DNA from: a bacterium | Lineage (GTDB): Bacteria > Patescibacteriota > Minisyncoccia > Phycocordibacterales > UBA9973 | Direction of reading: 5' to 3' | NCBI GenBank assembly: GCA_021831595.1 | Contig: JAKBMK010000022.1 | Span: 1-61,456, forward strand | DNA: 61,456 bases | In this document: one piece after another, positions 1 to 61,456 of the stretch | Layout: the number at the start of each line of letters is the position of its first letter | Position numbering within the stretch: the first letter of the stretch is position 1 | Notes under the pieces: model-generated | Database searches by the model: none | The model's input: the letters and a program-made list of their open reading frames with translations, nothing else | Told to the model about the DNA's origin: nothing | Made by a program: the position numbers and the translations under genes

Positions 1-1090
1 CAGCTTCATTTACTTCACGAGAATAAAACTTTCCTAATGTTTTAAGTATACTACCGAGTGACCCAGTCTCTTCCCCAACGTGAATCATACCAGCCATAAT
101 AGGTGGAATCTCTGGATGCATTGAAAAAGATTCTGACAAAGAACTACCACTCTTTATCTTTTCTGAAGCATCTTTTAATAAATCTTCAAAAACTCTATTT
201 CCAACAACAACGGAAGTGAGCTCAATAGCACGAACAATCGTAATACCCGAAGATAACATTGTGTCCATGTTGTCGGCAATTCTAGATAAATAAAGCTTTA
301 TATAAATATTTTTAAAGACAGGGATAGAGATTTTCAATCTATCAAGATAAACTTTTCCAGAAGTAGTCTTGGATAGTCTTATGATATACATAACAAACAA
401 AGCCAAACCTATCACAATAAATATTCCATAATGTACCATTAGATCACTTAAGCCAAAGACTATCTTCGTTATGAGTGGGATTGCTTGTCCTGATTCTTTG
501 ATAATAACTGAAAGTCTAGGAACAATAAAAACGAACATCATAATCATAACAATGAGGAATACTCCAATGACAAACCCTGGATAGATAAGAGCATTTTTAG
601 TTTTTGATGTTAACTGATATTGACGATCAAGATAATCTGCTAGATATGAAAATGTCTGTGTAAGTTTACCAGATTCCTCTCCAGCCTTGACCATATTCAC
701 ATAAAAGATAGAGAAAACCTCCGGATGACGCGACAAAGATTCTGATATAGAAACTCCAGACTCTATGTCAGAACAAATAACGTTCAATACTTTCACAAGA
801 GTTGGATTCTCTGTATTCGAAGCAAGAAGATTGAAAGCTTTCAAAGCAGAGACTTGGGCTTCAAACAGAGTAGAAATCTGCCTGGACATGATAACAATAT
901 CCTTCATCTTTATCCCCTTTTCAAACATGGATAATTTAAAAATCCCTTTGTTCTCTTGCTCTTCTTTTATAGAGGAGACTATCAAACCTCTTCTCTGCAA
1001 TGCAGAAATAGCTGAATCTTTGGATGAAGCTTCTATAGATCCATTCTTCTTTTCCCCTGTATTTGTTATTGTTTCGTATTTAAATAACAT
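1..1090 (-). CDS. pilC: type IV pilus platform protein PilC / GspF family (C-terminus cut by window edge)
   Basis: Absent from the ORF track because it runs off the window. My minus-strand translation from the ATG at 1090 gives MLFKYETITNTGEKKNGSIEASSKDSAISALQRRGLIV... and later ...HPEIPPIMAGMIHVGEETGSLGSILKTLGKFYSREV. This is the duplicated GspF-domain pattern. It lies directly downstream of pilT. Confidence 0.85.
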   Translation of the reverse strand, partial: MLFKYETITNTGEKKNGSIEASSKDSAISALQRRGLIVSSIKEEQENKGIFKLSMFEKGIKMKDIVIMSRQISTLFEAQVSALKAFNLLASNTENPTLVKVLNVICSDIESGVSISESLSRHPEVFSIFYVNMVKAGEESGKLTQTFSYLADYLDRQYQLTSKTKNALIYPGFVIGVFLIVMIMMFVFIVPRLSVIIKESGQAIPLITKIVFGLSDLMVHYGIFIVIGLALFVMYIIRLSKTTSGKVYLDRLKISIPVFKNIYIKLYLSRIADNMDTMLSSGITIVRAIELTSVVVGNRVFEDLLKDASEKIKSGSSLSESFSMHPEIPPIMAGMIHVGEETGSLGSILKTLGKFYSREVNEA

Positions 1091-1095
1091 AAATT

Positions 1096-2154
1096 TTAAA
1101 GCATACGCTCAAGAGCAAGTGGATTAAATGAATATTGATATGCACTTTCAAGAGAAATCTCGCCTTTAGCTACCAGCTCGACTAAATATCTATTCATATC
1201 TATCATTCCCTGTTCTGAAGATGTCTCTATGACAGTATTTATCTCGTGGGTTCTTTTCTCTCGAATAAGATTAGAAACAGCATTATTGTTTATAAGTAAT
1301 TCAAATGCAGGAATTCTACCGCCGGTAATACGAGGAATGAGACGCTGAGAGAGAATACCAACCAAACTTGAAGCAAGCTGTAATCTTATCTGATCCTGCT
1401 GAGCTGCTGGGAATGAGTCGATAATACGATCAATCGTTTGTGGAGCATTGTTGGTATGAAGGGTTGAGAAGACAAGGTGCCCCGTCTCAGCTGCAGTAAC
1501 CGCTGCAGAAATAGTCTCGTTGTTGCGCATTTCACCAATCAAAATAACATTCACATCTTCACGAAAAGCCGCTTTAAGTGCTATAGGGAAATCTGCTGTA
1601 TCTAGGCCTATCTCGCGCTGGTCAACTATTGATCTATCTTGAGCATAGACATGTTCAATAGGATCTTCAATAGTAATAATATGAGTCGTACTTTCTTTGT
1701 TGATATAATTGATCATTGTCGATAGAGTTGTAGACTTACCTTGACCAACAGGACCGACAACCAGGAAGAATCCCTGTTTTTTCAAAGCGAAAGTTTTAAG
1801 GATTGCAGGCAAATTAAGTTCTTCAAAACTTTTTGCACGAGGAACTAAACGTAGTGCGATACAAATACCTCCTCTCTGGAAGAAAGCATTACCACGCAAG
1901 TGAGTAGTGCCCTTGTAAGAATAAGAAAAGTCTATTTCTTTCTCTACTAGAAACTTGGCAGTCTTCTCTTTGCCAAGAAAAACGGTTAAGAGATCCATCA
2001 TGTCCTCCTTTTTTAAAGTTTCTTTATTTGAAAGAAAAATAAGTTCTCCGTTGATGCGAACAGCTGGCTTCCTCCCTTCTCCTAAATGTAAATCTGATCC
2101 ATCCTCATGAATCAAACTTGTTAATATTTCATCTATATATTTAGAATAGTCCAT
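1096..2154 (-). CDS. pilT: twitching-motility ATPase PilT
   Basis: 352 aa. Walker A GPVGQGKST, IITIEDPIE, LIGEMRN and TGHLVFSTLHTN motifs. The size and lack of an N-terminal domain are typical of PilT. Confidence 0.9.
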   Translation of the reverse strand: MDYSKYIDEILTSLIHEDGSDLHLGEGRKPAVRINGELIFLSNKETLKKEDMMDLLTVFLGKEKTAKFLVEKEIDFSYSYKGTTHLRGNAFFQRGGICIALRLVPRAKSFEELNLPAILKTFALKKQGFFLVVGPVGQGKSTTLSTMINYINKESTTHIITIEDPIEHVYAQDRSIVDQREIGLDTADFPIALKAAFREDVNVILIGEMRNNETISAAVTAAETGHLVFSTLHTNNAPQTIDRIIDSFPAAQQDQIRLQLASSLVGILSQRLIPRITGGRIPAFELLINNNAVSNLIREKRTHEINTVIETSSEQGMIDMNRYLVELVAKGEISLESAYQYSFNPLALERML

Positions 2155-2162
2155 TTTGTAGT

Positions 2163-2546
2163 TTATTTCTTACTAATAATTTCGTTTACTTTCTCTATTA
2201 CTTCAGAAGGAGTACTGGAAGCTTTTACTATATACCCTACCGCTCCTAATGCTTCACCACGGGCAATATCTGAGGGCTGTCCGCGATTGGAAAGAATAAT
2301 TTTGATAGCAGTTTCTCCTAATTTCTCTTCTTTCATTTTTTCTAGCATTTCAAAACCATCCATTACTGGCATAACAATATCTAACAGCATAATATCAGGC
2401 ACATATCCCCCTCGAAGTTTCTCTAATGCAATCTCAGGACCTAATGCTGTTGAAACAGCAAATCCAGATTTACTGAATTTAAGGGCATACATATCCAAAA
2501 GGAAATTATCGTCGTCAATAATAAAAATTTTTTTATTTGATTCCAT
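2163..2546 (-). CDS. stand-alone response-regulator receiver (CheY-like)
   Basis: 127 aa. IIDDD acidic pocket, MLLDIVMP phospho-acceptor Asp and a conserved Lys (YIVKA). No output domain. Confidence 0.85.
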   Translation of the reverse strand: MESNKKIFIIDDDNFLLDMYALKFSKSGFAVSTALGPEIALEKLRGGYVPDIMLLDIVMPVMDGFEMLEKMKEEKLGETAIKIILSNRGQPSDIARGEALGAVGYIVKASSTPSEVIEKVNEIISKK

Positions 2547-2599
2547 ACTTATTTATTATAATACAATTTTGAAACTTCTCCTACCCCTAATATCAGCAA

Positions 2600-4324
2600 T
2601 TAAAAATTGTATATTTCTTGGAATGGAATAAGACCATCCATACTTTTAATTATAGCGTCTTCGCGCATTGTTATCATACCTCGAGATCTAGCTAACTTAA
2701 ATATTTCAGCTTCTTGTGGCCTTTTAAGTATTATATCCTGCATTTCTCTGTCTATTTTAAACATTTCATAAACAGGTACACGTCCAAGCATTCCAGATGG
2801 ACACTCTGGAGAAGATATAGCCTCATAGACGAAATCTTTATTTATATTGAGTTTTGATTTAAATTCATCTGGTAAACCAATAAAATGTTTCTCGAGCATG
2901 GCTTTTGTGGCACCTTCAATAGGAACTTTCTGTTTAGAATTTGGATGTATTTTACGAGCCAAACGTTGAGCAATACTTAGAACTAGTGTAGGAGCAATAA
3001 GGTAAGGATCGATACCCATATCTATAAGACGAGGAATTGCTCCAACAGCACTATTGGTGTGAAGTGTTGAGAACACAAGGTGACCAGTAAGAGCTGCCTG
3101 AATAGCGAGCTCGGCTGTCTCTTTATCACGAATCTCTCCTACGAATATTATATTTGGGTCTTGTCTTAAAATAGAACGAAGTCCTGAAGCAAATGTATAC
3201 CCTATCTCTGGTGCAACTTGAGACTGATTAATTCCATCTATATGATACTCAACTGGATCTTCGAGAGAAACAATGTTCTCTTTTTCATGATCGAGTTCAT
3301 TTAACATAGAGTAAAGAGATGTCGTCTTACCGGAACCTGTAGGACCCGTGATAAGTATAAGACCATAAGGGCGATTTATCGCTTCTCTCACAAGTGCTAT
3401 GTTCTCAGGAGACATATTCAAATCATCTAATGGCTTCACCCCTCTCTGAGAGTCCAAAATACGCATAACTATCTTCTCTCCATAATACGCTGGCATAGTA
3501 GAGACACGATAGTCGATCTTGCGTCCTTCAATCTTGGCAGAGAAACCTCCATCCTGTGGCTTTCTCTTTTCGTCTAGGCGAAGTTTGGAAAGAATCTTAA
3601 TACGAGCAACAACACCATTGTAGACAGCTATAGGCAAAATGAGAGATGTATGCAAAACTCCATCTACTCGAAAACGAACCTTTATTTTGTCCCCAGAATT
3701 CTCTATATGAATATCAGAAGCATTCCCTTCAACCGCGTGTCGCAATATAACAGCAACAATCTTGATAATAGGAGCATCTTCTGTTATTTTCTCTTCCTCT
3801 CTCCCCTTTCCATCCTTTTTGTCATCTTTATTTGCTTCGTCTACGTTAAAAGTAACATCTTGATCGAGCTCTGAAAGAGCTGAATCAACTTCACTACTCA
3901 ACACATCATATTTGCCAAGCAAATTGTTAAAAGTACTTTTGGCAATCAAATACAGCTTAAATGGTTTATTTAGTTTGGCGGTTATGAAGGTAAGGACATC
4001 TATGGCCTGAACATTTTCTGGATCAACAATTCCTATTTCTATTACATCATTAACTACTCCGATAGCTAAAAATTGATATTGTTTAGCTGTTTCTTCTGGA
4101 ATTATTTTAAGAATTGTAGAAGTCACAAGACTTGGATCTACTTTCTTAACAGGAATGTTAAAAATAGTTGATTTTAAATCAAGAATCACCTCTTCTTTAA
4201 CATTAAAAACAAGAAGAGCCTGGTCTATATCACCATTGTATTTATCTTCTGCTGTTTTAACGATTTCAGGAACTTGGTCTTCTCTTATAAGACCATGTTT
4301 TACTAATTCTTCTAATAGCATCAT
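2600..4324 (-). CDS. pilB: type IV pilus assembly ATPase PilB / GspE family
   Basis: 574 aa. Has an N-terminal T2SE_N-like domain, Walker A GPTGSGKTT, VGEIRD and TGHLVFSTLHTN. Confidence 0.9.
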   Translation of the reverse strand: MMLLEELVKHGLIREDQVPEIVKTAEDKYNGDIDQALLVFNVKEEVILDLKSTIFNIPVKKVDPSLVTSTILKIIPEETAKQYQFLAIGVVNDVIEIGIVDPENVQAIDVLTFITAKLNKPFKLYLIAKSTFNNLLGKYDVLSSEVDSALSELDQDVTFNVDEANKDDKKDGKGREEEKITEDAPIIKIVAVILRHAVEGNASDIHIENSGDKIKVRFRVDGVLHTSLILPIAVYNGVVARIKILSKLRLDEKRKPQDGGFSAKIEGRKIDYRVSTMPAYYGEKIVMRILDSQRGVKPLDDLNMSPENIALVREAINRPYGLILITGPTGSGKTTSLYSMLNELDHEKENIVSLEDPVEYHIDGINQSQVAPEIGYTFASGLRSILRQDPNIIFVGEIRDKETAELAIQAALTGHLVFSTLHTNSAVGAIPRLIDMGIDPYLIAPTLVLSIAQRLARKIHPNSKQKVPIEGATKAMLEKHFIGLPDEFKSKLNINKDFVYEAISSPECPSGMLGRVPVYEMFKIDREMQDIILKRPQEAEIFKLARSRGMITMREDAIIKSMDGLIPFQEIYNF

Positions 4325-4326
4325 AA

Positions 4327-4968
4327 TTAATTTGTGTTAAACGAAATTAAATCACCGAACACCATTGATCCATTTACATTGGCAGCTGCTCGATAGAAAT
4401 ATGTCGTCTTTGAAGTTAGGTTCGGTATAGCAGAAGCAAAACTACCTACTAGAGATGCTGTCGTCTTGGGAGTAGCTTTCCCTAAATCCTGGGTAGTACC
4501 ATATTCAAAATATATATTATTAGAAGTTGCTCCATTTTCTAAAGTACCATTTAAAACAGCTGATTTGTTCGTAACATTAGAAGGAGCTTTCGTTATGATA
4601 AATATGGTTGCCTTGTTGGTAACAGCAGGTTTATCTGTTGGAGAGAATGGGTTTTCTCGCCCATAAGGAGCCTGCTCTAATGAAGGCTTATTATTAACTA
4701 GCAAATTAAAAGATTTATCTTTAAATATATCTGCATCTATCTTTATGTTCGTCAACGTCCTTAGGTTCATGAGGAAGGCTGTATCTTCTGCAGCTTTTTG
4801 GCTTATAGTTGTAGCTTCAGTTGGAGCAGATGTAGTAAGAGATGAGGTTAAAGAGCTATCAGCGGAAGAAGCTTCTTTTACAAAACTATTATAAAAATAA
4901 GAATAAGCTCCGAGAATGAAAACTAGGACAAAGGATATTATTAAAAATTTATTATATTTCCTGTGCAT
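4327..4968 (-). CDS. membrane-anchored hypothetical protein with C-terminal Fn3-like beta domain
   Basis: 213 aa. N-terminal TM helix, Ser/Thr-rich linker, and a C-terminal VLNGTL...YFEYGTT...YFYRA pattern. Located inside the pilus operon. Confidence 0.4.
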   Translation of the reverse strand: MHRKYNKFLIISFVLVFILGAYSYFYNSFVKEASSADSSLTSSLTTSAPTEATTISQKAAEDTAFLMNLRTLTNIKIDADIFKDKSFNLLVNNKPSLEQAPYGRENPFSPTDKPAVTNKATIFIITKAPSNVTNKSAVLNGTLENGATSNNIYFEYGTTQDLGKATPKTTASLVGSFASAIPNLTSKTTYFYRAAANVNGSMVFGDLISFNTN

Positions 4969-4970
4969 AA

Positions 4971-5564
4971 TTATTTAAGCCAATAAGTTTCTACTTTAAC
5001 AACGTAACGATATACATTTGAATCCAGACCATCCACAGGCTTACCTCCTGTGTCTTCTGGGACAGTGAAAGAAATTGATTTAACGTCTACCAGTCTTAAA
5101 TTATACTCTAAATCTTTCAAGAAACGAAGGAATTGATCATAAGTTCCTTCTGTTGTAAAACCTAGAGGAAATACACTATATTTGCGTGAATCTGAAGCAG
5201 TTTCTGAAGTGACAGTATTCCCACTTTGCGTAGGATCGATTTTCTTGATAGTTTCAAACTTAATATCTTTTATTGGCATACCCTGAAGACTGGCAATGCG
5301 CTCAATCTCAAGAATAAATTCTATGTTATTAACAGAACTTGGAAGAAAATCTTCCAAACGATCTTTGTCGGCTTGAGAAATTTCATTGTACTGTTTCAAA
5401 AGATCGTCTTGTGTCTTCTGAAGACTGGTGGAATTATTCAAGGCTTCATTGTAGACATTAATCTCAGACCTCAAATCAGAGACATCTTTATACCAAGGAT
5501 TAACCCCAAAAATAAATGTGAGGACCGATGCAAGTATTAAGATTATTGGTAAAAGAAGTCTCAT
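4971..5564 (-). CDS. PilO-like pilus assembly protein (by position and topology)
   Basis: 197 aa. Single N-terminal TM helix, then a coiled coil and an alpha/beta domain. It is the third gene after pilM. Confidence 0.45.
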   Translation of the reverse strand: MRLLLPIILILASVLTFIFGVNPWYKDVSDLRSEINVYNEALNNSTSLQKTQDDLLKQYNEISQADKDRLEDFLPSSVNNIEFILEIERIASLQGMPIKDIKFETIKKIDPTQSGNTVTSETASDSRKYSVFPLGFTTEGTYDQFLRFLKDLEYNLRLVDVKSISFTVPEDTGGKPVDGLDSNVYRYVVKVETYWLK

Positions 5565-5566
5565 AA

Positions 5567-6349
5567 TTATTGATTATTATTTGTTGTAGGTATAACCTTT
5601 TGATTAACAACATTATTAACCTTGTTAATATCTATTGTGGGAGTTTGGGTGGTAGGTGTAACTGTCGTATCAGGAGTCTCGGTTATTGCCTGGGGAGCCA
5701 CCTCTGGAGCATTGTTTATTGTGGTATTTGAATCTGTGTTAGCTTTTGCATTTGAGACGTTGTCTGTATAAGAGAGAAGATTCGAATCAACAGTAAATTC
5801 TAAATCAAAAGTAACAAAATTATTCTTATTCTTTGTTAGATTAGAAAAGATTACATCTTTAAACATTTTTCCCTTAGGTGAATTAAACACTTCTGCTTGC
5901 AAAGCGATAGATTTATAATCACGAGCAACGCCTGACATTTTCACAGAAAAAACATCTTTGATAGTGGTATGTTCAAATTTATTAAACTGAATAGACTTGA
6001 GGGTCAAACTGTTTAAGGTTTCAAATAAAGGAGATAGTATTTTGTGTCCCTCTAGAACTTCCTTTGCTACACCGGTACGCTTGTCATACAACTCCAGCTC
6101 TGCGATAGTATCCTTTTCAAAACTTCCACGTATTTTTGACAAGTTAGCAGATAATTCTTCTTTGTTTTTTATAAGATAATAATTCTTGTAAACATAAAGA
6201 CCTGCTGCTCCAACAATCATAGTAATGAAAACGAAAACTGCGACAACCATAAACAGATTAGTTCCGCTTGAACTAGTAGTACTTGCAGGTGTATTCCCTG
6301 CTAGAATAGGCTTCTTTGGTATAAATGATGTTTGAAATGAATTCTCCAT
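5567..6349 (-). CDS. PilN-like pilus assembly protein (by position and topology)
   Basis: 260 aa. Short cytoplasmic N-terminus, one TM helix and a Thr/Pro/Asn-rich tail. Lies immediately downstream of pilM. Confidence 0.45.
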   Translation of the reverse strand: MENSFQTSFIPKKPILAGNTPASTTSSSGTNLFMVVAVFVFITMIVGAAGLYVYKNYYLIKNKEELSANLSKIRGSFEKDTIAELELYDKRTGVAKEVLEGHKILSPLFETLNSLTLKSIQFNKFEHTTIKDVFSVKMSGVARDYKSIALQAEVFNSPKGKMFKDVIFSNLTKNKNNFVTFDLEFTVDSNLLSYTDNVSNAKANTDSNTTINNAPEVAPQAITETPDTTVTPTTQTPTIDINKVNNVVNQKVIPTTNNNQ

Positions 6350-6356
6350 AATTTAA

Positions 6357-7505
6357 TTATAAAAATTGTCGCAAAGCTAGTCCAACCGCTACACTGAACT
6401 CTGGTCCACTAATCTCTAAGATAGGTGCGAGGAATGCTGGGGCTTCAGTTTTAAAGAATGGATTACTGTATAATACCTCTGTGTGAAAATTTTCTGCTGC
6501 TTTTTCTTTCAAGCCTTTGATGAGAGAACCACCTCCAGTTAAAATTACTTTACTTACATTCTTATTATACTTCTTCTGATACGCAAACACAACACCATTT
6601 GTATCAGATAAAATATATTCCACGGACAATCGAACAATATCTGCAACTTCTGGATTACTATTTAGATCAAGTCCGACATTTCTCTTCAATTTTTCTGCTT
6701 CGGTAAAAGAAATACCGAGAGATGATGCTATATTCTTCGTAATGTCAGCACTTCCTCTGTTCACAACGTGGAATACGTGGACTACTCCCTCTTCTATTAT
6801 AGAGAGCTTGGTTTTCGAAGCTCCAAAATCCATGAGTAATACTGGAGCTAAATCGTGAGAAAGAGAAGATCTAATATTACTAAAAATTTCCATCTCAAAA
6901 GAATCAGATTTTAATTCTGTCTTCTTTAAAATCTCTTGATAGCGAGTAAGAATGTCATTGTGGATAGCAACAACAAGAACTTCTGTCTTGTTTTCTGGAA
7001 CAGTAGATTTTGCTGCGGGATTCATGACATTGTTTTCAGAGGATTCTACTTCTCTTGGAAGCACAAACCAATCGAGGGTAACTTCAGTAATAGGAACAGG
7101 AATATATTTACGAGCTTCTAGAGGGATAACACTATCGAACTTGTCTTCTGTAATTTTATCAGGCAAGGTCATTGTAAAAATCAAACTAGAAGAGGAAGGA
7201 ATTGCAATAATACCAGACTTGATAGTAACATTGGATTCTCTCATGACATCAATAAGGGCCTTGACCACATCATCAGTTTGAAGATTGGTAATAGAACCTA
7301 TATCACTATTCCCGTATGGACCAAGTGAAATAGCACCGTAAGTTTCGAGTACAGCCTTCCCTGCCTTCTTTTTAAGCTGAACAACTTTGATAGCAGAAGA
7401 ACCAATATCAACACCAAGGACACTATCACCAGATTTGTCTTTACTGAAAATATCCGTAAGACTAGAAAGCCCTGTTGAAATTATACTTTTAAGTGAATTA
7501 TCCAT
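6357..7505 (-). CDS. pilM: type IV pilus assembly protein PilM (actin-like ATPase fold)
   Basis: 382 aa. GVDIGSSAIKVV phosphate-1 motif, DFGASKT and LTGGGS motifs. Confidence 0.8.
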   Translation of the reverse strand: MDNSLKSIISTGLSSLTDIFSKDKSGDSVLGVDIGSSAIKVVQLKKKAGKAVLETYGAISLGPYGNSDIGSITNLQTDDVVKALIDVMRESNVTIKSGIIAIPSSSSLIFTMTLPDKITEDKFDSVIPLEARKYIPVPITEVTLDWFVLPREVESSENNVMNPAAKSTVPENKTEVLVVAIHNDILTRYQEILKKTELKSDSFEMEIFSNIRSSLSHDLAPVLLMDFGASKTKLSIIEEGVVHVFHVVNRGSADITKNIASSLGISFTEAEKLKRNVGLDLNSNPEVADIVRLSVEYILSDTNGVVFAYQKKYNKNVSKVILTGGGSLIKGLKEKAAENFHTEVLYSNPFFKTEAPAFLAPILEISGPEFSVAVGLALRQFL

Positions 7506-7548
7506 ATTGCTACTTTCTAGTATAACATATATATAGTAAAATTAAGAA

Positions 7549-8220
7549 GTGGAAAAGGCTATTTATAACATAAAGTCTTTAATTAATTCCCTACTCAGTC
7601 TGTTATTCCCTTCAAAATGCCTCGGATGTGAAAAACGAGGAATTATTTTATGTGAAAGTTGTATAGATAATTTTAAATTGGCAGAGAGACCGACAGAAGA
7701 GAGAATACTTTCTCTATATGACTATCGAGACCCTATCGTCAAAAAAGCCATATGGCAGCTCAAATATTATCATTCTCCATACTTAGGAAGAGTATTAGGT
7801 AAATTGATTTATGATTCATTCTTGGAAGAAATAAATTCATTGCAAATGTTTTCGGCTGGGTCCCCTATCCTTGTTGTCCCCGTACCCATATCACACAGTA
7901 AAAACAAAAAGAGAGGATACAATCAATCCGAAGTAATTGCAAAAGGCTTCATATCCGCAAATCCAAATATTTTTAAAATAAAAAAAGATATTATTTATAA
8001 AAAGATGAACACCATTCCTCAAGCTCGTATAGAAAACAGATTAAAAAGACTAAAAAATGTTAAAGACTCTTTTATCATAAAAAATAGTGAAGCAATAAAA
8101 AACAAAACTGTCATTGTCATAGACGACGTTACTACCACCGGTGGCACTCTTCTCGAAATAATGAAACTCCTGAAAAAATCAGGGGCAAAGAAAATCGTTG
8201 GTTTTACTATCGCTCACTAG
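7549..8220 (+). CDS. comF: ComF family phosphoribosyltransferase-domain protein
   Basis: 223 aa. N-terminal CxxC...CxxC zinc finger (CLGC...CESC), RGYNQSE and a PRTase loop VIDDVTTTGGT. GTG start 6 nt after a TAAAAT box. Confidence 0.8.
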   Translation: MEKAIYNIKSLINSLLSLLFPSKCLGCEKRGIILCESCIDNFKLAERPTEERILSLYDYRDPIVKKAIWQLKYYHSPYLGRVLGKLIYDSFLEEINSLQMFSAGSPILVVPVPISHSKNKKRGYNQSEVIAKGFISANPNIFKIKKDIIYKKMNTIPQARIENRLKRLKNVKDSFIIKNSEAIKNKTVIVIDDVTTTGGTLLEIMKLLKKSGAKKIVGFTIAH

Positions 8221-8237
8221 TCTGATATTATATAGCC

Positions 8238-9437
8238 ATGCGAGAAACAAAAAAGAAAAAATATTGTGCGGATTGTGGAGGGGCGCAAGTGAATCATGGT
8301 ATGGTTTACTTTTCTTTATGGTTAAGTGAGACGATTGAGCCATGGACAAAATGGATGGATAATATAATCCCTGAGAGAAAACTCGAATGGATAGGACCAA
8401 TACTTGTAAAAGTTCTCACCTTTCTTCATTTGGGCAACGTAACAACAGCTCCTAATGAAAAAGACAGTTATCGTGCGAAAGTTTTATGGGAGGAAGCTAT
8501 CAGGAGAGGTATCGATATGAAAGAATTCCATTTATTTGGAATCGGTAATGATATCTTCATCTCTAGATTTAAAGGAGAAATGCGATTCTTTGACGTTCTT
8601 CCTCGCACGAAGGATTATGATCCAAGAGGACTTGAATGGATGGACAACAAGAATGAAATGAAGAAACATTTCCAAAAAGAAGGAATAAAAGTAGCTGCTG
8701 GAGGCATAGTGAATAGTGAGAAAAAAGCTTTGAAATTATTTAAGACACTAAATGCACCAGTTATCGCCAAGCCAAACTTGGGCTCTCGAAGTCGACATAC
8801 AACTACACACATATCGACAGAAGAAGAAATGAAGCGCGCGTACCACCTCGCTCACCAGCTTGCACCTTGGGTAATGATAGAAGAAGAACTCGAAGGATAT
8901 GTACACAGAGGAACTGTCATTGGAGGAAAATTTATTGCAGCACTTCGTCGAGAGCCAGCTTATGTCATCGGAGATGGAGTCCACAATGTGAAAGATTTAA
9001 TTGAAATAGAAAATAAAAATCCACTTCGCGACAACAAAATGTTCCATCAGCTTGCCCTTGATGAGGAAGCTAGAAAAGAACTCAAACATTGGGGCAAAGA
9101 TGAAAATACAATTCCGAAAGACAAAGAAATTGTGACCCTAGGACAGAAAACTAGCCGTGCGGTCGGAGGTGGTATCACAGATGTGACAGATAAAATGCAC
9201 AAAGATAACATAGAAATGCTCGAGAAAATTGGAAAAGTCCTAAACGATCCTCTCATTGGAGTCGACTTCATTATGAAAGATGTCTCAGTCTCATGGAAAG
9301 ATCAACCAAAGTGTGGAGTCATCGAATGCAACAGTGCTCCTTTCATCGATCTTCATCACTTCCCCCTTGTCGGCAAGCCACACAACGTCGCTGCTGCCCT
9401 CTGGGATATAATTTATCCAGAATCAAAAACACACTAG
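8238..9437 (+). CDS. ATP-grasp domain protein (RimK / cyanophycin-synthetase-like)
   Basis: 399 aa. DNKNEMKKHFQKEGIKVAAG...VIAKPNLGSRSRH...VMIEEELEG...GVIECNSAPF matches ATP-grasp ligase organisation. N-terminal CxxC. Confidence 0.6.
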   Translation: MRETKKKKYCADCGGAQVNHGMVYFSLWLSETIEPWTKWMDNIIPERKLEWIGPILVKVLTFLHLGNVTTAPNEKDSYRAKVLWEEAIRRGIDMKEFHLFGIGNDIFISRFKGEMRFFDVLPRTKDYDPRGLEWMDNKNEMKKHFQKEGIKVAAGGIVNSEKKALKLFKTLNAPVIAKPNLGSRSRHTTTHISTEEEMKRAYHLAHQLAPWVMIEEELEGYVHRGTVIGGKFIAALRREPAYVIGDGVHNVKDLIEIENKNPLRDNKMFHQLALDEEARKELKHWGKDENTIPKDKEIVTLGQKTSRAVGGGITDVTDKMHKDNIEMLEKIGKVLNDPLIGVDFIMKDVSVSWKDQPKCGVIECNSAPFIDLHHFPLVGKPHNVAAALWDIIYPESKTH

Positions 9438-9453
9438 GCCCTGCCTAGTGTGT
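9429..9453. terminator. bidirectional hairpin between convergent genes
   Basis: ACACACTAGG-ccctg-CCTAGTGTGT: 10-bp perfect stem, with an A-run before it and a T-run after it. Confidence 0.7.
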
Positions 9454-9454
9454 T

Positions 9455-10468
9455 TTATAATTTAATCAAAAAATTAGTTTTATCTCCGAGGATTAGAGGG
9501 TCACCTTTACTATCCATCTTCACATTATCTACAACAAAAGCTTCTGTGTCTGTATTCTTGATAATTCTTCTAAGTTCACTATCCCTCTCTATATGTTTTT
9601 TTATTTCTTCTAATTCATTATTATCTTTTAGAACGAGTATGCCTTTTATAAATATTTCTTTCTCGCCATCTCTGTATCTATAACCACTACCGATATCTCC
9701 GGAAAGTGAATCTCCGACTATTACAAGTTTTTCTTTAGAAACTTTTATACCCTTATCTTCAAGTTTTTTAATAAGTTTTGGAATGATTATTTCTTTCCCC
9801 CCTCCAACCATATCTTCATCGGTAGCTATCCCTATAAATAATTCCGATAAACCCAAGTACTTGGAAAGAGTTTCTACAAAGTCACGGCCATTAGCTGTCA
9901 TGCCAAACATAGGGATTCCCATACTTTTATAAAATTTGGCCAAAGCAAAGACTGGTTTTATTTTAGATGTTTCAAATTCTTCTGGAGTATTTTGATAAAG
10001 TTCATCAGCTATTCGTGAGGCAATTACCACATATCTATCAAGATATGTTTTAGCACTACTATGAATATTATTCCCTTCACTATCTATCTCCTTCTTACTA
10101 TAATTCAAACGCTCTTTAACATAGACTTCTGGGTCTATCCACTCTCTAAATCCTAAATTATAAATTCCGTTCATTCGATCAAACTCACGGAAAGAATTCC
10201 CAAGGCGGAAACCTTTGAAGTAAACCTCTTCTATATCTGGAAAATCCTTATCGAATAATTCTCTGAAAAGTGTCCTGATGGCTCTGCCGTGTATACTTTT
10301 CAATTCTGCTAAAGTTTTATCTATATCAAAAAATGCCACAGCCGCTGGCGTGCCGTCTTCTGTGATTGTGATAGGCATCTCCTTGTAACTTCCATCTATA
10401 CATGGAAGTTCGGAGATAACTTTCATAAAAGTTGTATGAATATTATTTGTATTTGTGGTGTCTTCCAT
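9455..10468 (-). CDS. HAD-superfamily hydrolase-like protein
   Basis: 337 aa. FFDIDKTL (motif I, DxDxT) and VGDSLSGDI (motif IV-like). Confidence 0.55.
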   Translation of the reverse strand: MEDTTNTNNIHTTFMKVISELPCIDGSYKEMPITITEDGTPAAVAFFDIDKTLAELKSIHGRAIRTLFRELFDKDFPDIEEVYFKGFRLGNSFREFDRMNGIYNLGFREWIDPEVYVKERLNYSKKEIDSEGNNIHSSAKTYLDRYVVIASRIADELYQNTPEEFETSKIKPVFALAKFYKSMGIPMFGMTANGRDFVETLSKYLGLSELFIGIATDEDMVGGGKEIIIPKLIKKLEDKGIKVSKEKLVIVGDSLSGDIGSGYRYRDGEKEIFIKGILVLKDNNELEEIKKHIERDSELRRIIKNTDTEAFVVDNVKMDSKGDPLILGDKTNFLIKL

Positions 10469-10982
10469 TTTTATCCAAGGGGTCGTCTACTGTTATCTCT
10501 GATTCGGGAGCAGTGGTTCTATCCATTTTCAAATGCATTGGATGCTTCTTATCTACGACATAACTACCTAGAAACTTTTTGAATTCTTCTATGCGAGACT
10601 CTTCGTTGATCTCTACAAAGTGCTCGAATGGTTTACTTTCTGGAGTGAATTCATGATGTCCCCTTATCTCTCCGTCTTTGAAAACACGAAGGTGATACTG
10701 GTTATCGAAGTCTTCTAGCTTACGCCAAGAGAGCACCTGCCCTCTGTCATGCCAAGCTACGAAATGGTTGCCAAAGCCCCATTCTGTATGCAGATGCTTC
10801 TCAAGTTCTTCGAGTGTCTTACCTGGTGCAAGCCAGCCGATATGATAAGGCTGACGACCCTTCTCGTGCCAAACTAAATGCCATTTAAGAAAATGCTTCT
10901 GAACCCAAGGGAAATATTTATATAAATGCTTCCATATATTTTTCTTAATCTTTTGTGTTGTAGTTAATTCTTTCTTGTTCAT
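10443..10982 (-). CDS. hypothetical His/Trp-rich protein
   Basis: 179-aa ORF overlapping the next gene by 26 nt. No domain recognised. Confidence 0.45.
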   Translation of the reverse strand: MNKKELTTTQKIKKNIWKHLYKYFPWVQKHFLKWHLVWHEKGRQPYHIGWLAPGKTLEELEKHLHTEWGFGNHFVAWHDRGQVLSWRKLEDFDNQYHLRVFKDGEIRGHHEFTPESKPFEHFVEINEESRIEEFKKFLGSYVVDKKHPMHLKMDRTTAPESEITVDDPLDKNGRHHKYK

Positions 10983-10999
10983 ATTCTTTAATTTTAAAC

Positions 11000-11158
11000 T
11001 TATAAATTCCTATCCATTAAATTCTTGTCCATGTGGGACTCGGCGACCTTACGTTCAACAATCTTTTCCAGCTTTTTAGATGCAACATTAAAAATAATTA
11101 TATTGCCTATGATAATTATAGATATCAAGAACCATGTTTTATTGAACTGTGGTTTCAT
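11000..11158 (-). CDS. small hypothetical membrane protein (52 aa), leaderless-type start
   Basis: Below the ORF-track size cut-off. My translation is MKPQFNKTWFLISIIIIGNIIIFNVASKKLEKIVERKVAESHMDKNLMDRNL. TATAAT (11165-11170, minus strand) lies exactly 6 nt before the ATG. Confidence 0.4.
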   Translation of the reverse strand: MKPQFNKTWFLISIIIIGNIIIFNVASKKLEKIVERKVAESHMDKNLMDRNL

Positions 11159-11197
11159 ACCGATATTATATACTAAAAAGTATTTTTATAAAAACAA

Positions 11198-11221
11198 AGA
11201 GCTATCCCGAAAGATAGCTCT
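11198..11221 (-). terminator. rho-independent terminator after the dksA-like gene
   Basis: AGAGCTATC-ccgaaa-GATAGCTCT: 9-bp stem, followed on the minus strand by TTGTTTTT. Confidence 0.7.
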
Positions 11222-11242
11222 TTTAATGGTGTTTAACGCAAA

Positions 11243-11680
11243 TCAGTTATGATTCTTTGTTTCAACACACTTTGTGGCCCCGGGCGTGCATTTTAAGCGC
11301 GCCTCGCTGATGAGTTTGCCGTTACACTTTGGGCAGTGACACTGTCCAAAGGTTTTGTTGCCAATACGGATAAGAGCAAATTCTAATACTTTGATGAAAT
11401 CCTTCTGGCGTTGCATCAGTTTCCCTTGCTCTTCTTTAGAAAGCGTTTCCTGACCTTCCTCTAGGACTTTGAAAGTCGGCGAGGTATCGGCGGTATCGTT
11501 GCTCTCCTTTTTGTTGATCTCTAAGGTCTTCTTTGCTTGGTCAATCTTACCAAGAATTATTTCCTTAAACATCTCCAGTTTAGCATCTGAATACCTGACT
11601 AAAGTTCCTTCAGCTGGAACCTCTAGAACATCAACTTCTAATCCTTCGTTGAGTTCTCCATCTTTAACGGTTTGACTCAT
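11243..11680 (-). CDS. DksA/TraR-family C4 zinc-finger protein
   Basis: 145 aa. Coiled-coil N-terminal part and a C-terminal CHCPKC...(17 aa)...CTPGATKC four-Cys finger. Confidence 0.65.
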   Translation of the reverse strand: MSQTVKDGELNEGLEVDVLEVPAEGTLVRYSDAKLEMFKEIILGKIDQAKKTLEINKKESNDTADTSPTFKVLEEGQETLSKEEQGKLMQRQKDFIKVLEFALIRIGNKTFGQCHCPKCNGKLISEARLKCTPGATKCVETKNHN

Positions 11681-11771
11681 TTTTCAAAAAATTTAAAACA
11701 AGACTTTTCAGTCTTGCTAGTTAATACTATTATTTTCATTTATATAATACACCACTAAAATAACTTTGTCA

Positions 11772-11810
11772 AAAGAGCCCCTGGAAGATCAAATCTTCCA
11801 GGGGCTCTTT
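11772..11810 (-). terminator. strong hairpin terminator
   Basis: AAAGAGCCCCTGGAAGAT-caa-ATCTTCCAGGGGCTCTTT: 18-bp perfect stem, 16 nt downstream of the small minus-strand ORF. Confidence 0.75.
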
Positions 11811-11825
11811 GTAATAATTCAAGAA

Positions 11826-12002
11826 TTAAAAAGCTATCCAGTGTGCCAAATATGCGATGAACAAGATTGCTGCAAGCATTCCCAAAATATATTGATACTT
11901 AGAGAGAACTGCTATAGCAACCACAGCAATAATTGCTTTCACTGCACCCATAGCTAAAACTGAAGCCCAAATAGTTTGTATAAAATTTTGTATTGTTTCC
12001 AT
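11826..12002 (-). CDS. small hypothetical membrane protein (58 aa)
   Basis: My translation is METIQNFIQTIWASVLAMGAVKAIIAVVAIAVLSKYQYILGMLAAILFIAYLAHWIAF, with two predicted TM helices. It is followed by the 11772-11810 terminator. The plus-strand ORF 11766-11957 in the track is its antisense shadow. Confidence 0.45.
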   Translation of the reverse strand: METIQNFIQTIWASVLAMGAVKAIIAVVAIAVLSKYQYILGMLAAILFIAYLAHWIAF

Positions 12003-12120
12003 CCCGTACGAAGCAGATTACGATCTTTATTTTATTTAAAAAACCAAATCTGCATAATTTAAATTATAATAATTAAATAACTTAATATCTTAATCCCGTG
12101 ATCGTAGCTTCGTACGGGAT
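12001..12120. repeat. 120-bp inverted-repeat element (21-bp arms around an AT-rich core)
   Basis: ATCCCGTACGAAGCagatTACGATC (12001-12025) pairs with GATCGTAGCTTCGTACGGGAT (12100-12120). That gives 14 + 7 perfect bp with a 4-nt bulge. Confidence 0.6.
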
Positions 12121-12150
12121 CCATGGTTATATTGTATCACAAACTATTTT

Positions 12151-13449
<1,299 letters not shown>

Positions 13450-13514
13450 TTAATTAATAATTTAACTTCGTAAGGTCATTTTAGCATAAAATGCCAATTT
13501 CCCGAAAACCAAAA

Positions 13515-13537
13515 ATCGTGAGGCCTTACCTCACGAT
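13515..13537 (-). terminator. rho-independent terminator
   Basis: ATCGTGAGG-cctta-CCTCACGAT: 9-bp stem overlapping the TGA stop of 13531-13935. TTTTT follows on the minus strand. Confidence 0.7.
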
Positions 13538-13935
13538 TTATTTTCTTTTTGATAATTCTTTATTAATTCTATATCCTTGAAATCCTTTTCTCTTCCCAGT
13601 GCAGTTTTGAATTTAATAAGCTCATTTAAATTCATAAAAGGAATCCCCTCTATAAATAAAGCACTAGATATTGCCTCTTCTACAGTAGTAGTATATTTTT
13701 CCCAATTTAACTGGGGAATAATATCAAAACCTTCTCTGTTAAGAAAAATTCTATTGTATTTTTCTACTTCTTCCCATTCACCAGCCCCTCTCATTTCATC
13801 AAATAATTTTTTTGTAACAGCTATATCTATATCCGAAGCTTTTCTTATACCTAATACATCAAGAACACTACCGGAAACAATCACATATTGACCTCTGGGT
13901 AAATTTAATTCTTTGATTTTGTTTATAATATTCAC
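13531..13935 (-). CDS. hypothetical protein, possibly nucleotidyltransferase-fold
   Basis: 134 aa. GSVLDVLGIRKASDIDIAV resembles the GS...DxD motif of minimal nucleotidyltransferases. The assignment is weak. Confidence 0.4.
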   Translation of the reverse strand: MNIINKIKELNLPRGQYVIVSGSVLDVLGIRKASDIDIAVTKKLFDEMRGAGEWEEVEKYNRIFLNREGFDIIPQLNWEKYTTTVEEAISSALFIEGIPFMNLNELIKFKTALGREKDFKDIELIKNYQKENKS

Positions 13936-13961
13936 AAATTCATTATATCAAATTTTGATCT

Positions 13962-14060
13962 AGCAAGAACGGTTCTTGCTATATCAAGAACCGTTCTTGC
14001 GAATTTTCTTGCAAATTTTTTAATCTAGGTAGCAAATGAGTTCATATTAAAAACGGTTCT
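13962..14060. promoter_or_regulatory. array of CAAGAAC-N-GTTCTTG palindromes (candidate operator sites)
   Basis: AGCAAGAACgGTTCTTGCT (13962-13980), CAAGAACcGTTCTTG (13986-14000) and a half site ACGGTTCTTG (14052-14061). All lie upstream of the minus-strand gene that starts at 13935. Confidence 0.45.
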
Positions 14061-14065
14061 TGTGA

Positions 14066-14102
14066 ATCTAAAACACCTCAGATCTTCTGAGGTGTTTTAG
14101 AT
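14066..14102. terminator. long hairpin terminator
   Basis: ATCTAAAACACCTCAGA-tct-TCTGAGGTGTTTTAGAT: 17-bp stem, 12 nt downstream of the stop of 14114-14809. Confidence 0.7.
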
Positions 14103-14113
14103 TTAAGTTAAAA

Positions 14114-14809
14114 TTATTCAAACATTTTTGCAAACCAACCGAACAAACTAAACTTCTGTGCATTAACGTCTAAAAAGTTAGTAACCTTAGCCTGTTGTTG
14201 CTTTAGATTTGAAATTTGATCTTGAAGAACTTTTTTAGTATCAACGTTGGTAGTTTGATCTACTATTTTTGAAAGTTGTTCTATCTGATTATCAGTTTTA
14301 GCAATTTCACTTCTTAATTGACCAATGGTTCTATAATCAGTACCAATCAAAAATGTCTTGAACTTACTTCTCTCTTTAATCTTCTCTATTTTATCTGCAA
14401 TATCATTTTTATTACCATCCTGCTCTTTGGCAATATTCTTGATTTGTTCTCCTCTTGTACCCTTTTCTTTATCAGCAACATTAAGAAGGCCTTGAACAAA
14501 ATCAGATACTACGCTTTTGTGTTCCTCTGTATCTATCTCATCTTTTTCTGTATCGGAAGACTCATCCTTATCGTTTTTATCTTCATCAATGTTTTCATCT
14601 TGGTCATTTTCTTTGTCTTGATTCTTGATGTTATCTCCGGGGTGACTATCCTCATTATCACCGACGTCTTCTTTGTCTTGTTCAGAAGTCACTTGGCTCC
14701 CCCTACTTCCTTCGTAAGAAGATTTATCATCGGCCTTTGCAAAAGACACAGCTAGACCAAAAACCATAAACACAACAACCAAAATTCCAACTAATTTTAT
14801 TTTATTCAT
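14114..14809 (-). CDS. secreted acidic coiled-coil hypothetical protein
   Basis: 231 aa. Signal-peptide-like N-terminus, a D/E/K-rich low-complexity region and a C-terminal coiled coil. Confidence 0.55.
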   Translation of the reverse strand: MNKIKLVGILVVVFMVFGLAVSFAKADDKSSYEGSRGSQVTSEQDKEDVGDNEDSHPGDNIKNQDKENDQDENIDEDKNDKDESSDTEKDEIDTEEHKSVVSDFVQGLLNVADKEKGTRGEQIKNIAKEQDGNKNDIADKIEKIKERSKFKTFLIGTDYRTIGQLRSEIAKTDNQIEQLSKIVDQTTNVDTKKVLQDQISNLKQQQAKVTNFLDVNAQKFSLFGWFAKMFE

Positions 14810-14978
14810 AATTTATAATAATTTATTAAGTTAATAATAGACCCACACTACATAAGACGAAGCTCAAGTGAGTTTCTTACACTTCTTAAGCTTATCACTT
14901 TTTAATTATACCACAAAATATACTAAGTAAATACAATATGGTATAATTGTATATTATAAATCTAACTAATAAAATTTT

Positions 14979-15377
14979 ATGATGAAAGAATTCAAACAAT
15001 TTCTACTTCGTGGAAACGTCGTCGACTTGGCAGTCGGTGTCGTCATCGGTGCAGCCTTTGGAACGATAGTCACATCTTTGGTGACGGATATACTCACTCC
15101 CCTTATCGGTGCCATCGCAAAAGTTCCAAACTTTGATGGATTAGTTTTTACAATTAATGACAGCATCTTCAAGTATGGTCACTTCTTGAATGCTTTAATA
15201 TCCTTCCTATTGGTTGCGGGAGCGGTCTTCTTCTTTGTCGTCAAACCAGTGAATGTCCTCATTAGTCGCTCTCGCAATGAGCCCCCAGCAGATCCTACGA
15301 CCAAGAAGTGCTCGCAGTGTTTGAGCGAAATCCCTATCGAAGCCAAAAGATGCTCCCACTGTACAGAACTAGTTTAA
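14979..15377 (+). CDS. mscL: large-conductance mechanosensitive channel MscL with C-terminal CxxC...CxxC tail
   Basis: 132 aa. FKQFLLRGNVVDLAVGVVIGAAFG is the canonical MscL TM1. The tail is CSQC...CSHC. Confidence 0.9.
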   Translation: MMKEFKQFLLRGNVVDLAVGVVIGAAFGTIVTSLVTDILTPLIGAIAKVPNFDGLVFTINDSIFKYGHFLNALISFLLVAGAVFFFVVKPVNVLISRSRNEPPADPTTKKCSQCLSEIPIEAKRCSHCTELV

Positions 15378-15387
15378 TATTTTAATC

Positions 15388-15403
15388 TGCGGAGGCGGTG
15401 AGA
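15388..15403. repeat. orphan copy of the tRNA-Ser 3' end (putative distal att site of the island)
   Basis: TGCGGAGGCGGTGAGA is identical to 47339-47354. There is no tRNA body next to it. Confidence 0.7.
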
Positions 15404-15449
15404 ACGTGAGTACACTTTTCGAATTTTACATATTCTGTACACCTTTCGC

Positions 15450-15477
15450 GTGATTTTAAATATTAATTTAAAATCAC
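15450..15477. promoter_or_regulatory. perfect 12-4-12 palindrome in the island arm
   Basis: GTGATTTTAAAT-atta-ATTTAAAATCAC. Nearby are GTACAC motifs at 15408-15415 and 15437-15442, plus an inverted copy at 15575-15582. Confidence 0.4.
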
Positions 15478-15540
15478 AAGCTCAAGGTTTTCTCATCTCA
15501 CACGCAAGCAAAGCAGTTTGCTTGCTCGCCTCTGCCCAAC

Positions 15541-15612
15541 AAAAAAGACCCTGACGGGTCATTTTGTACGAGCGGTGTACTCGGGTATGGTACCCGTGGG
15601 TGCAACCCTTGT
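15541..15612 (-). ncRNA. candidate ~70-nt small RNA (promoter + terminator, no ORF)
   Basis: A minus-strand extended -10 TGCTAAAAT (15619-15627) is followed by GC-rich hairpins (CGGGTA-cca-TACCCG) and then a GACCC-gtca-GGGTC + T6 terminator (15541-15560). Confidence 0.25.
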
Positions 15613-15707
15613 AAGGACATTTTAGCATCTTTTTGAGAGTAAGACTAAGGTTTGTGGGTCGCTATGTGTAAATGCCAACAAATGCCAATTTTTGGTATAA
15701 TACGAAT

Positions 15708-16403
15708 ATGAAAATGACAGTCGGCGAATTAGTAGCAAAACAAATGAAAGAAGATAAGAGTTCTTTAACCCTACCAAATGGGCTTCTTCCTCCTGGGGCT
15801 AAAGAGGCTCTAGTATCGATTGCCGATATGAAGAAAAAGATAGAAGAACCACTTAGAAAACAACTTGAAATGGCAAAATTGGCATATGGTAGTATAGCTC
15901 CGCATTTAGATAGAATAGCTGAAATGAATAAGATAGTTCAAGAAAATTACATTATTCCACAAAGAAGGATTCAAGAAGTAAGAATTGTTAATTCTGAAGA
16001 ACTAGGAATCAGATCAAACAGAAAGGAAAATAATGTAGTTGTTGCATCATATCTGTTGCCTAAAAATGCTAATTGGGAAAGTTTAAGCATTCAATTTTTA
16101 GATGGGCATGTTGTTAATGTTTCTTATTCAGGAATGAAATCACAAAAGTTTGATTTTAAAGATATGGGCTTTATGAACATGAAGACGAACAAACCAGATT
16201 TAAAATGGGAATTACTCCGAGCAATTGCGGAAAATAGTGGAGCATTAACTAAGTCTAAATGGAACAGAAAATTTGGGCGAAACGTTAAATATGAACTCAA
16301 TGAGAGATTAAAGAAATTTTTTGGTATGGATTCAAATCCTATTTCTCACTACACTAAAAAAGGAGGATATCGAGCCACTTTTTCTCTCACAGAAGTTAAA
16401 TAG
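15708..16403 (+). CDS. hypothetical protein (first island gene)
   Basis: ORF 15672-16403 trimmed to the ATG at 15708, because TGGTATAAT (15693-15701) lies 6 nt upstream of it. No domain recognised. Confidence 0.55.
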   Translation: MKMTVGELVAKQMKEDKSSLTLPNGLLPPGAKEALVSIADMKKKIEEPLRKQLEMAKLAYGSIAPHLDRIAEMNKIVQENYIIPQRRIQEVRIVNSEELGIRSNRKENNVVVASYLLPKNANWESLSIQFLDGHVVNVSYSGMKSQKFDFKDMGFMNMKTNKPDLKWELLRAIAENSGALTKSKWNRKFGRNVKYELNERLKKFFGMDSNPISHYTKKGGYRATFSLTEVK

Positions 16404-16515
16404 TCATTGGGTGTTAAATGACGATAAAGGGACTTTTTCTTGTTTAAGTAAAAGTCCCTTTATATTTCAGCTATTTCTAATGTCTATTGAATAGAAATAA
16501 AAAGAAATTGTCATT

Positions 16516-17874
16516 TTGTCATTCAATGACGAATATGTTTTAGGGAAGAAGCTAAGAACCTTCCCCGAAGAACATATTATGAAAAAGCAAAAGTTAGTAT
16601 GGTCAGTTACTTCTCGTAAAGTAAGTGACTTAGTAAAAAACGGATACAATCCGAGAAAATTAGGTGAGGGTGAAAAAAGAGACTTAGAAAAGTCTATAAA
16701 GGAATTTGGAGCAGTAGTTCCTGTTATCCTTAATATCGGCTCTAGGTCTAATATTCTTATTGGTGGTGAACAGCGTGTAAAAGTCTATGCTGATCTTGGC
16801 ATAGAAGATGTTGAGTGTATGATACCTTCTCGAGAGTTAACATTAGAGGAAGAAAAAGAACTCAATTTGAGACTAAATAAAAACACTGGATCATGGGATG
16901 AAGAGCTTCTAAAAGAGTTCGAAATGGATATGCTTCTTAATGTTGGTTTTGGAGACGAAGAATTACAAAATCTTTTTGATGATGTAGATCTTGTTGAGGA
17001 TGATTTTGATATTGAAAAAGCTATTAAAGAAACCATTAATCCAAAAGTAAAAATTGGCGAGATATGGGAACTTGGAAAACATAGGTTGCTTGTGGGCGAC
17101 TCCACTGACATAACTTCTGTACAAAAGCTAATGGATAGTGACCTTGCAGACATAATCTACTGTGATCCCCCATATAACATTGGATTGGACTATTCAAAGG
17201 GTGTTGGTAATAAAGAAAAATATCAAGGTTCGTATTCTGCTAAAGATGACTCCAAAAAAGATTCTGATTACATGGATTTTTTAGATAAGAGTATGGAAGT
17301 AGCTAAAATCATAGCTAAGAAAAATTCACATTTCTTTTATTGGTCTGATTCTTCATATCTCTGGATGACTCAGGAATTATACAAAAAGAATGATATTCAA
17401 AATAAAAGAGTTTGCCTATGGTTGAAAAATAATCAGAATTGCACCCCTAAGATTGCCTTTAATAAAGTCTATGAACCTTGTGTTTATGGGGTTATTGGTA
17501 AACCTTATATTAACCCTAACATGAATAATGCCAATGAAATTCTTAATCAAGAAATAACAACCGGCAATCAAGCTCACGATGAGATACTTGAAATGATAGA
17601 TATCTGGATAGAAAAAAGAGACAGTGCTCAATCATATCAACATCCTACTCAAAAACCTGTCACCTTAAATGAAAAACCTCTTAAACGTTGTAGTGCACCT
17701 ATGCATATTGTATTCAGTGGCTTCGGTGGAAGCGGTAGTGATTTAATTGCATGCGAAGAACTTGGTAGATGTTGGCGTGGGGTCGAAAAAGATTTAATCT
17801 TCGCAACTATCATCATAGACAGATGGGAAAAATTTACCAACCTTAAGGCAAAGAAAATTTATGAAAATAAATAA
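16516..17874 (+). CDS. ParB/Srx-like N-terminal domain fused to an N4/N6 DNA methyltransferase (beta class)
   Basis: 452 aa. NPRKL...GAVVPVILN...LIGGEQR is ParB-nuclease-like. DPPYN (motif IV), HPTQKPV and FGGSGS (motif I) follow. An alternative ATG start at 16579 (MKKQKL) is at least as likely as the TTG at 16516. Confidence 0.85.
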   Translation: MSFNDEYVLGKKLRTFPEEHIMKKQKLVWSVTSRKVSDLVKNGYNPRKLGEGEKRDLEKSIKEFGAVVPVILNIGSRSNILIGGEQRVKVYADLGIEDVECMIPSRELTLEEEKELNLRLNKNTGSWDEELLKEFEMDMLLNVGFGDEELQNLFDDVDLVEDDFDIEKAIKETINPKVKIGEIWELGKHRLLVGDSTDITSVQKLMDSDLADIIYCDPPYNIGLDYSKGVGNKEKYQGSYSAKDDSKKDSDYMDFLDKSMEVAKIIAKKNSHFFYWSDSSYLWMTQELYKKNDIQNKRVCLWLKNNQNCTPKIAFNKVYEPCVYGVIGKPYINPNMNNANEILNQEITTGNQAHDEILEMIDIWIEKRDSAQSYQHPTQKPVTLNEKPLKRCSAPMHIVFSGFGGSGSDLIACEELGRCWRGVEKDLIFATIIIDRWEKFTNLKAKKIYENK

Positions 17875-18610
17875 AGGAGGAATCTATAAGGTTGGGAATC
17901 ATGTGATCGGGTGTGGTGATTCCACAGACCAAGTATTTGTGTCTAAGGTAATTGGAAAAAATAAAATACGAGCCATTATTGCTGATCCACCCTACGGTGT
18001 TGCGTATGTAGAAAATAAAAAAGGATTTGCAAAACTCGGTGTTAAAGATGAGAAAATAATTGCAGGCGACCATATCCAAAGTGAAGATGACTATGAAGAA
18101 TTCACTAGAAAATATCTAGGTGCAGTTGTTCCATATTTAGAAGAATATAATGCGTGTTACATATTTAATGCGGATCCAATGTTTCCATCACTTCGTATTG
18201 GTATGAAAAATGCAGGTTTTTATTACAGCCAAATGCTCATTTGGATTAAAAACCAACCTGTGATGAGTCGGAAAGATTACCTGTCGCAATATGAGCTCAT
18301 AGCATATGGATGGTTTGGTAAACATAAGACGGAAAGATCTAAAGCTAAAAATGTCATATATTATCCAAGACCAAATAAATCTAAACTTCACCCAACTCAA
18401 AAACCAATTGGTTTGCTTCGTAAAATTATTCCTGACAATACATCCATAGGAGATATTATTTATGATCCATTTTTAGGAAGTGGTTCTACTGCTATTAGTG
18501 CTGAACATTTAGGTCGAAAATGTATTGGTATAGAGATAGATGAGGGGTATGTATCTATTGTACTTCAGCGACTAGAAAAATTGACTGGAGATAAACCAGT
18601 TAAATTATAA
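17861..18610 (+). CDS. N4/N6 DNA methyltransferase (beta class)
   Basis: 249 aa. DPPYG, HPTQKPIGL and DPFLGSGST. Overlaps the previous gene by 14 nt. Confidence 0.85.
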   Translation: MKINKGGIYKVGNHVIGCGDSTDQVFVSKVIGKNKIRAIIADPPYGVAYVENKKGFAKLGVKDEKIIAGDHIQSEDDYEEFTRKYLGAVVPYLEEYNACYIFNADPMFPSLRIGMKNAGFYYSQMLIWIKNQPVMSRKDYLSQYELIAYGWFGKHKTERSKAKNVIYYPRPNKSKLHPTQKPIGLLRKIIPDNTSIGDIIYDPFLGSGSTAISAEHLGRKCIGIEIDEGYVSIVLQRLEKLTGDKPVKL

Positions 18611-18614
18611 ATGT

Positions 18615-18989
18615 ATGAACGAGGAAGACTTCACAAAAGATCCATACAAAAAACAAACATATGAGACATATGCTCTTTGGAAGTCCCTCCCTTCTTTTCT
18701 TAAAGGGCAACCAAGAGTAGCTCTTGAGAAATTTGGAATAAGCGAAGAAATAATATTTGATCTTTTATCAATAAAAACTCAAGCTGAATTTTCAAAGAAA
18801 TATTACATTGATGTTGGAACACTTACCGATTGGAATAAAAGATTAGAAAAAGATGGTCTTACTAAAGATATTAATAGTTGGGCTAGGAAGTTAACTCCAA
18901 ATGTTATCTTTGCTCTTTATAAAAATATAACCAAGAACGGCAGGGCTCATGAAGTGAGAGCTTGGTACGAATTAATTGAAAATAACTAA
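18615..18989 (+). CDS. small hypothetical protein with probable helix-turn-helix (terminase-small-subunit-like feel)
   Basis: 124 aa. AEFSKKYYIDVGTLTDWNKR looks like an HTH. Starts 5 nt after the MTase stop. Confidence 0.35.
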   Translation: MNEEDFTKDPYKKQTYETYALWKSLPSFLKGQPRVALEKFGISEEIIFDLLSIKTQAEFSKKYYIDVGTLTDWNKRLEKDGLTKDINSWARKLTPNVIFALYKNITKNGRAHEVRAWYELIENN

Positions 18990-18990
18990 T

Positions 18991-19185
18991 ATGGAAAACA
19001 TTAACTTAAATGAAATAAATACAATTCTCTCTGATACTCTTCGAAAAGTAATAAGTAAAGAAATATCGCTAAAGAAAGCAAGTATGATAGCAAAACTTGC
19101 CTCGACACTTTCAAAGAATATCGTGAATGTTGAATTGAAGGATAGAGTCGAATTTCTTGAACAAGCACTTAAAACAAGACGATAA
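18991..19185 (+). CDS. small coiled-coil hypothetical protein
   Basis: ORF 18976-19185 trimmed to the ATG at 18991 (MENINLNE...), 2 nt after the upstream stop. Confidence 0.4.
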   Translation: MENINLNEINTILSDTLRKVISKEISLKKASMIAKLASTLSKNIVNVELKDRVEFLEQALKTRR

Positions 19186-19188
19186 TAT

Positions 19189-20706
19189 ATGAAAAATCTA
19201 GCAAACATTTTAAGAAGATCTAACCTTTCTCCAAAAGAAAGAATTGTTACTATAATTCAAAATGAAGTTTATAAAGAAAAAAATGGCAAAGGAACTCTTA
19301 CTGAATCCGAAATCTATTCTTTGTCACAAGGATGGACACCAAAAGATTCTTATGAAGCTAAAGAATATAATAAATATTTGGAAGCATCTAAATTAGAAAA
19401 ATCTATGAGACTAGACGCACGAATGTTTGCATATAGATCAGAGAATTTATTATTAAGGAGTAATATATTAATCAATTATACAACATACTTAGAAAATACC
19501 TTGGATGATTTTAAGAAAAATGAAACCGTAAGTAGATATGTACCACAAGAAGAAATAATCAATTTTATAATGGAAAATACATATCTTTGTTACGATAAGC
19601 TAATTCATATATTTACTTTCAATAATCTTTCTATGAATATTAGAGACGACCTACTTCTTTTGGATGAGTATGCATCTTACGACAGTAAATATTTAGAAGA
19701 TGAAGTTTTTCTTTATGAGATATTTAATAAATCAACACCTTTGGATGCACAAAATAAAGATACTCTCATTAATCATATATTTTCTCGTATGTATAATGAT
19801 GGTTTTAGAAAAATAAAAAATGGGTCAGAAAAAGATGGTTTTATGTTATTGCATTCTTTCGCAGAACTTCCAATAAATAAAGTATTCGAGAAATGGGCTG
19901 AATATGCTCATATTAATCTTGATGAAAAAAATATCAGTACTGAAAATTATTTACTTAATAAATTTGAAGAATATTCAAAAGAAAAAAACCAAACGATGAA
20001 AATGATCGTAAAAGAGACGTTATCTAGATGGATAGATAATGGATTATTCGTATCCGAATATGCTCCTTTATTTTTTAGTAACAGAAAAGATACATGGAAT
20101 GGAAATGCAAAACTTACACATAAAGAAATTTTTACAAAATGGTATACAGAATTACAAAAGACAAAAACATTTATTGGCAATCTTGTTTCAGATGGAACTT
20201 TAGAAATTAAATTTATTGATAGAGAGATTTTCAGTACAATAGAAAAAATTAAGATTGTAACAAGCAAAAGTTTATATAAATGTAAATTGGATATTGATTT
20301 TGTAAAAGAATGTAAAGATCAAATGATGGTGTTATCACCAGTAGTAGGGTTATTTTTGTTTATAAAAAAGAATAATAATCCACTAGTAAACTACAAAACG
20401 CTGAAATCTTTTTGTGAAATAGCACAGATTTTTTCTGATATATTTGATATTGATATGACGGATAAATATTCAGAATCTTTGCAATCTTTTGAGCAAGAAC
20501 TAAATATGATAAATATTACTTTTAGCAAATTACTCGATAAGGTAAGTGGTCTTTTATATACAGATAAAAATATAAAGTATGTTTTAGAAATAAATGATGA
20601 TAATTTACTTTTTAATTTAAACGACAGATCGTCTCAAGTTGCAGATAGTATTATCGATGATTATAAAGGCGAACTTAAAAAGATGGGCTTCAGGACTGAT
20701 ATGTAA
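19189..20706 (+). CDS. large all-alpha hypothetical protein
   Basis: 505-aa uninterrupted ORF starting 4 nt after the previous stop. No motif recognised. Confidence 0.6.
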   Translation: MKNLANILRRSNLSPKERIVTIIQNEVYKEKNGKGTLTESEIYSLSQGWTPKDSYEAKEYNKYLEASKLEKSMRLDARMFAYRSENLLLRSNILINYTTYLENTLDDFKKNETVSRYVPQEEIINFIMENTYLCYDKLIHIFTFNNLSMNIRDDLLLLDEYASYDSKYLEDEVFLYEIFNKSTPLDAQNKDTLINHIFSRMYNDGFRKIKNGSEKDGFMLLHSFAELPINKVFEKWAEYAHINLDEKNISTENYLLNKFEEYSKEKNQTMKMIVKETLSRWIDNGLFVSEYAPLFFSNRKDTWNGNAKLTHKEIFTKWYTELQKTKTFIGNLVSDGTLEIKFIDREIFSTIEKIKIVTSKSLYKCKLDIDFVKECKDQMMVLSPVVGLFLFIKKNNNPLVNYKTLKSFCEIAQIFSDIFDIDMTDKYSESLQSFEQELNMINITFSKLLDKVSGLLYTDKNIKYVLEINDDNLLFNLNDRSSQVADSIIDDYKGELKKMGFRTDM

Positions 20707-20713
20707 AGCAAAT

Positions 20714-20753
20714 AACAATAAAAGGATGATTATATAATCATCCTTTTATTGTT
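20714..20753. terminator. bidirectional terminator (40-nt perfect palindrome)
   Basis: AACAATAAAAGGATGATTAT|ATAATCATCCTTTTATTGTT, between convergent genes. Confidence 0.8.
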
Positions 20754-20769
20754 AGATATTTACTCAAAC

Positions 20770-21756
20770 TTATTCCTTACTACCATCAGCGTAAATGATT
20801 GTTTTAACTTCCCATTTATACTTTAAATTAGTAAATTCTGTATCTTTCAATTTAACATCTTCATCCATAAATTGATTGTAGTCTATTCCTGATTCCCAAA
20901 CCTTACTTTGATGAGCAGGAATTGATTTATCATAACCAACACTTATTGCTTTAATTTTATTATCAAAAATATCATAAAAGGTTAAGACACCTTCTACTCC
21001 CTTAATATCTTTGTCTGTTTCATTGGTTAGTTTTAGATTCATTTGAATCTGATCTTGATAAGTGCCAGAGGTATAATCAGCTTCATAAAAACTCTTTTTT
21101 GTTACTTCAAGACTAACTTTATTTGCTTGAGTGCTTGGTGTTTGAGTATCTGTTTTAGTTACTCCTCCTTGTTGTAAACTTTTACTTAATTCTTCTTTTG
21201 CCTTAGCAACACTAGCAACATGTTTTGCTGTAGAGATTGAACCCATAATAATTGCTAATACAATTAATGCCACAATAGAAAGAATTACACCGTGTTTAGT
21301 TGATGAATTTTCTATTTGTTTTATACCTGATGCTTCTGCTTTTTTCTCATACTTCTTTGTAACTAAATGCATAATTATTCCTCCTGCAATTCCTACCATG
21401 AAAGCAATTATAGTAATAAATGTTCCACCAATGGCAGTTCCTATTGCACCACCCGCCTGTTCAAATTCATTAGCTGATGAAGAAATAACTTTTGAGCCAA
21501 TAACGAAAGTTAAAACTAATGCGGATACTGGAAGCAAGAAGAAAGAGATTTCTGTTAAACGAAAAAATCTTTCTAAAATATGATTCTTCTCCGTAAACTG
21601 ATAAACATTCCAGATCATTAAAATCCAGATAATTAAAAAACCTATACCCATATAAGAGTTACCCGTCATCCACGCATAATTTTGCCAAAAAATTAAAGCG
21701 GGTAACAATGCTAACAAAATCTTAAGAGACAAATGCTTTTTGATATTGTTTTCCAT
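20770..21756 (-). CDS. multi-pass membrane protein with C-terminal extracytoplasmic beta domain
   Basis: 328 aa. About 6 hydrophobic helices, a Gly-rich helix (GGAIGTAIGGTF), then a soluble C-terminal domain of about 120 aa. Confidence 0.6.
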   Translation of the reverse strand: MENNIKKHLSLKILLALLPALIFWQNYAWMTGNSYMGIGFLIIWILMIWNVYQFTEKNHILERFFRLTEISFFLLPVSALVLTFVIGSKVISSSANEFEQAGGAIGTAIGGTFITIIAFMVGIAGGIIMHLVTKKYEKKAEASGIKQIENSSTKHGVILSIVALIVLAIIMGSISTAKHVASVAKAKEELSKSLQQGGVTKTDTQTPSTQANKVSLEVTKKSFYEADYTSGTYQDQIQMNLKLTNETDKDIKGVEGVLTFYDIFDNKIKAISVGYDKSIPAHQSKVWESGIDYNQFMDEDVKLKDTEFTNLKYKWEVKTIIYADGSKE

Positions 21757-21782
21757 AGTTTCTGTTTTGCGTTTTATTTATA

Positions 21783-21937
21783 AAACCTAGTGATAAGACG
21801 CAAAAAGCCCACCACATAGGTAGTGACCGAAGTCACTCATATCCGTTTCCAGATACGGCAGATCGTGCGACCCCATATGATGGGTTCTTTATGCACGATC
21901 TGACTAACTTTCACCATGCCTTTATCACTAAAGGTTT
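21783..21937 (-). ncRNA. candidate structured RNA of unknown class (four-helix junction)
   Basis: A 14-bp closing helix joins 21783-21796 to 21922-21937. It encloses three hairpins: 21822-21837 (6 bp; the loop reads UUCG on the minus strand), 21843-21858, and 21861-21900 (8 bp plus an inner ACCC/GGGT stem). A minus-strand TATAAT lies at 21968-21973. Confidence 0.3.
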
Positions 21938-22041
21938 AGGCTACTTAAACTATTAACTTGTAAAGAAATTATACCTTATTTTTTAAGGTCGCACCATATT
22001 AGCTCACATTTAAGTATTTGTGTAGTCGAGTTATCAACAGC

Positions 22042-24495
22042 TTAATTTTGAGCGGTTTTATTTTTTGCTATACGTTTCTGGTGTTTCTTATCCCATTTTT
22101 TATGCCACTCTTCTTCCCAAGAAGGCAGGTTCAAATAGATTTGTTGTGTCGCATCACATACAGGCAACAAGCCAGTTATATGATCAAAATTTTTCTTCCA
22201 AGGTTCAGGCCAACAATGTGGGACACCAGGGAATTCTGTTAATTCAGTATTTGTAAGAACGAGTACCGGATTTATTGGTCGACTGTTTTTCCAATATTTT
22301 CTTCCTACTTTTGCGATTTTAGTTATATTTTTTATTTCATATGCAGTAAGTTCTTTTTTCATAGTACAAAATACAATAACGGCACCTGGAAACTTTTTAG
22401 CTAATCCGGACATTCTGTCAAAATCTTTCTTCTCAAAATCACTAAAGCTTTTACATTCAGCAAATAAAACACCGCTACAATCATTATTTCTGTTTGATTT
22501 TTGTTCCCAAAACCCAGCAAAATCAGCTTCCAGTTTTTTGCCTTCTTTGTCTGTTGCATTAAAACTAAAAACAGGAGAAAATTTTGTACCAATTAAGCTA
22601 TGCTCATTAAAGAAATTTACTCCGAGTAATACTGAAAATGCACCATCAGCATGTTGAGGAACACTGAAAGGTCCTGATGTTTTATAACTCCATGTTGAAA
22701 TATGTATGTTTCCAATAGCAGGAAAAGAATGAAGGCATTTAGGGCATACGCAAAGATCTTTAACATCATCAAGTTGATACCAAGATTTTCTAAAACACTC
22801 TGGGCATTCTATTTTTAGACCTAGCCTAAATATACCCTTTGATAAAAGATATTCATGTAAACTTTCGTCAGAACCTCCTCGACGGCTTTTGAGTTTGGCT
22901 TTTACTTTATCAACAGATAGATCTCTGCCTTCTTCTAGTTCAATATTGGTTGTAGCTTCATCTTTGTAAAGATTTTTCCCACCATTCATGTGGTCCAAGA
23001 CTTTTAATAAACTTTCATTTCCAAGAGTTGCAATATGACCGTCTAATTTATTATATATCTGCTTTGCAAGAACCCCTGGATTAGATAATTTAGAAACCCA
23101 CCCCTGGTCTTCCAGCCATGCGAAGAAAGTTTTTTCAGAAGTAGGGATATCCCAATATTCCTTAAGTGTATCTTTCACAAGATACACGAGACCATTTCTT
23201 CCAACTCTCCATTCGTTCCTAAAAGATCCCTGACTAGAAATAGCTCGAATAAACTTTTCACCAGTACTTCTAGGTAAAACTTCTGCCATATATTCATTTG
23301 AACCATAGAACCTAAAACTGATTTCGTTGGCGCAACACGGTTCACTATCCATACTTTTATCTTGTGTAAACTTTGGAAAGACTGGATTAAAATGAACTCT
23401 AAACTTCTCCATGTCTGTAATTTCTATGGAAGTTTGTTGTTCATATGTATCATTGGGGTCTGCACCATCATAGGCCCTGCCTCCACTCTCATCCCATATG
23501 CGTGGATACCAATGTTGTAAGCTAAAATAGCCAAATTTAGAAGTATCTTTCGGATCGTCAATTTTTACTGAAGATGCAAAAAAATTACTCATATCATCCA
23601 TGTCACAATTTCTGCCTCTAATTATAGAGACTACGTCAAATACGCCACGTTGATGTTTCCACTCATGCCTATTAGCTTTAATGAACTTAATCATTTCATC
23701 TTTTAGACTTTGATTGTCTCTTAATTGTTTAGGTAGAGGAAATACAGAACGTCCAAGGGCACGCAGATTCCAAAAATCTACAATATCCAAATGTTTTGAA
23801 GCATCAAAATAAAATACTGCTGCCTCTTTTCGGAAGCCAGAGTGTCTAAAGTGTTCAAGGTTTCCTTGTGTTGCTCGTCTAGGAAAAATATTATCTCCAT
23901 GGAAAAGATCACCAACCGAGGATAGGTCAATATCAATTTCTTTTATATCAAGCGGTTTGTAATAATTTTTTCTTAAAGCATCAAGAGTTTTGTCTGGGAA
24001 TTCACCGAAGATGCTTGCCCATAAAAGTGGATACTTGTTTGGTATTTTAGGAATAATAACCTTAACTGGATATTTGGGTTTATATTTAAAATGTATTTCA
24101 AATATTTCATTAAAAACATCAAAGATTCCGATACCAAAATGAGCTTTAAATGGACTACTGTAAACACCGTGTTGTTGCCAAATTTCATTAGGACTAATGA
24201 TTCTTAGTCCTGTATCTCTCACGAAAGCTGGAATCTCTTTTGAAAATTGAACAAGAATATCGGGGTCAAAGGAATCAATATATCCAAGAATAACTTTTTT
24301 AGGTTCTGGTGCTTTGATTGGACCTTCACGCCAAGTTTTGGGCATTTTCTTATACAGAGGAATAATTGGATTATAAACTCCTCCCCATAATGTGGAGCTG
24401 ATTTTAATTGCCTCACGAACTTGCTCCGGTGAATTTGGGTCAACGAGATAAGCAAGCTTTAGTGGTCTAACTTTTATATCAACTGTTCCTAACAT
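22042..24495 (-). CDS. large hypothetical protein with Zn ribbon and PD-(D/E)xK-like C-terminal region
   Basis: 819-aa ORF. Start moved to the third codon (ATG 24495) because a minus-strand TGCTAAAAT box (24502-24510) lies exactly 6 nt upstream of it. CPEC...(20 aa)...CPKC ribbon at about 22730-22820. EADFAG...VLFAECKSF (D...ExK pattern) at about 22450-22530. Confidence 0.65.
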   Translation of the reverse strand: MLGTVDIKVRPLKLAYLVDPNSPEQVREAIKISSTLWGGVYNPIIPLYKKMPKTWREGPIKAPEPKKVILGYIDSFDPDILVQFSKEIPAFVRDTGLRIISPNEIWQQHGVYSSPFKAHFGIGIFDVFNEIFEIHFKYKPKYPVKVIIPKIPNKYPLLWASIFGEFPDKTLDALRKNYYKPLDIKEIDIDLSSVGDLFHGDNIFPRRATQGNLEHFRHSGFRKEAAVFYFDASKHLDIVDFWNLRALGRSVFPLPKQLRDNQSLKDEMIKFIKANRHEWKHQRGVFDVVSIIRGRNCDMDDMSNFFASSVKIDDPKDTSKFGYFSLQHWYPRIWDESGGRAYDGADPNDTYEQQTSIEITDMEKFRVHFNPVFPKFTQDKSMDSEPCCANEISFRFYGSNEYMAEVLPRSTGEKFIRAISSQGSFRNEWRVGRNGLVYLVKDTLKEYWDIPTSEKTFFAWLEDQGWVSKLSNPGVLAKQIYNKLDGHIATLGNESLLKVLDHMNGGKNLYKDEATTNIELEEGRDLSVDKVKAKLKSRRGGSDESLHEYLLSKGIFRLGLKIECPECFRKSWYQLDDVKDLCVCPKCLHSFPAIGNIHISTWSYKTSGPFSVPQHADGAFSVLLGVNFFNEHSLIGTKFSPVFSFNATDKEGKKLEADFAGFWEQKSNRNNDCSGVLFAECKSFSDFEKKDFDRMSGLAKKFPGAVIVFCTMKKELTAYEIKNITKIAKVGRKYWKNSRPINPVLVLTNTELTEFPGVPHCWPEPWKKNFDHITGLLPVCDATQQIYLNLPSWEEEWHKKWDKKHQKRIAKNKTAQN

Positions 24496-24606
24496 AAACA
24501 TATTTTAGCAAAAAATGACCCTTAAATAAAGGCGTTTTAGTTATCAACTACTAGTACTCGGGACGCTCTGGACTCTTAGGGCTGGTTGCGTCATTAATGT
24601 AGGTAT

Positions 24607-25938
24607 ATGAAAATAGATAACCCAAATCAAGAGAAAGGAGTAGAAAAAATTAAGGTCGAACCAAAGAAGATCAGGTACTGTCTTTATGCGAGAAAATCAA
24701 CAGAATCAGAAGAAAGACAGGTTCTTTCAATAGACAGCCAAATCAGTGAAATGCTCCAATTAGCCGATCGTGAGGGGCTTGAAGTAGTCACTATGAAGCG
24801 TGAAAGCCATAGTGCTAAAGAGACTGGGCAAAGACCTGTATTTAACGAAATTATTGAAGAAATCAAACAAGACAAATTTAATGCAATCCTCACCTGGGCA
24901 CCCGATCGTATTTCAAGAAATGCAGGTGATCTTGGAAAAATTGTAGACTTAATGGATTCAGGAAAATTACATATGATACGAACCTTCGGACAAACATTTG
25001 GAAATAATCCAAATGAGAAGTTTCTCCTAATGATACTAGGAAGCCAAGCAAAACTAGAAAATGACAATCGAGGTATTAATGTGAAGCGAGGATTGCGAAC
25101 GAGAGTAGAGATGGGGTTATGGCCTGGGATGGCACCGCTTGGATATCTCAATCAAAAACTGATGGATAGGAAGTGCCAGATAGTAATTGATCCAGACAGA
25201 GCACCAATCATAAAGAAAATGTTTGAGAAAGTGGTATATGAACATTGGAGTGGTAGAAAAGTATATAACTGGTTACGATTTGATTTAAATTTCTATACTC
25301 GAGGAAATAAACCCCTGACACTATCAGGGGTTTATCGTATCTTTAATATGCCAATCTATTATGGACCATTTGAATACCCAAGAAATTCTGATAACTGGTA
25401 TCAAGGAAGTCATACTCCAATAATTACTCAAGAGTTATTTGAAAAAGCTCAAGCACAATTAAAGAGAGATAGAATTGTGAGAGAAAACAGAGAGTTTGCT
25501 TTCACTAAATTATTTACATGTGGAATGTGTAGCTCGGGAATATCTGCTCAAGAGAAGTACAAAGAACTTAAAGATGGAACTACCGCTAAATATGTTTACT
25601 ACTCTTGCTCAAAAGCGAGAGATCGAAATTGCAAAAATAAATATATTAGAGAAGAAGAATTGATAGATGAATTATTTAAAGTGATTGATAAGGTAAGTAT
25701 CAATGAATTAGGAATGAGAATCAAGCTTGAAGAAGAAATCAAGAGATTCAATCGACTTCAAAGATTGGCAACAAAAGGCACACCTAAATACTCAATAAAT
25801 GAGGATGATGTGAATACTAGAGAATACGCCAAGTATGTACTTAGAGAAGGCACACCACTTGAGAAGAGAGAACTACTTGGACATTTAAGGAGTAGATTGG
25901 TACTAAATGATAAGAAAATTACATTAATTGAAGAGTAG
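24607..25938 (+). CDS. large serine recombinase (resolvase domain + recombinase domain + zinc ribbon)
   Basis: 443 aa. YARKSTESEERQ catalytic-Ser region, ILTWAPDRISRN, GLWPGMAPLGY and CGMCSSGI...YYSC zinc ribbon. Confidence 0.9.
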   Translation: MKIDNPNQEKGVEKIKVEPKKIRYCLYARKSTESEERQVLSIDSQISEMLQLADREGLEVVTMKRESHSAKETGQRPVFNEIIEEIKQDKFNAILTWAPDRISRNAGDLGKIVDLMDSGKLHMIRTFGQTFGNNPNEKFLLMILGSQAKLENDNRGINVKRGLRTRVEMGLWPGMAPLGYLNQKLMDRKCQIVIDPDRAPIIKKMFEKVVYEHWSGRKVYNWLRFDLNFYTRGNKPLTLSGVYRIFNMPIYYGPFEYPRNSDNWYQGSHTPIITQELFEKAQAQLKRDRIVRENREFAFTKLFTCGMCSSGISAQEKYKELKDGTTAKYVYYSCSKARDRNCKNKYIREEELIDELFKVIDKVSINELGMRIKLEEEIKRFNRLQRLATKGTPKYSINEDDVNTREYAKYVLREGTPLEKRELLGHLRSRLVLNDKKITLIEE

Positions 25939-25970
25939 CAATTCAAAGTTGCATTTAATAAAGGTAGATG

Positions 25971-26000
25971 ATAACATATCAATATAATTTGATATGTTAT
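25971..26000. promoter_or_regulatory. 12-6-12 perfect inverted repeat over a TATAAT box (candidate ArsR operator/promoter)
   Basis: ATAACATATCAA-TATAAT-TTGATATGTTAT. It ends 1 nt before the arsR ATG. Confidence 0.55.
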
Positions 26001-26001
26001 T

Positions 26002-26304
26002 ATGAACAACAAAAAACAAAAAACATTTTTAGAGCAGTTAAAAGCATTGAGTGATAATACTCGACTCGATATTGTTTTATTTATCGCTTCCGGTGAAAAA
26101 TGTGTTTGTGATATATTTAAGCATCTAAAATTACCCCAAAATCTTATTTCCCACCACTTGGCAGTTTTGCGTAAAAATGAACTAATAATAAATCGCAAGG
26201 AAGGCAAATGGGTTCATTACTCCCTGAATAGAAAGAATTTTGAAAAGATACAAAAAAGCTTAGAAAAAATTATAAAAACAAAAGAAATAATATCAAAATG
26301 CTAA
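26002..26304 (+). CDS. arsR: ArsR/SmtB-family metalloregulator
   Basis: 100 aa. LSDNTRLDIVLFIASGEKCVCDI (metal-site CVC) and a wHTH (ISHHLAVLRKNELI). Confidence 0.85.
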   Translation: MNNKKQKTFLEQLKALSDNTRLDIVLFIASGEKCVCDIFKHLKLPQNLISHHLAVLRKNELIINRKEGKWVHYSLNRKNFEKIQKSLEKIIKTKEIISKC

Positions 26305-26327
26305 ATATTAATTTGAATAAACAAAAT

Positions 26328-26630
26328 ATGAATAAAAAAATTGTCATTTATGATCCGCCAATGTGTTGCTCAGCTGGTGTATGTGGTCCTAACCCAGACC
26401 AAACACTTATTAGCTTACAAGACACATTGGAAGAAGTTAAAAAGTTGGGTATAGAGGTTGAACGTTATCTTATTACACAAAGCCCCGAAAAATTCAAGGA
26501 AAATTCTGAGATTATAAAACTAATTCAAGGACAGCAACTAAAAGTATTACCAATTACAACTTACGAAGGAAAGATCGTTAAAACCGGTTCATATCCAACG
26601 CTTGAAGAATTTAAAAAGTTTATTAATTAA
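26328..26630 (+). CDS. arsD: arsenical resistance operon metallochaperone ArsD
   Basis: MNKKIVIYDPPMCCSAGVCGP carries the Cys12-Cys13-Cys18 signature. ORF 26298 trimmed to this ATG. Confidence 0.85.
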   Translation: MNKKIVIYDPPMCCSAGVCGPNPDQTLISLQDTLEEVKKLGIEVERYLITQSPEKFKENSEIIKLIQGQQLKVLPITTYEGKIVKTGSYPTLEEFKKFIN

Positions 26631-28486
26631 TGAAAAATAATATGAATACAAAATTTTATTTCTTTTCAGGCAAGGGCGGTGTAGGTAAAACAACAATGGC
26701 TGCTTCAAGCGCGGTATATTTTGCGGGTCTTGGAAAGAAAACTCTCATTGTTACCACTGACCCAGCTTCAAACTTAGCGGATGTTTTTGAGCAAAAAATT
26801 GGTCACAAGATTACAAAGATTAAAACAAATGAAAATCTCTTTGCGATGGAACTTGATCCGGATGTCGCTACGGCTGAATATAAAGAAAGAACGCTATCTC
26901 CGCTTCGTGGTTTGATTCCTGAGGAAAGTTTTGTAGTTCTAGAAGAGCAATTAAATTCACCTTGCACGGCAGAAATGGCCGCCTTTGATCGTTTTACCGA
27001 CTTTTTGCAAGAACCCAAATATGAAATAGTGATCTTTGATACTGCCCCGACTGGACACACCCTACGACTTTTGGAATTGCCAGTGGAATGGAGTGGTGTT
27101 ATAGAAAAGGCCGCTAAAGAAGGTGGTGGCGAAACCTGCATTGGTCCAGCCGCTGCTCTATCTGAATCAAAAGCTAAATTTGACCAAGCCATAGCAGCCA
27201 TGAGAGATACTTCCAGAACTACATTCGTTTTTGTCCTACGACCTGAAGTAACACCGATTTATGAGGCTGAGCGTTCTATTGCTGAGCTTTTAAAGCTTAA
27301 AATAACTTCACAAGAACTCATTATCAATGGCATTTATCCTCAAGATGTTTGTAATAATCCGTTTATGTTGGCGCGTTTGGCCAAACAGCAAGAATTTTTG
27401 GGAATTATAAAGAACAAATTTTCCATCCCCATTACTTTGATAGAGCTTGAACCAGGCGAAATCAAGGGTGAAAAATCGCTAATTAAAATGGGCAAAAAGC
27501 TTCACGAGCAAGCTCTAAAGTTAAAAGATTATCAGCCAGTAAAAATAACTATAGATAAGAGTAAATTTACGTTGGGCGATATTCCCAAAGTTGATGAGAA
27601 AATAAAACCATTACTTATTCCTCAAAATAGCAAAAGACGAACAATCTTTTTTGCTGGCAAAGGAGGAGTAGGAAAAACTTCAGTGGCAGCAGCAACGGGC
27701 TTGTGGATTGCTGAACAAGGTTATAAAACACTGCTTTTGACAACTGACCCAGCTTCTCATTTAAGCCAGATTTTTGAGCAGGATGTGAATGATAAGCCAA
27801 CTTTAATAAAAGGTGAAAAAAGTTTATGGGCTTGTCGAATCGATCCAGTTAAGGCGGTTGCCGAATACAAAGAGAAAATCTTAGTTGAAGCCAGACAAAA
27901 ATATGACAAACAAAGAGTAATTGCCATTGAAGAAGAATTGAATTCGCCCTGCACAGAAGAAATGGCTACTTTTGAGAAATTTATTGATTTTGCTACAAGA
28001 AAAGATTTTGAGGTTATCGTCTTTGACACTGCTCCAACTGGACATACATTACGACTTCTAGAATTGCCAGTTGACTGGAGCAAACAAATAGAAATCAAAA
28101 CTTTTACCTCAACTGGTGAAACAGAAATTGATAAAATTACCAAATCGCGTTTCAAAGAAGTCATTGATATGATACAGGACATCAATCAGACAACTTTCAG
28201 TTTTGTGATGTATCCTGAGTCCACTCCTATTGAAGAAGCAGCTCGGGCCATGGATGAACTTCTAGCTATTGGTGTTCCTACCAGTCTTGTTGTAGCGAAT
28301 TTCATCCTGCCAAAATCAATTATCACGAATGATTATCTAAGACAAAGGAAAACAATGCAAGAAAAATATCTAGTGGAAATGGAGAGACGTTTTACCTCTC
28401 CGATTGTAGAATTGCCACTTTTGGTCGATGATTTAATCGGCAAAGATAATCTTATGCTTGCTGGGCATATGCTATACGGAAAATAA
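26630..28486 (+). CDS. arsA: arsenite-stimulated ATPase ArsA (two homologous halves)
   Basis: 618 aa. GKGGVGKTT appears twice and DTAPTGHTLRLLELP appears twice. Confidence 0.92.
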   Translation: MKNNMNTKFYFFSGKGGVGKTTMAASSAVYFAGLGKKTLIVTTDPASNLADVFEQKIGHKITKIKTNENLFAMELDPDVATAEYKERTLSPLRGLIPEESFVVLEEQLNSPCTAEMAAFDRFTDFLQEPKYEIVIFDTAPTGHTLRLLELPVEWSGVIEKAAKEGGGETCIGPAAALSESKAKFDQAIAAMRDTSRTTFVFVLRPEVTPIYEAERSIAELLKLKITSQELIINGIYPQDVCNNPFMLARLAKQQEFLGIIKNKFSIPITLIELEPGEIKGEKSLIKMGKKLHEQALKLKDYQPVKITIDKSKFTLGDIPKVDEKIKPLLIPQNSKRRTIFFAGKGGVGKTSVAAATGLWIAEQGYKTLLLTTDPASHLSQIFEQDVNDKPTLIKGEKSLWACRIDPVKAVAEYKEKILVEARQKYDKQRVIAIEEELNSPCTEEMATFEKFIDFATRKDFEVIVFDTAPTGHTLRLLELPVDWSKQIEIKTFTSTGETEIDKITKSRFKEVIDMIQDINQTTFSFVMYPESTPIEEAARAMDELLAIGVPTSLVVANFILPKSIITNDYLRQRKTMQEKYLVEMERRFTSPIVELPLLVDDLIGKDNLMLAGHMLYGK

Positions 28487-28503
28487 AATTTTACAACACC
28501 ACT

Positions 28504-29123
28504 ATGAACAATTTAGATCAAAAAAATAGATTATATAAAAAGGGGCTTTGGTTAGAATATTTTACGGTCGGTTACAATATTGTTGAAGGATTTGTTTCAA
28601 TCGGCTCAGGAATAATTGCTGGAAGTGTTGCTTTAATTAGTTTCGGTTTGGATAGCTTTATAGAGTCTATCTCTGGAGGAGTTCTTATTTGGAGACTGAA
28701 ATATAATTTGGAAGATAAAAAAAGGAAGAAGAAATTGAGCGAAAGGCTGTTAAATATGTGGCTTATTCTTTTTTCATTCTTGCCTTTTATGTGGCGTATG
28801 AAGCAATTAAAAAACTTTACCTTAATGAAATGCCTGAAGGTTCATTAATGGGCATAATTATAGCGTCTCTTTCTATTATTATTATGCCATTTCTTGCCAG
28901 TCAAAAACGAAAGGTAGGTGAAAAAATCGGTAGTAAGGCATTAGTGGCTGATTCTAAAGAAACCGTTGCCTGTGTTATACTTTCAGTAACTTTACTTATT
29001 GGGCTTTTGTTTAATTATTTTTTTGGTTGGTGGTGGGCAGACCCAATTGCTTCTTTAATAATTGTCTGGTTCTTGATTAAAGAAGGGCGAGAGTTGTTAG
29101 AAGGTGAAGAAAATGAGAATTGA
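28504..29123 (+). pseudogene. cation-efflux (CDF-like) membrane protein split by a frameshift at an A7 run
   Basis: ORFs 28504-28848 and 28758-29123 are two halves of one protein. The frames join at AAAAAAA (28717-28723). One extra A would give ...LEDKKKEEEIERKAVKYVAYSFF... Confidence 0.6.
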
Positions 29124-29168
29124 TATTGAAATAATTCTATGATTAAATAAAAATTAACTTTGCAAATT

Positions 29169-29534
29169 ATGAACAATTTAAATAAAGAAATTAAAAAGTT
29201 TTCTGAATCTATTCAAAAAACAAAAGATTATCAAGATTATAAAAAGGCATCCGAAATATATAATAATGACAAGGAAGCTCAAAAACTGCTAAAAGATTTT
29301 CAGGAAGCTCAGCGAGCATCCGCTATCTTTCAACAAGGAGATTTCCCTGGGATGGCAGAGCAGAGAGCGAAAACCGAAGAATTGTTAAACGAAGTCAGAA
29401 AAAGTAAAGTGATTAATGATTGGATAAAAACCAAAAGAAAAGCCCAAGGTGCAATAAGTGAAATGGCAATTACCTTGAGTAATGATCTTGACCTTAATTT
29501 TGCTCCGCCTCAAAAGGGTGGTTGCTGCGGATAA
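29169..29534 (+). CDS. YlbF/YmcA-like helical protein with C-terminal GGCCG tail
   Basis: ORF trimmed to the ATG at 29169 (MNNLNKE). The YQDYKKA...DKEAQKLLKDFQEAQ pattern is YlbF-like. Confidence 0.45.
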   Translation: MNNLNKEIKKFSESIQKTKDYQDYKKASEIYNNDKEAQKLLKDFQEAQRASAIFQQGDFPGMAEQRAKTEELLNEVRKSKVINDWIKTKRKAQGAISEMAITLSNDLDLNFAPPQKGGCCG

Positions 29535-29799
29535 TCCATAAAAATACTCAAAACTAATGAATAAAGATAATACTAATGGGAATGAGGTGACTGTTGAAAA
29601 AAAAGAAATATCCCTTGAAGAATTTAAAAATAACCCAACTATATCAATATAGTATCTCATTTTAATGAGCAATTACTTAAAAATTTAATAAATTAAATTT
29701 TTGGGGATAGTTATTTATCTAATTTAATATTTTTTTAAATTATCTTTTATAGTAGTTAACCCAAAAGCAGAGATATTTCTATCCCTAAAATAACATTAT

Positions 29800-31734
29800 C
29801 TAGGCTTTTTTAAATAGTCTAAGCCCATTTAAAATAACAAGTATTGCTACTCCAGTATCTGCTGCAATCGCAATACCAAGATTTGAAATCCCAAATACAG
29901 CTAAAATAAGAAAAGCAACTTTTGCAAGAAGTGCGGCACTGATGTTTTGTTTTACTGTTTTTATCGTTTTTTTACTTAGTTCAACCGTTTGGGGAATATT
30001 TAGAATATTATCATTCATGAGTGCAATATCAGCAGTTTCAATAGCCACGTCTGAACCTTTTGCACCCATTGCAATACCTACATTTGAGAGGGCAAGTGAC
30101 GGTGCGTCGTTAACACCATCGCCAACCATAACAACAGAGCTGTGCTTATCTCTGAGTATTTGAATTTTATTAACTTTTTCATCAGGAAGAAGAGAACCAA
30201 AAACCTCTGTTATTCCCAAATTATTAGCCACATACGAAGCGGTGTGTTGATTATCACCAGTAAGCATTATGGTCTCCACCCCCAGAGTGCGAAGCTGTGT
30301 AATTGTTTCTTTTGCTTCATCTCTTATCTTGTCGGATATAGCTAGGGCACCCATTATTTGTTGACCCTCACTTACTAAAACTACAGTTTTGCCTTCTTTC
30401 TCAAACTTTTCAACTTTGTCTATAATTCCTTTAGTAGAGACACTATGTGAATCCATAAGTTTTAGATTACCTACACAATGTTCTAAATCATCACATATCA
30501 TACATGTTGCCCTTCCTCCTTTCCCTGCAATGTTCTGATAGTTTTGCATGCCGTGGGGACTTATTCCTTTTTCCTTTGCAAAATTTAAAATACTTTTTGC
30601 AAGTGGGTGTGAAGAAAATTGTTCAAGACCAGCTGCGTCCTCTAAAACTTGTTCTTCAGTAAATCCATTAAAAGCGACAACATCTGAGATGTATGGTTCT
30701 CCAAGCGTCAAGGTGCCTGTTTTATCAAATGCAATCACTTTTACTCTCTTCAATTCTTCCAAATATTTACCTCCTTTAATCAGCACACCTCTCCTTGAGG
30801 CACCACCAATCGCTGAAGTAATAGCTACAGGTGTCGAAATAACCAAGGCACACGGACAAGCAATGACAAGCAGAATAATTGCTCTATCAAGCCAAACCAA
30901 GAAAGAATCACCAGTTATTAAGGGTCCAGCTAGTGTTATTAAAAATGCTATAGCAACAACAGATGGAGTGTAATATTTCGCAAAGCGGTCGATGAATTCC
31001 TGTGTAGGAGCTTTAGCTTTCTGTGCTTGTTCAATAAGTGCGATAATTTTTGAAAAGGTGGAATTTTTACTGTCTTTTGTTGTCTCAATCTCCAAGTAAC
31101 CATTTTCATTCAATGTTCCAGCAAAGACGGTGTCACCCTCTCTCTTGTCTTTGGGGATAGATTCACCCGTTATTGTAGCTTCATTAACAGCAGATAATCC
31201 TTTGATAATTTTTCCATCTAGCGGAATGAGTTCTCCTGGGCGTACTGACACTATTTGTCCAATCATAACTTCACTTACAGCAATATTTTTACCATCGAGA
31301 AGTGTTGCTGTCTGCGGAGACTTGTGGATAAGGGCCTGCAGTGCACGACGAGATCGATCAATGCCATATTCTTCAAAAGCTTCTGCAAGTGAAAAGAAAA
31401 AAATAACTGCGGCTGCTTCGGGAAGTTCGCCAAGATATATCGCACCTAAAGATGCAATCACTACTAAAAAATCAATATTAAGAAACTTTTGTTTCGATAA
31501 TCCTCTCCATGCACCCTTTACCACATAGATACCTCCAGAAAGAATTGCGAGATAATAAATTGCAGTGACAAGAGTAGCTCCAACCGGAAGGAAACTCAAA
31601 ATAAAACCTAGAACAACACATACTCCCGCAACATAAGTTAAGAGTTTTTTCCAGTTTACATGTTTGATAATCGTTGAAGTTTTTGCTTCGAGTTCACAAC
31701 ATGTATTATTTTTTATATTTTCATTTTCCATCAT
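29800..31734 (-). CDS. heavy-metal P1B-type ATPase (Zn/Cd/Co-type, no HMA domain)
   Basis: 644 aa. CPC in TM6 (IACPCALVISTP), DKTGTLT, GDGVNDAP and TGES. The N-terminus has only a CC pair. Confidence 0.9.
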   Translation of the reverse strand: MMENENIKNNTCCELEAKTSTIIKHVNWKKLLTYVAGVCVVLGFILSFLPVGATLVTAIYYLAILSGGIYVVKGAWRGLSKQKFLNIDFLVVIASLGAIYLGELPEAAAVIFFFSLAEAFEEYGIDRSRRALQALIHKSPQTATLLDGKNIAVSEVMIGQIVSVRPGELIPLDGKIIKGLSAVNEATITGESIPKDKREGDTVFAGTLNENGYLEIETTKDSKNSTFSKIIALIEQAQKAKAPTQEFIDRFAKYYTPSVVAIAFLITLAGPLITGDSFLVWLDRAIILLVIACPCALVISTPVAITSAIGGASRRGVLIKGGKYLEELKRVKVIAFDKTGTLTLGEPYISDVVAFNGFTEEQVLEDAAGLEQFSSHPLAKSILNFAKEKGISPHGMQNYQNIAGKGGRATCMICDDLEHCVGNLKLMDSHSVSTKGIIDKVEKFEKEGKTVVLVSEGQQIMGALAISDKIRDEAKETITQLRTLGVETIMLTGDNQHTASYVANNLGITEVFGSLLPDEKVNKIQILRDKHSSVVMVGDGVNDAPSLALSNVGIAMGAKGSDVAIETADIALMNDNILNIPQTVELSKKTIKTVKQNISAALLAKVAFLILAVFGISNLGIAIAADTGVAILVILNGLRLFKKA

Positions 31735-31755
31735 ATTTAGTTTGTTTAATTACTA

Positions 31756-32514
31756 TTATCTTGATTTATTTTTTTCAGAAATTGTTGACTGAAGCAACGA
31801 TTTAAAATCTTCATACCCCTGTGGGTTTTCAATCTTTTCACCATTTAAGAAAAATGACGGTGTCCCTTGAAGATTTAGTTTTTGTCCTGACTTACGATCC
31901 CTCTCTATTCGACTTTTCACTTCCTGTGAAATAATATCCTTTTCGTATTGATTCATATCAAGTTCGATTTGACGAGCATAATTTTCAAAAATTTTAGGAT
32001 CTGGTGTTTGCTTTTCTCCCCAGTCTCTTTGATTTTCAAATAGAGTATTATGCATCTCCCAATATTTTCCTTGCTTACCAGCGGCCTCTACTGCAAGTGC
32101 AGAAGTCATACTATTTTTATGTCCCGGGAGAGGAAAGTATCTTACGACAAATCTTACCTCGTCTTTATATTCTTCAGATAAGCGTTTTATTACAGGATAA
32201 TATGCTCCGCATGCTTCGCATTCGAAATCAAGATATTCTACAATTGTAACAGGAGCATCTTTATTACCTTTAACCCAATCATCAGATACTACTGAAAGAA
32301 TCTCATTAGTAGGAGTTACTGGCTTATTTGACCTATACCAGAAAATCCCAACTATTGATCCTGCAATTAAAAGCAGTGTCACAACTCTCTTTGTCCATTT
32401 CCTAACCTTTTTTGAATGTTGTTTTGCTTGTTCTTCTATGGCTTTTTCCTGCCGATATAATTCTTTCCGCTCTCTCTTGGTAATTACCAGATTGTTTTGT
32501 TTATTGTATTCCAT
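31756..32514 (-). CDS. membrane-anchored DsbA-like thiol:disulfide oxidoreductase
   Basis: 252 aa. One TM helix and a thioredoxin fold with CEAC (FECEACGAYYP). Confidence 0.75.
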   Translation of the reverse strand: MEYNKQNNLVITKRERKELYRQEKAIEEQAKQHSKKVRKWTKRVVTLLLIAGSIVGIFWYRSNKPVTPTNEILSVVSDDWVKGNKDAPVTIVEYLDFECEACGAYYPVIKRLSEEYKDEVRFVVRYFPLPGHKNSMTSALAVEAAGKQGKYWEMHNTLFENQRDWGEKQTPDPKIFENYARQIELDMNQYEKDIISQEVKSRIERDRKSGQKLNLQGTPSFFLNGEKIENPQGYEDFKSLLQSTISEKNKSR

Positions 32515-32521
32515 AATATTT

Positions 32522-33232
32522 TTATCTTAATGTTCTTATTTTGTACACATTGTTATTCATAATTTTCCGCACGACTTGAGTGAAAACTAATTTTTTTATA
32601 CCTGAGAGATTACTGCCGAACTTTTCATAAAATACATCCGGCGAATCAAACACTCCAAAATCTTTAACGATACCCTCCTTTTGAATATATGTATTACATT
32701 CACTCCATTCATTTGAAATGTTCTGAAAATTTTTTACATCAACACCATAACCGCAAAAGTCACCAGAGGAATTCCCAAACATAGACTTTAATCCTTTCAG
32801 ATATGCGCTGTCCAAAATAAGTCCTTCCATCTCAAACCATGTACCATTATAGTACACTTCTGCCCAGCTATGAATTATTTCCTTCGGTGCTAGAAAATAT
32901 GCTACTCCATTTATTAATCCCTTCTGTAATTCTTTATGTATAGCAAAGCCGTGGAATCTACACGGTATGTTTACCGCCCGAAGCAGTGTCATGAATAAAA
33001 TTGTCTTAGTGTTACATTGTCCGTATCCATCACGCAGAATCTCTGAAGCTGACAGGTCGTCTGATTTGTTGTATCCAAAGCTGATATCATCTTTGACAAA
33101 ATTGTAAATACTTAAAATCCTGTCTTTCTCTGCCAAAGATAACCAGTTCTTATCTTGTATAAGACTTTGTACTCTCGAATTATTGTAATCAAGCAGTTTT
33201 GTGGATTTTAAATATTGTTTCATTTCTTCCAT
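32522..33232 (-). CDS. transglutaminase-like cysteine protease-fold protein
   Basis: 236 aa. GYGQCNTKT (catalytic Cys) and HSWAEVY (His). Confidence 0.75.
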   Translation of the reverse strand: MEEMKQYLKSTKLLDYNNSRVQSLIQDKNWLSLAEKDRILSIYNFVKDDISFGYNKSDDLSASEILRDGYGQCNTKTILFMTLLRAVNIPCRFHGFAIHKELQKGLINGVAYFLAPKEIIHSWAEVYYNGTWFEMEGLILDSAYLKGLKSMFGNSSGDFCGYGVDVKNFQNISNEWSECNTYIQKEGIVKDFGVFDSPDVFYEKFGSNLSGIKKLVFTQVVRKIMNNNVYKIRTLR

Positions 33233-33247
33233 AATTAATATTTTAAG

Positions 33248-34321
33248 TTATTGCAACTTTTCAGGTTCGATTGCTCGATCATATCTTCTGCCCTCGAACA
33301 TAATAGTTGGTATCTTTATTGTTTTAATTGTATTTTCTACAATATCTTTTTGGTTGACTAAGCTTGATTTTACAATATCTGAATTCGCAGTTTGCTGTAT
33401 TTTAACTAAATCTCCTTTTGAGTACCCAATTTCTGTCAACCAAGTAAGTATTACATCTTCAGCTTCTTTTGCTGTATAAATTGTATTGAATTTAATTTGA
33501 TAATCAACATTATCAACATCTTTTCTCGTGAATATTCTCTCCAAAATTTGCCAGTCCGCTGGTGTATTTAGAGATGACAAAGGGTATATCTTTACTGCCT
33601 CTAAATATGAAGCTATCATTTTTGAGTTAGGAAATCTATATCCATTATTTTGTTTCGTATCGGGTATTGGATAAACCAAATAGGTGAGATTGTATTTGTC
33701 GGCAAATTGGGTGTCTTTTATATTCCCAAATAATTTGGCACAAAATTTACAGCTCGGATCTATTATCTCTAGAGCAATAGATTTATTTGTGTCGTATGTT
33801 TTGTAATAGCTGTTAGAATCGGAAATAAATTCTTTGGGGTCCCATTTTTTGAATCGGTTTGGAATCATTGTAATCGTTTCACCAAAGGTTAGAACACTAT
33901 CTTTTGCCCACATGAGCACTTGTCCTTCTTTTAAAGAAACCCAGAACCCCGGCTTCCCTGATGTAATACCGCATGATTCTCCAGCCAATGAACAAGACTC
34001 GGCATTATTTGGATTACATGTATCATAAACCAAGAGGTTGAGTCCGCTGTTAAAAACAACAAGTAGACTCCATACGCTTAAAAACACAAAGATTGATGCA
34101 AAAACCCCTATCCAACGGTCAAGAAACTTAGCTAGGCGAGGTTTTGTGATTATAAGCTTTCCTAACAGCCTAGCTTTTGCTTCTTCTTGGAAATTAATAT
34201 CGCAAGGCCTAAAAGTCATCTTCCGAAGAGTGCAACTCCAAGCCTTTTTAGCCAAGGATCTGTATTTAGCGGAAAAAATTCCTAAGATTGCGAAAATTAT
34301 AAATGCTGCAATGCAAAACAT
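33248..34321 (-). CDS. membrane protein with Cys-rich N-terminal part and DsbA-like CxxC domain
   Basis: 357 aa. Two TM helices, several Cys pairs and IIDPSCKFCAKLF. Confidence 0.5.
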   Translation of the reverse strand: MFCIAAFIIFAILGIFSAKYRSLAKKAWSCTLRKMTFRPCDINFQEEAKARLLGKLIITKPRLAKFLDRWIGVFASIFVFLSVWSLLVVFNSGLNLLVYDTCNPNNAESCSLAGESCGITSGKPGFWVSLKEGQVLMWAKDSVLTFGETITMIPNRFKKWDPKEFISDSNSYYKTYDTNKSIALEIIDPSCKFCAKLFGNIKDTQFADKYNLTYLVYPIPDTKQNNGYRFPNSKMIASYLEAVKIYPLSSLNTPADWQILERIFTRKDVDNVDYQIKFNTIYTAKEAEDVILTWLTEIGYSKGDLVKIQQTANSDIVKSSLVNQKDIVENTIKTIKIPTIMFEGRRYDRAIEPEKLQ

Positions 34322-34323
34322 AA

Positions 34324-35523
34324 TTATAAATTAGTCATAATAGTTTGTAATGTTTTTACGAAAAAATCAACTTGCTCTTTCGTGTTATTGAGACCAAGGG
34401 ATACTCGCACTAGTGGCGGATATTTCTTGAGATTCTTTAGATAATAATGGCAACAAAAATACCCACTTCGAACCATAATGTTTTGTGCAGATAGAAAAAT
34501 TGCTAAACGGTGAGCATCAATCTTGTCGGAATAGAAGCTCACAATAGAACTAGGAGAACTGTTGATGAGTTTTATGTTTGGAATATTAGATAGTTCATCA
34601 AATAGAAAGCGTAAAAGTTTTTCCTGATAAGCTTGAGTTGTAACTCCTTCTTGTTGGTAATTTTTAATCCAATTTATACTAGCAGAGAGACCAATTATCC
34701 CAGCAAAATTTTGCAAACCAATTTCAAGTCGACTGTTCAAATCATCTGGATCAGATATTAACTTATATGTGTCTGATTCTACTTCTTCAACCATACCACC
34801 GCCGATAAATCCAATGTCGAGAATTGCAAGAAGAGTTTTTTTGATCACGATTACTCCTATGCTTGGACCATACATCTTGTGTCCAGAAAAGAATAATGCG
34901 TCAAAATCACTTTCTTGAATGATTTTCTGATTATGACTAATCCCTTGAGCAGCATCAATCAGAACAATTCCGCCAGTCTTGTGTAGATCATTTGCTATTT
35001 CTTTTAAATTAACAAGTTCACGACCATCAATATTCGACATACTGTTTAAAACAGCAACCGATTCAGACAGATCATTTTTATCATACACCAATGACCCATC
35101 AACAGAACGCTGAAGCACAATACGGGGAATACCCAATCTCTTTGCTATAGTCATTGTAGGCAAGAAAACGGAATTATGTTCTATATCCGAAGTAATTATT
35201 TTCTTGAATTTAGGAGGTAGTTGATTAAGCACCAAGTTGAGACCATAAGTTGTGTTGAGTGTAAAAGCCACAGTATATTTAGAACTCGATTTTCCAACAA
35301 AATTAAGAACTTTCTTTCTGGTCTCTTTTATTTTCTCATCCAATTTTATACCCCAATTGTATTTAACGCGTCCTCCACATGAATTATATTCGTGATAATA
35401 CTCATCCATCATGTCTATAACCTGTTGTGGTCGCAATGTCTGACAGGCTGAATCAAGATAGATATTTTTTTTATCTAGATAATCAAAGTCAGACATATTT
35501 TTATTATTAGCTGATATTTGCAT
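34324..35523 (-). CDS. class V aminotransferase / cysteine desulfurase-like
   Basis: 399 aa. LDSACQT, IDAAQG, FSGHKMYGP (PLP Lys) and a C-terminal RSGYFCCH. Confidence 0.8.
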   Translation of the reverse strand: MQISANNKNMSDFDYLDKKNIYLDSACQTLRPQQVIDMMDEYYHEYNSCGGRVKYNWGIKLDEKIKETRKKVLNFVGKSSSKYTVAFTLNTTYGLNLVLNQLPPKFKKIITSDIEHNSVFLPTMTIAKRLGIPRIVLQRSVDGSLVYDKNDLSESVAVLNSMSNIDGRELVNLKEIANDLHKTGGIVLIDAAQGISHNQKIIQESDFDALFFSGHKMYGPSIGVIVIKKTLLAILDIGFIGGGMVEEVESDTYKLISDPDDLNSRLEIGLQNFAGIIGLSASINWIKNYQQEGVTTQAYQEKLLRFLFDELSNIPNIKLINSSPSSIVSFYSDKIDAHRLAIFLSAQNIMVRSGYFCCHYYLKNLKKYPPLVRVSLGLNNTKEQVDFFVKTLQTIMTNL

Positions 35524-35524
35524 A

Positions 35525-36262
35525 CTACTTCAAAGCCTGCTCAATGAGTGCTTTTATAGATTCATAAGGCTGTGCGCCAGAGAGTGGGTATTTTTCTCCG
35601 TTTTTGGCAACTACAATACTCCAAGGTGTGCCGTTGCCTCCTGTTGCTTGTGCATTCTGCACATGCTCTTCAATTTTCTTAGCATATCTACCGCTTGTTA
35701 GACACTCATTGAATTTACCTGTATCAAGACCAACATATTGGGCAATCTTAGGCAATTCCGCTGGATCCAGTCCATTGTTTGCTGGAGTAATTTCCATAAG
35801 TCGATCTAAATATGCCCAGAACTTATCATTACCCCCAAGTTCTCCTGCACATTCAGTAGCTTCTGCCTCCTTTCGTGCTTTTGAGTGTAATTGATCAAGT
35901 GGGAAATGACGATACACCCAGGCAACTTTCCCTTGTTTCCCTTCATTATCCATAACTTGCTTCATTGTGTCATGAAAACGCTTACAGAATGGACATTCAG
36001 TATCTGAATATTCTACAATTTTTACTGGGGCATTTATATTACCCCTAATGTGATCTTCTTTGTTAATTGGTTTTAATTTATCTAAGTTTTGAGTAGGCTC
36101 TTCAGCTATTTGTTGATTTGAATTAGATTCTGTGTTTTTTATATTATTAGTATTTGATTTTTCACTACTATAAATTACAGAACCAGCAATTAGAACTGCA
36201 GCGATTACGATAGCGATTGGCATTGCCAATGTATTTTTTGGGCTTTGTTTATTTTCTTCCAT
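35525..36262 (-). CDS. membrane-anchored DsbA-like thiol:disulfide oxidoreductase
   Basis: 245 aa. ECPFCKRFH CxxC and GTPWSIV (cis-Pro loop region). Confidence 0.8.
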   Translation of the reverse strand: MEENKQSPKNTLAMPIAIVIAAVLIAGSVIYSSEKSNTNNIKNTESNSNQQIAEEPTQNLDKLKPINKEDHIRGNINAPVKIVEYSDTECPFCKRFHDTMKQVMDNEGKQGKVAWVYRHFPLDQLHSKARKEAEATECAGELGGNDKFWAYLDRLMEITPANNGLDPAELPKIAQYVGLDTGKFNECLTSGRYAKKIEEHVQNAQATGGNGTPWSIVVAKNGEKYPLSGAQPYESIKALIEQALK

Positions 36263-36322
36263 GTTTTTATAAAGTTAAATTAATAAATCCGCATCGAAAG
36301 ATCGAGGCGTTTTTAATTTTAT

Positions 36323-36712
36323 TTAGAAGATTTTGGGATTTAAAATTCCATTAGAAAAAGCATCTTTAAGTGGATTAAATATCCGAAAACTATTTATGAT
36401 ATTTTTTAAAAATAAAAAAGATGGTTTCTGTATTAAAAATCTATTAGAAAAAGCAAATCTGCCTATTAGAATAAATGCTAGGATAAATAGAAACATAGAT
36501 ACTATATTTTTTGTTGGCAACACAGTAAAAGCATTTTGCCATTCCTGAAAATGTTCCATTGGATTCATTTGACACATAGCCTCTGAATGAGCACTGAAAG
36601 GGCAATTGGTTTCAGATTTATTAGAAGTCAATCCAGACTCAAGCTGAAAGAACCCAAAAATTAGGACCCAGATGGTAAATATTATTACTGCAAATTTTAT
36701 TAAATCTTTCAT
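36323..36712 (-). CDS. small 2-TM protein with C-x11-C-x-M / EH..WQ motif (paralog of 36873-37316)
   Basis: 129 aa. NCPFSAHSEAMCQMNPMEHFQEWQ and a C-terminal FSNGILNPK. Confidence 0.55.
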   Translation of the reverse strand: MKDLIKFAVIIFTIWVLIFGFFQLESGLTSNKSETNCPFSAHSEAMCQMNPMEHFQEWQNAFTVLPTKNIVSMFLFILAFILIGRFAFSNRFLIQKPSFLFLKNIINSFRIFNPLKDAFSNGILNPKIF

Positions 36713-36780
36713 ATTGGGTTGATAATAAAAATATTACTTAGGTAATTATAACATTTATATAATATTATACATAGGCTACA

Positions 36781-36819
36781 ATCATTGACATGTATACCCC
36801 CTTGGGGTATACTAATGAT
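36781..36819. promoter_or_regulatory. CsoR-type operator embedded in a TTGACA-17-TATACT promoter
   Basis: ATCATTgacatGTATACCCCcttGGGGTATACtAATGAT. The core GTATACCCC-ctt-GGGGTATAC is at 36792-36812. The -35 TTGACA is at 36785-36790 and the -10 TATACT is at 36808-36813. Confidence 0.6.
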
Positions 36820-36872
36820 TGTATAAATCTTGTTGCTTTTTAAAAATAAAGCATGATATAATAACTACCTGT

Positions 36873-37316
36873 ATGAAATTAATGGCAAAAAATAATAAAT
36901 TCGGGAAAGTATTGCTTATAATATCAGCTCTGTTTTTTATATGGATTAGTTCTTTTGGATTAATGTACCATATGAATGAAATGAAACTCGATTCAACCAA
37001 AAATAGTTGTTTATTCAGTGGCTCACCAGAAGCTTGTGCTATGACTTTTTCTGAACACGTTACTCTTTGGCAAGGAATGACAACAACTTTACCTCAAAAT
37101 ATTTTAGGTATTATGGGTACCCTTTTGGCGATGGTAACATTTGCTCTAGTATTTACTTTTTATAGAAATTATCTTTTTGAATTTACTCGGCGTATTTCTT
37201 TTCGGTTTAGACTTTATATAAAACAACATCCACAAATAAACCTTTTCAATTATCTAGGAGAAGTATTTTCTAGTGGTATTCTTAATACAAAAAAATATAA
37301 GTTAGCAACAATATAG
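36873..37316 (+). CDS. small 2-TM protein with C-x10-C-x-M / EH..WQ motif (paralog of 36323-36712)
   Basis: ORF 36819 trimmed to the ATG at 36873, which is downstream of both promoter boxes. SCLFSGSPEACAMTFSEHVTLWQ and a C-terminal FSSGILNTK. Confidence 0.55.
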   Translation: MKLMAKNNKFGKVLLIISALFFIWISSFGLMYHMNEMKLDSTKNSCLFSGSPEACAMTFSEHVTLWQGMTTTLPQNILGIMGTLLAMVTFALVFTFYRNYLFEFTRRISFRFRLYIKQHPQINLFNYLGEVFSSGILNTKKYKLATI

Positions 37317-37411
37317 TTTTGCGATTTACCAAGTTTAGTTTGGTCGCTTTTGGTAAATAATATCGCAAGGCTTTTTTGTTGTTTATTTATCAAATAAATC
37401 TTACTAATGTA

Positions 37412-37903
37412 ATGAAAAAAACTATAATTATCACCCTCCTTATAGTGGCAGGCCTTATAGGTCTTATATGGTTGGGTAGTAAAAATCAAAAATCACCAGT
37501 GGCAGATTCTGGTATAAAAAGTGCTCTCACTTCTTCTGAATATGTTTATGACTTTGGTTCTATCTCAATGAAAGATGGTGATGTGACCAAAGAATTTACT
37601 GTAACTAATGGAACAGATAAAGATATTACTTTTCCAACTCTCGTGACTTCGTGTATGTGTACAAAAGCATATTTTGTATCACCTGACGGCAAAACAAAGG
37701 GACCTTTCGGTATGCCAGGCATGGGTTATGTTCCACCTCTTGATGAAACAATTAAAGCTGGAGAAAGTCGTATAGTTAGAGCTGTTTATGATCCAAACGC
37801 TCACGGTCCTGCTGGAGTTGGTGTAATAGACAGATTCATAACTCTTACTGACACAACTGGAAGTAGCCTCAAATTAGAAATTAAAGCGGTAGTAACGCCA
37901 TAA
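37412..37903 (+). CDS. secreted DUF1573-like protein
   Basis: MKKTIIITLL signal anchor. YDFGSI...VTKEFTVTNGTDKDITF...SCMCT is the DUF1573 pattern. Confidence 0.5.
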   Translation: MKKTIIITLLIVAGLIGLIWLGSKNQKSPVADSGIKSALTSSEYVYDFGSISMKDGDVTKEFTVTNGTDKDITFPTLVTSCMCTKAYFVSPDGKTKGPFGMPGMGYVPPLDETIKAGESRIVRAVYDPNAHGPAGVGVIDRFITLTDTTGSSLKLEIKAVVTP

Positions 37904-37908
37904 TAATT

Positions 37909-38688
37909 ATGAAAAAAACAATAACAATTTTAATTGTCATCGTTGTTGCTATCTTGGGAATAGTATTCTTGAAATATAATCCTGGTATATCTTCATTCAT
38001 TTGGAGTTTAAGTAATAGTGGTGCATGGCTTCTACCTCTTGTTCTTGTGTCAGCACTTCTTGATAGTGTTCACCCTTGTTCATTTTCAATCTTACTTATA
38101 ACGATTGCTTTCTTATTTGGAATGCAATTAACAAGAAAGAAAATTCTACAAATAGGTGGAATATATATTGCTGGAATATTCACAGCTTACTTCTTAATTG
38201 GTCTTGGAATACTAAAAGTTCTACATATCTTCAATACTCCGCACTTTATGGGCAAGCTTGGAGCTTCACTTTTGATTGCATTTGGATTGATTAATCTTTT
38301 AAGTTGGTTATTTCCAAAATTTCCAATCAAACTAAAAATTCCATCGGTGTCGCATACTGCGATGGGGAGACTCATGGAAAAAGCATCTTTCCCAGCAGCT
38401 TTCGGGCTTGGTTTACTTGTAGGTATTTGTCAGTTCCCATGTATGGGCGGACCATACCTAATGGTTATTGGTCTCTTAAAAGATCAGGTAACATATCTTT
38501 CTGGTTCTGGTTATCTACTTCTCTATAACTTAATCCTTATCATTCCTCTTGTTGCCGTACTATGGATATCCGCTGATAAATTAGTTGTAAACAAAATACA
38601 AGATTGGAAAAGAACAAATTTGAAAGGCTTAAAATTCTGGGCAGGTCTTGCCATGATTATTATTGGAATCCTAATCTTATTTATGTAA
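37909..38688 (+). CDS. ccdA: CcdA/DsbD-type thiol-disulfide electron transporter
   Basis: 259 aa and 6+ TM helices. Conserved Cys in SVHPCSFS and CQFPCMGGPY. Confidence 0.75.
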   Translation: MKKTITILIVIVVAILGIVFLKYNPGISSFIWSLSNSGAWLLPLVLVSALLDSVHPCSFSILLITIAFLFGMQLTRKKILQIGGIYIAGIFTAYFLIGLGILKVLHIFNTPHFMGKLGASLLIAFGLINLLSWLFPKFPIKLKIPSVSHTAMGRLMEKASFPAAFGLGLLVGICQFPCMGGPYLMVIGLLKDQVTYLSGSGYLLLYNLILIIPLVAVLWISADKLVVNKIQDWKRTNLKGLKFWAGLAMIIIGILILFM

Positions 38689-38691
38689 TTT

Positions 38692-39180
38692 ATGAACAAA
38701 CTAACAATTGATGAATTCTTAATTAAAATAGAAAGTTTAAAAGAAAATGCTGGTGTTGATTTATCAACTACTGAGGACTTGAGTCTTGCGGTTATGAATC
38801 TAATCAGTCTAGAAGAACATTTCTTTTTTACTGGCGTGAAATTAAATAAAGACGAATATTTTGAAACTTCAAATGAAATTCGAAATCTTCGTAAGGAATT
38901 ATTAAAAGAATTAATGCCAAATCATGAGGGAGAAACATGGTGTATATCAAAACACCTACTTTCCTCTACGATGAGGCTAATAGAAGTCGGCAATAAGCTC
39001 TCGTCTGAAAATAAAAAAGATGAAGCAAAAATAATGTTTGAACGTGCGTATAAAGTTTACTCGATATTTTGGGCTCTTAAATTAAAATTAATAGATGGTC
39101 AATTAATAAAAGATACAGCAAAAACAAGTTCTAATCTCGAGGACTTGGTTGGCAAATTAGCTGATTGCTGTAATGAATAA
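38692..39180 (+). CDS. hypothetical helical protein ending in CCNE
   Basis: 162-aa ORF starting 4 nt after ccdA. Confidence 0.5.
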   Translation: MNKLTIDEFLIKIESLKENAGVDLSTTEDLSLAVMNLISLEEHFFFTGVKLNKDEYFETSNEIRNLRKELLKELMPNHEGETWCISKHLLSSTMRLIEVGNKLSSENKKDEAKIMFERAYKVYSIFWALKLKLIDGQLIKDTAKTSSNLEDLVGKLADCCNE

Positions 39181-39187
39181 ATAATAT

Positions 39188-40219
39188 ATGGAACACGAAA
39201 ATCAAAACAATGCGTCTTTAGAAAATAAAGAAGAAATATCAAATCAATTACTTGAGGCTAAAGCAGTTAAAAAAGATCGTCTACTCTCTGCAAGTATTTT
39301 AATTTCTTCAATAATTTTAGGTGGAGCTTTAATCTACACAGTAGGACCTAAAAGCGGAACTGGGCAAAGTGCAAGTGCTGCAGGGCAACAAACACCTGTA
39401 TCAGATTTAGAAGGAAAAGTTTTACCAGCAAAGGGTGTAACATTACCTGCTGTCTGGGGTGATTTGGGTGTAAAATTAGTAGATGCTGGAGTTATAGATG
39501 CTGATAAATTTAAATCAATCTATGAACAAAGAGGTCAATTTACAGAAGAATACAGGAAATTACTTCTTGATCAGAATAACAAGAAAATAAAAATAACAAA
39601 AGAAAATTCAGGTTATATATTAAACTTGTTTTGGGCTCTTGGTTTAGCAAATAAAAATGAGATATTAGAAAAAGGAGAAATGGTGGACCCTCAATACGGT
39701 GGAGCGGGTAATTTTGCCTCAACTGGTGGTTGGACTATTGCCAAAGGTGGATCAATGGACCATTACAGTAAACATGCTTTCTTCACACTAACTTCAGAAC
39801 AACAAGCTCTTGTAGATAAAGTATCTCGTGGTATTTATCGACCATGTTGCGGTAATTCAGTCCATTTCCCTGATTGTAATCATGGAATGGCGATGCTAGG
39901 ACTTCTCGAATTAATGGCTTCACAAGGAGCTAGTGAGCAAGATATGTGGAATACAGCACTAACTGTCAATTCATACTGGTTCCCTGATACTTATCTAACA
40001 ATAGCTACTTACATGAAGAATAAGGGTATTGATTGGAAGAATGTAAATCCACAAGAGATGTTAAGTGCCGAATACTCTAGTTCAAGAGGATATGCCAACA
40101 TTGCTTCTCAAGTAAAAAAGCCCAATAGTCAAAGTGCTGGTGGAAGTGGTTGTGGTTTAGGTGATACAGGTGCGTCTGCCCCTGCTTCTCAAAGTCAGCA
40201 GACTGGTTGCGGGTTGTAG
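39188..40219 (+). CDS. membrane-anchored hypothetical protein with CC/C/H cluster and Cys-Gly tail
   Basis: 343 aa. One TM helix, RPCCGNSVHFPDCNHGMAM, and a tail ...GGSGCGLG...QQTGCGL. Confidence 0.5.
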   Translation: MEHENQNNASLENKEEISNQLLEAKAVKKDRLLSASILISSIILGGALIYTVGPKSGTGQSASAAGQQTPVSDLEGKVLPAKGVTLPAVWGDLGVKLVDAGVIDADKFKSIYEQRGQFTEEYRKLLLDQNNKKIKITKENSGYILNLFWALGLANKNEILEKGEMVDPQYGGAGNFASTGGWTIAKGGSMDHYSKHAFFTLTSEQQALVDKVSRGIYRPCCGNSVHFPDCNHGMAMLGLLELMASQGASEQDMWNTALTVNSYWFPDTYLTIATYMKNKGIDWKNVNPQEMLSAEYSSSRGYANIASQVKKPNSQSAGGSGCGLGDTGASAPASQSQQTGCGL

Positions 40220-40235
40220 TTAAATACATTGATTT

Positions 40236-40469
40236 ATGAAAGAAAAAATAATTCATCAGCTTAAGATTGAAGAAAACAAGATTAAAAAAATAATTAAAGC
40301 AATTGATAGTAATAAATGTATAGATGATGTTCTGGTTCATATAAGTGATGCCAAGAAAACATTATTAACTATCAGATGTATGATTTTACAAGAATACTTA
40401 CTTAAGGTTGCTAAACAAAATAATTTTCCAAAAAGACAAGTTCTCAAATATTATAAATTAACAAATTAA
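40236..40469 (+). CDS. CsoR/RcnR-family (DUF156-like) metal-sensing repressor, divergent ligand set
   Basis: 77 aa. Helical L..I..Q...I...I......C.D.L.....A...L pattern. It has Cys28 and Cys48 but not the canonical C-H-C spacing. Confidence 0.5.
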   Translation: MKEKIIHQLKIEENKIKKIIKAIDSNKCIDDVLVHISDAKKTLLTIRCMILQEYLLKVAKQNNFPKRQVLKYYKLTN

Positions 40470-40487
40470 ATATGAAAAAACATTAAA

Positions 40488-42251
40488 ATGAATGAATTTA
40501 TAAAAAATCAAAAACTAAAAAAAGTAAGACTTAAGGTTCATGGTATGCACTGTGCAAGCTGTGAAGTCTTAATCGAACGAAAATTCAAAAATGTTTCTGG
40601 GATAGAAAAAGTTAACATTAATCACGCAAGTGGACATGCTGAACTTATCTGTTCACAAGATCCAGATATAAAGCAACTAAATAATTTAGTTAACAAAGAA
40701 GGTTATCATGTTTCGTCGTGGGAAGACCGCAATGAAAGCATTCCAGATATCACACAAAAAAACACCAAAACAGATTATTTACAAATGGGATGGATCTTTC
40801 TTATAATTGTTTCCATATATTTTATATTGAAACAATTTGATTTTCTGCCAAGTATTTCTGTTGATGGAAGTATGAGTTATGGTGTGATATTTATTATTGG
40901 GTTAGTGGCTGCTGTTTCATCTTGCATAGCGGTTGTAGGAGGATTATTGCTGGCACTTGCAGAAAAGTATAATCAATCTCATCCAAACCTGACTGGAATT
41001 CAGAAATTTAAACCTCATATATACTTCAACATTGGACGTGTTCTAGGATATACAGTGTTCGGTGCTTTGGTTGGTGCCCTAGGGTCAGTATTTACTATAT
41101 CTCCCAGAGTTAATGGATTCCTGATGATATTTGTAAGTGCTATTATGCTCCTGCTGGGATTTCAATTACTACATCTTTTCCCTGGGTTGAGAAGATTTAG
41201 TCCAAGAATGCCAAAATTTATCAGTCATAAAATCCATGATCTTAGTGGAAAAGATAGTAAAAGTGCACCAATGACACTCGGTGCTTTAACATTCTTTCTG
41301 CCTTGTGGATTTACTCAGGCATTACAGTTATATGTTTTAGCTAGTGGTGACTGGAAGATAGGAGCTTTAACAATGCTTGTGTTCTCGCTAGGAACTCTAC
41401 CAGCTTTAATTTCACTTAGTGCTGTTTCAAGTTTCGCAAAGGGTGTATTTCAAAAACACTTCCTTAAATTTGCTGGTGTCCTTGTAGTTATGCTCGCACT
41501 ATTTAATATAAATAATGGGCTAACTCTTGCTGGGTATAATTTTAATCCAGCCGAAATTTTTGCTTCAAAATCAAGTAATGCAGAAAGTTCTGGTATACCT
41601 AAAGCAGAGATAGTAGATGGAAAACAAATTGTCAGAATGAAAGTCAGTGGTTACACTTATACCCCTAATAAATTTACAGTTGTTGAAGGTATCCCCGTTG
41701 AATGGCAAATTGATGGAGCTTCAGCTGCTGGTTGTGGAAAAGTAGTTGTCATGCCTTCTTTAGGATTAAGTAAATATCTGTCACCTGAGGGTATAACTAC
41801 GATAAACTTTACCCCCACACAAACAGGAACAATCCCATTTAATTGTAGTATGGGAATGATGACTCGTGGCTCTCAATTTACAGTAGTTCCGAATACTACT
41901 GGAGTCGTTGGTGCAAAAATAGAAACTCCAGCTGAAACATCAACACCTACGTGTGATCCTTCTGTTTCAAAATGTCCAGACACTCAGAAACTCTCCATTG
42001 AAGTTTCTCAAGAAAAAGGTGTTTACCCTAGATCGTTAACTGCCAAAAAGGGAGTACCGATTGAATTAACAATAAATAATAAAGTTGCACTTGGTGGCTG
42101 TATGTCTATATGGGTAATACCAGAATATGATATTACTATGCCAATGAAAATTGGTGTTATTAAGAACACTTTTACACCAACAGAAACTGGTGTCTTAAAT
42201 ATTACTTGTAGTATGGGATCAAAAATGGCCGAAATTATTATTAAAGATTAA
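40488..42251 (+). CDS. HMA domain + DsbD_2/TauE-like membrane domain + two cupredoxin-like domains
   Basis: 587 aa. VHGMHCASCEV (HMA), FFLPCGFTQA in the membrane core, and two C-terminal beta domains ending in NCSMG / TCSMG. Confidence 0.65.
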   Translation: MNEFIKNQKLKKVRLKVHGMHCASCEVLIERKFKNVSGIEKVNINHASGHAELICSQDPDIKQLNNLVNKEGYHVSSWEDRNESIPDITQKNTKTDYLQMGWIFLIIVSIYFILKQFDFLPSISVDGSMSYGVIFIIGLVAAVSSCIAVVGGLLLALAEKYNQSHPNLTGIQKFKPHIYFNIGRVLGYTVFGALVGALGSVFTISPRVNGFLMIFVSAIMLLLGFQLLHLFPGLRRFSPRMPKFISHKIHDLSGKDSKSAPMTLGALTFFLPCGFTQALQLYVLASGDWKIGALTMLVFSLGTLPALISLSAVSSFAKGVFQKHFLKFAGVLVVMLALFNINNGLTLAGYNFNPAEIFASKSSNAESSGIPKAEIVDGKQIVRMKVSGYTYTPNKFTVVEGIPVEWQIDGASAAGCGKVVVMPSLGLSKYLSPEGITTINFTPTQTGTIPFNCSMGMMTRGSQFTVVPNTTGVVGAKIETPAETSTPTCDPSVSKCPDTQKLSIEVSQEKGVYPRSLTAKKGVPIELTINNKVALGGCMSIWVIPEYDITMPMKIGVIKNTFTPTETGVLNITCSMGSKMAEIIIKD

Positions 42252-42257
42252 ACATAT

Positions 42258-42578
42258 ATGAAATTATCACAAAGTTTGAAAGTTTTGATAGGAATAGGAT
42301 TCTTGATATTACTCGCATATATCTTAATTCCTAATTTTGCCAAATTTTCATGGATTCTATTAGTTTTAGTTTGTCCTCTTTCTATGATTTTTATGATGAA
42401 AACAATGGGTCATAATCATGGAGGAACAGAGAAAGTTTTTGTTTGTCCAGAATGCGGTTCATCTTATGAAGACGCAATGTCAGCAAGAAAATGTGCAAAC
42501 ATGTGCAAGGAAGAAAATGGTCGTAATTCAAAAATTATTAGCCCTCAAAGAAATAAAAATGAAAACAACTGTCATTAA
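42258..42578 (+). CDS. DUF2933-like small membrane protein with C-terminal Zn-ribbon
   Basis: 106 aa. LVCPLSMIFMMKTMGHNHGG, then CPEC...CANMC. Confidence 0.45.
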   Translation: MKLSQSLKVLIGIGFLILLAYILIPNFAKFSWILLVLVCPLSMIFMMKTMGHNHGGTEKVFVCPECGSSYEDAMSARKCANMCKEENGRNSKIISPQRNKNENNCH

Positions 42579-42771
42579 AATAAATGGTATTCACTGCAAG
42601 TCTTGCAAAATATTAATAGAAGATGTTTGTAAAGATATTAAAGGAGTTAAATCGTGCTGTGTCGATGTTCAAACAGGAAAAACATTACTAGAATATGATG
42701 AAAATTTTGACTTTGCTGTGTTTAAAAAAGAGGTTGAAGGTTTAGGTCAATACAAAATAGAAATTAACTAA
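42559..42771 (+). CDS. copZ: copper chaperone CopZ-like HMA protein
   Basis: ORF 42418 trimmed to [21 protein letters not shown] (MxCxxC). 70 aa. Confidence 0.75.
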
Positions 42772-42772
42772 T

Positions 42773-45700
42773 ATGAATACAAATAAATTGACCTTCTTGA
42801 TAGAAGGAATGCATTGCGGTTCTTGTGAGATAATAATTAAAAATGAATTATCGGAATTACCAGGGGTAAGTAATATCTTGGTTGATTCTAAGTCAGGTTC
42901 TGCGGAGTTAACTCTTGATAGTTCAAAAAATAACATTGAAGATGTTGTTTTAGCAATAAAACAAGCTGGATATAATGCCGAACTTCAATCTGAATTAAAA
43001 ACTGAAGAAAATGAAAAGGATATAACAATCTCTACGAATTATGGAGATAGTAAAGAACCATTAAAAATTAAATTAGAATCTAAAATCTTAGCAGAGGGAA
43101 AAGTTTTGGAAGATGGTAATGGCAAAACATATTTTGATGGAGTTATTAAAAATAATCGTTCGGCAGAATTTATAATTCCAGAAAATTCTCTTGAAGTAGA
43201 TAAGTTAGTCGGACAGTTGAGTAAAACAACTACCATTGCTAGATTGTTTGATATAGTTTCAGGCGAAAATCACAAAAATGAAAATCTTAAAAAATCCTTA
43301 CCTGAAAATAAATTCAATGAAGCAACACCAGAGCTTGTTGTCACTGAAAATAATTCTAATCAAAGAATAAGTTTGTCCCTTTTTGGAATGCATTGTTCAT
43401 CATGTGCAAATATTATTGAACGATCTTTAAAAAAGGTGTCGGGAGTCAAGCAGGCTAATGTTAACTTTGCCGCAGAAAAAGCAAGTATAGTTTATGATCA
43501 ATCTCAGGCAACCACGCAGAATTTAATTGATGCTATAGGTAAGGCTGGCTATAAGGCAGAATTAGTTGATTCGAAAGATGGAGATTATGAACGCAAAAAA
43601 CGCGAGAAACAAACTAATTTGTTCTTTAAATTATTTTGGTATAGTTTTGCTTTGAGTGTGCCAATGTTGTACTTCATGTTGCTAGATTTCTTTGCTATAC
43701 CTGGAAAAACAGCGGTCTTGCCTTATGTTGGCATTATTTCTCTTATACTAACTATCCCAATTCAATTTATAATTGGATCAGGGTTTTATAAAGGAATGTG
43801 GTCATCTCTTAAGATGAAAACATTTAATATGGACAGTTTGATTGCTATTGGTACATCTACAGCTTTCTTTTACAGTCTATTTAATTTTATAAATTATTTT
43901 GTAAAAACTGGATCATTGATAGGTCTTAATGGAAAAATTCCAGAGTTATATTTTGAAACAGCAGCATTCTTGATTACATTTGTTATTCTTGGAAAATGGC
44001 TTGAAATACGAACTAAAAGTAAAACAGGAGATGCTATCAAAAAGCTTATGGGCTTGCAGGCTAAAACTGCACGGGTAATTAGAAACGGAGTTACTGTTGA
44101 TGTTCCAGTTGAAGATGTAATACACGGTGATATTATTATGGTTCGCCCTGGTGAAAAAATACCAGTAGATGGAAAAATAACAAAAGGAATATCTGCAATA
44201 GATGAATCCATGATTACAGGTGAAAGTCTACCTGTCGAAAAGAAAATTGGAGATAATGTAATTGGAAGTACTGTAAACAAAACAGGTAGTTTTGAATTTG
44301 AAGCTACCAAAGTAGGAAGTGAAACAGCTTTAGCTCAAATTATTCGATTAATCGAAGATGCCCAAGGATCAAAGGCACCAATTCAAGGATTTTCAGACAG
44401 AATATCTGCGGTCTTTGTGCCAATAGTTATTGGTATTGCAATACTAACTTTCGTAGTTTGGTATTTGTTTTTAGGATCAACATTAGCTTTTGCATTAATG
44501 GCATTTACTGCTGTGATTGTAATTGCTTGCCCTTGTGCTCTAGGTTTAGCCACACCTACATCGTTAATGGTTGGTACAGGTAAAGGGGCTGAATACGGTA
44601 TTTTAATAAAAGGTGGTGAGCCATTGGAAGCGGCTTGTCATATAAATACTGTTGTGTTTGATAAAACTGGTACATTAACAAAAGGTAAACCAGAAGTTAC
44701 TGATATTATTTCCTTTGAAAGCACAGATGAAGATGAAATATTAACTATTTCTGCTAGTTTAGAAAGGCTATCAGAACATCCTTTGGCGGAAGCAATTTAC
44801 ACTTATGCAAATGAAGAATCAGTGAGTCTAGATGAAGTTAAAGATTTTTCAGCTATTCCAGGACATGGAGTAAAAGGTATAATCGATAATACTGAATATT
44901 ATTTTGGAAATCGTCGTTTGATTACAGAAATCCTTGGCCTTTCGATTAGTAAAGTTGATCGCAAGTTAACTAAGCTAGAGGAACAAGGAAAAACCGCGAT
45001 GATTCTAGCTACTAAAGAAAAAATATTAGGTGCTGTTGCTGTTGCTGATACAGTCAAACCTACTTCTTTTGAGGCGGTTGCTAAGTTGAAAAAAATGGGC
45101 ATCACAGTATATATGATTACTGGTGATAATGAACGGACAGCTAGAGCAATTGCTTCTCAAGTTGGAATTGAAAATGTTTTAGCTGAAGTATTGCCAGAAG
45201 ACAAAGCAAATGAAGTTAAAAAACTCCAACAAAATAACAATAAAGTTGCGATGGTTGGAGATGGTATTAATGATGCTCCAGCTCTTGCACAGGCGAATCT
45301 TGGTATAGCCATGGGTTCTGGTACAGATGTGGCTATGGAGACAGGAGGTATCGTGATCATGAAGAATGATTTAAACGATGTTGTCACTGCATTTCAATTA
45401 TCACGAGAAACAATGTGGAAGATTAAACAAAATATGTTTTTTGCATTATTCTATAACATAATTGGAATACCTATTGCAGCCCGTATATTTATAGGTTTTG
45501 GGTTAGTCTTAAAACCTGAGTTAGCTGGACTTGCAATGGCATTAAGTTCAATTTCAGTAGTTGGTAATTCACTATTATTAAAATACTTTAAACCAAACAA
45601 GAGAAACTATATTTCCTTAGTTGCTCCACTTGTGATGGTTATTGTATTCACGTTCGGTTTTATAGAATTTGCTAAATTAAGTTCAGGAATGGAAAACGAA

Positions 45701-46468
45701 GGACCTAAAACAATGGTATCTATTGAAGGAGCATCAACGCTCAATACGTTTATAGCTAATGGACAGACTAAGATAAATTTTGCCGAAGGCAATCCTAAAT
45801 TGTTTTTAGGGGCAGATAGTATGCCTGGTATGTTGAAAGCTAATCAAGGTACTTTAATTATTGGTGATAATGAAATTGTGATTGGTTATGACGAAGCAAT
45901 GATGATGATAAAAGAGAATCTAATTAAAGGACCAGGCGATGTATTAAACAATTTCTTTGGTCTACCTTCTGTAAAAATTGTAGGAATTATTGAACCTACT
46001 GGAACATTGATTGATAGCTATCATTTCGTAAACAATGCAACACTAGCTAACCTGACAAGTAGTGCTACGGTTAAGCATGTCGCAGAAAAAGAGATTATAA
46101 AGAGTTTCTATTTTGATGTAGCTCCTGTTGCTCCGTTAATAGAAGTTACTGATTGGTACGGAGTAAAAACATTCATTAAAGATCCAAAATTTACTTTTGA
46201 TGTAAACAATATTCCGACCCCAGAAAAACTAAAGAATAATATTCAAGGATTTAGTGAAATATCCTTGGGTGATAAAAAATATTTACCTGTGTATATCGGG
46301 TTTAGTGAGGCGAAAATGATGATAGACGCTAAATTGTTTACAAAAGCTGGTGATACGATTGAGAATTTCTTTGGTAACAATGTAATGATTGCGGGAATAT
46401 TGCCAGAAACTAAAACTAGTCTTGATACCATGCATTTTGTTGGACAAGGGTTTGAATTAGTAAAATAA
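42773..46468 (+). CDS. copA: Cu(I)-type P1B-1 ATPase CopA with two HMA domains and a ~400-aa C-terminal extension
   Basis: 1231 aa. GMHCGSC and GMHCSSC; [10 protein letters not shown]; YFETAA; YNIIGIP; MALSSISVV; DKTGTLT; GDGINDAP. An extra TM helix and a duplicated domain follow the ATPase core. Confidence 0.92.
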
Positions 46469-46491
46469 ATTAACAAAATAAATATAAAGAT

Positions 46492-46893
46492 ATGAACAAA
46501 AAAATTGTTTTTTCACTAATTGGAGTTGTAATAATTGGATTATCTATTTTTCTATTGAGAGGTAATAATATTGTGCCTTCAATTAAAGTTAATGATCAAC
46601 TTATTTCCAATGAAAGTGTTGTGGTAGAAAGTGTGACTGCTGTAGCCCCTAGCTGGCTCGTTATACAGACAGAAACCAACGGAATACAAGGTCCCGTAAT
46701 CGGATATACTAAAATTGTTAAAGGTGAAAATAAAAATGTCAGTGTAAAAATTGATTCAAGTAAAAAAACACCTAAGCTCTTCGCTATGATACATGAAGAT
46801 AATGGTGAAAAAAATAAGCTTGATTTCCCTGATAATGACATGCCATTACTATATAACGGTGAGATGGTCCTCCAATTATTTTCTGTTGAATAA
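46492..46893 (+). CDS. secreted hypothetical beta protein
   Basis: 133-aa ORF with a signal anchor. Confidence 0.5.
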   Translation: MNKKIVFSLIGVVIIGLSIFLLRGNNIVPSIKVNDQLISNESVVVESVTAVAPSWLVIQTETNGIQGPVIGYTKIVKGENKNVSVKIDSSKKTPKLFAMIHEDNGEKNKLDFPDNDMPLLYNGEMVLQLFSVE

Positions 46894-46944
46894 TAGTTTC
46901 AAAGTATTATAATTAATACATTAAAAGATTAAACGTATAATTAA

Positions 46945-47166
46945 ATGAAATTATCAAAATTATTACATGTAGCCAGTGTTATAGTGGGAGTAATTGGAAT
47001 TATTGTGTTTATAAGTGCTGTTTTTGGAGGGTCTGATAATGTTGTGTTTGGAATAACTAAGTTTGATGCTTTGGTTTGTGCTGGAATAATTATTCTTATT
47101 GCAATATGGCTTGGAATAGGAACAATTCATCATGTAATAATAGAACAAAAAGGAGGAATTCTTTAA
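46945..47166 (+). CDS. small 2-TM hypothetical protein
   Basis: 73-aa ORF, hydrophobic. Confidence 0.4.
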   Translation: MKLSKLLHVASVIVGVIGIIVFISAVFGGSDNVVFGITKFDALVCAGIIILIAIWLGIGTIHHVIIEQKGGIL

Positions 47167-47203
47167 TTTCGAAGATAGCGCTAGAGAAGTCTGTTTATCA
47201 CTT

Positions 47204-47229
47204 AAAAAACGCCCCTAGGGGCGTTTTTT
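47204..47229. terminator. bidirectional terminator
   Basis: AAAAAA-CGCCCC-ta-GGGGCG-TTTTTT. Confidence 0.75.
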
Positions 47230-47338
47230 AAGTAATAGTGCTATATAATATTTATACCCCCATATACATGCTTGTAAGTAACACATTATTTTATGGACCT
47301 TATAGCTTTGTGGGTCACCAAAACTAACAGGTTGTCAA

Positions 47339-47354
47339 TGCGGAGGCGGTGAGA
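47339..47354. repeat. proximal copy of the 16-nt att repeat (inside the tRNA-Ser 3' end)
   Basis: TGCGGAGGCGGTGAGA is identical to 15388-15403. Confidence 0.7.
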
Positions 47355-47427
47355 TTCGAACTCACGGAACCGATTAAGGTTCGACGGTTTAGTAAACCGT
47401 TGATTTAAACCACTCATCCACGCCTCC
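47341..47427 (-). tRNA. type II tRNA-Ser, anticodon ACU as read by hand (A34)
   Basis: GGAGGCG-TG-GAT..ATC-A-ACGGT-TTACTAA-ACCGT, a long variable arm (GAACC/GGTTC), GTGAG-TTCGAAT-CTCAC, CGCCTCC, and discriminator G. Confidence 0.75.
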
Positions 47428-47524
47428 TACTTTATCTATATCTAACTTTGCTTATATTAGCATATTTATTTTAATAATAAAATGTTATTGAGAAATAAGC
47501 TCAATTGTGCTATTTTGATTATAC

Positions 47525-47611
47525 GGAGCCATGGGAGAGTGGTTTAATCTACCTCTTTGCTAAAGAGGCGGGGAGTAATTTCCCCCGCTGGTTCGAATCC
47601 AGCTGGCTCCG
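47525..47611 (+). tRNA. type II tRNA-Ser(GCU)
   Basis: GGAGCCA...CCTCT-TTGCTAA-AGAGG, variable arm GGGGA/TCCCC, GCTGG-TTCGAAT-CCAGC, TGGCTCC, and discriminator G. Confidence 0.85.
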
Positions 47612-47620
47612 CAAAAATAA

Positions 47621-47651
47621 AAATCCAATAACGTCTGACGTCATTGGATTT
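47621..47651. terminator. bidirectional hairpin after the tRNA and after the GtrA-like gene
   Basis: AAATCCAATaACG-tctga-CGTcATTGGATTT. Confidence 0.55.
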
Positions 47652-48039
47652 TCTGTGCGATGAATATGTACCTAGATATGAAATAACTTGGGAAAGACAA
47701 TATGCTGGTCAGAATTATCTGAGAGACAATATATCGTATATGCAAGTATTCTACTAGAACATACAAGAGCCCTGTATTTGTCAGTAAATATAGTATTGAG
47801 AGTATTAAATATAAAAGTATTTGCTTTTCTATCACCTTAATACTTTTATTTTCAAATACCCAAATCTTTTTCAAGACAAATCCGAGGACATCGGTAAGGA
47901 TAAACGTTATCACCGCTGACAATATATACCAAAGCCCTACATATTCAGTAAGACTATATAAGGTCACAAAGCCAAAGATGATACCTACTCCCCCACTGAT
48001 ACAGAATCGCACTACTTTTAGAGCACTTTCTTTATTCAC
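47641..48039 (-). CDS. GtrA-family membrane protein
   Basis: 132 aa and 4 TM helices. VRFCISGGVG... is a GtrA-like N-terminus. Confidence 0.65.
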   Translation of the reverse strand: MNKESALKVVRFCISGGVGIIFGFVTLYSLTEYVGLWYILSAVITFILTDVLGFVLKKIWVFENKSIKVIEKQILLYLILSILYLLTNTGLLYVLVEYLHIRYIVSQIILTSILSFPSYFISRYIFIAQKIQ

Positions 48040-48134
48040 TTTTCTACTTTTTTCTTCATACTATATAAAGAATGACAATAAAGCAAATACCGTAATATTT
48101 TTAAAAATAGTCATTTTTTGGTATAATACCTCTC

Positions 48135-48506
48135 ATGAAAAAGTTAAGAGCAATCAGAGGATTAGTAGGTTTTAGAGAATTCCTTAAGAATCAAGGAATT
48201 CTAACACTAGCGATAGGTTTCATTCTTGGAGGAGCGATTTCTAAGTTCGTATCATCGTTAGTTACAGATGTCATCTACCCTATTATGAATGGACTTATGG
48301 GTGGAGTAAACGATTTGAATTCAGAAGTCTATCATATGGGCAAAACTTCTATATATTATGGACGATTCCTAAACAACGGCATAGACTTCATAGTCATCGC
48401 CCTTGTGGTATACGCAGGAGTCAAACTAATGAGAATAGACCAAGAACAAATAGGCAAAATGGATATAGGTAAGATAAATGCCTTAAATGTACCAACTAAA
48501 AAGTAA
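48135..48506 (+). CDS. MscL-like mechanosensitive channel (divergent paralog)
   Basis: 123 aa. FLKNQGILTLAIGFILGGAISKFVSSLVTDVIYPI is MscL TM1-like. TATAAT lies 7 nt upstream. Confidence 0.65.
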   Translation: MKKLRAIRGLVGFREFLKNQGILTLAIGFILGGAISKFVSSLVTDVIYPIMNGLMGGVNDLNSEVYHMGKTSIYYGRFLNNGIDFIVIALVVYAGVKLMRIDQEQIGKMDIGKINALNVPTKK

Positions 48507-48564
48507 ATCCCAATCATATACCCTTCAAACCCCTTGCGTTTGGAGGGTATTTATGATAGTATTT

Positions 48565-48589
48565 AGTTTATCTAACTATTAGATAAACT
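48565..48589. promoter_or_regulatory. 10-5-10 palindrome upstream of marR (candidate MarR operator)
   Basis: AGTTTATCTA-actat-TAGATAAACT, ending 10 nt before the ATG. Confidence 0.5.
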
Positions 48590-48598
48590 TATAAAACT

Positions 48599-49012
48599 AT
48601 GAAAAACAAACAAAATATAGACGATATGTTAATAGCCTTTCGTCAGAATATGACGAACTCGTTGTTCAAAGAAGCTAAAGGTAGTGGACTTTCCCTTTCT
48701 CACTTTGAAATCCTTATCTACATAATGCACCGAGGTGAAGTCACAATGAAAGATATTGCCGAGTGGCTCCACATCACTCCCCCTTCGGCAAGCAGTCTGG
48801 TAGAAGTATTGGTAAAGAAGAAGTTGGTAACGAGAACTCAGTCAGACAAAGACAGAAGAACCGTCCACATCACATTAAACAAAGAAGCTCATAAACTCAT
48901 CGGCTCAATCCACAAAAAGAAAATGACTGTTTTTAAAAAAATGCTTTCTAAATTAAATAAAGAAGACGAGGCCGACTTAATTCGCATTTTAAACAAATGC
49001 ATAACAAATTAA
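48599..49012 (+). CDS. MarR-family transcriptional regulator
   Basis: 137 aa. wHTH with MKDIAEWLHITPPSASSLVEVLVKKKLV...DKDRR. Confidence 0.85.
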   Translation: MKNKQNIDDMLIAFRQNMTNSLFKEAKGSGLSLSHFEILIYIMHRGEVTMKDIAEWLHITPPSASSLVEVLVKKKLVTRTQSDKDRRTVHITLNKEAHKLIGSIHKKKMTVFKKMLSKLNKEDEADLIRILNKCITN

Positions 49013-49017
49013 ATTGT

Positions 49018-50001
49018 ATGAAAAACAAAATTATAAAGACATTATCAAGACCAAAGATTGTTATCCCAGTGTATGCTCTAATATTGATAGTTGTCATTGG
49101 TCTCAATTACAAAAATATAGGTAAGGCTCCAATAGTAGAAGAGCAGATAGATAGCAAGACTGGATTCACAGAAAATGTAGCAAATACAATAAACCTCAGT
49201 TTCCCAAAGAGCGGAAGAATAGAGAAAGTTTCTGTGGCGTTAGGGCAAACGGTACACAAAGGAGAAGTCCTTGCCAAACTTGTGTCTCCCGATGGAGAGG
49301 GCCTTGTAGCCCAAGCCAAAGGAGCTCTGGATCTGGCCGAAGCACAGTATGCATCACTTAATCTTCAATACAAAAATGCAAAATCACAGCAAGACTTAAT
49401 AGTGAAAAATGCCTATCAAACTTTATTATCTAGCGGACTCGAAGGAGTACCCAGCGAACAAGATCAGAACACTCCTATCATCACTAGTACATACAGCTGC
49501 GATAAGGAAGGAAAATACGAAATCAATCCTTATCAGTCAGGAGATAGTGATACAGGATTATCAGCGACATATAAAGGATTAGAAAATGGAACTCTAAGTA
49601 TTAAATATGATAATCCTGTCCCACTTGGAAATTGCGGACTTCAAATCAAATGGAAACATGTCACCTATTTTAGACCAGATATAAAATGGACAATAGATAT
49701 TCCTAATACAAAAAGTTCCGTATATCTAGCAAACAAAAATGCTTATGAATTAGCAAAAGAAACCAGAGATAAAGTCCTCTCAGAATTGCTCACAACAATC
49801 GGAAATGGCGAAGGAGGAAATAGTGTAGCAACTGCACAAATAAACGCAGCAAAAGGTGCCTACGAAGCAGCCCTAGGAACATATCAGAATAATTTGATAA
49901 TAGCTCCCGTAGACGGAATCATAAGCTTCATAGATAAAGATTTAAAAGTTGGTCAATCTGTCGCCCCAAATAAAAATATTATAACTATAAACACAAAATA
50001 A
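49018..50001 (+). CDS. HlyD-like periplasmic adaptor / efflux accessory protein
   Basis: ORF trimmed to MKNKIIKTL. Signal anchor, GRIEKVSVALGQTVHKGEVLAKL lipoyl-like hairpin, and APVDGIISF. Confidence 0.6.
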   Translation: MKNKIIKTLSRPKIVIPVYALILIVVIGLNYKNIGKAPIVEEQIDSKTGFTENVANTINLSFPKSGRIEKVSVALGQTVHKGEVLAKLVSPDGEGLVAQAKGALDLAEAQYASLNLQYKNAKSQQDLIVKNAYQTLLSSGLEGVPSEQDQNTPIITSTYSCDKEGKYEINPYQSGDSDTGLSATYKGLENGTLSIKYDNPVPLGNCGLQIKWKHVTYFRPDIKWTIDIPNTKSSVYLANKNAYELAKETRDKVLSELLTTIGNGEGGNSVATAQINAAKGAYEAALGTYQNNLIIAPVDGIISFIDKDLKVGQSVAPNKNIITINTK

Positions 50002-50006
50002 AAATC

Positions 50007-50642
50007 ATGGAAAATCCTAATAAAGAAAGTATGTTTGCAAAACCGTGGGTCCAAAGCGTAAGTGGAATAATCGTTCTAACATTGTTATCTATTGCTTTTA
50101 TATATTTTAAGATAATTTCATCATATATAAGTGTAGAGAATAGTACTATTTCTGCTCCTGTCATATCTATCAGCACAGAAACTTCTGGTGTTTTGGATGA
50201 AGTTTATGTAAAAGAAGGAGATGAAGTAAAGACGGGAGAGCCTCTCGCCCGCGTCGGAGCTGAAATCTTAAAATCTAAAATAAATGGAATAATCATCTAC
50301 ACAAGTAATACACCTGGACAAGTTTTTAACTCTTCACAACCTATTATCAAAATGATAAATCCTGAAGACTTAAGAGTTGTGGGCACAATAAAGGAAAATT
50401 CTGGCCTCTCCAAGATAGAAGTTGGAGATCCTGTATCTTTTACTGTCGATGCATATGATGGTGAGAAATTTACAGGAATAGTAGAAGAAATAAGTGAAAC
50501 ATCTAAGGATAGTAGTGTCGTCTTCAGTATCTCAGACAAGAGAGAAGTGAAGGAGTTCACTGTTAAGGTAAGATATAACACATCTACAAATTCAAAATTT
50601 AAGAATGGGATGTCGGCTAAAATAAAAATTTATAAAAGTTAA
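50007..50642 (+). CDS. HlyD-family secretion/adaptor protein (short)
   Basis: 211 aa. GVLDEVYVKEGDEVKTGEPLARV and a beta-barrel part. Confidence 0.65.
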   Translation: MENPNKESMFAKPWVQSVSGIIVLTLLSIAFIYFKIISSYISVENSTISAPVISISTETSGVLDEVYVKEGDEVKTGEPLARVGAEILKSKINGIIIYTSNTPGQVFNSSQPIIKMINPEDLRVVGTIKENSGLSKIEVGDPVSFTVDAYDGEKFTGIVEEISETSKDSSVVFSISDKREVKEFTVKVRYNTSTNSKFKNGMSAKIKIYKS

Positions 50643-50648
50643 TTATTT

Positions 50649-52133
50649 ATGAAAGAAACCAAGCAGAGTAGCCTGCGATGGTGGATACTGCTGACAGTTA
50701 TCATCGGAACATTCCTGGGACGTCTCGATCAGACAATCGTCAACCTAGCACTTCCTAAAATTATTGATGAATTCAGTATCACTGTTTCATCTGCTGGGTG
50801 GATTGCAACAGCCTATATACTCGCTAATGCTGTCTTCGTCCCTATCTGGGGCAAACTCGGTGATACTATCGGTAGAAAAAAGGTCTACATCTTGGGTTTT
50901 ACAATTTTTATAGTGGGTTCAGTCTTGGCAGGATTTGCTTGGAACCTTTCTTCGATGATTGTCTTTCGTGTTATACAAGCTATCGCTGGATCGGCCGACT
51001 ATCCGACAGCTATGGCTATCATTGCCGTTACTTTCAAAGAAGGTAAAGAGAGGGCTCAGGCTCTCGGATTCTGGTCTGCATCATTTGCGGCCGCTTCAGT
51101 CTTCGGTCCCCTTTTGGGTGGACCCCTCATCGATGCTTTCGGATGGAGATCGGTATTCTTCATAAATTTACCAATCGGAATTGTGGGGACTTTGATGGCA
51201 ATACGCTTCATCAATGAATCAAAATCAGAAATCAAAACAAAATATTTCGACTGGTGGGGTGCAACCACACTTGGAATAATGCTTTCTACTTTGGTTTTAG
51301 TTCTCGACAAAGGATCAGACTGGGGATGGACATCTTTGTATAGTATAATTTCTTACTTTGTAATAATCCTCTTCACAAAAATTTTCATCGAAGTAGAACA
51401 CAGAGCCAAAGAACCAATAGTTGATTTGAATTTCTTTAAAATTCCGGCATTCGTAAATACTCTCATGAACAATTTTGTTGTCTTCATGGGAATGATGGGA
51501 GGAGTTTTTCTTGTACCTATTTTTGCACAGACATTCCTCGGCTATGGAGCTACAGAGTCAGGATACCTCTTCATGCCAATGGCCGCTGCAATGATGCTCG
51601 CTTCCCCGTTGGGTGGTGCATTATCAGGGAGAATACAGGCAAGATATGTCATCTTTGCTAGTACGATAGTAGCAGCTCTAGGACTTTTCCTGTTTTCATT
51701 CTTAGATCCAAGATCAGGACCAATGGCTATCGTTGTTCCTCTTTGTATCATGGCTTTCGGTATGGGGTTCGGCATGGCTCAACGTACAAACATTATCGCT
51801 TCTGTTGTAAAACAAAGCGAGATCGGTATTGCTTCTTCCATTTTGGCAATTGCTAGAAACATCGCCGGGGCCTTTGGTATAGCACTCTTTGGAACCATTT
51901 TAAATAATAGAATAGAGCACAACATCCTCGAAATAAACCGCTACAGTCATTTCTTTGGTACCAGTGTGACTCAATTCAAACAATACACAGCTCTCATAAT
52001 ACTCAAAGCTCAAATCAACGCATATGATTATGTCTTTATCGTATCTAGCTTGGTTGTAGCTATTGGGTCATTTGCCATCCTATGGCTCAAAGTTAAAAAA
52101 GAAAATACTAAAGTACAAGTCCATATAGAATAG
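50649..52133 (+). CDS. MFS drug:H+ antiporter, 14-TM DHA2/EmrB type
   Basis: 494 aa. LDQTIVNLALP, GKLGDTIGRKK and 14 hydrophobic segments. Confidence 0.9.
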   Translation: MKETKQSSLRWWILLTVIIGTFLGRLDQTIVNLALPKIIDEFSITVSSAGWIATAYILANAVFVPIWGKLGDTIGRKKVYILGFTIFIVGSVLAGFAWNLSSMIVFRVIQAIAGSADYPTAMAIIAVTFKEGKERAQALGFWSASFAAASVFGPLLGGPLIDAFGWRSVFFINLPIGIVGTLMAIRFINESKSEIKTKYFDWWGATTLGIMLSTLVLVLDKGSDWGWTSLYSIISYFVIILFTKIFIEVEHRAKEPIVDLNFFKIPAFVNTLMNNFVVFMGMMGGVFLVPIFAQTFLGYGATESGYLFMPMAAAMMLASPLGGALSGRIQARYVIFASTIVAALGLFLFSFLDPRSGPMAIVVPLCIMAFGMGFGMAQRTNIIASVVKQSEIGIASSILAIARNIAGAFGIALFGTILNNRIEHNILEINRYSHFFGTSVTQFKQYTALIILKAQINAYDYVFIVSSLVVAIGSFAILWLKVKKENTKVQVHIE

Positions 52134-52175
52134 AATGTATTAACATATTTCACTAAATACTGTTATAATGTGGAC

Positions 52176-52922
52176 ATGGATGACTTGGAGAATCTAAGAA
52201 AAGAAAACGAGAGATTACAAATGATGAATGAAAATAAGTCTGATCTTATCTCTATCTCAGCACATCAGATTCGTACTTCATTATCTGCATTCAAATGGAC
52301 ACTCCGAATGTTTTTGAATAAAGAATTAGGAGATATAACAGATGAACAGAAAAACTACTTAGATAAAATGATGAGTAACAATGAACATGTTCTTGCTCTA
52401 GTTAACAGTCTTTTAAGTTTGAATCATTCAAGTGACACTTCTATAACCTTTAACTTCAAAAAGATTGATATTGTAAATATGGTTGAAAAAGTAAGCTCCT
52501 TATTCATAGCTGAAACTAAAAACAAGAATATAAACCTGCTCATAGAAAAACCAGAAGAACAAATACCAGAACTCTCTGGTGATGAAGAGATGCTGATAGT
52601 AGTATTCCAGAATTTAATAGAGAATGCTGTTAAATATAGTGATAATGATACAGACATCAAAATATCTCTAACCTATAACAAAGAAGACAACAGTGTCCTT
52701 TTCTCTATTAAGAATAAAGGCATCGGTATAAACAAAGAAGATGAAGGAAATATCTTCAATAAATTCTTTAGAGCTCCAAATGCAATAGCAAAAGAGCATA
52801 TTGGTTCAGGATTTGGCCTATTTGCTACGAAGAACATAGTGGAAAGGCATTGTGGAAAAATATGGTTTGAGAATGAACAGAACCAGGGTACGACGTTTTT
52901 TGTGACATTGCCTATATCTTAA
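52176..52922 (+). CDS. cytoplasmic sensor histidine kinase (HisKA + HATPase_c)
   Basis: ISISAHQIRTSL (H box), N box LIENAVKYS, and G boxes GIGI / GSGFGL. Start set to the ATG 6 nt after TGTTATAAT (52161-52169). Confidence 0.85.
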   Translation: MDDLENLRKENERLQMMNENKSDLISISAHQIRTSLSAFKWTLRMFLNKELGDITDEQKNYLDKMMSNNEHVLALVNSLLSLNHSSDTSITFNFKKIDIVNMVEKVSSLFIAETKNKNINLLIEKPEEQIPELSGDEEMLIVVFQNLIENAVKYSDNDTDIKISLTYNKEDNSVLFSIKNKGIGINKEDEGNIFNKFFRAPNAIAKEHIGSGFGLFATKNIVERHCGKIWFENEQNQGTTFFVTLPIS

Positions 52923-52947
52923 TGAGTATGATATAATTTAAACGCAT

Positions 52948-53313
52948 ATGAAAAAGGTACTTATAATCGAAGATGACAGCTTTCTACTAGACCTAGAAGC
53001 TGCAAAGATCAAAAAGAATAATTATGATGTCCTCGTAGCCCAAACAGGCGAAGATGGCATGAAGAAAATAAAGGAGCCAGATTTAGGCATCATCCTTCTT
53101 GATCTTCTTTTGCCAAATTATGATGGATATGAAATTCTCAAGAAAGTTCGAGCCGATGAATTAACTAAAAAGATTCCTGTTGTCGTCTTCTCTAATTGTG
53201 CTGAACAGAAGGATATAGATAAAGCAATGGAGTTGGGTGCGAATAAATTCATGGTTAAATCCAACTTCTCTCTGGAAGAACTAGTAGAAGAAATAGGTAA
53301 ACTCATCCTCTAA
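52948..53313 (+). CDS. stand-alone response-regulator receiver
   Basis: 121 aa. IIEDD, ILLDLLLP, and K in FMVKS. Confidence 0.85.
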   Translation: MKKVLIIEDDSFLLDLEAAKIKKNNYDVLVAQTGEDGMKKIKEPDLGIILLDLLLPNYDGYEILKKVRADELTKKIPVVVFSNCAEQKDIDKAMELGANKFMVKSNFSLEELVEEIGKLIL

Positions 53314-53338
53314 AACACCATTAAATATGGTGTTTTTT
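53312..53338 (+). terminator. rho-independent terminator
   Basis: AAAACACCAT-taaat-ATGGTGTTTT + TT. Confidence 0.75.
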
Positions 53339-53360
53339 GTTTAAATGCTATAATCACAAT

Positions 53361-55559
53361 ATGAAGTTGGAAGACAAGATAGAACTACATTTTCGTATTG
53401 ATATAAATCAAAAGAAAGCATTAAACACACTTGGAATTAAAACTCTGAGGGATTTGCTCTATCATTTCCCCACAAGATATTCTGATATAAGTGAGGTCAG
53501 GAATATAAATACTTTGACGGATGGAGAAAACGTTACTATCTTAGGTAAATTAACAGATCTTAAAACTAAAAAAGGATTCAAGAGTAAAATCCCGATGGGA
53601 GAAGCTCGTCTTTCTGACCTCACTGGTTCTATCAACATTATATGGTTCCATCAACCCTATTTAGCAAAAATGTTGAAGGAGGGCTCAACCGTCCGAGTAA
53701 CAGGCAAGGTCACAGAAAGTAAAACTTATGGACTAACTCTTACTAATCCTGAGATAAACAAAGAAGACATTTTGCCTATAGATATTCATGATTCTCTATT
53801 CAATAATAAAGAGGCAGAAGTTCAGTTCGGATTCCCTATATATAGTGAAAGTCGCGGAATAACCTCTAAGTGGTTTTACCACGCTATACAGAAGATACTT
53901 AAAGATGATTGTGTAAAAAATATAACTGATTATATTCCAGTAGAAATTTTAAATACTTACAAATTGCCAGCTTTACACACTGCCCTTTTCTGGGTTCATA
54001 TGCCACAGAAGAAAGAACATGCCGAAATCGCCAGAAAAAGATTTGCTTTCGAAGAAGTCTTCTTCATTCAGCTTGCTCGCCAGCAAGAAAGAAAAAAGTA
54101 TGAAGAAAACTTTTCTTATAAATTAAAAATTCCACATAAAGACATTGGGGACTTTGTTTCTCGTTTTCCTTTCACTCCGACAAAAGCCCAAAATGACGCT
54201 ATTAACACAATATTAGAAGACTTTGTGAAAGACAAACCAATGTCACGCCTTATTGAAGGTGATGTAGGTAGTGGAAAAACTTTTGTGGCCGCAACAGTGG
54301 CTTATGCTGTTATCAAAAATAGACCACTTAAAGAAAATGGTGAGAGCCAAAATTTTGGAAATTTACAAGTTGCCTATATGGCACCAACGGAAGTCTTAGC
54401 AACTCAGCTTTTTGAGAATTTTATAAAATATTTTGAGCATACCGGCATTTCTATTGCTCTTATGACAAGCTCAGGCTGTCGTAAATTTCCAAGTAAATCG
54501 GCCCGATGGGAGAATGGTTCACAAATAAAAGATTGGACTCCTATAGCCAAGAATCAGCTTTTAAAATGGATTAAAAATGGCGAAATACCAATAGTTATCG
54601 GTACACACTCACTCATATCAAAATCTGTGGAATTCAAAAATTTAGGATTGGTGATAATTGATGAACAACATCGCTTTGGCACAAACCAAAGAATGAAGCT
54701 GGCTAAAAAAGAAGGCCATGTGCCTCACTATCTTTCAATGACAGCAACCCCTATCCCCCGCACACTTGCTCTCACGATTTATGGAGACCTCGATCTAACT
54801 ATTATCGACCAGATGCCAGAAGGCCGCAAACAAGTCATCACAGAAATAGTTTCTGAAAACAAAAGAGGGAAAGCATATGAAGAAATTAAAAAAGAACTAG
54901 AAGCTGGAAGGCAGCTTTATGTGATTTGTCCGAAGATTGCAGATGGAGATGACGATGAGAAGATAAAACTTGATGTGAAATCTGTTACAACTGAGGCGAA
55001 AAGATTAAAGAAAGATATTTTCCCAAATTACAATATTGATATTATGCACAGCAAGATGACTAAAGAGAAGAAAGAAAAAGTCATGCGTGATTTTGCTGAG
55101 AAGAAAATTGATATATTGGTGTCTACTTCTGTTATTGAAGTTGGCGTAAATGTACCAAATGCAACAATGATAATTATCGAAGGAGCAGAAAGATTTGGTC
55201 TCGCTCAGCTTCACCAACTCCGTGGTAGAGTCATCCGCTCAAACCATCAATCATACTGCTACTTATTTGCCGATGCAAAAAGTGACAAAACCATAGATAG
55301 ACTTAAGGCTCTCACCAAAGCAGCAAGCGGATTCGAGCTTGCAGAACTCGACTTACAGCTCCGCGGAGCAGGGCTTCTTTCTGGAGATAAGCAGTGGGGC
55401 ATCACAGACCTTGGCATGGAAGCAATCAAAAATATTAAAATGGTAGAAGCCGCTCGAACCGAAGCTATCAAAATGATTACCACAGATGTCGACCTAAAAT
55501 CCTTTCCCCTCCTCTCAAAAACCCTCTCTGAAAAGAATCTTAAATTGCATTTTGAATAA
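53361..55559 (+). CDS. recG: ATP-dependent DNA helicase RecG
   Basis: Wedge domain, GDVGSGKT, DEQHRFG and QLRGRVIR. Start set to the ATG 6 nt after TATAAT (53349-53354). Confidence 0.92.
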   Translation: MKLEDKIELHFRIDINQKKALNTLGIKTLRDLLYHFPTRYSDISEVRNINTLTDGENVTILGKLTDLKTKKGFKSKIPMGEARLSDLTGSINIIWFHQPYLAKMLKEGSTVRVTGKVTESKTYGLTLTNPEINKEDILPIDIHDSLFNNKEAEVQFGFPIYSESRGITSKWFYHAIQKILKDDCVKNITDYIPVEILNTYKLPALHTALFWVHMPQKKEHAEIARKRFAFEEVFFIQLARQQERKKYEENFSYKLKIPHKDIGDFVSRFPFTPTKAQNDAINTILEDFVKDKPMSRLIEGDVGSGKTFVAATVAYAVIKNRPLKENGESQNFGNLQVAYMAPTEVLATQLFENFIKYFEHTGISIALMTSSGCRKFPSKSARWENGSQIKDWTPIAKNQLLKWIKNGEIPIVIGTHSLISKSVEFKNLGLVIIDEQHRFGTNQRMKLAKKEGHVPHYLSMTATPIPRTLALTIYGDLDLTIIDQMPEGRKQVITEIVSENKRGKAYEEIKKELEAGRQLYVICPKIADGDDDEKIKLDVKSVTTEAKRLKKDIFPNYNIDIMHSKMTKEKKEKVMRDFAEKKIDILVSTSVIEVGVNVPNATMIIIEGAERFGLAQLHQLRGRVIRSNHQSYCYLFADAKSDKTIDRLKALTKAASGFELAELDLQLRGAGLLSGDKQWGITDLGMEAIKNIKMVEAARTEAIKMITTDVDLKSFPLLSKTLSEKNLKLHFE

Positions 55560-55587
55560 AAAATAACCTCTTAGAGGTTATTTTTTA
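55558..55587. terminator. bidirectional terminator
   Basis: AAAAAATAACCTC-tta-GAGGTTATTTTTT, between convergent genes. Confidence 0.75.
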
Positions 55588-56186
55588 TTCTCTTTAGAAA
55601 CAAATTCTTTAAATTGTTCAATATCTTTTCTAGAACCTAGTATGTGAATATTGTTTGGATCAAAAACAACAAATTCATTCTTATTCATATGGTTTGCTAT
55701 TACTGTATCAAAATTATTTTCTAAAAATTTATTATGATTATCTTGAACTTCTAAAAGTCTTTCATGAGAATTTACATATGGATTATATTTAGGTTTTTCT
55801 CTTTTATCTCTTGCTTCTGATGAATCATTATAAATATGATGGGAATTAATGATAACAGACATTAATTTATCTGCTAACCTAAAATTCTTATGATTTTCAA
55901 TTTTATCTGTAAAATAAAAACCTTCACCAAAACTTAAATTACCCTTAGAAATATAAGACCTATCAAATTCATCAAAATTCTCTCGTGTTGCATGGAATAA
56001 AATATTTTTTAATTTACTCTCTGAGAATACAGTATTTAAATATTCTGAGTACTGTTCTTTTGTGCCAATCTGAAATAATTCTGGATTTTGCTCAAATACA
56101 AAATCAACCCCTTCTTTTATTTTATTTTCAGGAGTTTTTATCTCTTCTATTTTATTCGTTTCTAAACCTGAATTATTGAAATTCAT
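55578..56186 (-). CDS. hypothetical protein, possibly ADP-ribosyltransferase-fold (polyvalent-protein ART-like)
   Basis: ORF 55578-56252 trimmed to MNFNNSG because its first 22 codons are the tRNA. LFHATRENFDEF...GEGFYFTD...NEFVVFDP resembles an H / GxGxYF / E triad. Confidence 0.35.
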   Translation of the reverse strand: MNFNNSGLETNKIEEIKTPENKIKEGVDFVFEQNPELFQIGTKEQYSEYLNTVFSESKLKNILFHATRENFDEFDRSYISKGNLSFGEGFYFTDKIENHKNFRLADKLMSVIINSHHIYNDSSEARDKREKPKYNPYVNSHERLLEVQDNHNKFLENNFDTVIANHMNKNEFVVFDPNNIHILGSRKDIEQFKEFVSKENKK

Positions 56187-56193
56187 ATATTTG

Positions 56194-56267
56194 TCCGTCC
56201 TCCACGACTCGAACGTGGGACCCTCGAGGTATAAGCTCGATGCTCTAACCAACTGAGCTAAGGACGG
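56194..56267 (-). tRNA. tRNA with anticodon UAU (Ile, AUA-reading) as read by hand
   Basis: CCGTCCT-TA-GCTC-AGTTGGTTA-GAGC-A-TCGAG-CTTATAC-CTCGA-GGGTC-CCACG-TTCGAGT-CGTGG-AGGACGG-A. Confidence 0.8.
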
Positions 56268-56325
56268 AAATAATGGTTACTCTGACCTATATAATATAAT
56301 CATATTTTAGATAAAAAGCAACAAG

Positions 56326-56991
56326 TTAATTTTCACTTAAAATATCTTGTATATATTCAAGACCTATTAAAATTTGAGACGCAATAGACTTATCTTCAAC
56401 AATAACAGAACAGGTTCCATGCCCAAACCCATTCTTATAAGAAATAGATGAAAACTTTGACTCTTTTATGTAAGAATTTCTAAATTGTGACGTCGGGATA
56501 TCGAGAGTTTTTGACCAGAACGATATCTGTTCTTTGACTTTCATATCTGAATATAAATGCAATTTCACTCTTAACTTTTCTCTAGGAACATTAAAAAATT
56601 CAAGCCATCTAATAAAAAATACTAACATTTTAGGATTTGTATTTGTAAGTGCAACAGAATAAGATTTTGTTTTAGAGCCCTCTCCCCAATACAAGAAAAA
56701 CCCAGATATTAACAAATCTCTATCTGATAAAGACTTTAATTTATCTTTAATGCCTTTATAAACCAAATCATGCTGAAGATTGCGTTTATTTTGCATCGTA
56801 TTACGATATCTCTCAATTCTCTGAGGACTAAAATCGCGCAATTCTTTTATCCTTTTTTCAGAAAGGGGCATATCAGAAAGCCATTCACTCAAAGTCCCCT
56901 TGCCAATACCAAGCTTTTCTTTTATTTGACTATAACTTAAACCTTTCTGCCTAAGTTTAATAGCTTTTTGTTTATCTAGTTTTCTTGCCAT
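56326..56991 (-). CDS. HTH protein with LAGLIDADG-like endonuclease-type C-terminal region
   Basis: 221 aa. N-terminal resolvase-type HTH (GLSYSQIKEKLGIGKGTLSEWL), then LISGFFLYWGEGSK. Confidence 0.35.
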   Translation of the reverse strand: MARKLDKQKAIKLRQKGLSYSQIKEKLGIGKGTLSEWLSDMPLSEKRIKELRDFSPQRIERYRNTMQNKRNLQHDLVYKGIKDKLKSLSDRDLLISGFFLYWGEGSKTKSYSVALTNTNPKMLVFFIRWLEFFNVPREKLRVKLHLYSDMKVKEQISFWSKTLDIPTSQFRNSYIKESKFSSISYKNGFGHGTCSVIVEDKSIASQILIGLEYIQDILSEN

Positions 56992-57088
56992 AAAATTGAA
57001 CCTTTGGGATTGATATATTTATATTATATCAATAGTTCAGTTATATGCAAACAGCCCCAAAGCAAAGCTTCGGGGCTGTTATTTTTTC

Positions 57089-58978
57089 TTATTTAATTTC
57101 CTCTTTACGTTTGGGCACGATTCCATTCGCTGTTATTAGCTCGTTGTATTCAGCTTGTTCTAGGGTTTCTACTTCGATAAGCTTTTTCGCAATAGCATCC
57201 AAGACTTTTCTCTTTTCAGTGAGAACTTCTTTAGCTACTTTAAATGCATTGTTCATGATCTTTGAGACTTCCCCATCAATAAGGGCGCTTACTCTCTCTG
57301 AATATTCTTTGTCATTCACACCCTGACCAAACATTGTTCTGCCTCCATCACTCTCAAGTGCTATTGGCCCTATCTCATCACTCATACCCCAGCGTGTGAC
57401 CATCGCACGAGCGAGACTTGTTGCAACTTGTAAGTCATTCGATGGTCCTGTCGTAATATCTCCAAAGACCATTTCTTCTGCTACATAACCACCAAGAGAC
57501 ATTGCGATGTCATCGAGGAACTCTTTTTTGCTCTGTAGTCTCTTCTCTTCAAGTGGAAGCTTGAGAGTATAACCTCCAGCGTGTCCACGAGAAACGATAG
57601 AAACTTTGTGCACTGGATCGGCATAAGGGAGCATTGAGGCGATAAGTGCGTGGCCAGCTTCATGATAAGCCGTAATCTCTTTTTCTTGTTTTGAAAGTAA
57701 GTGACTCTTTCTCTCGGGACCCATCATAACTTTTTCAATAGAGCGAATAAGGTCGAACTGAGCAACTTTCTTCCTATCTTCTCTTGCGGCAAGAATTGCT
57801 CCTTCGTTCATAAGTGAGAAGAGATCGGCACCAGAAAATCCTGGTGTACGTTCAGCGATAACTTTCAAATTCACATCTTCAGCAAACGGTTTCTTACGAG
57901 CATGAATAGAGAGAATGTCCTCTCTGTCAGAACGATCAGGCAAGTCGAGAAGGACTCTTCTGTCGAATCTTCCAGGACGAAGTAGAGCTGGGTCTAGAAC
58001 ATCCCCCCTGTTGGTTGCAGCCATAACTATCACCTTTTCATTTGGCTCAAATCCATCCATCTCCACAAGTATTTGGTTTAATGTCTGCTCGCGTTCATCA
58101 TTTCCACCTCCAACTCCTGTACCACGCACACGTCCGACGGCATCGATCTCGTCGATAAATACTATCGATGGAGCAGCACGTTTTGCCATTTTAAATAAAT
58201 CTCGCACACGAGAGGCTCCTACTCCTACGAACATTTCAACGAACTCAGAACCGGAAAGGTGGAAGAACGGCACAGCCGCCTCTCCTGCGACGGCTCTGGC
58301 AAGCAAAGTCTTCCCTGTCCCTGGTGCACCAGTAAGAAGAACTCCTTTTGGAATTCTTGCTCCTATATCTAAAAACTTTTTAGGATTCTTTAGGAAGTCT
58401 ACAATTTCTTTCAATTCTTCCTTGGCTTCTTTTGCTCCAGCAACATCTTTAAAAGTAACTTTATTGTTTATATCATTTGGATCTGTGATACGAGCCTTCG
58501 ACTGACCGAAGGTAAATGCCTGCATCCCCTGACCTTTGACCTGACGAGTAAGCATCCATATGAAGAAGACAACCATAAGAACTGGAAGGATGAAAGGAAG
58601 CAAATTTAGAACTGTATACCAGAATCCAGATTCTGTCTTTATCTCTATCGGAGTAGCAGTGAGCTTCTCAGGAGTAACTCCATAGTTATACAAAGTTTCA
58701 GTTAAGGAACTTTCTAATTCTTTCTTGGCTGTGCCCTTTGTTTTATCTTTAAAAGTTATATTTATATCCTCTCCTGAGACAACAATTTTCTCTATTGAAC
58801 CATCTACTACACTTTTTGCCACATCAGAAATTGCCATCTTTTTTATATCCTCAGGCTTTTTAGCTACAAGCGTATAAATAAGAGTAATACTTATGAATAT
58901 AAATATTGTAATAATAATTTGATTCGCAATATTAGGTATTTTGGGCTCTTTAGGTTTGTTTTTTATGTTTGGTTTCAT
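57089..58978 (-). CDS. ftsH: ATP-dependent zinc metalloprotease FtsH
   Basis: 629 aa. [17 protein letters not shown], second region of homology, and HEAGHAL. Confidence 0.97.
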
Positions 58979-59007
58979 AGTTCATACATTATACACAAAT
59001 TTGGCAC

Positions 59008-59044
59008 AAAAAAAATGCCGGATCCTGTATGAAGACCCGGCATT
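59008..59044 (-). terminator. orphan minus-strand terminator just upstream of the ftsH promoter
   Basis: AATGCCGG / CCGGCATT 8-bp stem with a 15-nt loop, followed on the minus strand by T8. Confidence 0.5.
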
Positions 59045-59211
59045 ACCTAACCTAAACCTAACCTAAATACTAATTATAAGGGTGACTACGATGTGCCTTT
59101 GGGAGGCAGGAACTCATAACCCCTGTAAAGAACGTGACTTATACAATAGCAAATTTAAATAAATTTTACAAATTTTGATATTATTCCATATAACTGATAA
59201 CATAAGAGAGT

Positions 59212-59661
59212 ATGGCAACATATATAGACAATAGAAAAGCACACTTTAATTATACCGTTGATGAAACTTTCGAAGCTGGAATAGAACTTCATGGTTTTGA
59301 AGTTAAATCAATCAAGAAAGGACAAGGTAGCATCACATCTTCTTTCTGTATAGTGCGTGGTGGAGAAGCATATATAGTAGGTATGCATATTCCTCCGTAT
59401 CAAATAAATAATACAGATCCTGGCTATGATCCGGACAGGACACGCAAACTTCTTCTTTCTAAAAAAGAGATCAAAAAATTGGCAGACAAGGATTCAATGA
59501 AAGGATTGACTCTAATTCCCCTTTCATTGTATAGTAAAGGTCCCTACATAAAGGTAGAGATAGCTGTTGCTCGTGGAAAGAAAGTTTTCGACAAAAGAGA
59601 AACAATCAAGAAACGAGAGGCAGATATAGAGATGAGTAGAGAGTATAAAACAGTTCGTTAA
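59212..59661 (+). CDS. smpB: SsrA-binding protein SmpB
   Basis: 149 aa. NRKAHFNY...EAGIEL.G.EVKS...R.RKLLL pattern. Confidence 0.95.
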   Translation: MATYIDNRKAHFNYTVDETFEAGIELHGFEVKSIKKGQGSITSSFCIVRGGEAYIVGMHIPPYQINNTDPGYDPDRTRKLLLSKKEIKKLADKDSMKGLTLIPLSLYSKGPYIKVEIAVARGKKVFDKRETIKKREADIEMSREYKTVR

Positions 59662-59666
59662 CAAAT

Positions 59667-60057
59667 GGGGATGATCGGCTTCGATGAAGTGAATCATCTT
59701 ATATATGCATGTAGAGTACGGAGGTATCTCTTAAAACTTCTTCCAAAAGACTAAGTGCAAACAAAGTCGCTTCAGTAAAATCACCTTACGCTTTTGCGTT
59801 TTCTGGTTTTGCTCCTGCTTTCGCCTAATTTAGGCCAGAGCAGTGTCTACTCTCTCGACATCCGATGAAGAGAGTGGGCATAATTTATCGGGTTACGATT
59901 TTAGAACAGCTTGCTCTAAAATCCGACAATTTAAAGCTCGTTATTTATCTTTCTTATATATTCTCTAGGATAAATAGTTAAAACCCATGAATATATTAAA
60001 CATGTAGATTTCTATAAGATTTCTCTCCACACGCGGGTTCGATTCCCGCCATCTCCA
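59667..60057 (+). ncRNA. ssrA: tmRNA (ssrA)
   Basis: The 5' end GGGGATGATCGGCTTCGA pairs with the 3' end CATCTCC-A, including G3:U70. T-arm GCGGG-TTCGATT-CCCGC. Tag frame GCA AAC AAA ... GCT TTC GCC TAA at 59757-59828. Lies directly after smpB. Confidence 0.9.
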
Positions 60058-61456
60058 CATAAAGGTACTTCTTCGGCAAAATGCGCCGCGCGCTCGCGCG
60101 CGGTGATGTCGTGGGGGCAGACGGTTTCCGAATTGGGCTTTTGAGTTAATGCGAATTCGGTGGGTGGGCAAAATGAGATAGATACGGATTTGTCACGCAA
60201 TTGTTGGTTCGTTCCAGTTTTTTTGAAATAGTCACGAATTTCAAAAAAATTGTCACAAGAAACCAATTGCGTGGCTTTTTTTATATCTAAAATCCATCCC
60301 CGCAATGGTTCGACCCAATTATTTCTCTCTGCTCGGGCGAAGTCAATTTTCCTAGCGAGAGACACCTTTTCTTTCAATAATTCGTTTTTCTTCGTTAAGT
60401 AATTTTCTTTCGGAATGTCGCCGTCTAAATAAAGAGTAACTAGATCGTCTAATTTTTTCTGCGTCTCTCGCTCATTATCTTTAATCCGCCCGAGCAGACT
60501 TCCCGACGATACTTTTATTTCGTTATTCCATTCGTCCGTTTTTCGTAACATATAGTCCGTCCAATCGTCGGGAAGCGAAATTTTTTGAAGCTGTTCTTTT
60601 AATTGAAGAACGAGCAAATCTTCTCGCAAATACGATTGAGAACATTTTCCTTTTTTCTTCGTACAACGATAATAACGATAACGACCGCCGTTACCTTTCG
60701 CCCATTGAGCAGTAATCATACTTCCGCATTCGCCACAACGAAGAAGTCCCGAAAAAGGAAAATTGTGTCCAACCTTTGTTTTGCGTGGTTTCGCTCGTTC
60801 TTTCAATCGCTTCTGCACAGCTTCAAATAAATCTGGGGAAATAATTGGCGTAAAGCTTCCAGTAAAATATTCATCGTAATGTTTGGTAAGTCCGAGATAT
60901 GATTTATTCGTCAACATTCGATACATGGAAGCATTGCCAAGTGGCGTTCCGGACTTCGTAACTATGCCGTGATCAGCAAAAAACTCCGCCAATGATTTAA
61001 AGCCGTGACGACCGGTAGCAAATTCTTCAAAAGCACGAACAATAATTTTTGCTCGCACATCGTCAGGTTCGATATTCCTCGTTTTCGAATTATTCACATA
61101 ACCAAAAGGTGCTTTTGCAAGCCACTCACCACGGCGGAGTTTTTGGCGAATACCACGATCAATATTCTGTTTAAGATTATCAGAATAATACTTACTTTGT
61201 CCGAACGCCACTTGAAGCATAAAGAGGCCTTGCGGGGTGGGTTCAAACCAAAATGTCGGAAAGCGTAAAGAAACCAGTTTTGTCGTGTCCACAGCGTAAA
61301 TGATGCGTCCTCCGTCGATACTATTGCGCGCTAAACGGTCGGGATGCCACGCGAGGATACCAACACCGTCTAAACTTTCAATCTTACTCATCATTTCGCT
61401 GAATTTCTCACGACCTGGTTTCTTTGCACTTTTCGACTCTTGAAATTCCTCAAGAA
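60012..61456 (-). CDS. large serine recombinase (N-terminus beyond window; C-terminus overlaps the tmRNA 3' end)
   Basis: ILAWHPDRLARN, GEWLAKAPFGY and CGECGSMI...YYRC zinc ribbon. The frame stays open upstream of the annotated Met to the window edge (LEEFQESKSAKKPGREKFSEMMSK). Confidence 0.85.
   Translation of the reverse strand, partial: LEEFQESKSAKKPGREKFSEMMSKIESLDGVGILAWHPDRLARNSIDGGRIIYAVDTTKLVSLRFPTFWFEPTPQGLFMLQVAFGQSKYYSDNLKQNIDRGIRQKLRRGEWLAKAPFGYVNNSKTRNIEPDDVRAKIIVRAFEEFATGRHGFKSLAEFFADHGIVTKSGTPLGNASMYRMLTNKSYLGLTKHYDEYFTGSFTPIISPDLFEAVQKRLKERAKPRKTKVGHNFPFSGLLRCGECGSMITAQWAKGNGGRYRYYRCTKKKGKCSQSYLREDLLVLQLKEQLQKISLPDDWTDYMLRKTDEWNNEIKVSSGSLLGRIKDNERETQKKLDDLVTLYLDGDIPKENYLTKKNELLKEKVSLARKIDFARAERNNWVEPLRGWILDIKKATQLVSCDNFFEIRDYFKKTGTNQQLRDKSVSISFCPPTEFALTQKPNSETVCPHDITARERAAHFAEEVPLCGDGGNRTRVWREIL
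60058..61456. mobile_element. start of a second integrated element at the ssrA 3' end (rest beyond window)
   Basis: The recombinase gene abuts and overlaps ssrA. G+C jumps sharply: my hand count is 39/60 at 60061-60120 versus 11/60 at 59941-60000. Confidence 0.55.

Follow-up and report, generated by a model that had tools for sequence, protein, structure and literature searches.

The attB sites of large serine recombinases (LSRs) consist of two recognizable half-sites, and the spacing of attP and attB differs by roughly 5 bp. Cargo elements that reside beside tRNA genes include the tycheposons of Prochlorococcus: 910 of 937 carry tyrosine recombinases, many carry replication genes and a minority use large serine recombinases (Hackl et al., bioRxiv 10.1101/2020.12.28.424599). 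We analysed a 61,456-nt contig of a Patescibacteria metagenome-assembled genome (MAG; JAKBMK010000022.1; hereafter the window), which is likely to carry a single 31.8-kb integrative element, inserted just 3′ of tRNA-Ser(ACU) by its own LSR (24607–25938).

A first-pass annotation of this DNA had reported a 16-nt direct repeat (TGCGGAGGCGGTGAGA) of a tRNA-Ser 3′ end, with no tRNA body at the left copy. The window scan, shuffling and ARAGORN confirmed the repeat, its coordinates, the tRNA-Ser identity and the bare left copy. The 16-mer occurs exactly twice on the plus strand of the window (15388–15403 and 47339–47354); no extra copies with two or fewer mismatches were found on either strand within the window, and shuffles preserving dinucleotides yielded a mean of 0.01 matches (two reached in 0/100). 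With a tRNA-Ser called by ARAGORN at 47340–47427 on the minus strand, the right copy corresponds to the tRNA-Ser(ACU) 3′ end; read as the reverse complement, it comprises one trailing base, the discriminator, the acceptor 3′ strand (7 nt), the T-stem 3′ strand (5 nt) and one T-loop base. The left copy starts 10 nt past the stop of the MscL gene (14979–15377; Pfam MscL, 7e-38), a gap that was also given correctly, as the sequence and the Pfam match confirm. The features of the two ends are as follows.

15388–15403, plus strand: left 16-mer, the first 16 nt of the putative A module; copy of the tRNA-Ser acceptor and T-stem 3′ end, reverse complement
15388–15540, plus strand: A module, a putative structured module of ~150 nt that mimics a tRNA 3′ end, subtype with a 14-nt insert ACGTGAGTACACTT (15404–15417)
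15421–15435: conserved hairpin within the A module
15498–15503: TCTCAC, forward tRNA-3′-end-like segment of the A module
15527–15533: CGCCTCT within the A module
15541–15571, no strand assigned: terminator-like hairpin, bidirectional (AAAAAAGACCCTGACGGGTCATTTT), then a GTACGA linker
15572–15575, no strand assigned: left junction core GCGG, putative crossover region, attL side (junction comparison with L017 and L027)
15576–15665, plus strand: P′ arm of the element (TGTACTCGGGTATGGTACCCGTGGGTGCAACCCTTGTAAGG ... GTTTGTGGGTC; left end conserved in L017 and L027; motif scan)
47306–47338, plus strand: P arm of the element (CTTTGTGGGTCACCAAAACTAACAGGTTGTCAA; conserved beside tRNA-Ser in ~40 loci; motif scan)
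47339–47343, no strand assigned: right junction core TGCGG, attR side; opens the right 16-mer (47339–47354)
47340–47427, minus strand: tRNA-Ser(ACU), anticodon ACT, target of integration (ARAGORN)
47525–47612, plus strand: tRNA-Ser(GCU), divergent partner of tRNA-Ser(ACU) (ARAGORN and strain comparison)

Comparison with homologous sequences indicates that the A module is an undescribed module of ~150 nt and a feature separate from the island, and that the left 16-mer is probably its 5′ end rather than an integration scar. In addition to the segments listed, the module holds a long stem-loop and an inserted hairpin. Its predicted fold is stable (minimum free energy of −56.1 kcal/mol, z = −7.4), and homologues show compensatory changes, with an inner domain that is conserved with covariation. 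ARAGORN called no tRNA gene at 15388–15540, where it detects no cloverleaf, and we rejected the module as a tRNA gene or pseudogene on this basis; it was likewise rejected as a curated Rfam 15 family, given that the search returned chance-level matches alone (E ≥ 0.5). No copy was found in 2.9 million viral contigs. Family members lie directly beside tRNA genes in at least 119 Patescibacteria genomes, with 13 or more amino-acid specificities represented and the island absent, and start with a copy of the neighbouring tRNA's 3′ end—in the subtype found in the window, the repeat shared with the tRNA is usually 15–16 nt. Tandem arrays of modules at tRNA 3′ ends were also observed (L148, L156 and L197), and a terminator and linker of near-identical sequence lie directly before tRNA-Ser(GCU) in L181.

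The element itself begins 188 nt inward of the boundary initially placed at the left 16-mer. Following the core, the P′ arm is present in the window (from 15576), L017 and L027, with a different left neighbour in each. At the other end, a tRNA-abutting P arm of ~75 nt is kept in ~40 loci across isoacceptors TGA, GGA, GCT and ACT; that of the window is a shortened form of the family consensus, which might impair it. LSRs with 98.6–99.5% protein identity (L017–L020 and the window) abut tRNA-Ser genes that diverge right after TGCGGA(G). Because near-identical LSRs sit at differing tRNA-Ser sequences, the crossover would fall within (T)GCGG at the extreme tRNA 3′ end, the exact dinucleotide probably lying somewhere inside this core. 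The attB half outside the tRNA lacks conservation, unlike the two recognizable halves of known LSR attB sites. In a sister subfamily, a T-loop-like TTCGAAC stands 16 nt away from the core in the arm of the element and 11 nt away in the tRNA, which may be analogous to the spacing difference between LSR attP and attB sites. The motif scan detected neither further P or P′ motifs inside the element nor P, P′ or core junction motifs of any recognized type at 15666–47305, and a scan for P–core–P′ circular junctions found none of the window's element family. We regard 15576–47338, with good confidence, as one 31,763-bp element of an LSR family that is present in at least 80 Patescibacteria species genomes. 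The proposal that everything between the 16-nt copies was acquired holds in that this is strain-variable acquired DNA, with the element starting at 15576 rather than 15404; the repeat does not represent the integration duplication, as the core is GCGG at 15572–15575 and the left 16-mer appears to belong to the A module.

It is improbable that the whole of 15404–47338, the body of the A module included, constitutes one island that crossed over in the 16-nt identity block and left the left 16-mer as a displaced tRNA 3′ fragment. Such an island would account for an exact 16-nt direct repeat (chance expectation ~0.01), for the strain specificity of both module and element, which are absent together from conspecific strains, and for L166, where the A module–terminator–element unit occurs twice in tandem. 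However, 80 of 126 modules with a like repeat abut their own tRNA with nothing intervening, across the tRNA specificities noted above, and in the related Nomurabacteria genome L181 the module and terminator directly abut tRNA-Ser next to the same flanking gene as in the window, without an island. Moreover, L017 and L027 have the P′ arm but no module, the tRNAs beside near-identical LSRs diverge inside the 16-nt stretch, and no tyrosine integrase was found: open reading frames (ORFs) of ≥73 amino acids between the repeats gave no Phage_integrase match (one 78-amino-acid antisense ORF was compared with PHROGs only). A tyrosine-integrase tRNA island was rejected on these grounds, the distal fragment being part of the A module found at island-free tRNAs, and the repeat is not the 'classic' tRNA-3′-end scar that had been suggested, because a tyrosine integrase is absent.

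The stretch 15576–47338 comprises a backbone on the P′ side and cargo on the P side, with the following genes.

15672–16403, plus strand: backbone gene of 243 amino acids, no Pfam or PHROG match; in a block conserved with L017 and L030
16516–17874, plus strand: ParB_N–N6/N4 DNA methyltransferase fusion (Pfam; phrog_498, 3e-84)
17861–18610, plus strand: N6/N4 DNA methyltransferase (Pfam; PADLOC MTase_II)
18615–21756: backbone genes of 124 (plus), 505 (plus) and 328 (minus) amino acids, no family or PDB matches; 86% nucleotide conservation with L017
22042–24501, minus strand: gene of 819 amino acids, no Pfam, PHROG, PADLOC or PDB match and no homology in other loci
24607–25938, plus strand: large serine recombinase, integrase; Resolvase, Recombinase and Zn_ribbon_recom domains (Pfam PF00239, PF07508, PF13408; phrog_95, 2e-64), catalytic motif YARKST
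26002–28486, plus strand: cargo arsR, arsD and arsA (Pfam)
28504–29534, plus strand: cargo; cation-efflux (CDF) gene in two ORFs, probably a pseudogene, and a YlbF-like gene
29800–36712, minus strand: cargo; P-type ATPase (644 amino acids), two DsbA-like proteins, transglutaminase-like protein, class-V aminotransferase and unknowns
36819–47166, plus strand: cargo; unknowns, DUF1573, CsoR-like repressor, DsbD_2–cupredoxin–HMA, HMA, CopA-like P-type ATPase of 1,231 amino acids, DUF7282 and an ORF of 73 amino acids

The recombinase, the only one encoded in the element, matches SPbeta SprA and TP901-1 Int in the PDB and phage integrases in PHROGs. A search of one-genome-per-species contigs found 174 LSR relatives, nearly all of which carry Patescibacteria group labels or no classification; a few bins have other phylum labels. 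Among the best 80 of these 174, 55 loci show an opposite-strand tRNA-Ser 109–8,604 nt beyond the recombinase stop; the other 25 are mostly cut by contig ends. The serine recombinase had been counted as part of the acquired island, and we can now identify it as the integrase of an element family that is widespread and associated with tRNA-Ser. A recombination directionality factor was not recognized. PHROG and Pfam scans revealed no prophage genes (capsid, terminase, portal or tail), and Pfam returned no matches to genes of integrative conjugative or mobilizable elements (relaxase, coupling protein or type IV secretion) or to primase, helicase or polymerase domains in the element, in which five ORFs are without any annotation.

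Family members differ in content at the position of the 819-amino-acid gene and in cargo. The recombinase-to-P-arm distance is 109–123 nt in the five most compact members and has an overall median of 2.3 kb, versus 21.4 kb in the window, where the slot (ars, P-type ATPase, thiol-redox and copper genes) is the largest among 55 elements measured. Because this gap is 21 kb versus 0.1–8.6 kb elsewhere, some of the cargo may have been gained in another way. Separate acquisition of an LSR core of ~10 kb, the ars genes, the thiol/ATPase module and the copper module, through successive integrations or homologous exchange, is a tenable but rather doubtful history. It is consistent with a slot 2.5 times any other measured, with homology to members having >98% identical LSRs that ends at the recombinase stop codon, with a homologue of the 29800–36712 module (73–83% nucleotide identity) that adjoins tRNA-Ser(ACU) in strain L002 in a different element type, and with tandem junctions between differing element families in L027, L220 and L234. 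The lack of internal P, P′ and core motifs at 15666–47305 and the single recombinase gene argue against it, as does a second occurrence of the order LSR–arsRDA–YlbF–ATPase–DsbA, on two contigs of another Nomurabacteria MAG (L243 and L244, both with arsRDA likewise linked to an LSR; collinear in L244). A composite origin would in any case bear only on how the region was built up, and today's unit could still move as a single element. The composition check proposed in the first-pass annotation gave a mixed outcome: GC content is lower inside (0.337 versus 0.362 and 0.369 in the flanks), while the tetranucleotide signal barely exceeds flank-to-flank noise.

The locus is polymorphic between strains. 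Contigs with an identical MscL protein and a 98.7% identical left flank have different content at the same junction. No strain showed the predicted empty site with mscL directly beside tRNA-Ser(ACU), and an empty site was likewise not found among conspecifics; instead, mscL lies beside tRNA-Ser(GCU) in conspecific strains (directly abutting the intact gene in L002), with the tRNA pair inverted relative to the window, showing that a further rearrangement or allelic replacement took place. In L013 and L015, tRNA-Ser(ACU) abuts the right flank directly, and the same CCGCA breakpoint is where other elements end in L012, L009 and L011; the window and the alternative arrangements have their outer breakpoint in common, at the tRNA-Ser(GCU) 3′ end (...CTCCGCA, 47607–47613).

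These arrangements raise the prospect that the block arrived from a conspecific donor by homologous allelic replacement (for example, natural transformation via 98–99% identical flanks), such that repeat and arms were inherited and are not fresh scars. We consider this unlikely. Entirely different inserts between 98–99% identical flanks with the same outer breakpoints, competence-type genes (PilM and ComF-like) in the left flank and the occurrence of the block in both orientations all accord with it, but replacement leaves the first entry of an element between module and tRNA unexplained, and the conservation of the arms and the link to tRNA-Ser in 55 species call for a site-specific integration at some stage. 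A repeat-driven mis-join, in which the island is not contiguous with its flanks, is conceivable for a MAG contig and yet scarcely credible here, because both junctions recur at 100% identity in independent assemblies from other samples (left, L003, L004 and L007; right, L008 (ENA) and L010).

Under the favoured reading of one LSR-integrated element, the circular attP would consist of a P arm (...CTTTGTGGGTC...AACTAACAGGTTGTCAA), a short core (T)GCGG and a P′ arm (TGTACTCGGGTATGGTACCC...). The recombinase would exchange strands with the tRNA-Ser 3′ end inside TGCGG(AG), a stretch made up of the final acceptor bases, the discriminator and two trailing nucleotides; an exchange at this point would keep the tRNA intact and leave just 4–5 bases common to both junctions. 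The conserved backbone (two methyltransferases, unknowns and the recombinase) is on the P′ side, and the stretch from the end of the recombinase gene to the P arm is filled with variable cargo: in the window, genes for arsenic and thiol-redox functions and for P-ATPases of the Cd/Zn and Cu types. The A module and terminator, normally arranged tail-to-tail with a tRNA gene across Patescibacteria, would have been parted from it when the element entered between terminator and tRNA. The core is carried by the module as well as by the tRNA-Ser 3′ ends, which would explain why the block between the outermost cores occurs in either orientation, depending on the strain; the element may also be active at present.

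The A module resembles tRNA-like minihelices, tRNA-derived att fragments and integron attC-type sites in its exact tRNA 3′-end start, its long closing helix with conserved inner hairpins and its tandem arrays at tRNA 3′ ends. It differs in that both arms match the local tRNA and it is therefore no fixed-sequence mobile repeat, in having a conserved covarying inner domain, needless for a simple att scar, and in lacking ARAGORN calls, Rfam matches and viral-contig copies. Islander-type tyrosine-integrase islands (PMC4383910) likewise target a tRNA 3′ end, have the tRNA intact on one side and a repeat derived from it on the other, and carry cargo that varies between strains; in the window, by contrast, there is no tyrosine integrase, the crossover would fall beyond most of the repeat, and sites without an island already have the repeat. 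Tycheposons are likewise cargo elements beside tRNA genes, with tandem pile-up at one site and niche-adaptive cargo including metal homeostasis. However, their partial-tRNA flanks are integration duplicates whereas the tRNA-like repeat of the window is a separate module, and many have replication genes, with primase, helicase and polymerase undetected in the window element; membership was rejected given the absent replication module, despite the resemblance in site use and cargo. The LSR systems of phages and integrative conjugative elements (phiC31, Bxb1, TP901-1, A118 and SPbeta SprA) share the three-domain integrase with a catalytic serine, and have junctions with very little common sequence and conserved, element-specific arms; their integrase gene sits beside an att arm at one element end, as it does in the compact members of the window's family. 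Unlike these systems, the window element has no detected phage structural or conjugation genes, is hosted by Patescibacteria and targets not a protein-coding gene but the extreme 3′ end of tRNA-Ser, whichever the isoacceptor.

The 16-nt sequence TGCGGAGGCGGTGAGA occurs only twice in the window, at 15388–15403 and 47339–47354, on the + strand in both cases; allowing up to two mismatches yielded no additional copy (mean of 0.01 matches in shuffles). The left copy follows the stop of an MscL gene at a distance of 10 nt, and the right copy corresponds, in reverse complement, to the acceptor 3′ strand, discriminator and T-stem 3′ strand of tRNA-Ser(ACU), one of two tRNA genes at this end:

47340–47427, − strand: tRNA-Ser(ACU), identified by ARAGORN
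47525–47612, + strand: tRNA-Ser(GCU) in divergent orientation, identified by ARAGORN

Motif search, shuffles and ARAGORN agree with the first-pass annotation on the repeat copies, the tRNA and the mscL spacing. tRNA-Ser(ACU) has A34, which is unusual for a bacterial tRNA-Ser. This tRNA is also present in seven comparison loci from other assemblies (L035, L050, L052, L074, L088, L091 and L181), usually in a divergent pair with tRNA-Ser(GCU), and is conserved across several Paceibacteria genomes. Two MscL paralogues (14979–15377 and 48135–48506, both on the + strand) lie one on each side of the variable locus.

Pfam, PHROG and PADLOC scans gave the following gene order between the 16-nt copies:

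First after the left copy: 243-aa gene, function unassigned
Next: ParB_N-methyltransferase fusion, then a second N6/N4 methyltransferase
After the methyltransferases: four unannotated genes, including one of 819 aa without relatives in sister elements
24607–25938: 443-aa large serine recombinase (LSR; Resolvase, Recombinase and Zn-ribbon domains; catalytic motif YARKST)
After the LSR: arsR-arsD-arsA, a split CDF gene and a YlbF-like gene
− strand: 644-aa P-type ATPase, two DsbA-like proteins, a transglutaminase-like protein and a class-V aminotransferase
Copper-type block: CsoR-like repressor, DsbD_2-cupredoxin-HMA protein, HMA protein and 1231-aa CopA-like ATPase

The LSR is related to SPbeta SprA and the TP901-1 integrase, and a tyrosine integrase is absent among the island ORFs. 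Because the three scans detected neither phage structural nor conjugation genes between the copies, and PADLOC matched only the two methyltransferases, we dropped the prophage, ICE and defence-island readings. The CDF (cation-efflux) gene (28504–29123) consists of two overlapping ORFs in different frames and is therefore a probable pseudogene; a collinear element (L244) has nothing equivalent between arsA and the YlbF-like gene. GC content reaches the window minimum (0.27–0.30) at 19000–21000, across the 505-aa and 328-aa backbone genes. Sequence searches with the 505-aa and 819-aa proteins found no PDB match, and an exact-protein look-up of a GtrA-like ORF returned no record.

Related assemblies, located by exact-protein look-ups of two flanking genes, establish that the locus is polymorphic among strains. 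Both window junctions were matched at 100% identity in several independent assemblies (L001, L003, L004, L007, L008 and L010), which excludes mis-assembly. Other assemblies carry different content next to flanks 98–99% identical to those of the window. L002 shares the mscL stop and 10-nt spacer with the window, but an intact tRNA-Ser(GCU) (− strand) comes next; beyond it lie a spacer, tRNA-Ser(ACU) (+ strand) and a thiol/ATPase module, homologous to window 36736–29808 at only 73–83%. The right flank directly adjoins the tRNA-Ser(ACU) 3′ end in L013 and L015; in L012, L009, L011 and L014 a different element end is joined to the same flank, with CCGCA alone retained; and in L005 mscL is followed by TGCGG and then different DNA. 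All breakpoints in the variant strains fall at TGCGG/CCGCA, the extreme 3′ end of a tRNA-Ser sequence, and the tRNA pair in these strains is inverted relative to the window. A second tRNA-side stretch also varies between strains (window 55560–57090 versus L009 8868–9093): in the window, recG and ftsH are separated by an ART-PolyVal-domain gene, tRNA-Ile(UAU) and an HTH gene, whereas the gap in L009 is only ~230 nt, and tRNA-Ile matches there in the opposite orientation.

The recombinase defines a large element family: 174 relatives were found in one-genome-per-species contigs, and we analysed the best 80. Nearly all belong to unclassified bins or to bins assigned to Patescibacteria groups (Nomura-, Zambryski-, Vogel-, Kaiser- and Giovannonibacteria and other Paceibacteria), and a few carried other phylum labels. 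A tRNA-Ser (TGA, GGA, GCT, ACT or CGA) lay on the opposite strand past the recombinase stop in 55 of the 80 loci, at a distance of 109–8604 nt (median, 2317 nt); the remaining loci were mostly contigs ending early. Directly at the tRNA, ~75 nt are kept in ~40 loci (...CTTTGTGGGTCRC-hairpin-GGGTCAYCAAAACTAACAGGTTGTCAA|TGCGGAG), and the right arm of the window element (P arm, 47306–47338) is a shortened form of this sequence. LSRs with 98.6–99.5% protein identity (~90% at the DNA level) adjoin tRNA-Ser genes that diverge right after TGCGGA(G), so strand exchange must fall within a short core. On the left side, homology between the window and L017 starts at 15572. The left arm (P′ arm), TG(T/C)ACTCGGGTATGGTACC(C/T)GTGGGT..., comes after TGCGG in L017 and L027, which have differing left neighbours, and after GCGG (15572–15575) in the window. 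Given conserved arms at both junctions, the element proper spans 15576–47338 (31,763 bp), and no further arm-type motif was found inside it. The first-pass annotation had placed a bounded island at 15388–47354; the acquired island stands, with its limits moved to 15576–47338 and a 4–5-bp core in place of the repeat.

Homology to sister elements stops at the recombinase stop codon, which marks the interval from there to the P arm as a cargo slot; at 21.4 kb, that of the window is the largest of the 55 measured. In two contigs of another Nomurabacteria MAG, an LSR with 62–64% identity is followed by arsR-D-A and, in one of them (L244), by YlbF, ATPase and DsbA in the order of the window. The closest ArsA relatives are likewise in Patescibacteria. 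The motif (G/C)TTTGTGGGTC is present at 15650–15660 (~75 nt inside the left end) and 47306–47316 (~33 nt inside the right end); as it is kept at both positions in sister elements, it may be an accessory-protein or regulatory site. The strain-variable content and the LSR family support the view that the region is an acquired island. Composition, also put forward as a check, set the element apart only slightly: GC was ~3 points lower inside, and tetranucleotide distances were 1.5–2.1 for element chunks, barely above the 1.2–1.6 of flank chunks. Composition is thus a weak sign of foreign origin here, which fits exchange within an AT-rich Patescibacteria gene pool.

The left 16-nt copy lies outside the element and belongs to a structured unit, which we term the A module (15388–15540, followed by a terminator to 15571). 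The predicted fold of 15388–15540 has an energy of −56.1 kcal/mol (z = −7.4), and homologues with compensatory changes were found in L031, L091, L079 and others. The core motif TTCGAANNTTACAGNTTNAGTACA matched at least 119 species genomes, nearly all Patescibacteria, and had no match in 2.9 million viral contigs (IMG/VR); the module had no match in Rfam. The anatomy is the same throughout:

Part 1: reverse-complement copy of the neighbouring tRNA's 3′ end, as far as the T-loop TTCGAA
Part 2: hairpin GAA-N-C/TTACA/G-N′-TTC
Part 3: AGTACA
Part 4: long stem-loop
Part 5: TCTTCGAATC, then a forward copy, degenerate and interrupted by a hairpin, of the same tRNA's T-stem and acceptor 3′ strands
Part 6: bidirectional terminator
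Part 7: the real tRNA

Modules (window 15388–15571; L097–L215) are sometimes tandem and fall into at least two sequence types, A1 (TTCGAANCTTACAG...) and A2 (ATTCGGTCACGAATCACTAAG...). A tRNA gene lay on the opposite strand 110–330 nt away for 80 of 126 modules, most often tRNA-Ser (43), Tyr (14) or Arg (6), with Pro, Cys, Gln, Asn, Val, His, Ile, Trp, Glu, Asp and Lys also represented; across the at least 119 Patescibacteria genomes, the tRNAs next to modules represent at least 13 amino-acid specificities. Covariation is seen in the inner helices: the N:N′ pair (n = 117 modules) was G-C in 50, A-T in 45, C-G in 17, T-A in 2 and non-Watson–Crick in 3, RNAalifold gave double changes in 9 of 15 pairs, and in the inner hairpins G·T was ~3.5 times commoner than A·C on the module strand. 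Unlike these hairpins, the outer helix gave no support for RNA-level selection, as the forward copy shares only 69% identity with the tRNA end and its changes show no bias towards preserving wobble pairing. A TTCGCTTCGCTCA-like semi-conserved motif occurs in the long-stem loop and the pre-tRNA spacer (L099, L113, L124, L192, L215 and others) and stands in place of the terminator in some modules.

In half of the module copies, the match of the 5′ end to the tRNA is exact over ~21 nt. By subtype, the median exact repeat is 21 nt for simple modules and 15.5 nt for those with a 14-nt insert before TTCGAA. The window module belongs to the latter, which makes its 16-nt repeat a family-typical module feature. 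No island is present at the module of a Nomurabacteria genome (L181; enolase gene 80% identical to that of the window). This module is of the subtype seen in the window and its terminator is nearly identical, with GCGG and tRNA-Ser(GCU) coming immediately after; the window element occupies exactly this terminator/tRNA point. The reading of the 16-nt repeat as an integration scar is therefore unsupported, since the repeat belongs to a module that is also present at an island-free tRNA. A per-locus search found tRNA-derived direct repeats of at least 16 nt upstream of the recombinase only in L061, L077, L079, L046 and the window, and all of these are A modules rather than scars. In L046 and L079 an element is inserted at the module's own 5′ core instead, so the tRNA-like end can act as a second target. 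In the more distant L031, the module adjoins the mscL2 flank.

From these arrangements, we infer recombination by the LSR between P-(T)GCGG-P′ and the tRNA-Ser 3′ end, and the element would have entered between the module terminator and tRNA-Ser(ACU). The predicted circle junction is ...AACTAACAGGTTGTCAA-TGCGG-TGTACTCGGGTATGG... and the predicted restored site ...GGGTCATTTTGTACGA-GCGG-AGGCGGTGAGATTCGAAC; recombination at the 16-nt repeat, as first proposed, would give ...GGTTGTCAA-TGCGGAGGCGGTGAGA-ACGTGAGTAC... at the junction. When JGI metagenome contigs were searched for the attP junction expected from this model (ACAGGTTGTCAATGCGGTG), no circular junction of the LSR family turned up: the 27 matches consisted mostly of an unrelated soil-bacterial gene and included a tRNA and two tandem junctions that had a different P′ type. 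The window copy is therefore only a candidate for present-day activity. The block between the outermost cores (the module 5′ TGCGG and the tRNA-Ser(GCU) CCGCA) could also flip or be replaced, which would explain why mscL adjoins tRNA-Ser(GCU) in L002 and the module in the window, as well as the position of the module at the mscL2 flank in L031. Flips catalysed by the recombinase would be possible with a self-complementary GC or CG crossover dinucleotide; alternatively, the block might flip through homologous recombination between inverted element copies, or change through allelic replacement via the near-identical flanks.

Other LSR-type elements were also observed. The window contains a second LSR gene (60012–61394, − strand, truncated by the window end; confirmed by Pfam), which shares 33% identity with the first. 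This gene and the tmRNA gene (59667–60058) are arranged tail-to-tail, in the geometry of LSR and tRNA-Ser, and 59667–61456 probably represents a further element, integrated at ssrA. Ends of a sister element family, made up of the core, 16 nt, TTCGAAC and a short hairpin, are present in L116, L125, L128, L178, L180, L220, L234 and L005, and in L125 a 33%-identical LSR lies 2.7 kb from such an end. Compared with the tRNA, these ends have 5 nt more between the core and the T-loop-like motif, the spacing expected of LSR attP relative to attB half-sites.

We found no description of the A module in the literature, and it may be new in kind. It could be a second recombinase landing pad or decoy that steers LSR island insertion, stacking and inversion, or else a miniature non-autonomous insertion that duplicates tRNA 3′ ends. 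Tentatively, with doubts that somewhat outweigh our confidence, we regard it as a new structured and probably transcribed class, acting in one of these two ways as part of a tyrosine-integrase-free island traffic in Patescibacteria. If so, the module and several LSR subfamilies at tRNA and tmRNA 3′ ends would constitute a Patescibacteria-specific system. In either case, these bacteria can carry a duplicated tRNA 3′ end that is no integration scar, and island finders that rely on such repeats would misplace boundaries.

Gene exchange in the ultra-small, host-dependent Patescibacteria is, to our knowledge, poorly understood. The element family, found in at least 80 species genomes with variable cargo (metal and thiol-redox genes over 21 kb in the window), defines a sequence-searchable mechanism: a conserved serine integrase, two arms and a 4–5-bp core at tRNA-Ser 3′ ends. 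Island boundaries in fragmented Patescibacteria genomes thereby become predictable at the base level, and the family is a source of natural LSR/att pairs with a tRNA-embedded target. A published survey of Patescibacteria islands predicted them from composition and left integrases and target sites aside (PMC12455944), and we found no description in the literature of LSR elements targeted to tRNA-Ser in this phylum. By their defining genes, tyrosine-integrase tRNA islands, prophages, ICE/IMEs and tycheposons each exclude the window element; in the way it works, it resembles the integration module of serine-integrase prophages and ICEs and the cargo-carrying tycheposons of Prochlorococcus.

What the first reader, a model, noticed from the sequence alone, without database searches (positions are those of the whole stretch)
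16516..20706. Tightly coupled five-gene operon: ParB-domain MTase, second MTase, HTH, 64-aa and 505-aa unknowns
Seen: five ORFs are joined by overlaps or gaps of -14, +4, +1 and +3 nt, which suggests translational coupling. The first two are beta-class N4/N6 methyltransferases (DPPY, TQKP, FxGSGS motifs). The first also carries a ParB/Srx-like N-terminal domain. The last three have no motif I recognise.

Established: two separate MTases are typical of systems that recognise asymmetric sites (Type IIS-like). ParB-MTase fusions are common orphan MTases of phages and plasmids.

Inference: this could be the modification and sensor half of an undescribed defence system. The 505-aa protein and the nearby 817-aa nuclease-like protein would be partners. 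Alternatively it is an anti-restriction or replication module of the mobile element.
Basis: partly seen in the sequence, partly recalled or inferred. Interest (0 to 1): 0.8.

Follow-up and report, generated by a model that had tools for sequence, protein, structure and literature searches.

The report
Backbone operon of a Patescibacteria genomic island
The five tightly packed genes are real, but they are not half of a defence system: they are the conserved backbone of an apparently undescribed family of mobile genomic islands in ultra-small Patescibacteria that insert at a serine-tRNA gene and carry swappable defence and resistance genes.

Summary
Five ORFs at 16579-20706 are joined by -14, +4, +1 and +3 nt. 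The first two are DPPY-type N6_N4 methyltransferases, and the first carries a ParB-like N-domain.

The same block, in the same order and spacing, occurs in about 40 related loci from Patescibacteria MAGs. This holds even where the 505-aa protein is only 22-29% identical. A large serine recombinase lies 0.2-9 kb downstream on the same strand in 20 first-set loci and in L040, L041 and L044.

The DNA between block and recombinase is variable cargo: Type I and Type III R-M, OLD, an Hhe-like helicase-nuclease, reverse transcriptases and unknowns.

The 819-aa protein is one such cargo gene. It is absent from 34 related loci and stands alone in other phyla, so it is not a partner of the block.

A 16-22 bp copy of the tRNA-Ser 3' end flanks the island in three loci. 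In the window these copies are at 15388-15403 and in the tRNA at 47340-47427.

The 505-aa protein folds confidently (pLDDT 91) but matches nothing in PDB, BFVD, Pfam or PHROGs. With the 64-aa protein it forms a pair that also occurs in other small mobile elements.

Best reading: an establishment and maintenance operon of the island. The methyltransferases are orphan, and the function of the 64/505 pair is unresolved.

The parts
15388..15403 (-). Displaced 16-bp copy of the 3' end of tRNA-Ser. It forms a direct repeat with 47339-47354 and is the putative left attachment junction of the island.
   Evidence: Exact repeat found. Equivalent fragments lie 80-190 bp left of the conserved core in L005/6, L017, L026, L003 (two copies), L031, L011 and L022, and 1-1.9 kb left in L001 and L010.
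15404..15571 (+). Left arm of the island. It varies between sub-lineages and ends in a terminator-like hairpin at 15547-15560.
   Evidence: 78% identical to L005/L006 and partly shared with L026. L005 and L006 are 99.9% identical from the tRNA fragment rightwards and unrelated to its left.
15572..15701 (+). Conserved left end of the backbone (GCGGTGTACTCGGGTATGGTACCC...). It carries a tandem AAATGCCAA x2 box and an extended -10 promoter (TGGTATAAT).
   Evidence: Similarity starts sharply at 15572 in 11 loci whose upstream flanks are unrelated. The 23-33 nt promoter/operator box is 90-100% identical in 15 further loci whose left core end otherwise differs. It is the best promoter-like site of the region.
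15708..16403 (+). First gene of the operon, 231 aa from ATG 15708 (listed as 243 aa from 15672). This is a variable position with no assigned family.
   Evidence: Homologues at 47-83% identity occur in about half of the loci. The others carry unrelated genes of about 370-396 aa here. There is no Pfam hit and no PDB hit.
16579..17874 (+). ParB-N-domain / beta-class DPPY DNA methyltransferase fusion, 431 aa.
   Evidence: Family hits. 68-97% identical across the first-set loci and 46-67% in the distant clade. About 30% identical over full length to methyltransferases in 338 phage records.
17861..18610 (+). Second DPPY DNA methyltransferase, 249 aa. It overlaps the first by 14 nt.
   Evidence: Family hits. 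73-98% identical across the first-set loci and 44-67% in the distant clade. Only 26% identical to the methyltransferase domain of the first.
18615..18989 (+). 124-aa all-helical protein. It is the most conserved protein of the block and a possible DNA binder (weak HTH signal).
   Evidence: 71-94% identical across loci. 235 relatives, all unnamed. AF2 pLDDT 72, and no match in PDB by sequence or fold.
18991..19185 (+). 64-aa helical protein. It is homologous to the C-terminal half of the Zn-ribbon ~124-131-aa proteins that precede 505-like genes in other mobile elements.
   Evidence: 63-90% identical across loci. hhalign probability 92%, E 5e-7, over 59 columns.
19189..20706 (+). 505-aa orphan protein. 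It is mostly helical and predicted with high confidence, and it is the fastest-evolving member of the block.
   Evidence: 99 close relatives and 218 clusters at 50% identity, all unannotated. AF2 pLDDT 91, pTM 0.81. No hit in PDB or BFVD by fold, in PDB by profile, or in Pfam or PHROGs across 39 members. Only 35-79% identical where its neighbours are 63-98%.
20713..20754 (.). Bidirectional terminator hairpin with a 19-bp stem. It closes the operon and the convergent cargo gene.
20770..21756 (-). Cargo: 328-aa membrane protein.
   Evidence: Present only in L008 (95% identical) among the related loci.
21822..21942 (-). LOOT RNA (Rfam RF03000), inside a conserved non-coding island at 21765-22047. 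A terminator-like hairpin follows at 21826-21809.
   Evidence: 74 bits against a gathering score of 46.4. Present on the same strand in the cargo region of 8 of 15 elements scanned. Conserved DNA island. Hairpin.
22042..24501 (-). It occupies the slot that holds R-M and other defence systems in sister elements.
   Evidence: No family hit and no PDB hit. Absent from the 34 first-set loci. 388 relatives across phyla, found as a solo gene elsewhere.
24607..25938 (+). Large serine recombinase, 443 aa, with Resolvase + Recombinase + Zn_ribbon_recom domains. Backbone similarity ends at 25926-25941.
   Evidence: Domains and PHROG integrase at E 2e-64. 56-99% identical homologues lie downstream of the block on the same strand in 20 first-set loci and in L040, L041 and L044.
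25939..47339 (.). Tentative right-hand cargo of the island: arsR-arsD-arsA, cation efflux, two heavy-metal P-type ATPases, DsbA-like and DsbD/cupredoxin proteins.
   Evidence: Pfam hits. This region lies between the recombinase and the tRNA-Ser that carries the direct repeat. The ORF list shows no third recombinase-length candidate here, but most of these ORFs were not scanned.
47340..47427 (-). Intact tRNA-Ser. Its 3' 16 bp repeat 15388-15403, making it the putative right attachment junction.
   Evidence: ARAGORN. The same arrangement is seen in L003 (tRNA 118 bp after the recombinase stop, 19-20 bp repeat) and in L001 (22 bp repeat).

Best explanation
The five genes are the conserved backbone operon of a family of integrative genomic islands of Patescibacteria (mostly Paceibacteria-type MAGs).

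Island layout: tRNA-Ser 3' fragment, short left arm, conserved end with promoter, one variable gene, ParB-methyltransferase, second methyltransferase, 124-aa, 64-aa, 505-aa, cargo slot, large serine recombinase, optional second cargo slot, intact tRNA-Ser.

Shown:
- the linkage of the five genes to each other and to the recombinase;
- the sharp conserved left end;
- the tRNA-Ser direct repeats;
- nearly identical islands in different genomic contexts;
- defence and resistance genes in the variable slots.

Inferred mechanism:
- The recombinase excises and integrates the island at the 3' end of tRNA-Ser.
- The single conserved promoter at the left end drives the operon.
- The two DPPY (probably N6-adenine) methyltransferases have no conserved cognate nuclease. 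They would act as orphan enzymes that pre-methylate island DNA so it survives restriction in a new host. This is the role proposed for orphan methyltransferases of phages and plasmid leading regions.
- The very conserved 124-aa protein is a DNA-binding regulator or recombination accessory factor.
- The 64/505 pair also accompanies a primase plus tyrosine integrase, or a ParA/RHH partition pair, in other small elements. I take it to be a maintenance or replication module for the excised circle. This last assignment is the weakest step.
For: Linkage:
- The identical five-gene order and spacing occur in every related locus with enough sequence (L001-L034, L038, L040/41, L043-45, L047/48). This holds even where the 505-aa protein is only 22-29% identical.
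- A large serine recombinase lies 0.2-9 kb downstream on the same strand in 20 first-set loci and in L040, L041 and L044.

Mobility:
- DNA similarity begins at the same base (window 15572) in 11 loci with unrelated flanks. It ends at the recombinase stop codon.
- L005 and L006 are 99.9% identical over 9.6 kb starting exactly at a tRNA-Ser fragment, with unrelated DNA to its left.
- Direct repeats of the tRNA-Ser 3' end bracket the island: 16 bp in the window, 19-20 bp in L003 and 22 bp in L001.

Cargo:
- Type III R-M, Type I R-M plus OLD, an Hhe/PDC-S37 helicase-nuclease, and RT and SNase modules.
- Unknowns such as the 819-aa protein; cargo families are mostly locus-specific.

Orphan methyltransferases:
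- PADLOC finds only methyltransferase models in the block.
- The literature describes orphan methyltransferases as a prominent leading-region and phage anti-restriction function (PMC11541004, PMC7736820).

The 64/505 pair as a mobile-element gene pair:
- It occurs in circular 10.16-kb contig L046 with a tyrosine integrase, MerR/Xis-like protein, DnaG-like primase and Fic protein.
- It occurs in L042 behind ParA plus an RHH protein.
- The 64-aa protein is homologous to the C-terminal half of the upstream Zn-ribbon protein there.
Against: - No empty target site or circular junction was found in metagenome or genome collections, so excision is inferred and not observed.
- About half of the loci show no tRNA-Ser fragment within the sequence held to the left. 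Their outer ends are therefore undefined. The backbone (15572 to the recombinase) may also move or recombine as a unit of its own.
- Large serine recombinases do not need 16-22 bp of identity. The repeat is explained only by assuming the island carries a copy of the tRNA end.
- Nothing identifies the biochemical activity of the 124-, 64- or 505-aa proteins. The 505-aa model has no fold relative, so 'replication/maintenance' rests on gene neighbourhood alone.
- The islands lack a recognisable primase, helicase, relaxase or packaging gene, so the route of cell-to-cell transfer is unknown.
- In the window, the 21 kb between the recombinase and the tRNA could be a separate, older island.
Confidence: 0.7

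Rival explanations
1. The block is itself a self-contained defence or R-M-like system riding on the island. Two methyltransferases would mark an asymmetric site, the 124-aa protein would act as a controller, and the 64/505 pair would be a new effector or sensor acting on unmodified DNA.
For: - Two intact methyltransferases are always together.
- The 505-aa protein evolves much faster than its neighbours (35-79% against 63-98% identity), as arms-race genes do.
- The setting is rich in defence genes.
- Restriction enzymes are often orphans in family databases (own knowledge).
Against: - The 505-aa model is almost entirely helical, with no beta-sheet core of the PD-(D/E)XK, HNH, GIY-YIG or PLD kind. 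It has no P-loop and no PDB or BFVD match.
- No PADLOC model other than methyltransferases matches.
- The 64/505 pair occurs without methyltransferases next to primase, integrase or ParA genes.
- The 124-aa protein is not an XRE-type C protein.
- The block is invariably tied to a recombinase and conserved element ends, as a backbone would be, whereas real defence systems sit in the variable slot.
Confidence: 0.12
2. The block is the remnant or working part of a phage-derived packaging module, so the island is a phage satellite. The methyltransferases would sit just upstream of a TerS-like 124-aa protein, and the 64/505 pair would hijack or replace helper-phage packaging functions.
For: - In Streptococcus phage Javan159 a ParB-methyltransferase homologue (30% identical, full length) is followed by a second methyltransferase, then TerS, TerL (530 aa) and portal. 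This matches the gene order and sizes seen here.
- Satellites typically combine an integrase, small regulators and defence cargo (own knowledge).
- L046 carries an excisionase-family HTH_17 protein and a primase, as P4/PICI-like satellites do.
Against: - None of the 124-, 64- or 505-aa proteins matches a PHROG above noise.
- The 505-aa protein is not TerL-like in fold or motifs.
- The family is absent from IMG/VR, INPHARED and PLSDB.
- No capsid, portal or cos/pac feature was identified.
Confidence: 0.13
3. The block is an ordinary chromosomal operon of these bacteria (epigenetic regulation) that merely lies near a recombinase. It is not a mobile element.
For: All copies lie on chromosomal-looking contigs up to 457 kb long. 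No circular form was found.
Against: Flanks differ completely between loci, with a sharp common boundary. tRNA-Ser direct repeats are present. Cargo is variable. The identities of the recombinase and of the 505-aa protein are decoupled between loci (e.g. L005: 95% against 47%).
Confidence: 0.03

Closest known systems
Orphan ParB-domain / N6_N4 DNA methyltransferases of phages and plasmid leading regions (e.g. PHROG 498; M.EcoGIX-type establishment methyltransferases)
   Same: Same domain fusion and DPPY beta-class catalytic core. They are carried on a mobile element with no conserved cognate nuclease. They are often paired with a second methyltransferase (PMC11541004, PMC7736820).
   Different: Only about 30% identical to any phage enzyme. 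Here the fusion is fixed in a five-gene operon with three orphan proteins, on an integrative island of Patescibacteria. Specificity and substrate (ss or ds DNA) are unknown.
Large-serine-recombinase islands such as SCCmec (CcrAB) and Tn4451/Tn5397-type elements
   Same: A large serine recombinase (best NCBIfam match CcrB, E 1.6e-37 but far below cut-off). A small conserved backbone with variable cargo regions. Insertion at a specific chromosomal site.
   Different: The backbone genes are unrelated: no Cch/primase-like or Mob genes. The target is the 3' end of tRNA-Ser with a 16-22 bp repeat. The cargo is mainly defence systems. The host is a CPR bacterium.
Defence-cargo hotspots of integrative satellites and islands (P4-like, PICI-like elements)
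   Same: A conserved core plus a hotspot between core and integrase that holds diverse, rapidly exchanged defence systems. Integration is next to a tRNA.
   Different: No recognisable satellite replication or packaging genes. It uses a serine, not tyrosine, recombinase. No link to a helper phage is shown.
Type IIS-like R-M systems with two methyltransferases
   Same: Two separate, adjacent methyltransferase genes that are translationally coupled.
   Different: No restriction endonuclease is conserved with them. This defining feature was tested and not met.

Membership tests
Type II/IIS restriction-modification system | DNA methyltransferase(s) with intact catalytic (DPPY) and SAM-binding (FxGxG) motifs | tested here: met
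   PF01555 matches at E 2.6e-18 and 4.9e-31, and the motifs are visible in both translations.
Type II/IIS restriction-modification system | A cognate restriction endonuclease gene conserved next to the methyltransferase(s) | tested here: not met
   No nuclease family or fold is present in the 124-, 64- or 505-aa proteins. The 819-aa neighbour is absent from the 34 first-set loci.
Orphan methyltransferases of mobile elements (ParB-MTase fusions) | ParB/Srx-like N-domain fused to an N6_N4 methyltransferase | tested here: met
   ParB_N scores 23.9 bits, just under its cut-off. PHROG 620 matches at E 1.3e-25 and PHROG 498 at E 2.8e-84. Homologues carry precomputed PF02195 hits.
Orphan methyltransferases of mobile elements (ParB-MTase fusions) | Methylation of element DNA that protects against restriction | not testable with these tools
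   This needs methylome data or heterologous expression.
Integrative element driven by a large serine recombinase | Recombinase with Resolvase + Recombinase + Zn_ribbon_recom domains linked to the element | tested here: met
   Domains. Linked downstream on the same strand in 20 first-set loci and in L040, L041 and L044.
Integrative element driven by a large serine recombinase | Defined ends, with the same element found in different genomic contexts | tested here: met
   A sharp common left end in 11 loci. L005 and L006 are 99.9% identical with unrelated left flanks. tRNA-Ser direct repeats occur in the window, L001 and L003.
Integrative element driven by a large serine recombinase | Observed empty site (attB) or excised circular junction (attP) | tested here: inconclusive
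   Exact-pattern scans of metagenome and genome collections found none. Exact matching and assembled contigs make this a weak test.
Prophage or phage satellite | Terminase, capsid or portal genes, or presence in viral collections | tested here: not met
   No PHROG structural or packaging hit for the backbone proteins. No relative in IMG/VR, INPHARED or BFVD.
Integrative conjugative or mobilisable element | Relaxase and/or type IV secretion genes | tested here: not met
   No such Pfam family in the backbone or in the scanned cargo proteins. Not every cargo ORF was scanned.
Known anti-phage defence systems (PADLOC-DB 2.0) | Match of non-methyltransferase components to a system model | tested here: not met
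   Only MTase_II, oMTase and MTase_III models hit. The 124-, 64-, 505- and 819-aa proteins have none.
LOOT RNA (Rfam RF03000) | Covariance-model score above the curated gathering score | tested here: met
   74 bits against 46.4 over the full-length model 1-121. Seven further copies score 68-84 bits in sister elements.

The most novel reading that the evidence does not exclude
The 64-aa/505-aa pair is a new, structurally unprecedented core function of Patescibacteria mobile elements. It could be a replication initiator for excised circles. It could instead be the 'very different relaxase' or transfer factor whose apparent absence has led others to argue that patescibacterial type IV secretion systems are not used for conjugation (PMC12102498). 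The pair is shared by serine-recombinase islands, a circular tyrosine-integrase/primase element and a ParA-bearing element. The island family would then be a major, so far unrecognised vehicle for exchanging defence systems, and the LOOT RNA, among these bacteria.
Probability: 0.2. Interest if true: 0.8.

Novelty: new variant of a known kind. Interest (0 to 1): 0.6.

Why it matters
Patescibacteria are a large share of bacterial diversity, yet little is known about how they exchange genes. In this analysis:
- The backbone is conserved from 22% to 99% protein identity.
- The element ends are recognisable and the target is a tRNA-Ser gene.
- Two cargo slots hold R-M, OLD, Hhe-like and reverse-transcriptase systems, and also large orphan proteins.

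Practical consequences:
- The slots are a ready-made place to look for new defence genes such as the 819-aa family.
- The recombinase and its attachment sites are candidates for genetic tools in a group that is very hard to manipulate.
- The LOOT RNA, a curated motif with no known function, gains a genetic context.
- The 505-aa protein is a confidently folded protein with no detectable structural relative.

Tried and rejected
- **505-aa protein, family and fold.** I found nothing in Pfam, PHROGs, PADLOC or NCBIfam. A profile against PDB sequences gave nothing. A profile against 1.84 billion representatives found only its own family. Ten distant members had no Pfam hit. All 39 alignment members scanned against Pfam and PHROGs gave no recurrent family. 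Foldseek against PDB and BFVD gave nothing: best E 0.013 and 0.11, TM at most 0.15.
- **505-aa protein as terminase large subunit.** Phage synteny suggested it. I rejected it because the protein has no P-loop, is almost all helical and has no fold match.
- **124-aa protein.** A PDB profile search and Foldseek gave nothing. There is no homology to the Zn-ribbon 124-aa proteins of L039/L042.
- **819-aa protein as partner.** Rejected on the evidence.
- **Empty site and circular junction.** Scans found nothing.
- **GTACTCGGG motif.** It is shared by the left end and the region upstream of the recombinase in the window. It is not conserved in other loci, so I dropped it.
- **Recombinase stop codon supplied by the flank.** I considered this. 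I rejected it because the last residues (L-[IV]-x-x-stop) stay similar at protein level, so the backbone edge lies at or just after the stop codon.
- **Literature.** Searches for a described Patescibacteria island of this type found none. The held text of the paper that introduced many Rfam motifs does not discuss LOOT, and its supplements are not held.
- **Collections.** Phage and plasmid collections hold no relative of the 505-like or Zn-ribbon proteins.

Full report
**1. Observation**

The window carries five same-strand ORFs: 16516/16579-17874, 17861-18610, 18615-18989, 18991-19185 and 19189-20706. Their junctions are -14, +4, +1 and +3 nt.
- Both large N-terminal ORFs are N6_N4 DNA methyltransferases (Pfam E 2.6e-18 and 4.9e-31). 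DPPY, TQKP and GSGS motifs are visible in both translations.
- The first has a ParB-like N-domain. Pfam scores it 23.9 bits against a cut-off of 26.3, and PHROG 'ParB-like partition protein' matches at E 1.3e-25.
- Homologues show that the first gene starts at ATG 16579, giving 431 aa.
- The 124-aa protein has only sub-threshold HTH hits.
- The 64- and 505-aa proteins match no family in Pfam, PHROGs, PADLOC or NCBIfam.
- One promoter-like site with an extended -10 precedes the operon at 15672-15701. A 19-bp-stem bidirectional terminator follows it at 20713-20754.

**2. The block is deeply conserved and always tied to a recombinase**

The 505-aa protein has 99 close relatives, all about 495 aa and unannotated, from Patescibacteria MAGs.

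Gene maps of six contigs and tblastn over 28 genome loci give the same picture. Every locus with enough sequence has ParB-methyltransferase, methyltransferase, 124-aa, 64-aa and 505-aa genes in that order and spacing.

Identity to the window proteins:

| Protein | Identity across loci |
|---|---|
| ParB-methyltransferase | 68-97% |
| Second methyltransferase | 73-98% |
| 124-aa | 71-94% |
| 64-aa | 63-90% |
| 505-aa | 35-79% |

A large serine recombinase (56-99% identical) lies 0.2-9 kb downstream on the same strand in 20 of these loci. A profile search of 1.84 billion representatives found 218 clusters, all of the same family. A distant clade of about 600 aa, only 22-29% identical, still sits in the same five-gene block. 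The recombinase is seen downstream in L040, L041 and L044.

**3. It is a mobile island with defined ends**
- blastn similarity to sister loci starts at the same base, window 15572 (GCGGTGTACTCGGGTATGGTACCC), in 11 loci whose upstream flanks are unrelated. It stops at the recombinase stop codon, 25926-25941.
- A 16-bp copy of the 3' end of tRNA-Ser lies at 15388-15403, which is 184 bp to the left. It is an exact repeat of the end of the intact tRNA-Ser at 47340-47427.
- The same signature occurs elsewhere. In L003 two fragments lie to the left and the intact tRNA lies 118 bp after the recombinase, with a 19-20 bp repeat. In L001 the repeat is 22 bp and a Shedu-type SduA_C gene lies between recombinase and tRNA.
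- Left-hand fragments alone are seen in L005/6, L017, L026, L031, L011, L022 and L010.
- L005 and L006 come from different samples. They are 99.9% identical over 9.6 kb starting exactly at the tRNA fragment and are unrelated to its left.

I read this as integration into the 3' end of tRNA-Ser by an island that carries a copy of that end.

In the window the repeat-bounded unit is 15388-47427, about 32 kb. The 21 kb to the right of the recombinase encodes arsR-arsD-arsA, cation efflux, two heavy-metal P-type ATPases and Dsb-type proteins. That stretch may be a second cargo region or an older, fused island.

No empty site or circular junction was found by exact-pattern scans.

**4. Variable cargo**

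Genes between the 505-aa gene and the recombinase differ from locus to locus. They include:
- Type III R-M (L014, L018, L022);
- Type I R-M with an OLD-family nuclease (L030) or with T5orf172 (L038);
- an Hhe/PDC-S37-like helicase-nuclease plus DUF2779 (L016);
- a recurrent reverse-transcriptase module and an SNase-domain protein;
- transporters and large orphans;
- in L040, GmrSD and an EcoRI-type methylase to the left of the block.

The window's cargo is a 328-aa membrane protein, found otherwise only in L008, and the 819-aa orphan.

The 819-aa orphan is in none of the 34 first-set loci. It belongs to a family of 388 proteins spread across phyla at about 50% identity. It sits alone among housekeeping genes in Desulfonatronum and Terracidiphilus. 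It is therefore independent cargo and a reasonable candidate single-gene defence protein. It is not a partner of the operon.

**5. The unknown proteins**

The 505-aa protein:
- Modelled with 39 homologues, it reaches pLDDT 91 and pTM 0.81. It is almost entirely helical, with a 48-residue helix and one beta-hairpin.
- It has no Foldseek match in PDB or BFVD. It has no profile match to PDB sequences. No family recurs across members.
- It lacks a P-loop and the sheet core of the known nuclease folds.
- It is absent from IMG/VR, INPHARED and PLSDB.

The 124-aa protein is the most conserved of the block. Its model is all-helical at pLDDT 72 and is equally unmatched.

Three loci carry a 505-like gene without methyltransferases:
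- L042: ParA, an RHH protein, a Zn-ribbon 124-aa protein, a 601-aa protein and a 434-aa protein.
- L039: MerR-like protein, HTH_17 protein, Zn-ribbon 124-aa protein and a 623-aa protein.
- L046: a circular 10.16-kb contig with a 55-bp terminal overlap. It encodes HTH_17, Fic, a Zn-ribbon 131-aa protein, a 610-aa protein, a 367-aa protein, a DnaG-like primase, a tyrosine integrase and a MerR/Xis-like protein. The Fic, primase and integrase labels rest on motifs I read in the sequences, not on a family search.

The 64-aa protein is homologous to the C-terminal half of these Zn-ribbon proteins (hhalign probability 92%, E 5e-7). The 64/505 pair is therefore an old mobile-element gene pair found in three architectures.

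**6. Interpretation**

The operon is the island's backbone.
- The methyltransferases have no conserved nuclease partner. They resemble the ParB-methyltransferase plus second methyltransferase pairs of phages: about 30% identical, and placed before TerS/TerL in phage Javan159.
- Orphan methyltransferases are reported as prominent anti-restriction functions of phages and plasmid leading regions (PMC11541004, PMC7736820). Protection of incoming island DNA is therefore the most economical role.
- The first gene after the promoter is replaced by unrelated genes in different lineages. That is the behaviour expected of an anti-defence or host-interaction gene, but this is inference.
- For the 64/505 pair I favour a maintenance or replication role, from its company with primase, integrase and ParA. 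Confidence is low.

Rivals, with the confidence I give each:

| Rival | Confidence |
|---|---|
| Self-contained methylation-dependent defence system | 0.12 |
| Satellite-type packaging module | 0.13 |
| Non-mobile chromosomal operon | 0.03 |

**7. Novelty**

Integrative islands with a serine recombinase, orphan methyltransferases and defence cargo are a known kind. The following features appear undescribed in the literature I could search:
- this backbone;
- the tRNA-Ser target;
- the Patescibacteria host range;
- the fold-orphan 505-aa family;
- the association with LOOT RNA.

[quoted passage not shown] This leaves room for the more novel reading of the 64/505 pair.

I score interest at 0.6 and rate the finding a new variant of a known kind.

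Noticed in passing
window 21822-21942 (-), inside the conserved non-coding island 21765-22047: A full-length LOOT RNA (Rfam RF03000, 74 bits against a cut-off of 46.4), followed by a terminator-like hairpin at 21826-21809 and then the 328-aa gene. LOOT copies lie on the same strand in the cargo region of 8 of 15 elements scanned. These are the elements whose recombinase is at least 86% identical to the window's, although L022 (also 86%) lacks one. The copies precede unrelated genes. LOOT has no known function, and this gives it a genetic context.
   Followed up: partly
window 22042-24501 (-): The 819-aa orphan belongs to a family of 388 proteins of about 820 aa. The family is about 50% identical across Patescibacteria, Acidobacteria and Desulfobacterota, and it occurs as a solo gene among housekeeping genes. 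It has no Pfam, PADLOC or PDB match. Here it sits in the slot that holds R-M systems in sister islands, so it is a candidate single-gene defence protein.
   Followed up: partly
window 25939-47427: A metal-resistance stretch lies between the recombinase and the tRNA-Ser that carries the 16-bp direct repeat. It holds arsR-arsD-arsA, cation efflux, two heavy-metal P-type ATPases, two DsbA-like proteins and a DsbD-cupredoxin-HMA protein. It may be a second cargo region of the same island or an older fused island.
   Followed up: partly
window 59667-61394: A second large serine recombinase ORF (60012-61394, minus strand) is about 31% identical to the first. Its listed ORF matches only the C-terminal part of the Resolvase domain. 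Its 3' end overlaps the 3' end of the tmRNA gene (59667-60058). This may be another element inserted at ssrA.
   Followed up: no
window 47340-47427 (-) and 47525-47612 (+): Two divergently placed tRNA-Ser genes. ARAGORN assigns the one that carries the island repeat the unusual anticodon ACT.
   Followed up: no
L046 1-10212 (contig CAYQKA010000031.1): A circular 10.16-kb contig with a 55-bp terminal overlap, with all genes on one strand. It encodes an HTH_17 protein, a Fic-motif protein, a Zn-ribbon 131-aa protein, a 505-like 610-aa protein, a 367-aa protein, a DnaG-like primase, a membrane protein, a tyrosine integrase and a MerR/Xis-like protein. It looks like a complete small mobile element that shares the 64/505-type pair.
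   Followed up: partly
L007, L014, L017, L018, L022: cargo just downstream of the 505-aa gene (e.g. L018 11501-14431): A recurrent three-gene module of 298-323 aa, 142-150 aa and a 348-380-aa reverse transcriptase (RVT_1, E 1.6e-26). It may be a retron- or DRT-like defence module.
   Followed up: no
window 15670-15701 and the equivalent position in all related loci: A tandem AAATGCCAA x2 box lies directly upstream of an extended -10 (TGGTATAAT). A core of 23-33 nt is 90-100% identical even in 15 loci where the rest of the left end has diverged. It is probably the operator and promoter of the backbone operon.
   Followed up: partly
L003 5605 and 5779: Two copies of the tRNA-Ser 3' fragment lie 174 bp apart to the left of one island. 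This suggests successive integrations at the same tRNA.
   Followed up: no
L005 against the window (recombinase 95% identical, 505-aa protein 47%): The identities of the recombinase and of the 505-aa protein are decoupled between islands. This indicates recombination between backbones or fast diversification of the 505-aa gene.
   Followed up: no

Follow-up and report, generated by a model that had tools for sequence, protein, structure and literature searches.

A LOOT RNA Copy on a Patescibacteria Mobile Island Has a Predicted Long-Range Helix and Is a Candidate cis-Acting Leader of the Following Gene

What occupies the 285-bp gap at positions 21757 to 22041 of the window (the whole 61,456-nt stretch of DNA analyzed here), between two minus-strand open reading frames (ORFs) of 328 amino acids (aa; 20770 to 21756) and 819 aa (22042 to 24501)? 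A sequence-only reading had placed a structured RNA here, between a membrane-protein gene and a gene given as 817 aa; the gap and the strands were described correctly, and the second ORF is 819 aa long. The minus strand of the gap folds better than 200 of 200 shuffled sequences (z = -4.3). The plus strand also folds better than its shuffles (z = -5.1), so folding energy cannot assign the strand, and we placed the RNA on the minus strand based on its G-U pairs, its GNRA and UUCG loops, and its Rfam match. Scanning the whole window against Rfam with cmscan returned RF03000 (LOOT RNA) at 21942 to 21822 on the minus strand, with 74.0 bits and an E value of 4.5e-14 (the gathering score is 46.4 bits); the match spans positions 1 to 121 of the 121-position model and is thus full length. 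The gap holds one more copy of LOOT, on the minus strand. The sequence-only reading had found no matching family, and that view gives way to the 74-bit match: LOOT is already catalogued, and a routine Rfam scan accounts for the structured RNA of the gap. In its core, the RNA of the window does not differ from the Rfam family, with the four hairpins, the P1 internal loop, and the GAAA and GNRA/UUCG loops all alike.

The name LOOT refers to many tetraloops and to ocean metagenomes; stable tetraloops on its hairpins are a hallmark of the family, for which action in trans has been presumed. Its Rfam type is “Gene; sRNA.” The motif came from a comparative screen (Weinberg et al. 2017, PMC5737381), whose main text does not take it up, and PMC7779021 counts it among the metagenome-based families. 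The papers on Rfam 14 and 15 do likewise, with two covarying pairs added, and a structure-prediction paper describes ∼43 base pairs, six helices, and many “cross-covariations.” All mentions of LOOT in the literature searched were in database and method papers, and no functional study was found there. Four features lie beyond both the 121-nt Rfam model and the main text of PMC5737381: the 5′ leader with its promoter, the 3′ tail with a covarying long-range helix, the placement on serine-recombinase islands of Patescibacteria, and the cis link to the downstream gene. Coordinates are collected in Table 1.

Table 1. Features of the LOOT locus and its neighbors in the window
Feature	Position	Strand	Description
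Upstream block	21973..22041	-	32 of 72 loci conserve it, with fixed spacing
-10 box TATAAT	21968..21973	-	Conserved in relatives
Single-stranded 5′ leader ACAAGUUAAUAGUUUAAGU	21943..21961	-	Consensus ACAAYTKAATA upstream of P1 across loci
LOOT RNA core, P1 to P4	21822..21942	-	RF03000, 74.0 bits
P1 hairpin, GUGA loop	21913..21941	-	Pairs 92 to 99% kept in 72 sequences
P2 hairpin	21859..21902	-	Basal helix encloses the A-tract, X, and the apical hairpin
Long-range helix, 5′ strand (predicted)	21878..21891	-	P2 apex: A-tract UAAAGA (21891-21886) and X, which is CCCAUCA (21884-21878)
P3 hairpin CGUAUCUG-GAAA-CGGAUAUG	21838..21857	-	GAAA loop at 21849-21846
P4 hairpin AGUGAC-UUCG-GUCACU	21822..21837	-	P4 loops of relatives are GNRA or UUCG
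Long-range helix, 3′ strand (predicted)	21801..21814	-	UGGUGGG (21814-21808), C, and U-run UUUUUG (21806-21801)
Downstream hairpin UUUUGCGU (21805-21798) / ACGCAAAA (21772-21765)	21765..21805	-	6 of 8 close relatives have it in their minimum-energy fold
Cargo ORF, 328 aa, hydrophobic N terminus	20770..21756	-	Probably transcribed through LOOT; no Pfam family
Large serine recombinase, divergent from LOOT	24607..25938	+	Pfam Resolvase, Recombinase, Zn_ribbon_recom

We sought relatives with the P1 internal-loop pattern in genome and viral contig collections, and many copies were among the matches listed; among these, the genome matches came overwhelmingly from metagenome-assembled genomes of Patescibacteria (CPR). 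A covariance model built with the P2 apex and the 3′ tail left unpaired was then used to gather LOOT copies, giving a comparison set of at least 72 copies from 71 loci, the window counted in. Copies reached via a neighboring recombinase scored 56 to 88 bits against the Rfam model, above its threshold. Across the 72 sequences, 95.5% of the cells of the four successive hairpins (P1 to P4) are paired and 35 of 39 pairs are changed on both sides; both figures include 7 apex-tail pairs absent from the Rfam model, and slid controls gave 34 to 45%. The basal helix of P2 (CAGAUCGUGC, 21902 to 21893, with GCACGAUCUG, 21868 to 21859) is 99.3% paired, with 9 of its 10 pairs changed on both sides, and the P3 helix is 97.6% paired, with covariation at all 8 of its 8 pairs. 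In the window, P2 has an inner CCCAU/AUGGG stem, and the loops of P1, P3, and P4 are GUGA, GAAA, and UUCG, respectively. Three hairpins and a minus-strand UUCG tetraloop had already been read from the sequence; the hairpins are P2, P3, and P4 of LOOT, and the tetraloop caps P4 at 21837 to 21822. With its helices conserved and covarying in the comparison of homologous loci, the structured RNA of the sequence-only reading is borne out: the minus strand encodes a real structured RNA, preceded by a -10 box of its own. Its conserved architecture comprises four successive hairpins plus a predicted, pseudoknotted long-range helix.

The internal loop of P1, with CCUAAA (21940 to 21935) opposite CAUGG (21918 to 21914), resembles the 11-nt GAAA-tetraloop receptor motif as defined in PMC10243134, which occurs with a GAAA loop in group I and II introns and in RNase P. 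LOOT likewise combines a receptor core with a GAAA loop: the P3 loop is GAAA in all 72 sequences, and the P1 core CCUAA-N/N-AUGG is invariant in 70 of the 72. It departs from the classical receptor at step 6-7, which is mostly A/C (50 loci) or C/U (20 loci) and not the G-U wobble; the canonical G/U occurs in 1 locus, and a relative (L300) carries the canonical receptor CCUAAG/UAUGG. Many changes at this step cost little (PMC10243134), and given the receptor motif, docking between P1 and P3 is likely. We suggest that the GAAA loop of P3 probably docks into the P1 receptor.

The 3′ tail (21814 to 21801) falls outside the Rfam model and is complementary to the apex of P2 (21891 to 21878), ∼70 nt away. 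The 13 pairs of this long-range helix are 94.3% paired in the 72-sequence alignment, and 13 of 13 are changed on both sides; controls slid by 1 to 3 columns were 43 to 54% paired, and 0 of 500 shuffles reached the observed value. Its seven-pair core is 97.6% paired. Compensatory changes are found even within the U-run (UACUGA with UUAGUG, AAAAG with CUUUU), and the pairing is kept in some relatives in which the U-run is degraded (CUUAGUG), suggesting selection on pairing rather than on termination, a point against reading the helix as a terminator. Together with the basal helix of P2, the 13 pairs would make a long predicted pseudoknot.

The same strand of the apex can also pair locally. Folding each sequence separately gave a P2 apical hairpin in 67 of 72 (mean, -5.5 kcal/mol, versus -1.6 kcal/mol for shuffles), and the long-range duplex was stabler than this hairpin in 72 of 72 (mean, -15.7 versus -5.5 kcal/mol). 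The apex thus appears to be one strand with two mutually exclusive partners. As the main helix in a fixed register, the apical hairpin was only 61 to 63% paired because loop lengths differ, and it was kept as an alternative partner. A consensus scan marked a terminator-like site at 21826 to 21809, followed by GCTTTTTGCG. A local 4-bp terminator hairpin, 68.5% paired, is real in the subgroup to which the window belongs and was rejected as a general feature. A G+C-rich stem stands directly before the U-run, as in intrinsic terminators, and the better-conserved stem at this position is the long-range helix, which looks like an intrinsic terminator with a structured loop of ∼70 nt and an A-tract opposite the U-run.

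Transcription of the RNA probably begins a short way upstream of P1. The minus-strand TATAAT at 21968 to 21973, noted in the sequence-only reading, is present and holds a fixed spacing from the leader: a TATAAT-like hexamer precedes the conserved ACAAYTKAATA leader by 6 to 9 nt in most of the 72 loci. Based on this spacing, we infer a transcription start at ∼21961, ∼19 nt ahead of P1. The leader, like the tail, lies outside the Rfam model. The ACAATTTAAT leader itself was considered as a -10 box and rejected on spacing: it lies anywhere from 1 to 10 nt from P1 but at a fixed distance from TATAAT. The upstream block contains the core GCTGTTGATAAC (22041 to 22030), CTACACAA (22025 to 22018), and GAGCTAAT (22005 to 21998), as well as a hairpin (21990 to 21973) whose 3′ arm runs into the -10 box. 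Similarity to related loci begins at 22044 to 22048.

The start codon of the 328-aa ORF follows the end of the model match (21799) by 42 nt and the last base of the U-run (21801) by 44 nt. This arrangement recurs: in 66 of 67 loci, the 400 nt that follow LOOT are covered by an ORF on the same strand, the median gap being 33.5 nt, which places LOOT in the 5′ leader of a same-strand gene, where riboswitches and attenuators are found. The next ORF is only ∼20 to 85 nt away, a distance too short to accommodate a second promoter easily, and its mRNA probably carries the LOOT leader. Short intergenic gaps are usual in compact genomes anyway, which weighs against an argument from the gap. A hydrophobic N-terminal segment is encoded by 79% of the ORFs downstream of LOOT compared to 22% of a background made up of the other ORFs of ≥100 aa in the same loci, spurious ORFs among them. 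The sequence-only reading had offered two roles, and they fared differently. A cis-regulator of the membrane-protein gene fits both the same-strand ORFs in 66 of 67 loci and the complementarity of their start regions to 3′-side strands of LOOT (see below). An RNA component of a system with the 819-aa gene was dropped, since that gene is absent from every related locus, the closest included.

The downstream proteins are diverse, mostly membrane or secreted ones, and do not form a family. Among the loci compared, no homology was found between them except for the proteins of the window and one relative (L052), so they form no classical regulon. The 328-aa and 819-aa proteins and a flanking 505-aa protein match no Pfam family, and their PHROG matches are weak and to families of unknown function. 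We found no conserved ligand-binding core and no coherent set of regulated genes, the hydrophobic N terminus being the only feature common downstream; apart from the receptor and the GAAA loop, conserved nucleotides are few, so nothing points to a ligand pocket.

A more specific link to the cargo gene lies at its start codon. Immediately ahead of the start codon, 30 of 72 loci repeat exactly 8 or more nt (8 to 14 nt) of their locus-specific P2 5′ strand, compared to 2.6% for mismatched loci. Of 56 loci, 26 have no strand that pairs better with the translation-start region than the P2 3′ strand does, typically at -16 to -24 kcal/mol. This copy is absent from the window and from its subgroup, in which the U-run plus GCGU pairs instead with ACGCAAAA near the start codon. 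The resulting downstream hairpin takes up the U-run once more, and 8 nt separate its end from the start codon (21756 to 21754). It is A/U-rich, with an energy of -7.8 kcal/mol in the window, and in 8 close relatives 96.8% of its cells are paired and 0 pairs are changed on both sides; changes are only one-sided (for example, to G-U), so the hairpin is supported by conservation and not by covariation. An 8-bp pairing had been proposed here from the sequence, and it exists, with TTTTGCGT at 21765 to 21772 rather than at 21764 to 21771. It had been thought to compete with the closing helix of a junction (discussed below); since it re-uses the U-run, its competitor is instead the A-tract:U-run end of the apex-tail helix.

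Based on these pairings, we consider it reasonably probable that LOOT acts in cis as a two-state leader, or attenuator, of the cargo gene that follows it. Transcription would start at the RNA's own promoter (-10 box, 21973 to 21968) near 21961, producing first the conserved single-stranded leader and then P1, P2, P3, and P4. Docking of the P3 GAAA loop into the P1 receptor would clamp the base of P2. The apex, UAAAGA-A-CCCAUCA, could then pair either locally or, over ∼70 nt, with the tail UGGUGGG-C-UUUUUG. Formation of the apex-tail helix may end transcription at the U-run, or it may free a 3′-side strand, which would then mask the start region; in the alternative fold, P2 would be a complete hairpin, the tail and the start region would be free, and the cargo gene would be expressed. 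The strand pairing near the translation start would be the U-run plus GCGU in the window and the P2 3′ strand in many relatives. Both sets of competing pairings are conserved, namely, the apical hairpin versus the long-range helix and the P2 3′ strand versus the start region (30 of 72 loci); among the start-region pairings, the window has only the weaker U-run hairpin.

The layout resembles that of attenuating riboswitches and leader RNAs, with a promoter, a structured domain, a terminator-like helix and U-run, a spacer, and a same-strand ORF, and with mutually exclusive pairings of the terminator strand and of the translation-start region. Unlike those riboswitches, LOOT has no conserved ligand pocket and no common downstream gene family, and the 5′ strand of its terminator-like helix lies within the structured domain, ∼70 nt off, where it would make a pseudoknot. 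The put RNA of phage HK022 and the EAR RNA of Bacillus are cis-acting leaders of mobile or operon transcripts and alter termination. Like them, LOOT is a structured RNA found directly after a promoter in a mobile element and before a terminator and cargo genes, but it shares no sequence or structure similarity with them, and its own tail forms the terminator-like helix.

The strongest competitor to a cis-acting leader, which we regard as possible and well short of probable, is that LOOT is a stand-alone, trans-acting sRNA of ∼160 nt, transcribed from its own promoter up to the U-run. In this case, the long-range helix would serve only as the terminator and afterward bury the 3′ end, and the stable RNA would bind a protein or an RNA elsewhere. 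Such an RNA would account for the -10 box and the conserved 5′ end, the terminator-like 3′ end, a compact fold with the tetraloop-receptor contact typical of stable RNAs, and the lack of homology among the downstream genes; the conserved single-stranded leader could act as its seed, and the Rfam type of LOOT agrees with it. Set against this are the orientation of LOOT, which is nonrandom in that 66 of 67 loci have a same-strand ORF only tens of bases away and no space for a separate promoter, and the U-run, which is a poor terminator in several members. A purely trans-acting RNA would also hardly explain why, in 30 of 72 loci, the P2 3′ strand and the start region of the next gene are complementary in a locus-specific manner. 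The sRNA explanation thus covers the promoter, the compact fold, and the missing regulon; it leaves unexplained why the orientation is fixed and why LOOT matches the start region locus by locus, and here a leader acting in cis fits better.

LOOT belongs to mobile DNA. The host is a Patescibacteria genome, its enolase being 86% identical to that of a “Candidatus Nomurabacteria” genome, and the window region from ∼15.4 to 53.3 kb is missing from this syntenic relative and is thus an insertion, which also carries arsenic and heavy-metal resistance genes. One Nomurabacteria contig has at least two recombinase copies and three LOOT copies, so LOOT is island borne and not a housekeeping gene. A serine recombinase lies near 48 of the 72 LOOT copies (upstream in 46 of 49 and on the opposite strand in 43 of 49), and 24 of the 72 have none within the surrounding DNA available. 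Conversely, 34 of 80 loci encoding a recombinase homologue contain LOOT, with 35 copies, of which 30 are upstream and divergent, at distances of 0.2 to 7 kb. On the other side, ParB-type and N6/N4 DNA methylases recur. The recombinase is 24 to 28% identical to phage integrases, and the phage genome collection contained no DNA match to the gap.

The loci resemble one another in modules: a recombinase block and a LOOT block (21765 to 22044/48) are held in common, and the 819-aa gene between them is not. A conserved core of ∼10 nt, TGTTGGTAAC, occurs twice, once at ∼85 nt upstream from LOOT and once at ∼65 nt upstream from the recombinase start, and the two cores are direct repeats that flank variable genes; compact loci have one core. 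A separate reading, in which the LOOT core is itself a mobile insertion with a target-site duplication, draws on direct repeats and on locus L252, which resembles a clean deletion between the P2 5′ strand and its copy at the start codon. It seems less likely to us, since the receptor in P1 has its GAAA partner within the supposed insert.

Might LOOT instead serve the recombinase or the mobility of the island, as an RNA cofactor, as a regulator of integration and excision, or as a passenger of the attachment site? The strong linkage and the preferred divergent arrangement invite this idea, as do the TGTTGGTAAC repeats near LOOT and the recombinase start and the exact break of similarity at module borders. 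However, the core with its arm occurs without LOOT in L284 and L285, 24 of the 72 copies lack a recombinase in the DNA available, and the variable segments of LOOT match the downstream start region and not the core repeats; moreover, no large serine recombinase is known to use an RNA. A guide of the IS110 bridge-RNA type, with loops complementary to target and donor DNA, does not fit, as the neighbor is a large serine recombinase and not a DEDD enzyme and as the variable segments match the start region. We therefore regard a recombination role as improbable and, together with the two readings that follow, as a minor alternative to a cis-acting leader.

The sequence-only reading had drawn a four-helix junction closed by a 14-bp helix (21783 to 21796 with 21922 to 21937); taken as a riboswitch model, the junction would be the aptamer and TTTTGCGT/ACGCAAAA the competing expression platform. 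The helix can indeed be drawn in the window, as 13 pairs with a 2-nt bulge and -12.7 kcal/mol (-14.1 kcal/mol in the comparison with relatives), and 74% of its cells pair in 8 close relatives, compared to 30 to 48% for slid controls. However, it is not conserved. For the two closest relatives its energy is only -7.7 and -5.9 kcal/mol, and elsewhere, when own and mismatched partners were compared after the count in the 8 close relatives, its own partners did no better than mismatched ones; several of the counted pairs are invariant receptor bases, and the changes in the P1 loop (GUGA, GGAA, and GAAA) are uncompensated. The junction also clashes with P1 (21941 to 21913), one arm of which had been used for the closing helix, and P1 is supported by covariation, conserved in the 72 sequences, and the bearer of the receptor motif. 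The comparison thus largely refutes the junction as the conserved architecture, and we consider this model very improbable.

Equally improbable is that the apex-tail pairing forms between molecules, joining LOOT into rings or chains like the phage phi29 packaging RNA or self-assembling bacterial RNAs: long-range pairing could form in this way and some LOOT loci have terminase genes (phrog_38, 5e-87), but nothing sets it apart from pairing within one molecule, most loci (the window among them) lack packaging genes, and the U-run/A-tract layout with its downstream ORF fits a terminator better.

Returning to the cis-acting leader, a wider reading takes in the island, and we put it forward only tentatively: rather than an sRNA gene, LOOT may be a new, portable class of cis-regulatory leaders, with a bistable fold, a pseudoknotted long-range helix as its terminator, and a strand copy at the start codon of the cargo gene, situated beside the cassette-insertion site of a serine recombinase, the whole making an integron-like platform for gene capture. 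For the window alone, the practical result is modest, and the interest lies in the missing helix, the cis link, and the island setting, all of them computational. The results suggest lengthening the Rfam model on either side, to take in the leader and the tail of the long-range helix. LOOT has been an orphan since it was catalogued, and its placement gives a testable hypothesis of termination and translation control in cis. Patescibacteria are barely tractable, and a widespread regulatory RNA on their mobile DNA is useful to know of; if the proposal is true, captured genes in Patescibacteria islands, most of them for membrane proteins, would be expressed under RNA control.

Relative to L321, a syntenic “Candidatus Nomurabacteria” contig, window positions from about 15386 to 53350 form an insertion of ∼38 kb between MscL and RecG. 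Alongside the part that carries the large serine recombinase and the structured RNA LOOT (Rfam RF03000), this island holds metal genes (ArsR/ArsD/ArsA and two heavy-metal P-type ATPases) and encodes a DsbD/cupredoxin protein, a DsbA-like protein, and an MFS transporter. Two of the three tRNA genes in the window are located within the island. The segment at 15386-15557 is similar to L321 DNA located just beyond the tmRNA gene of that contig.

Features located in the window, with their positions
Feature	Position	Strand	Basis
Core repeats	22030-22038 and about 24541-24549	+	Sequence comparison with loci L241-L320
Hairpin at the LOOT -10 box	21973-21990	-	
Inverted repeat	20713-20754		
tRNA genes (three)	47341-47427, 47525-47611, 56194-56267		Rfam thresholds reached
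tmRNA gene	59667-60060		Rfam threshold reached

Direct repeats of a ∼10-nt core (plus-strand sequence GTTAYCAAC) bracket the variable gene or genes separating the recombinase from LOOT. In the window and in comparison loci L241-L320, one copy precedes the recombinase start by about 65 nt and the other precedes LOOT by about 85 nt, each attached to a conserved arm of its own; in compact loci, such as L265, a single core bridges both arms. The arrangement looks like site-specific insertion of cassettes next to the gene for the recombinase, and such a system would be integron-like.

At the LOOT promoter, the minus strand contains a hairpin (GACCUUA...UAAGGU-AUAAU) whose 3′ arm extends into the -10 box. 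The hairpin recurs at matching positions in relatives and covaries among loci, with pairings such as CCUCU/GAGG, AUAGC/GCUAU, and ACCA/UGGU. It could either terminate transcription of the gene upstream or act as an operator for the LOOT promoter. Farther along, the convergent 505-aa and 328-aa genes are separated by a perfect 19-bp inverted repeat, which a scan marked as terminator-like on both strands.

L252 has, near position 5594 on the minus strand, a promoter, a leader, and a P1 with the receptor loop that resemble those of LOOT and lead directly into AAACCGCUACAGUG and a start codon, with no A-tract, P3, P4, or tail; this form looks like a deletion between the two copies of the P2 5′ strand. 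The viral contigs L145 (1517-1641), L218, and L113 carry an RNA-like sequence distinct from LOOT. It shares the receptor-bearing hairpin at its start (AGCCUAAACC...GGCAUGG) but then continues with UAAUCCUGAGC..., lacking the P2-to-P4 layout of LOOT. Unlike the upstream divergent arrangement, LOOT shares a strand with the recombinase in L304 (9358-9505) and L308 (9361-9524), lying about 80 nt past the recombinase stop codon; in L308, tRNA genes follow it.

The window recombinase gene shares 89 to 91% DNA identity with its four closest homologues among L241-L275 (L241-L244) and 73 to 83% with the more distant loci compared. Across L241-L275, the recombinase proteins are 85 to 100% identical over the best aligned segment, and the genomes that encode them bear the labels of different candidate phyla or classes (Paceibacterota, Nomurabacteria, Zambryskibacteria, Vogelbacteria, and “Saccharibacteria”). 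Such similarity across labelled taxa suggests either recent horizontal spread of the recombinase or assemblies with loose taxonomic labels.

Follow-up and report, generated by a model that had tools for sequence, protein, structure and literature searches.

The gene under study lies on the minus strand of the 61,456-nucleotide stretch of DNA that was analyzed (the window), at positions 22042..24501, and is present there as a single frame, in agreement with the original prediction of one long ORF. It forms part of the cargo carried by an integrative island in the genome of a Paceibacterota (CPR) bacterium and is transcribed divergently from the large serine recombinase of this island, with which it shares a 105-bp intergenic region. 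Two MTase genes are located on the same island. The features of the locus and the predicted parts of the protein are as follows.

22042..24501, minus strand: complete ORF (819 aa if started at the first ATG, 817 aa if started at 24495)
24502..24510, minus strand: extended -10-like box TGCTAAAAT, assigned by resemblance to the consensus
24157..24501, minus strand: residues 1-115, predicted first alpha/beta lobe (AF2 secondary structure, pLDDT ~90-96; conservation)
23497..24144, minus strand: residues 120-335, predicted second alpha/beta lobe (AF2, conservation)
23146..23484, minus strand: residues 340-452, predicted beta-rich domain (AF2 secondary structure)
22837..23139, minus strand: residues 455-555, predicted helical domain (AF2, conservation)
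22666..22836, minus strand: residues 556-612, predicted zinc ribbon, two CxxC knuckles on beta hairpins (AF2, conservation)
22222..22665, minus strand: residues 613-760, predicted PD-(D/E)xK-type core (AF2, conservation, Foldseek)
22045..22221, minus strand: residues 761-819, predicted C-terminal helices and lysine-rich tail (AF2, conservation)
16516-17874: ParB-MTase, same island
17861-18610: 249-aa N6/N4 MTase, same island

In the closest relatives, L001 and L002 (protein 90% identical), the first ATG is replaced by AGG. Therefore, the true start is most likely the second ATG (Met3, position 24495), which would give a protein of 817 aa; this is also the length of P0001. The shared intergenic region contains TGCTAAAAT, with 6 nt between it and the second ATG, and the upstream region of L001 has the form TGATAAGAT-N6-ATG. 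The start may be leaderless, as previously suggested, but the lack of a leader signal is not distinctive because only 4 of the 42 long ORFs of the AT-rich window carry a Shine-Dalgarno-like motif of at least 4 nt. A promoter scan did not call the TGCTAAAAT site.

The gene had been described as facing the MTase operon, and its product as a candidate restriction or effector nuclease paired with the two MTases. The orientation is loosely correct (the genes are convergent), but the MTase gene closest to the gene under study ends 3.4 kb away, at position 18610, and ORFs of 124, 505 and 328 aa and a LOOT RNA are located between them. In a classical R-M system, the protein would be the restriction endonuclease, and the ParB-MTase and the 249-aa N6/N4 MTase its cognate enzymes. 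All these genes do occur on one island, the window protein has a nuclease-like domain, the combination recurs in L001, and a ParB-MTase is also found near a homolog in L022. However, L001 is a copy of the same element, and the interval between the gene and the MTases is occupied there by different genes. Within 10 kb of a homolog, relatives of the MTases were detected only in L001 and L022 and, weakly, in L053 and L089, i.e., in 2–4 of ~85 distinct loci, and N6_N4_Mtase accounted for 3 of the 249 nearest ORFs. Moreover, the homologs in Desulfonatronum and Terracidiphilus are solitary, being situated among housekeeping genes. The island MTases themselves showed best matches to phage methyltransferase families (e.g., phrog_498) and appear to be orphan enzymes of the phage/MGE type. 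The pairing was thus rejected on the basis of co-occurrence and the comparison with the L001 island, and a classical R-M system seems highly improbable, whereas the nuclease-like C-terminus was retained (see below). The inference of an R-M pair from a nuclease gene located near methylase genes is a tempting one, and it had to be corrected here.

The location of the gene raises another possibility, that the protein serves the mobile element and not the host, either as an accessory factor of the recombinase (in integration, excision or target choice), as a nuclease for maintenance or addiction, or as a self-mobilising nuclease of the homing type. As in the window, the large serine recombinase is divergently adjacent to the gene in L001, and in L009 the gene and a large serine recombinase are found together on a small tRNA-flanked island. 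Relatives of the recombinase occur within 10 kb in ~7 distinct loci, tRNA genes are located directly upstream in L005 and L009, and L010 has the gene in an ICE-like region. On the other hand, over 90% of the loci lack a relative of the recombinase, and copies situated inside R-M operons are not accompanied by any recombinase. Copies per genome are also few, as judged by contig counts (mostly 1–5 contigs per protein cluster), and no relatives occurred among 50,697 phage records and just two among 72,556 plasmids. An IS or self-mobile gene was considered as well and rejected, as the solitary copies L003 and L005 are not surrounded by terminal inverted or direct repeats. A role in the service of the element is therefore unlikely. 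A search of the window for att repeats of the island revealed no convincing ones.

We also examined the LOOT RNA. Among 90 loci, it was confined to the CPR loci L001 and L009/L015, and in L120 it occurred with neither the nuclease gene nor the recombinase; a link between LOOT and the gene was rejected on these grounds. The 16-base LOOT pattern matched 27 stretches in viral contigs, none of which was confirmed by the LOOT nhmmer profile.

Although the protein had been called an orphan, 388 of the candidates scored in a word-indexed search were relatives at E ≤ 1e-3, and an exhaustive search yielded ~3,030 clusters at 50% identity with a fixed architecture of ~800 residues, including the N-terminal part. 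The family is spread over more than 15 phyla and possibly one archaeon, but of 185,579 species genomes, only 126 contain a member; homologs from CPR, Acidobacteriota and Desulfonatronum are ~50% identical to each other. The fixed architecture, the number of phyla, the rarity in species genomes and the identity level between distant phyla indicate that this is an accessory gene spread horizontally. With regard to the question of whether the homologs are chromosomal housekeeping genes, the relatives proved to be patchy accessory genes, often located beside R-M systems or mobile elements. One Falkowbacteria MAG carries two divergent paralogs (L016 and L076), and four copies are broken by insertions or frameshifts (L030, L040, L047 and L051). 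Other members of the family are WP_341509620.1 of Photobacterium damselae (pWMD-P3-2) and copies in Methylobacter tundripaludum SV96, Roseateles oligotrophus and Bradyrhizobium sp. Pha-3. A match on a B. barranii plasmid was considered as a different architecture, which was rejected since it is a full-length, divergent member of the family. Relatives that have a name are designated "hypothetical", and the window protein had no sequence match in Pfam, NCBIfam, PHROG, PADLOC or PDB. The suggestion of a possible new family was accordingly supported, in that no curated library covers the family of the window protein.

The most informative region is the C-terminal third. A four-Cys ribbon had been noticed there (CPECFRKSWYQLDDVKDLCVCPKC, residues 566–589, window 22735–22806), followed by EADFAG...GVLFAECK (residues 658–684, window 22450–22530) and by a hydrophobic strand, AVIVF, at residue 707. 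In a set of 110 relatives with 26–43% identity, C566, C569, C586, C589 and D660 were invariant, and E658, E682 and K684 were each conserved in 98–99% (E682 in 99%, K684 in 98%); D660, E682 and K684 were all invariant in 46 genome-derived C-termini. Judged from these alignments, the ribbon and the D...ExK motifs are far from chance. D693, E722, T750 and E753 are likewise conserved in the nuclease core region, as is a T785-Q786-Q-x-Y-L790 motif in the predicted C-terminal helices. The full-length AF2 model (pLDDT 83.4, pTM 0.81) places strands around both knuckles of the ribbon, C566-x2-C569 and C586-x2-C589, so that residues 556–612 form a predicted zinc ribbon with putative metal binding. Over residues 614–750 the model has a helix, three strands, a helix and a strand (H620-629, E638-649, E655-666, E674-683, H690-702 and E707-712, in a numbering equal to ORF residue -1; pLDDT mostly 80–95), with E658-x-D660 on strand 2 and E682-C-K684 on strand 3. 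The predicted C-terminus thus has the alpha-beta-beta-beta-alpha-beta topology of a restriction-endonuclease-like core, and the earlier proposals of a four-Cys ribbon and a D...ExK core both agree with the conservation and the model.

A Foldseek search of PDB with the full-length model gave the Can2 CARF-nuclease as the top match (E 5e-4 to 1e-3, probability 0.80–0.89), followed by SfsA (E 0.06), with modest TM scores of 0.16–0.28 over the whole chain. The Can2 matches were lost when residues 1–555 were searched alone and hence depend on the C-terminus. The search of viral folds in BFVD returned no significant match; its weak matches were RPB5, UL24, RecE-like proteins and a restriction endonuclease, all of which are PD-(D/E)xK proteins. 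At the sequence level, no profile tied the C-terminal domain to a curated PD-(D/E)xK family in Pfam and PDB searches. PDB sequence searches with the single protein and with the 110-sequence profile found nothing but a spurious FKBP3 (E 0.5), and hhalign against the HsdR N-terminal PD-(D/E)xK domains (HSDR_N) gave a probability of 0.2%, a value that is uninformative since the HsdR alignment was small and poor. When 58 members were scanned with Pfam, the only matches were below threshold (E 0.02–0.09), namely Zn-ribbon families, RAP in two members and DpnI in one; sub-threshold Zn-ribbon matches (Pfam, NCBIfam) occurred in 6–10 of the 58. Overall, the C-terminal part of the model looks like an active PD-(D/E)xK nuclease behind a zinc ribbon.

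Nothing had been recognized in the N-terminal 550 residues, and our searches agreed, with no sequence match in Pfam, PADLOC, NCBIfam, PHROG or PDB and, for the model of residues 1–555 (pLDDT 82.4), no significant structural relative in Foldseek (E ≥ 2e-3, TM ≤ 0.27). The weak matches were two-lobed "clamshell" proteins, i.e., MntC (the best, E 2e-3), GT-B glycosyltransferases, ATCase and periplasmic binding proteins. A CARF-type sensor, suggested by the Can2 matches, was rejected because residues 1–555 alone give no CARF/Can2 match. Modification-reading domains (SRA, EVE/PUA, DUF262/GmrSD_N, Mrr_N and McrB-N) had no Pfam match in the window protein and 58 members, and no such fold was among the top Foldseek matches of either the full-length model or residues 1–555. 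No known nucleotide-sensing domain was found, nor was a P-loop or SAM-binding family detected.

Conservation in this region was nevertheless pronounced. The first lobe has near-invariant R12-P13, W39-G40-G41-x-x-N44, G73-Y74 and P80-D81, of which W39 and D81 are invariant. The most conserved N-terminal patch, D239-x-x-D242-x-W244-N245-L246-R247-A248-x-G250, is in the second lobe. The beta-rich domain (residues 340–452) had no library match. In the helical domain, which in the model is possibly winged-helix-like, W462, S473, G476 and G488 are conserved and residues ~502–542 are variable and of lower model confidence. The invariant acidic and aromatic residues in the lobes (W39, D81, D239, N245 and R247), along with the weak likeness to GT-B glycosyltransferases, ATCase and solute-binding clamshells, might point to a two-lobed module that is itself an enzyme, glycosyltransferase-like or nucleotide-modifying, in which case the protein would be a bifunctional modify-and-cut or repair/processing factor. 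Yet all these matches are non-significant, Pfam and NCBIfam offer no match, and the absence of a detectable P-loop or SAM-binding family is also unfavorable. A housekeeping role in repair is further argued against by the patchy distribution and the defence neighbourhoods. We regard an N-terminal enzyme as improbable.

To characterize these neighbourhoods, 249 ORFs located within two genes of a homolog in 65 loci were assigned to families; as the ORF calls were crude and the counts were those of the top 25 families, this census is semi-quantitative. The most common Pfam families were ResIII, Methylase_S, SLFN_AlbA_2, SWI2_SNF2, Eco57I, N6_N4_Mtase, N6_Mtase, GmrSD_N and EcoRI_methylase, whereas in a control set of 149 ORFs at least 6.5 kb away they were AAA, FtsH, ClpB and aminotransferases. 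Direct neighbours are enriched in R-M and defence genes, unlike the control set. The family gene follows BrxL in L086 and immediately follows a GmrSD_N/HNH gene in L013, and the plasmid copies adjoin toxin-antitoxin and Abi genes. It is embedded in type I R-M operons at least three times (L007, L073 and L074; arrangements below), and nesting of this type has already served as a successful guide to defence genes (bioRxiv 10.1101/2024.01.29.577857; TgvAB, PMC11411939). In most loci (~85%), no R-M component is present at a distance of up to two genes, and several copies are situated among housekeeping genes. We could not detect a conserved partner gene in the examined loci. A small conserved upstream partner or antitoxin was rejected, as an all-against-all BLAST of neighbours clustered only R-M subunits and SLFN_AlbA_2; the 124-aa ORF upstream of the gene in L007 is unrelated to the 124-aa ORF of the window. 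Cas families were absent from 9 annotated contexts and from the top families of the 249 neighbours.

Type I R-M or HsdR-like components were present within two genes of the homolog in 11 of ~74 loci, of which three to four show an operonic arrangement. This might suggest that the protein serves type I R-M systems as an auxiliary subunit and is not independent. This explanation has to accommodate ~85% of loci, including the window, in which there is no adjacent type I R-M component, and an arrangement that varies among the remainder: the gene lies between S and R in L007 (hsdS-124aa-X-hsdR, where X is the family gene), between S and M in L073 and L074 (hsdS-X-hsdM with a 4-nt overlap), or after R-S. 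In addition, TgvAB that is embedded in this manner acts independently of HsdR (PMC11411939). It is very unlikely that the protein is such a subunit.

The reading that we consider rather probable is that the gene codes for a defence nuclease that is complete in one polypeptide and belongs to a large unnamed family. The effector would be the C-terminal third, with the four-Cys zinc ribbon preceding the PD-(D/E)xK core, in which D660, E682 and K684 would bind the metal and the water needed for catalysis. The substrate of this predicted nuclease is presumably DNA, although it could be RNA instead. The N-terminal two thirds, with the highly conserved surface of the two alpha/beta lobes and the beta-rich and helical domains, would be the sensing or targeting module that sets the timing or the target of the nuclease. 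Self-protection would not involve a dedicated methylase, and the nuclease would therefore either recognize a feature that is absent from host DNA or stay off until it receives an infection cue. The first option would be a type IV-like restriction dependent on DNA modification or structure, and the second a Shedu-like or abortive-infection-like protein that is off until the cue is bound. As a tentative suggestion, residues 1–555 may be an undescribed sensor, in which a phage-specific DNA feature or a small-molecule cue, bound in a cleft lined by W39, D81, D239, N245 and R247, allosterically switches on the nuclease.

If the prediction of a defence phenotype is true, a widespread anti-phage or anti-plasmid system is contained in a single 2.5-kb gene, and if the sensor/nuclease reading also applies, the family would amount to a new and widespread form of immunity based on one protein, able to operate even in minimal CPR genomes. 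The N-terminal region, for which there is no structural precedent, could reveal a new mode of infection recognition. No annotation resource names the family. It also escapes defence finders, the probable reason being its rarity among cultured RefSeq genomes. Its presence on a Paceibacterota integrative island adds to the scant knowledge of CPR immunity.

With classical type II endonucleases, the protein shares a PD-(D/E)xK-type core with D...ExK, which in its case is predicted. These restriction enzymes diverge rapidly, whereas the family described here consists of proteins of ~800 aa with a 555-residue non-catalytic region that is 26–50% identical across phyla, and it has no conserved adjacent methylase. 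Shedu (SduA, a DUF4263 nuclease) is a single-gene defence with a C-terminal PD-(D/E)xK domain and an N-terminal sensing/regulatory part. The window protein is similarly the product of a single gene, with a predicted C-terminal PD-(D/E)xK core and a putative regulatory N-terminal part; however, the window protein and 58 members matched neither DUF4263 in Pfam nor Shedu in PADLOC, and the N-terminal architecture is fixed in this family rather than variable.

Like the type IV enzymes (Mrr, MspJI, GmrSD/BrxU/TgvAB), the putative family nuclease has no cognate methylase, and its gene is often found within a type I R-M or BREX locus or next to one, a placement that has been described for TgvAB (PMC11411939); the GmrSD_N/HNH gene of L013 even adjoins it directly. 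Unlike in these enzymes, no known modification-reading domain (SRA, EVE/PUA, DUF262 or Mrr_N) was detected in the window protein and the 58 members scanned. The nesting of an uncharacterised gene in type I R-M/BREX clusters is also seen for the HEC/PDC candidates (Payne et al. 2024, PADLOC-DB v2). The protein is not one of these candidates, as it has no PADLOC match and the 58 members gave only two chance-level matches (E ~0.009).

Structurally, the full-length model is closest to Can2/Card1, CRISPR ancillary CARF-PD-(D/E)xK nucleases (PDB 8q41, 8q42 and 8q44; E 5e-4, probability 0.87–0.89). We found no sequence similarity between these proteins and the window protein, no CARF match in its residues 1–555, and no cas or type III CRISPR genes in the examined neighbourhoods of the family. 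The window protein is also twice as long as Can2 and has a predicted zinc ribbon and two extra domains. What they would have in common is a C-terminal PD-(D/E)xK domain with ExK and an N-terminal alpha/beta domain in one polypeptide. In Can2/Card1 the N-terminal domain controls the nuclease, and on the basis of the model we propose that the same may apply to the window protein.

The product of the 819-aa gene had been taken for an orphan protein, but our searches placed it in a large family. Of the candidates scored in a word-indexed search, 388 were relatives at E ≤ 1e-3; the best 120 were nearly all full length (~790–870 aa) and 48–90% identical. Their sources include Patescibacteria, Acidobacteriota and Desulfonatronum zhilinae, and relatives named by a source at all are called "hypothetical protein", as are the plasmid-borne members in RefSeq. 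An exhaustive profile search of 1.84 billion representatives gave 3,030 clusters at E ≤ 1e-3 (798 at E ≤ 1e-30), with end-to-end alignment in almost all matches listed. Scanning one genome per species, we detected 126 relatives among 185,579 species, in more than 15 phyla: many CPR lineages, Acidobacteriota, Alpha-, Beta-, Gamma- and Deltaproteobacteria, Nitrospirales, Planctomycetota, Verrucomicrobia, Poribacteria, Chloroflexota and Ignavibacteriota, as well as one Methanosarcinales MAG, in which the gene lies on a 5.8-kb contig that may be mis-binned. Such a distribution typifies accessory genes that spread horizontally. Two copies were found on plasmids, one of them beside PrlF/YhaV and an Abi-family gene, and none in phage records. 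Four copies are broken, three by insertions of 1.2–2.8 kb (the copies at L040 10001-13583, where the insertion includes a 435-aa ORF in opposite orientation, L051 10001-13973 and L047 5985-11188) and one by a frameshift (the copy at L030 9998-12381). Candidatus Falkowbacteria MAG bin.303 has two divergent paralogs (L016 and L076), which share 52% and 30% identity with the window protein.

The window protein had no match in Pfam, PADLOC, NCBIfam or PHROG, and 58 divergent members gave sub-threshold zinc-ribbon matches and two PADLOC matches (E ~0.009), nothing else. PDB sequences were not matched by the single protein or by a 110-sequence profile. The proposal of a new family is supported, as no curated library searched covers it. 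The architecture is retained even in a very divergent B. barranii protein and is fixed across ~3,000 clusters, which indicates co-evolution of the N-terminal module with the nuclease as a single unit.

The gene is a single ORF as predicted, at 22042–24501 on the minus strand, with 819 codons counted from the first ATG. In L001 and L002, the loci of its closest relatives (90% identical), AGG occupies the place of this ATG and the protein has 817 aa; thus, the second ATG (Met3, at 24495) is the likely start. Residue numbers follow the ORF; Met1 is missing from the first structure model and from alignments A1-A3, in which positions are thus one lower. A leaderless start had also been suggested. 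In its favor, an extended -10-like TGCTAAAAT sits 6 nt 5' of the second ATG, and the sole comparison, the L001 counterpart (sequence 88% identical), reads TGATAAGAT-N6-ATG. However, a consensus promoter scan called no promoter at this site, and Shine-Dalgarno-like 4-mers are rare window-wide: of the 42 ORFs that reach 150 aa, just 4 have one within 20 nt upstream. ORF starts in the window are usually preceded by A/T-rich sequence, e.g., AATT, and translation initiation in this organism seems to be largely SD-independent.

The motifs read from the sequence were all located: the ribbon CPEC...CPKC at residues 566–589 (window 22735-22806), EADFAG...FAECK at residues 658–684 (window 22450-22530) and the hydrophobic strand AVIVF at residue 707. 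An AlphaFold2 model from a 49-sequence alignment was confident (pLDDT 83.4, pTM 0.81), and a second model of residues 1–555 alone (pLDDT 82.4) agreed with it.

Domains of the 819-aa protein in the AlphaFold2 model
Residues 1–115: alpha/beta lobe 1
Residues 120–335: alpha/beta lobe 2
Residues 340–452: beta-rich domain
Residues 455–555: helical domain
Residues 556–612: zinc ribbon
Residues 613–760: alpha-beta-beta-beta-alpha-beta domain
Residues 761–819: terminal helices

Among 110 relatives of 26–43% identity, W39, D81, P333, the four Cys and D660 are invariant, and E658, E682, C683 and K684 are 93–99% conserved. Conservation is highest in the zinc ribbon and nuclease core, followed by lobe 1 and a patch at D239–G250; residues 82–122, 262–322 and 502–542 are the most variable. 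The model puts D660 on strand 2 and the E682-x-K684 motif on strand 3, the classical PD-(D/E)xK arrangement. The top PDB matches of the full model were Can2 proteins (CARF plus PD-(D/E)xK nuclease; E 5e-4 to 1e-3, probability 0.80–0.89), followed by SfsA (E 0.06); TM-scores were low because chain lengths differ greatly. With residues 1–555 alone the Can2 matches vanished, so the likeness stems from the nuclease end, and the N-terminal region is not recognizable as a CARF domain. No structure matched this region at E ≤ 1e-3; its best match was the solute-binding protein MntC (E 2e-3), followed by GT-B glycosyltransferases, aspartate transcarbamoylase and periplasmic binding proteins, a pattern that points no further than to a generic two-lobed clamshell. 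A viral fold library gave no significant match, the weak ones again being PD-(D/E)xK proteins, and an hhalign comparison of the C-terminus with HsdR N-terminal domains drawn from the loci found nothing and was uninformative. Topology and motif conservation support the predicted nuclease fold well, database similarity only moderately.

Pairing of the predicted nuclease with the two MTases of the window was not supported. L001 and L022 are the only loci where relatives of these MTases occur near a homolog, apart from weak matches in L053 and L089; recombinase relatives do so in ~7 distinct loci. Nine annotated contexts share no constant partner gene. Solitary copies lie amid housekeeping genes in Desulfonatronum and Terracidiphilus, and others adjoin a type IIG-like MTase and a serine recombinase in a tRNA-flanked islet (L009, a Patescibacteria MAG), or are near Mrr_cat (L011) or MazEF and HepT/MNT (L012). 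In L007 the family member is within a type I R-M operon; just upstream, a group I intron match (55 bits, 2776-2976) adjoins a tRNA match (3042-3120). The L010 copy is in an ICE-like region, which also has a tyrosine integrase, TraG-like genes, a relaxase and a Gasdermin_protease-domain gene (12240-13688).

For a census, ORFs were called in 65 species genomes and the two nearest per side were Pfam-scanned (249 ORFs). The top families were ResIII (7), Methylase_S, SLFN_AlbA_2, SWI2_SNF2 and Eco57I (4 each), then N6_N4_Mtase and N6_Mtase (3 each) and GmrSD_N, EcoRI_methylase and HSDR_N (2 each); BrxL and Tsp45I were also present. Control ORFs at least 6.5 kb away (149) were topped by AAA, FtsH, ClpB, aminotransferases and generic methyltransferases, with one Methylase_S match among the families listed. 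Clustering of neighbors showed recurrent HsdR-like, HsdS and HsdM proteins and no conserved small partner. Type I R-M or HsdR-like components are at most two genes away in 11 of ~74 distinct loci. Operonic arrangements, with X the family member, include hsdS-X-hsdM with 4-nt overlaps (L073, L074), BrxL-343aa-X-SLFN_AlbA_2 (L086) and EcoRI MTase-GmrSD_N/HNH-X (L013).

In the window, the gene resides on an integrative island in the genome of a CPR bacterium, a member of the Paceibacterota. The enolase of this host is 93% identical to Candidatus Paceibacterota and 86–87% to Ca. Nomurabacteria proteins.

The island (window ~15630-25941) and its right flank
Leftmost, plus strand: 243-aa ORF
16516-17874, plus strand: ParB-MTase
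17861-18610, plus strand: N6/N4 MTase
Right of the N6/N4 MTase, plus strand: 124-aa ORF
Right of the 124-aa ORF, plus strand: 505-aa ORF
Between the 505-aa ORF and LOOT RNA, minus strand: 328-aa ORF
21822-21942, minus strand: LOOT RNA
22042-24501, minus strand: 819-aa gene
24607-25938, divergent from the 819-aa gene: large serine recombinase, right edge
26002-28486, plus strand, directly past the recombinase end: arsR-arsD-arsA arsenic-resistance cluster

Two blocks are shared with L001 at the DNA level, recombinase-gene-LOOT with 88.5% identity and the MTase module with 76.5%; L001 has other genes in the interval separating them and past the recombinase, including at the place of the arsenic cluster. 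The recombinase protein is 98.9% identical, against only 67–94% for the MTase module (243-aa ORF to 505-aa ORF). With the middle segment swapped, this indicates modular exchange within one element family. Since the shared blocks flank differing genes, the 819-aa gene and the MTases are fellow passengers on one element type. No att repeats of the island were identified in the window. The 505-aa and 328-aa ORFs converge on a perfect 22-nt palindrome with overlapping arms (20713-20754), probably a bidirectional terminator.

The LOOT RNA (Rfam RF03000; 74 bits, gathering score 46.4) shares its strand with the 819-aa ORF and lies 100 nt downstream. It has a terminator-like hairpin at its 3' end (21826-21809), and three helices show compensatory changes between its sequence and that of L001. 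LOOT was found in CPR-type loci only.

LOOT copies elsewhere
L001 12554-12674
L009 15037-15157
L120 ~2659-2835

This RNA is not tied to the 819-aa gene: the L009 copy adjoins the serine recombinase instead and L120 carries LOOT with neither gene nor recombinase. The window also encodes a tmRNA (59667-60058, plus strand; tag ANKVASVKSPYAFAFSGFAPAFA) and a tRNA-Ile with anticodon TAT (56193-56267, minus strand), unusual in bacteria, which mostly use a modified CAT anticodon.

Judged by its sequence and contexts, the gene product fits a single-gene defence nuclease. As to the mechanism we infer, with no methylase co-inherited, self-discrimination would come either from the target, as in type IV-like restriction, or from an infection cue that gates the enzyme, in the manner of Shedu- or Abi-like systems. 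The protein showed no known domain for modification reading or nucleotide sensing, so neither option is preferred. Payne et al. (10.1101/2024.01.29.577857) listed 145 embedded candidates, now in PADLOC, and confirmed seven systems experimentally; PADLOC scans of the window protein and 58 members place the family outside this set. TgvAB, a type IV system, is embedded in a Vibrio cholerae type I R-M operon (PMC11411939). Prediction through "guilt by embedding", whether the host cluster is type I R-M, BREX or similar, thus has experimental backing from other systems. Stand-alone defence nucleases are a known kind; what is new here is the N-terminal region, which is without precedent in the libraries searched.
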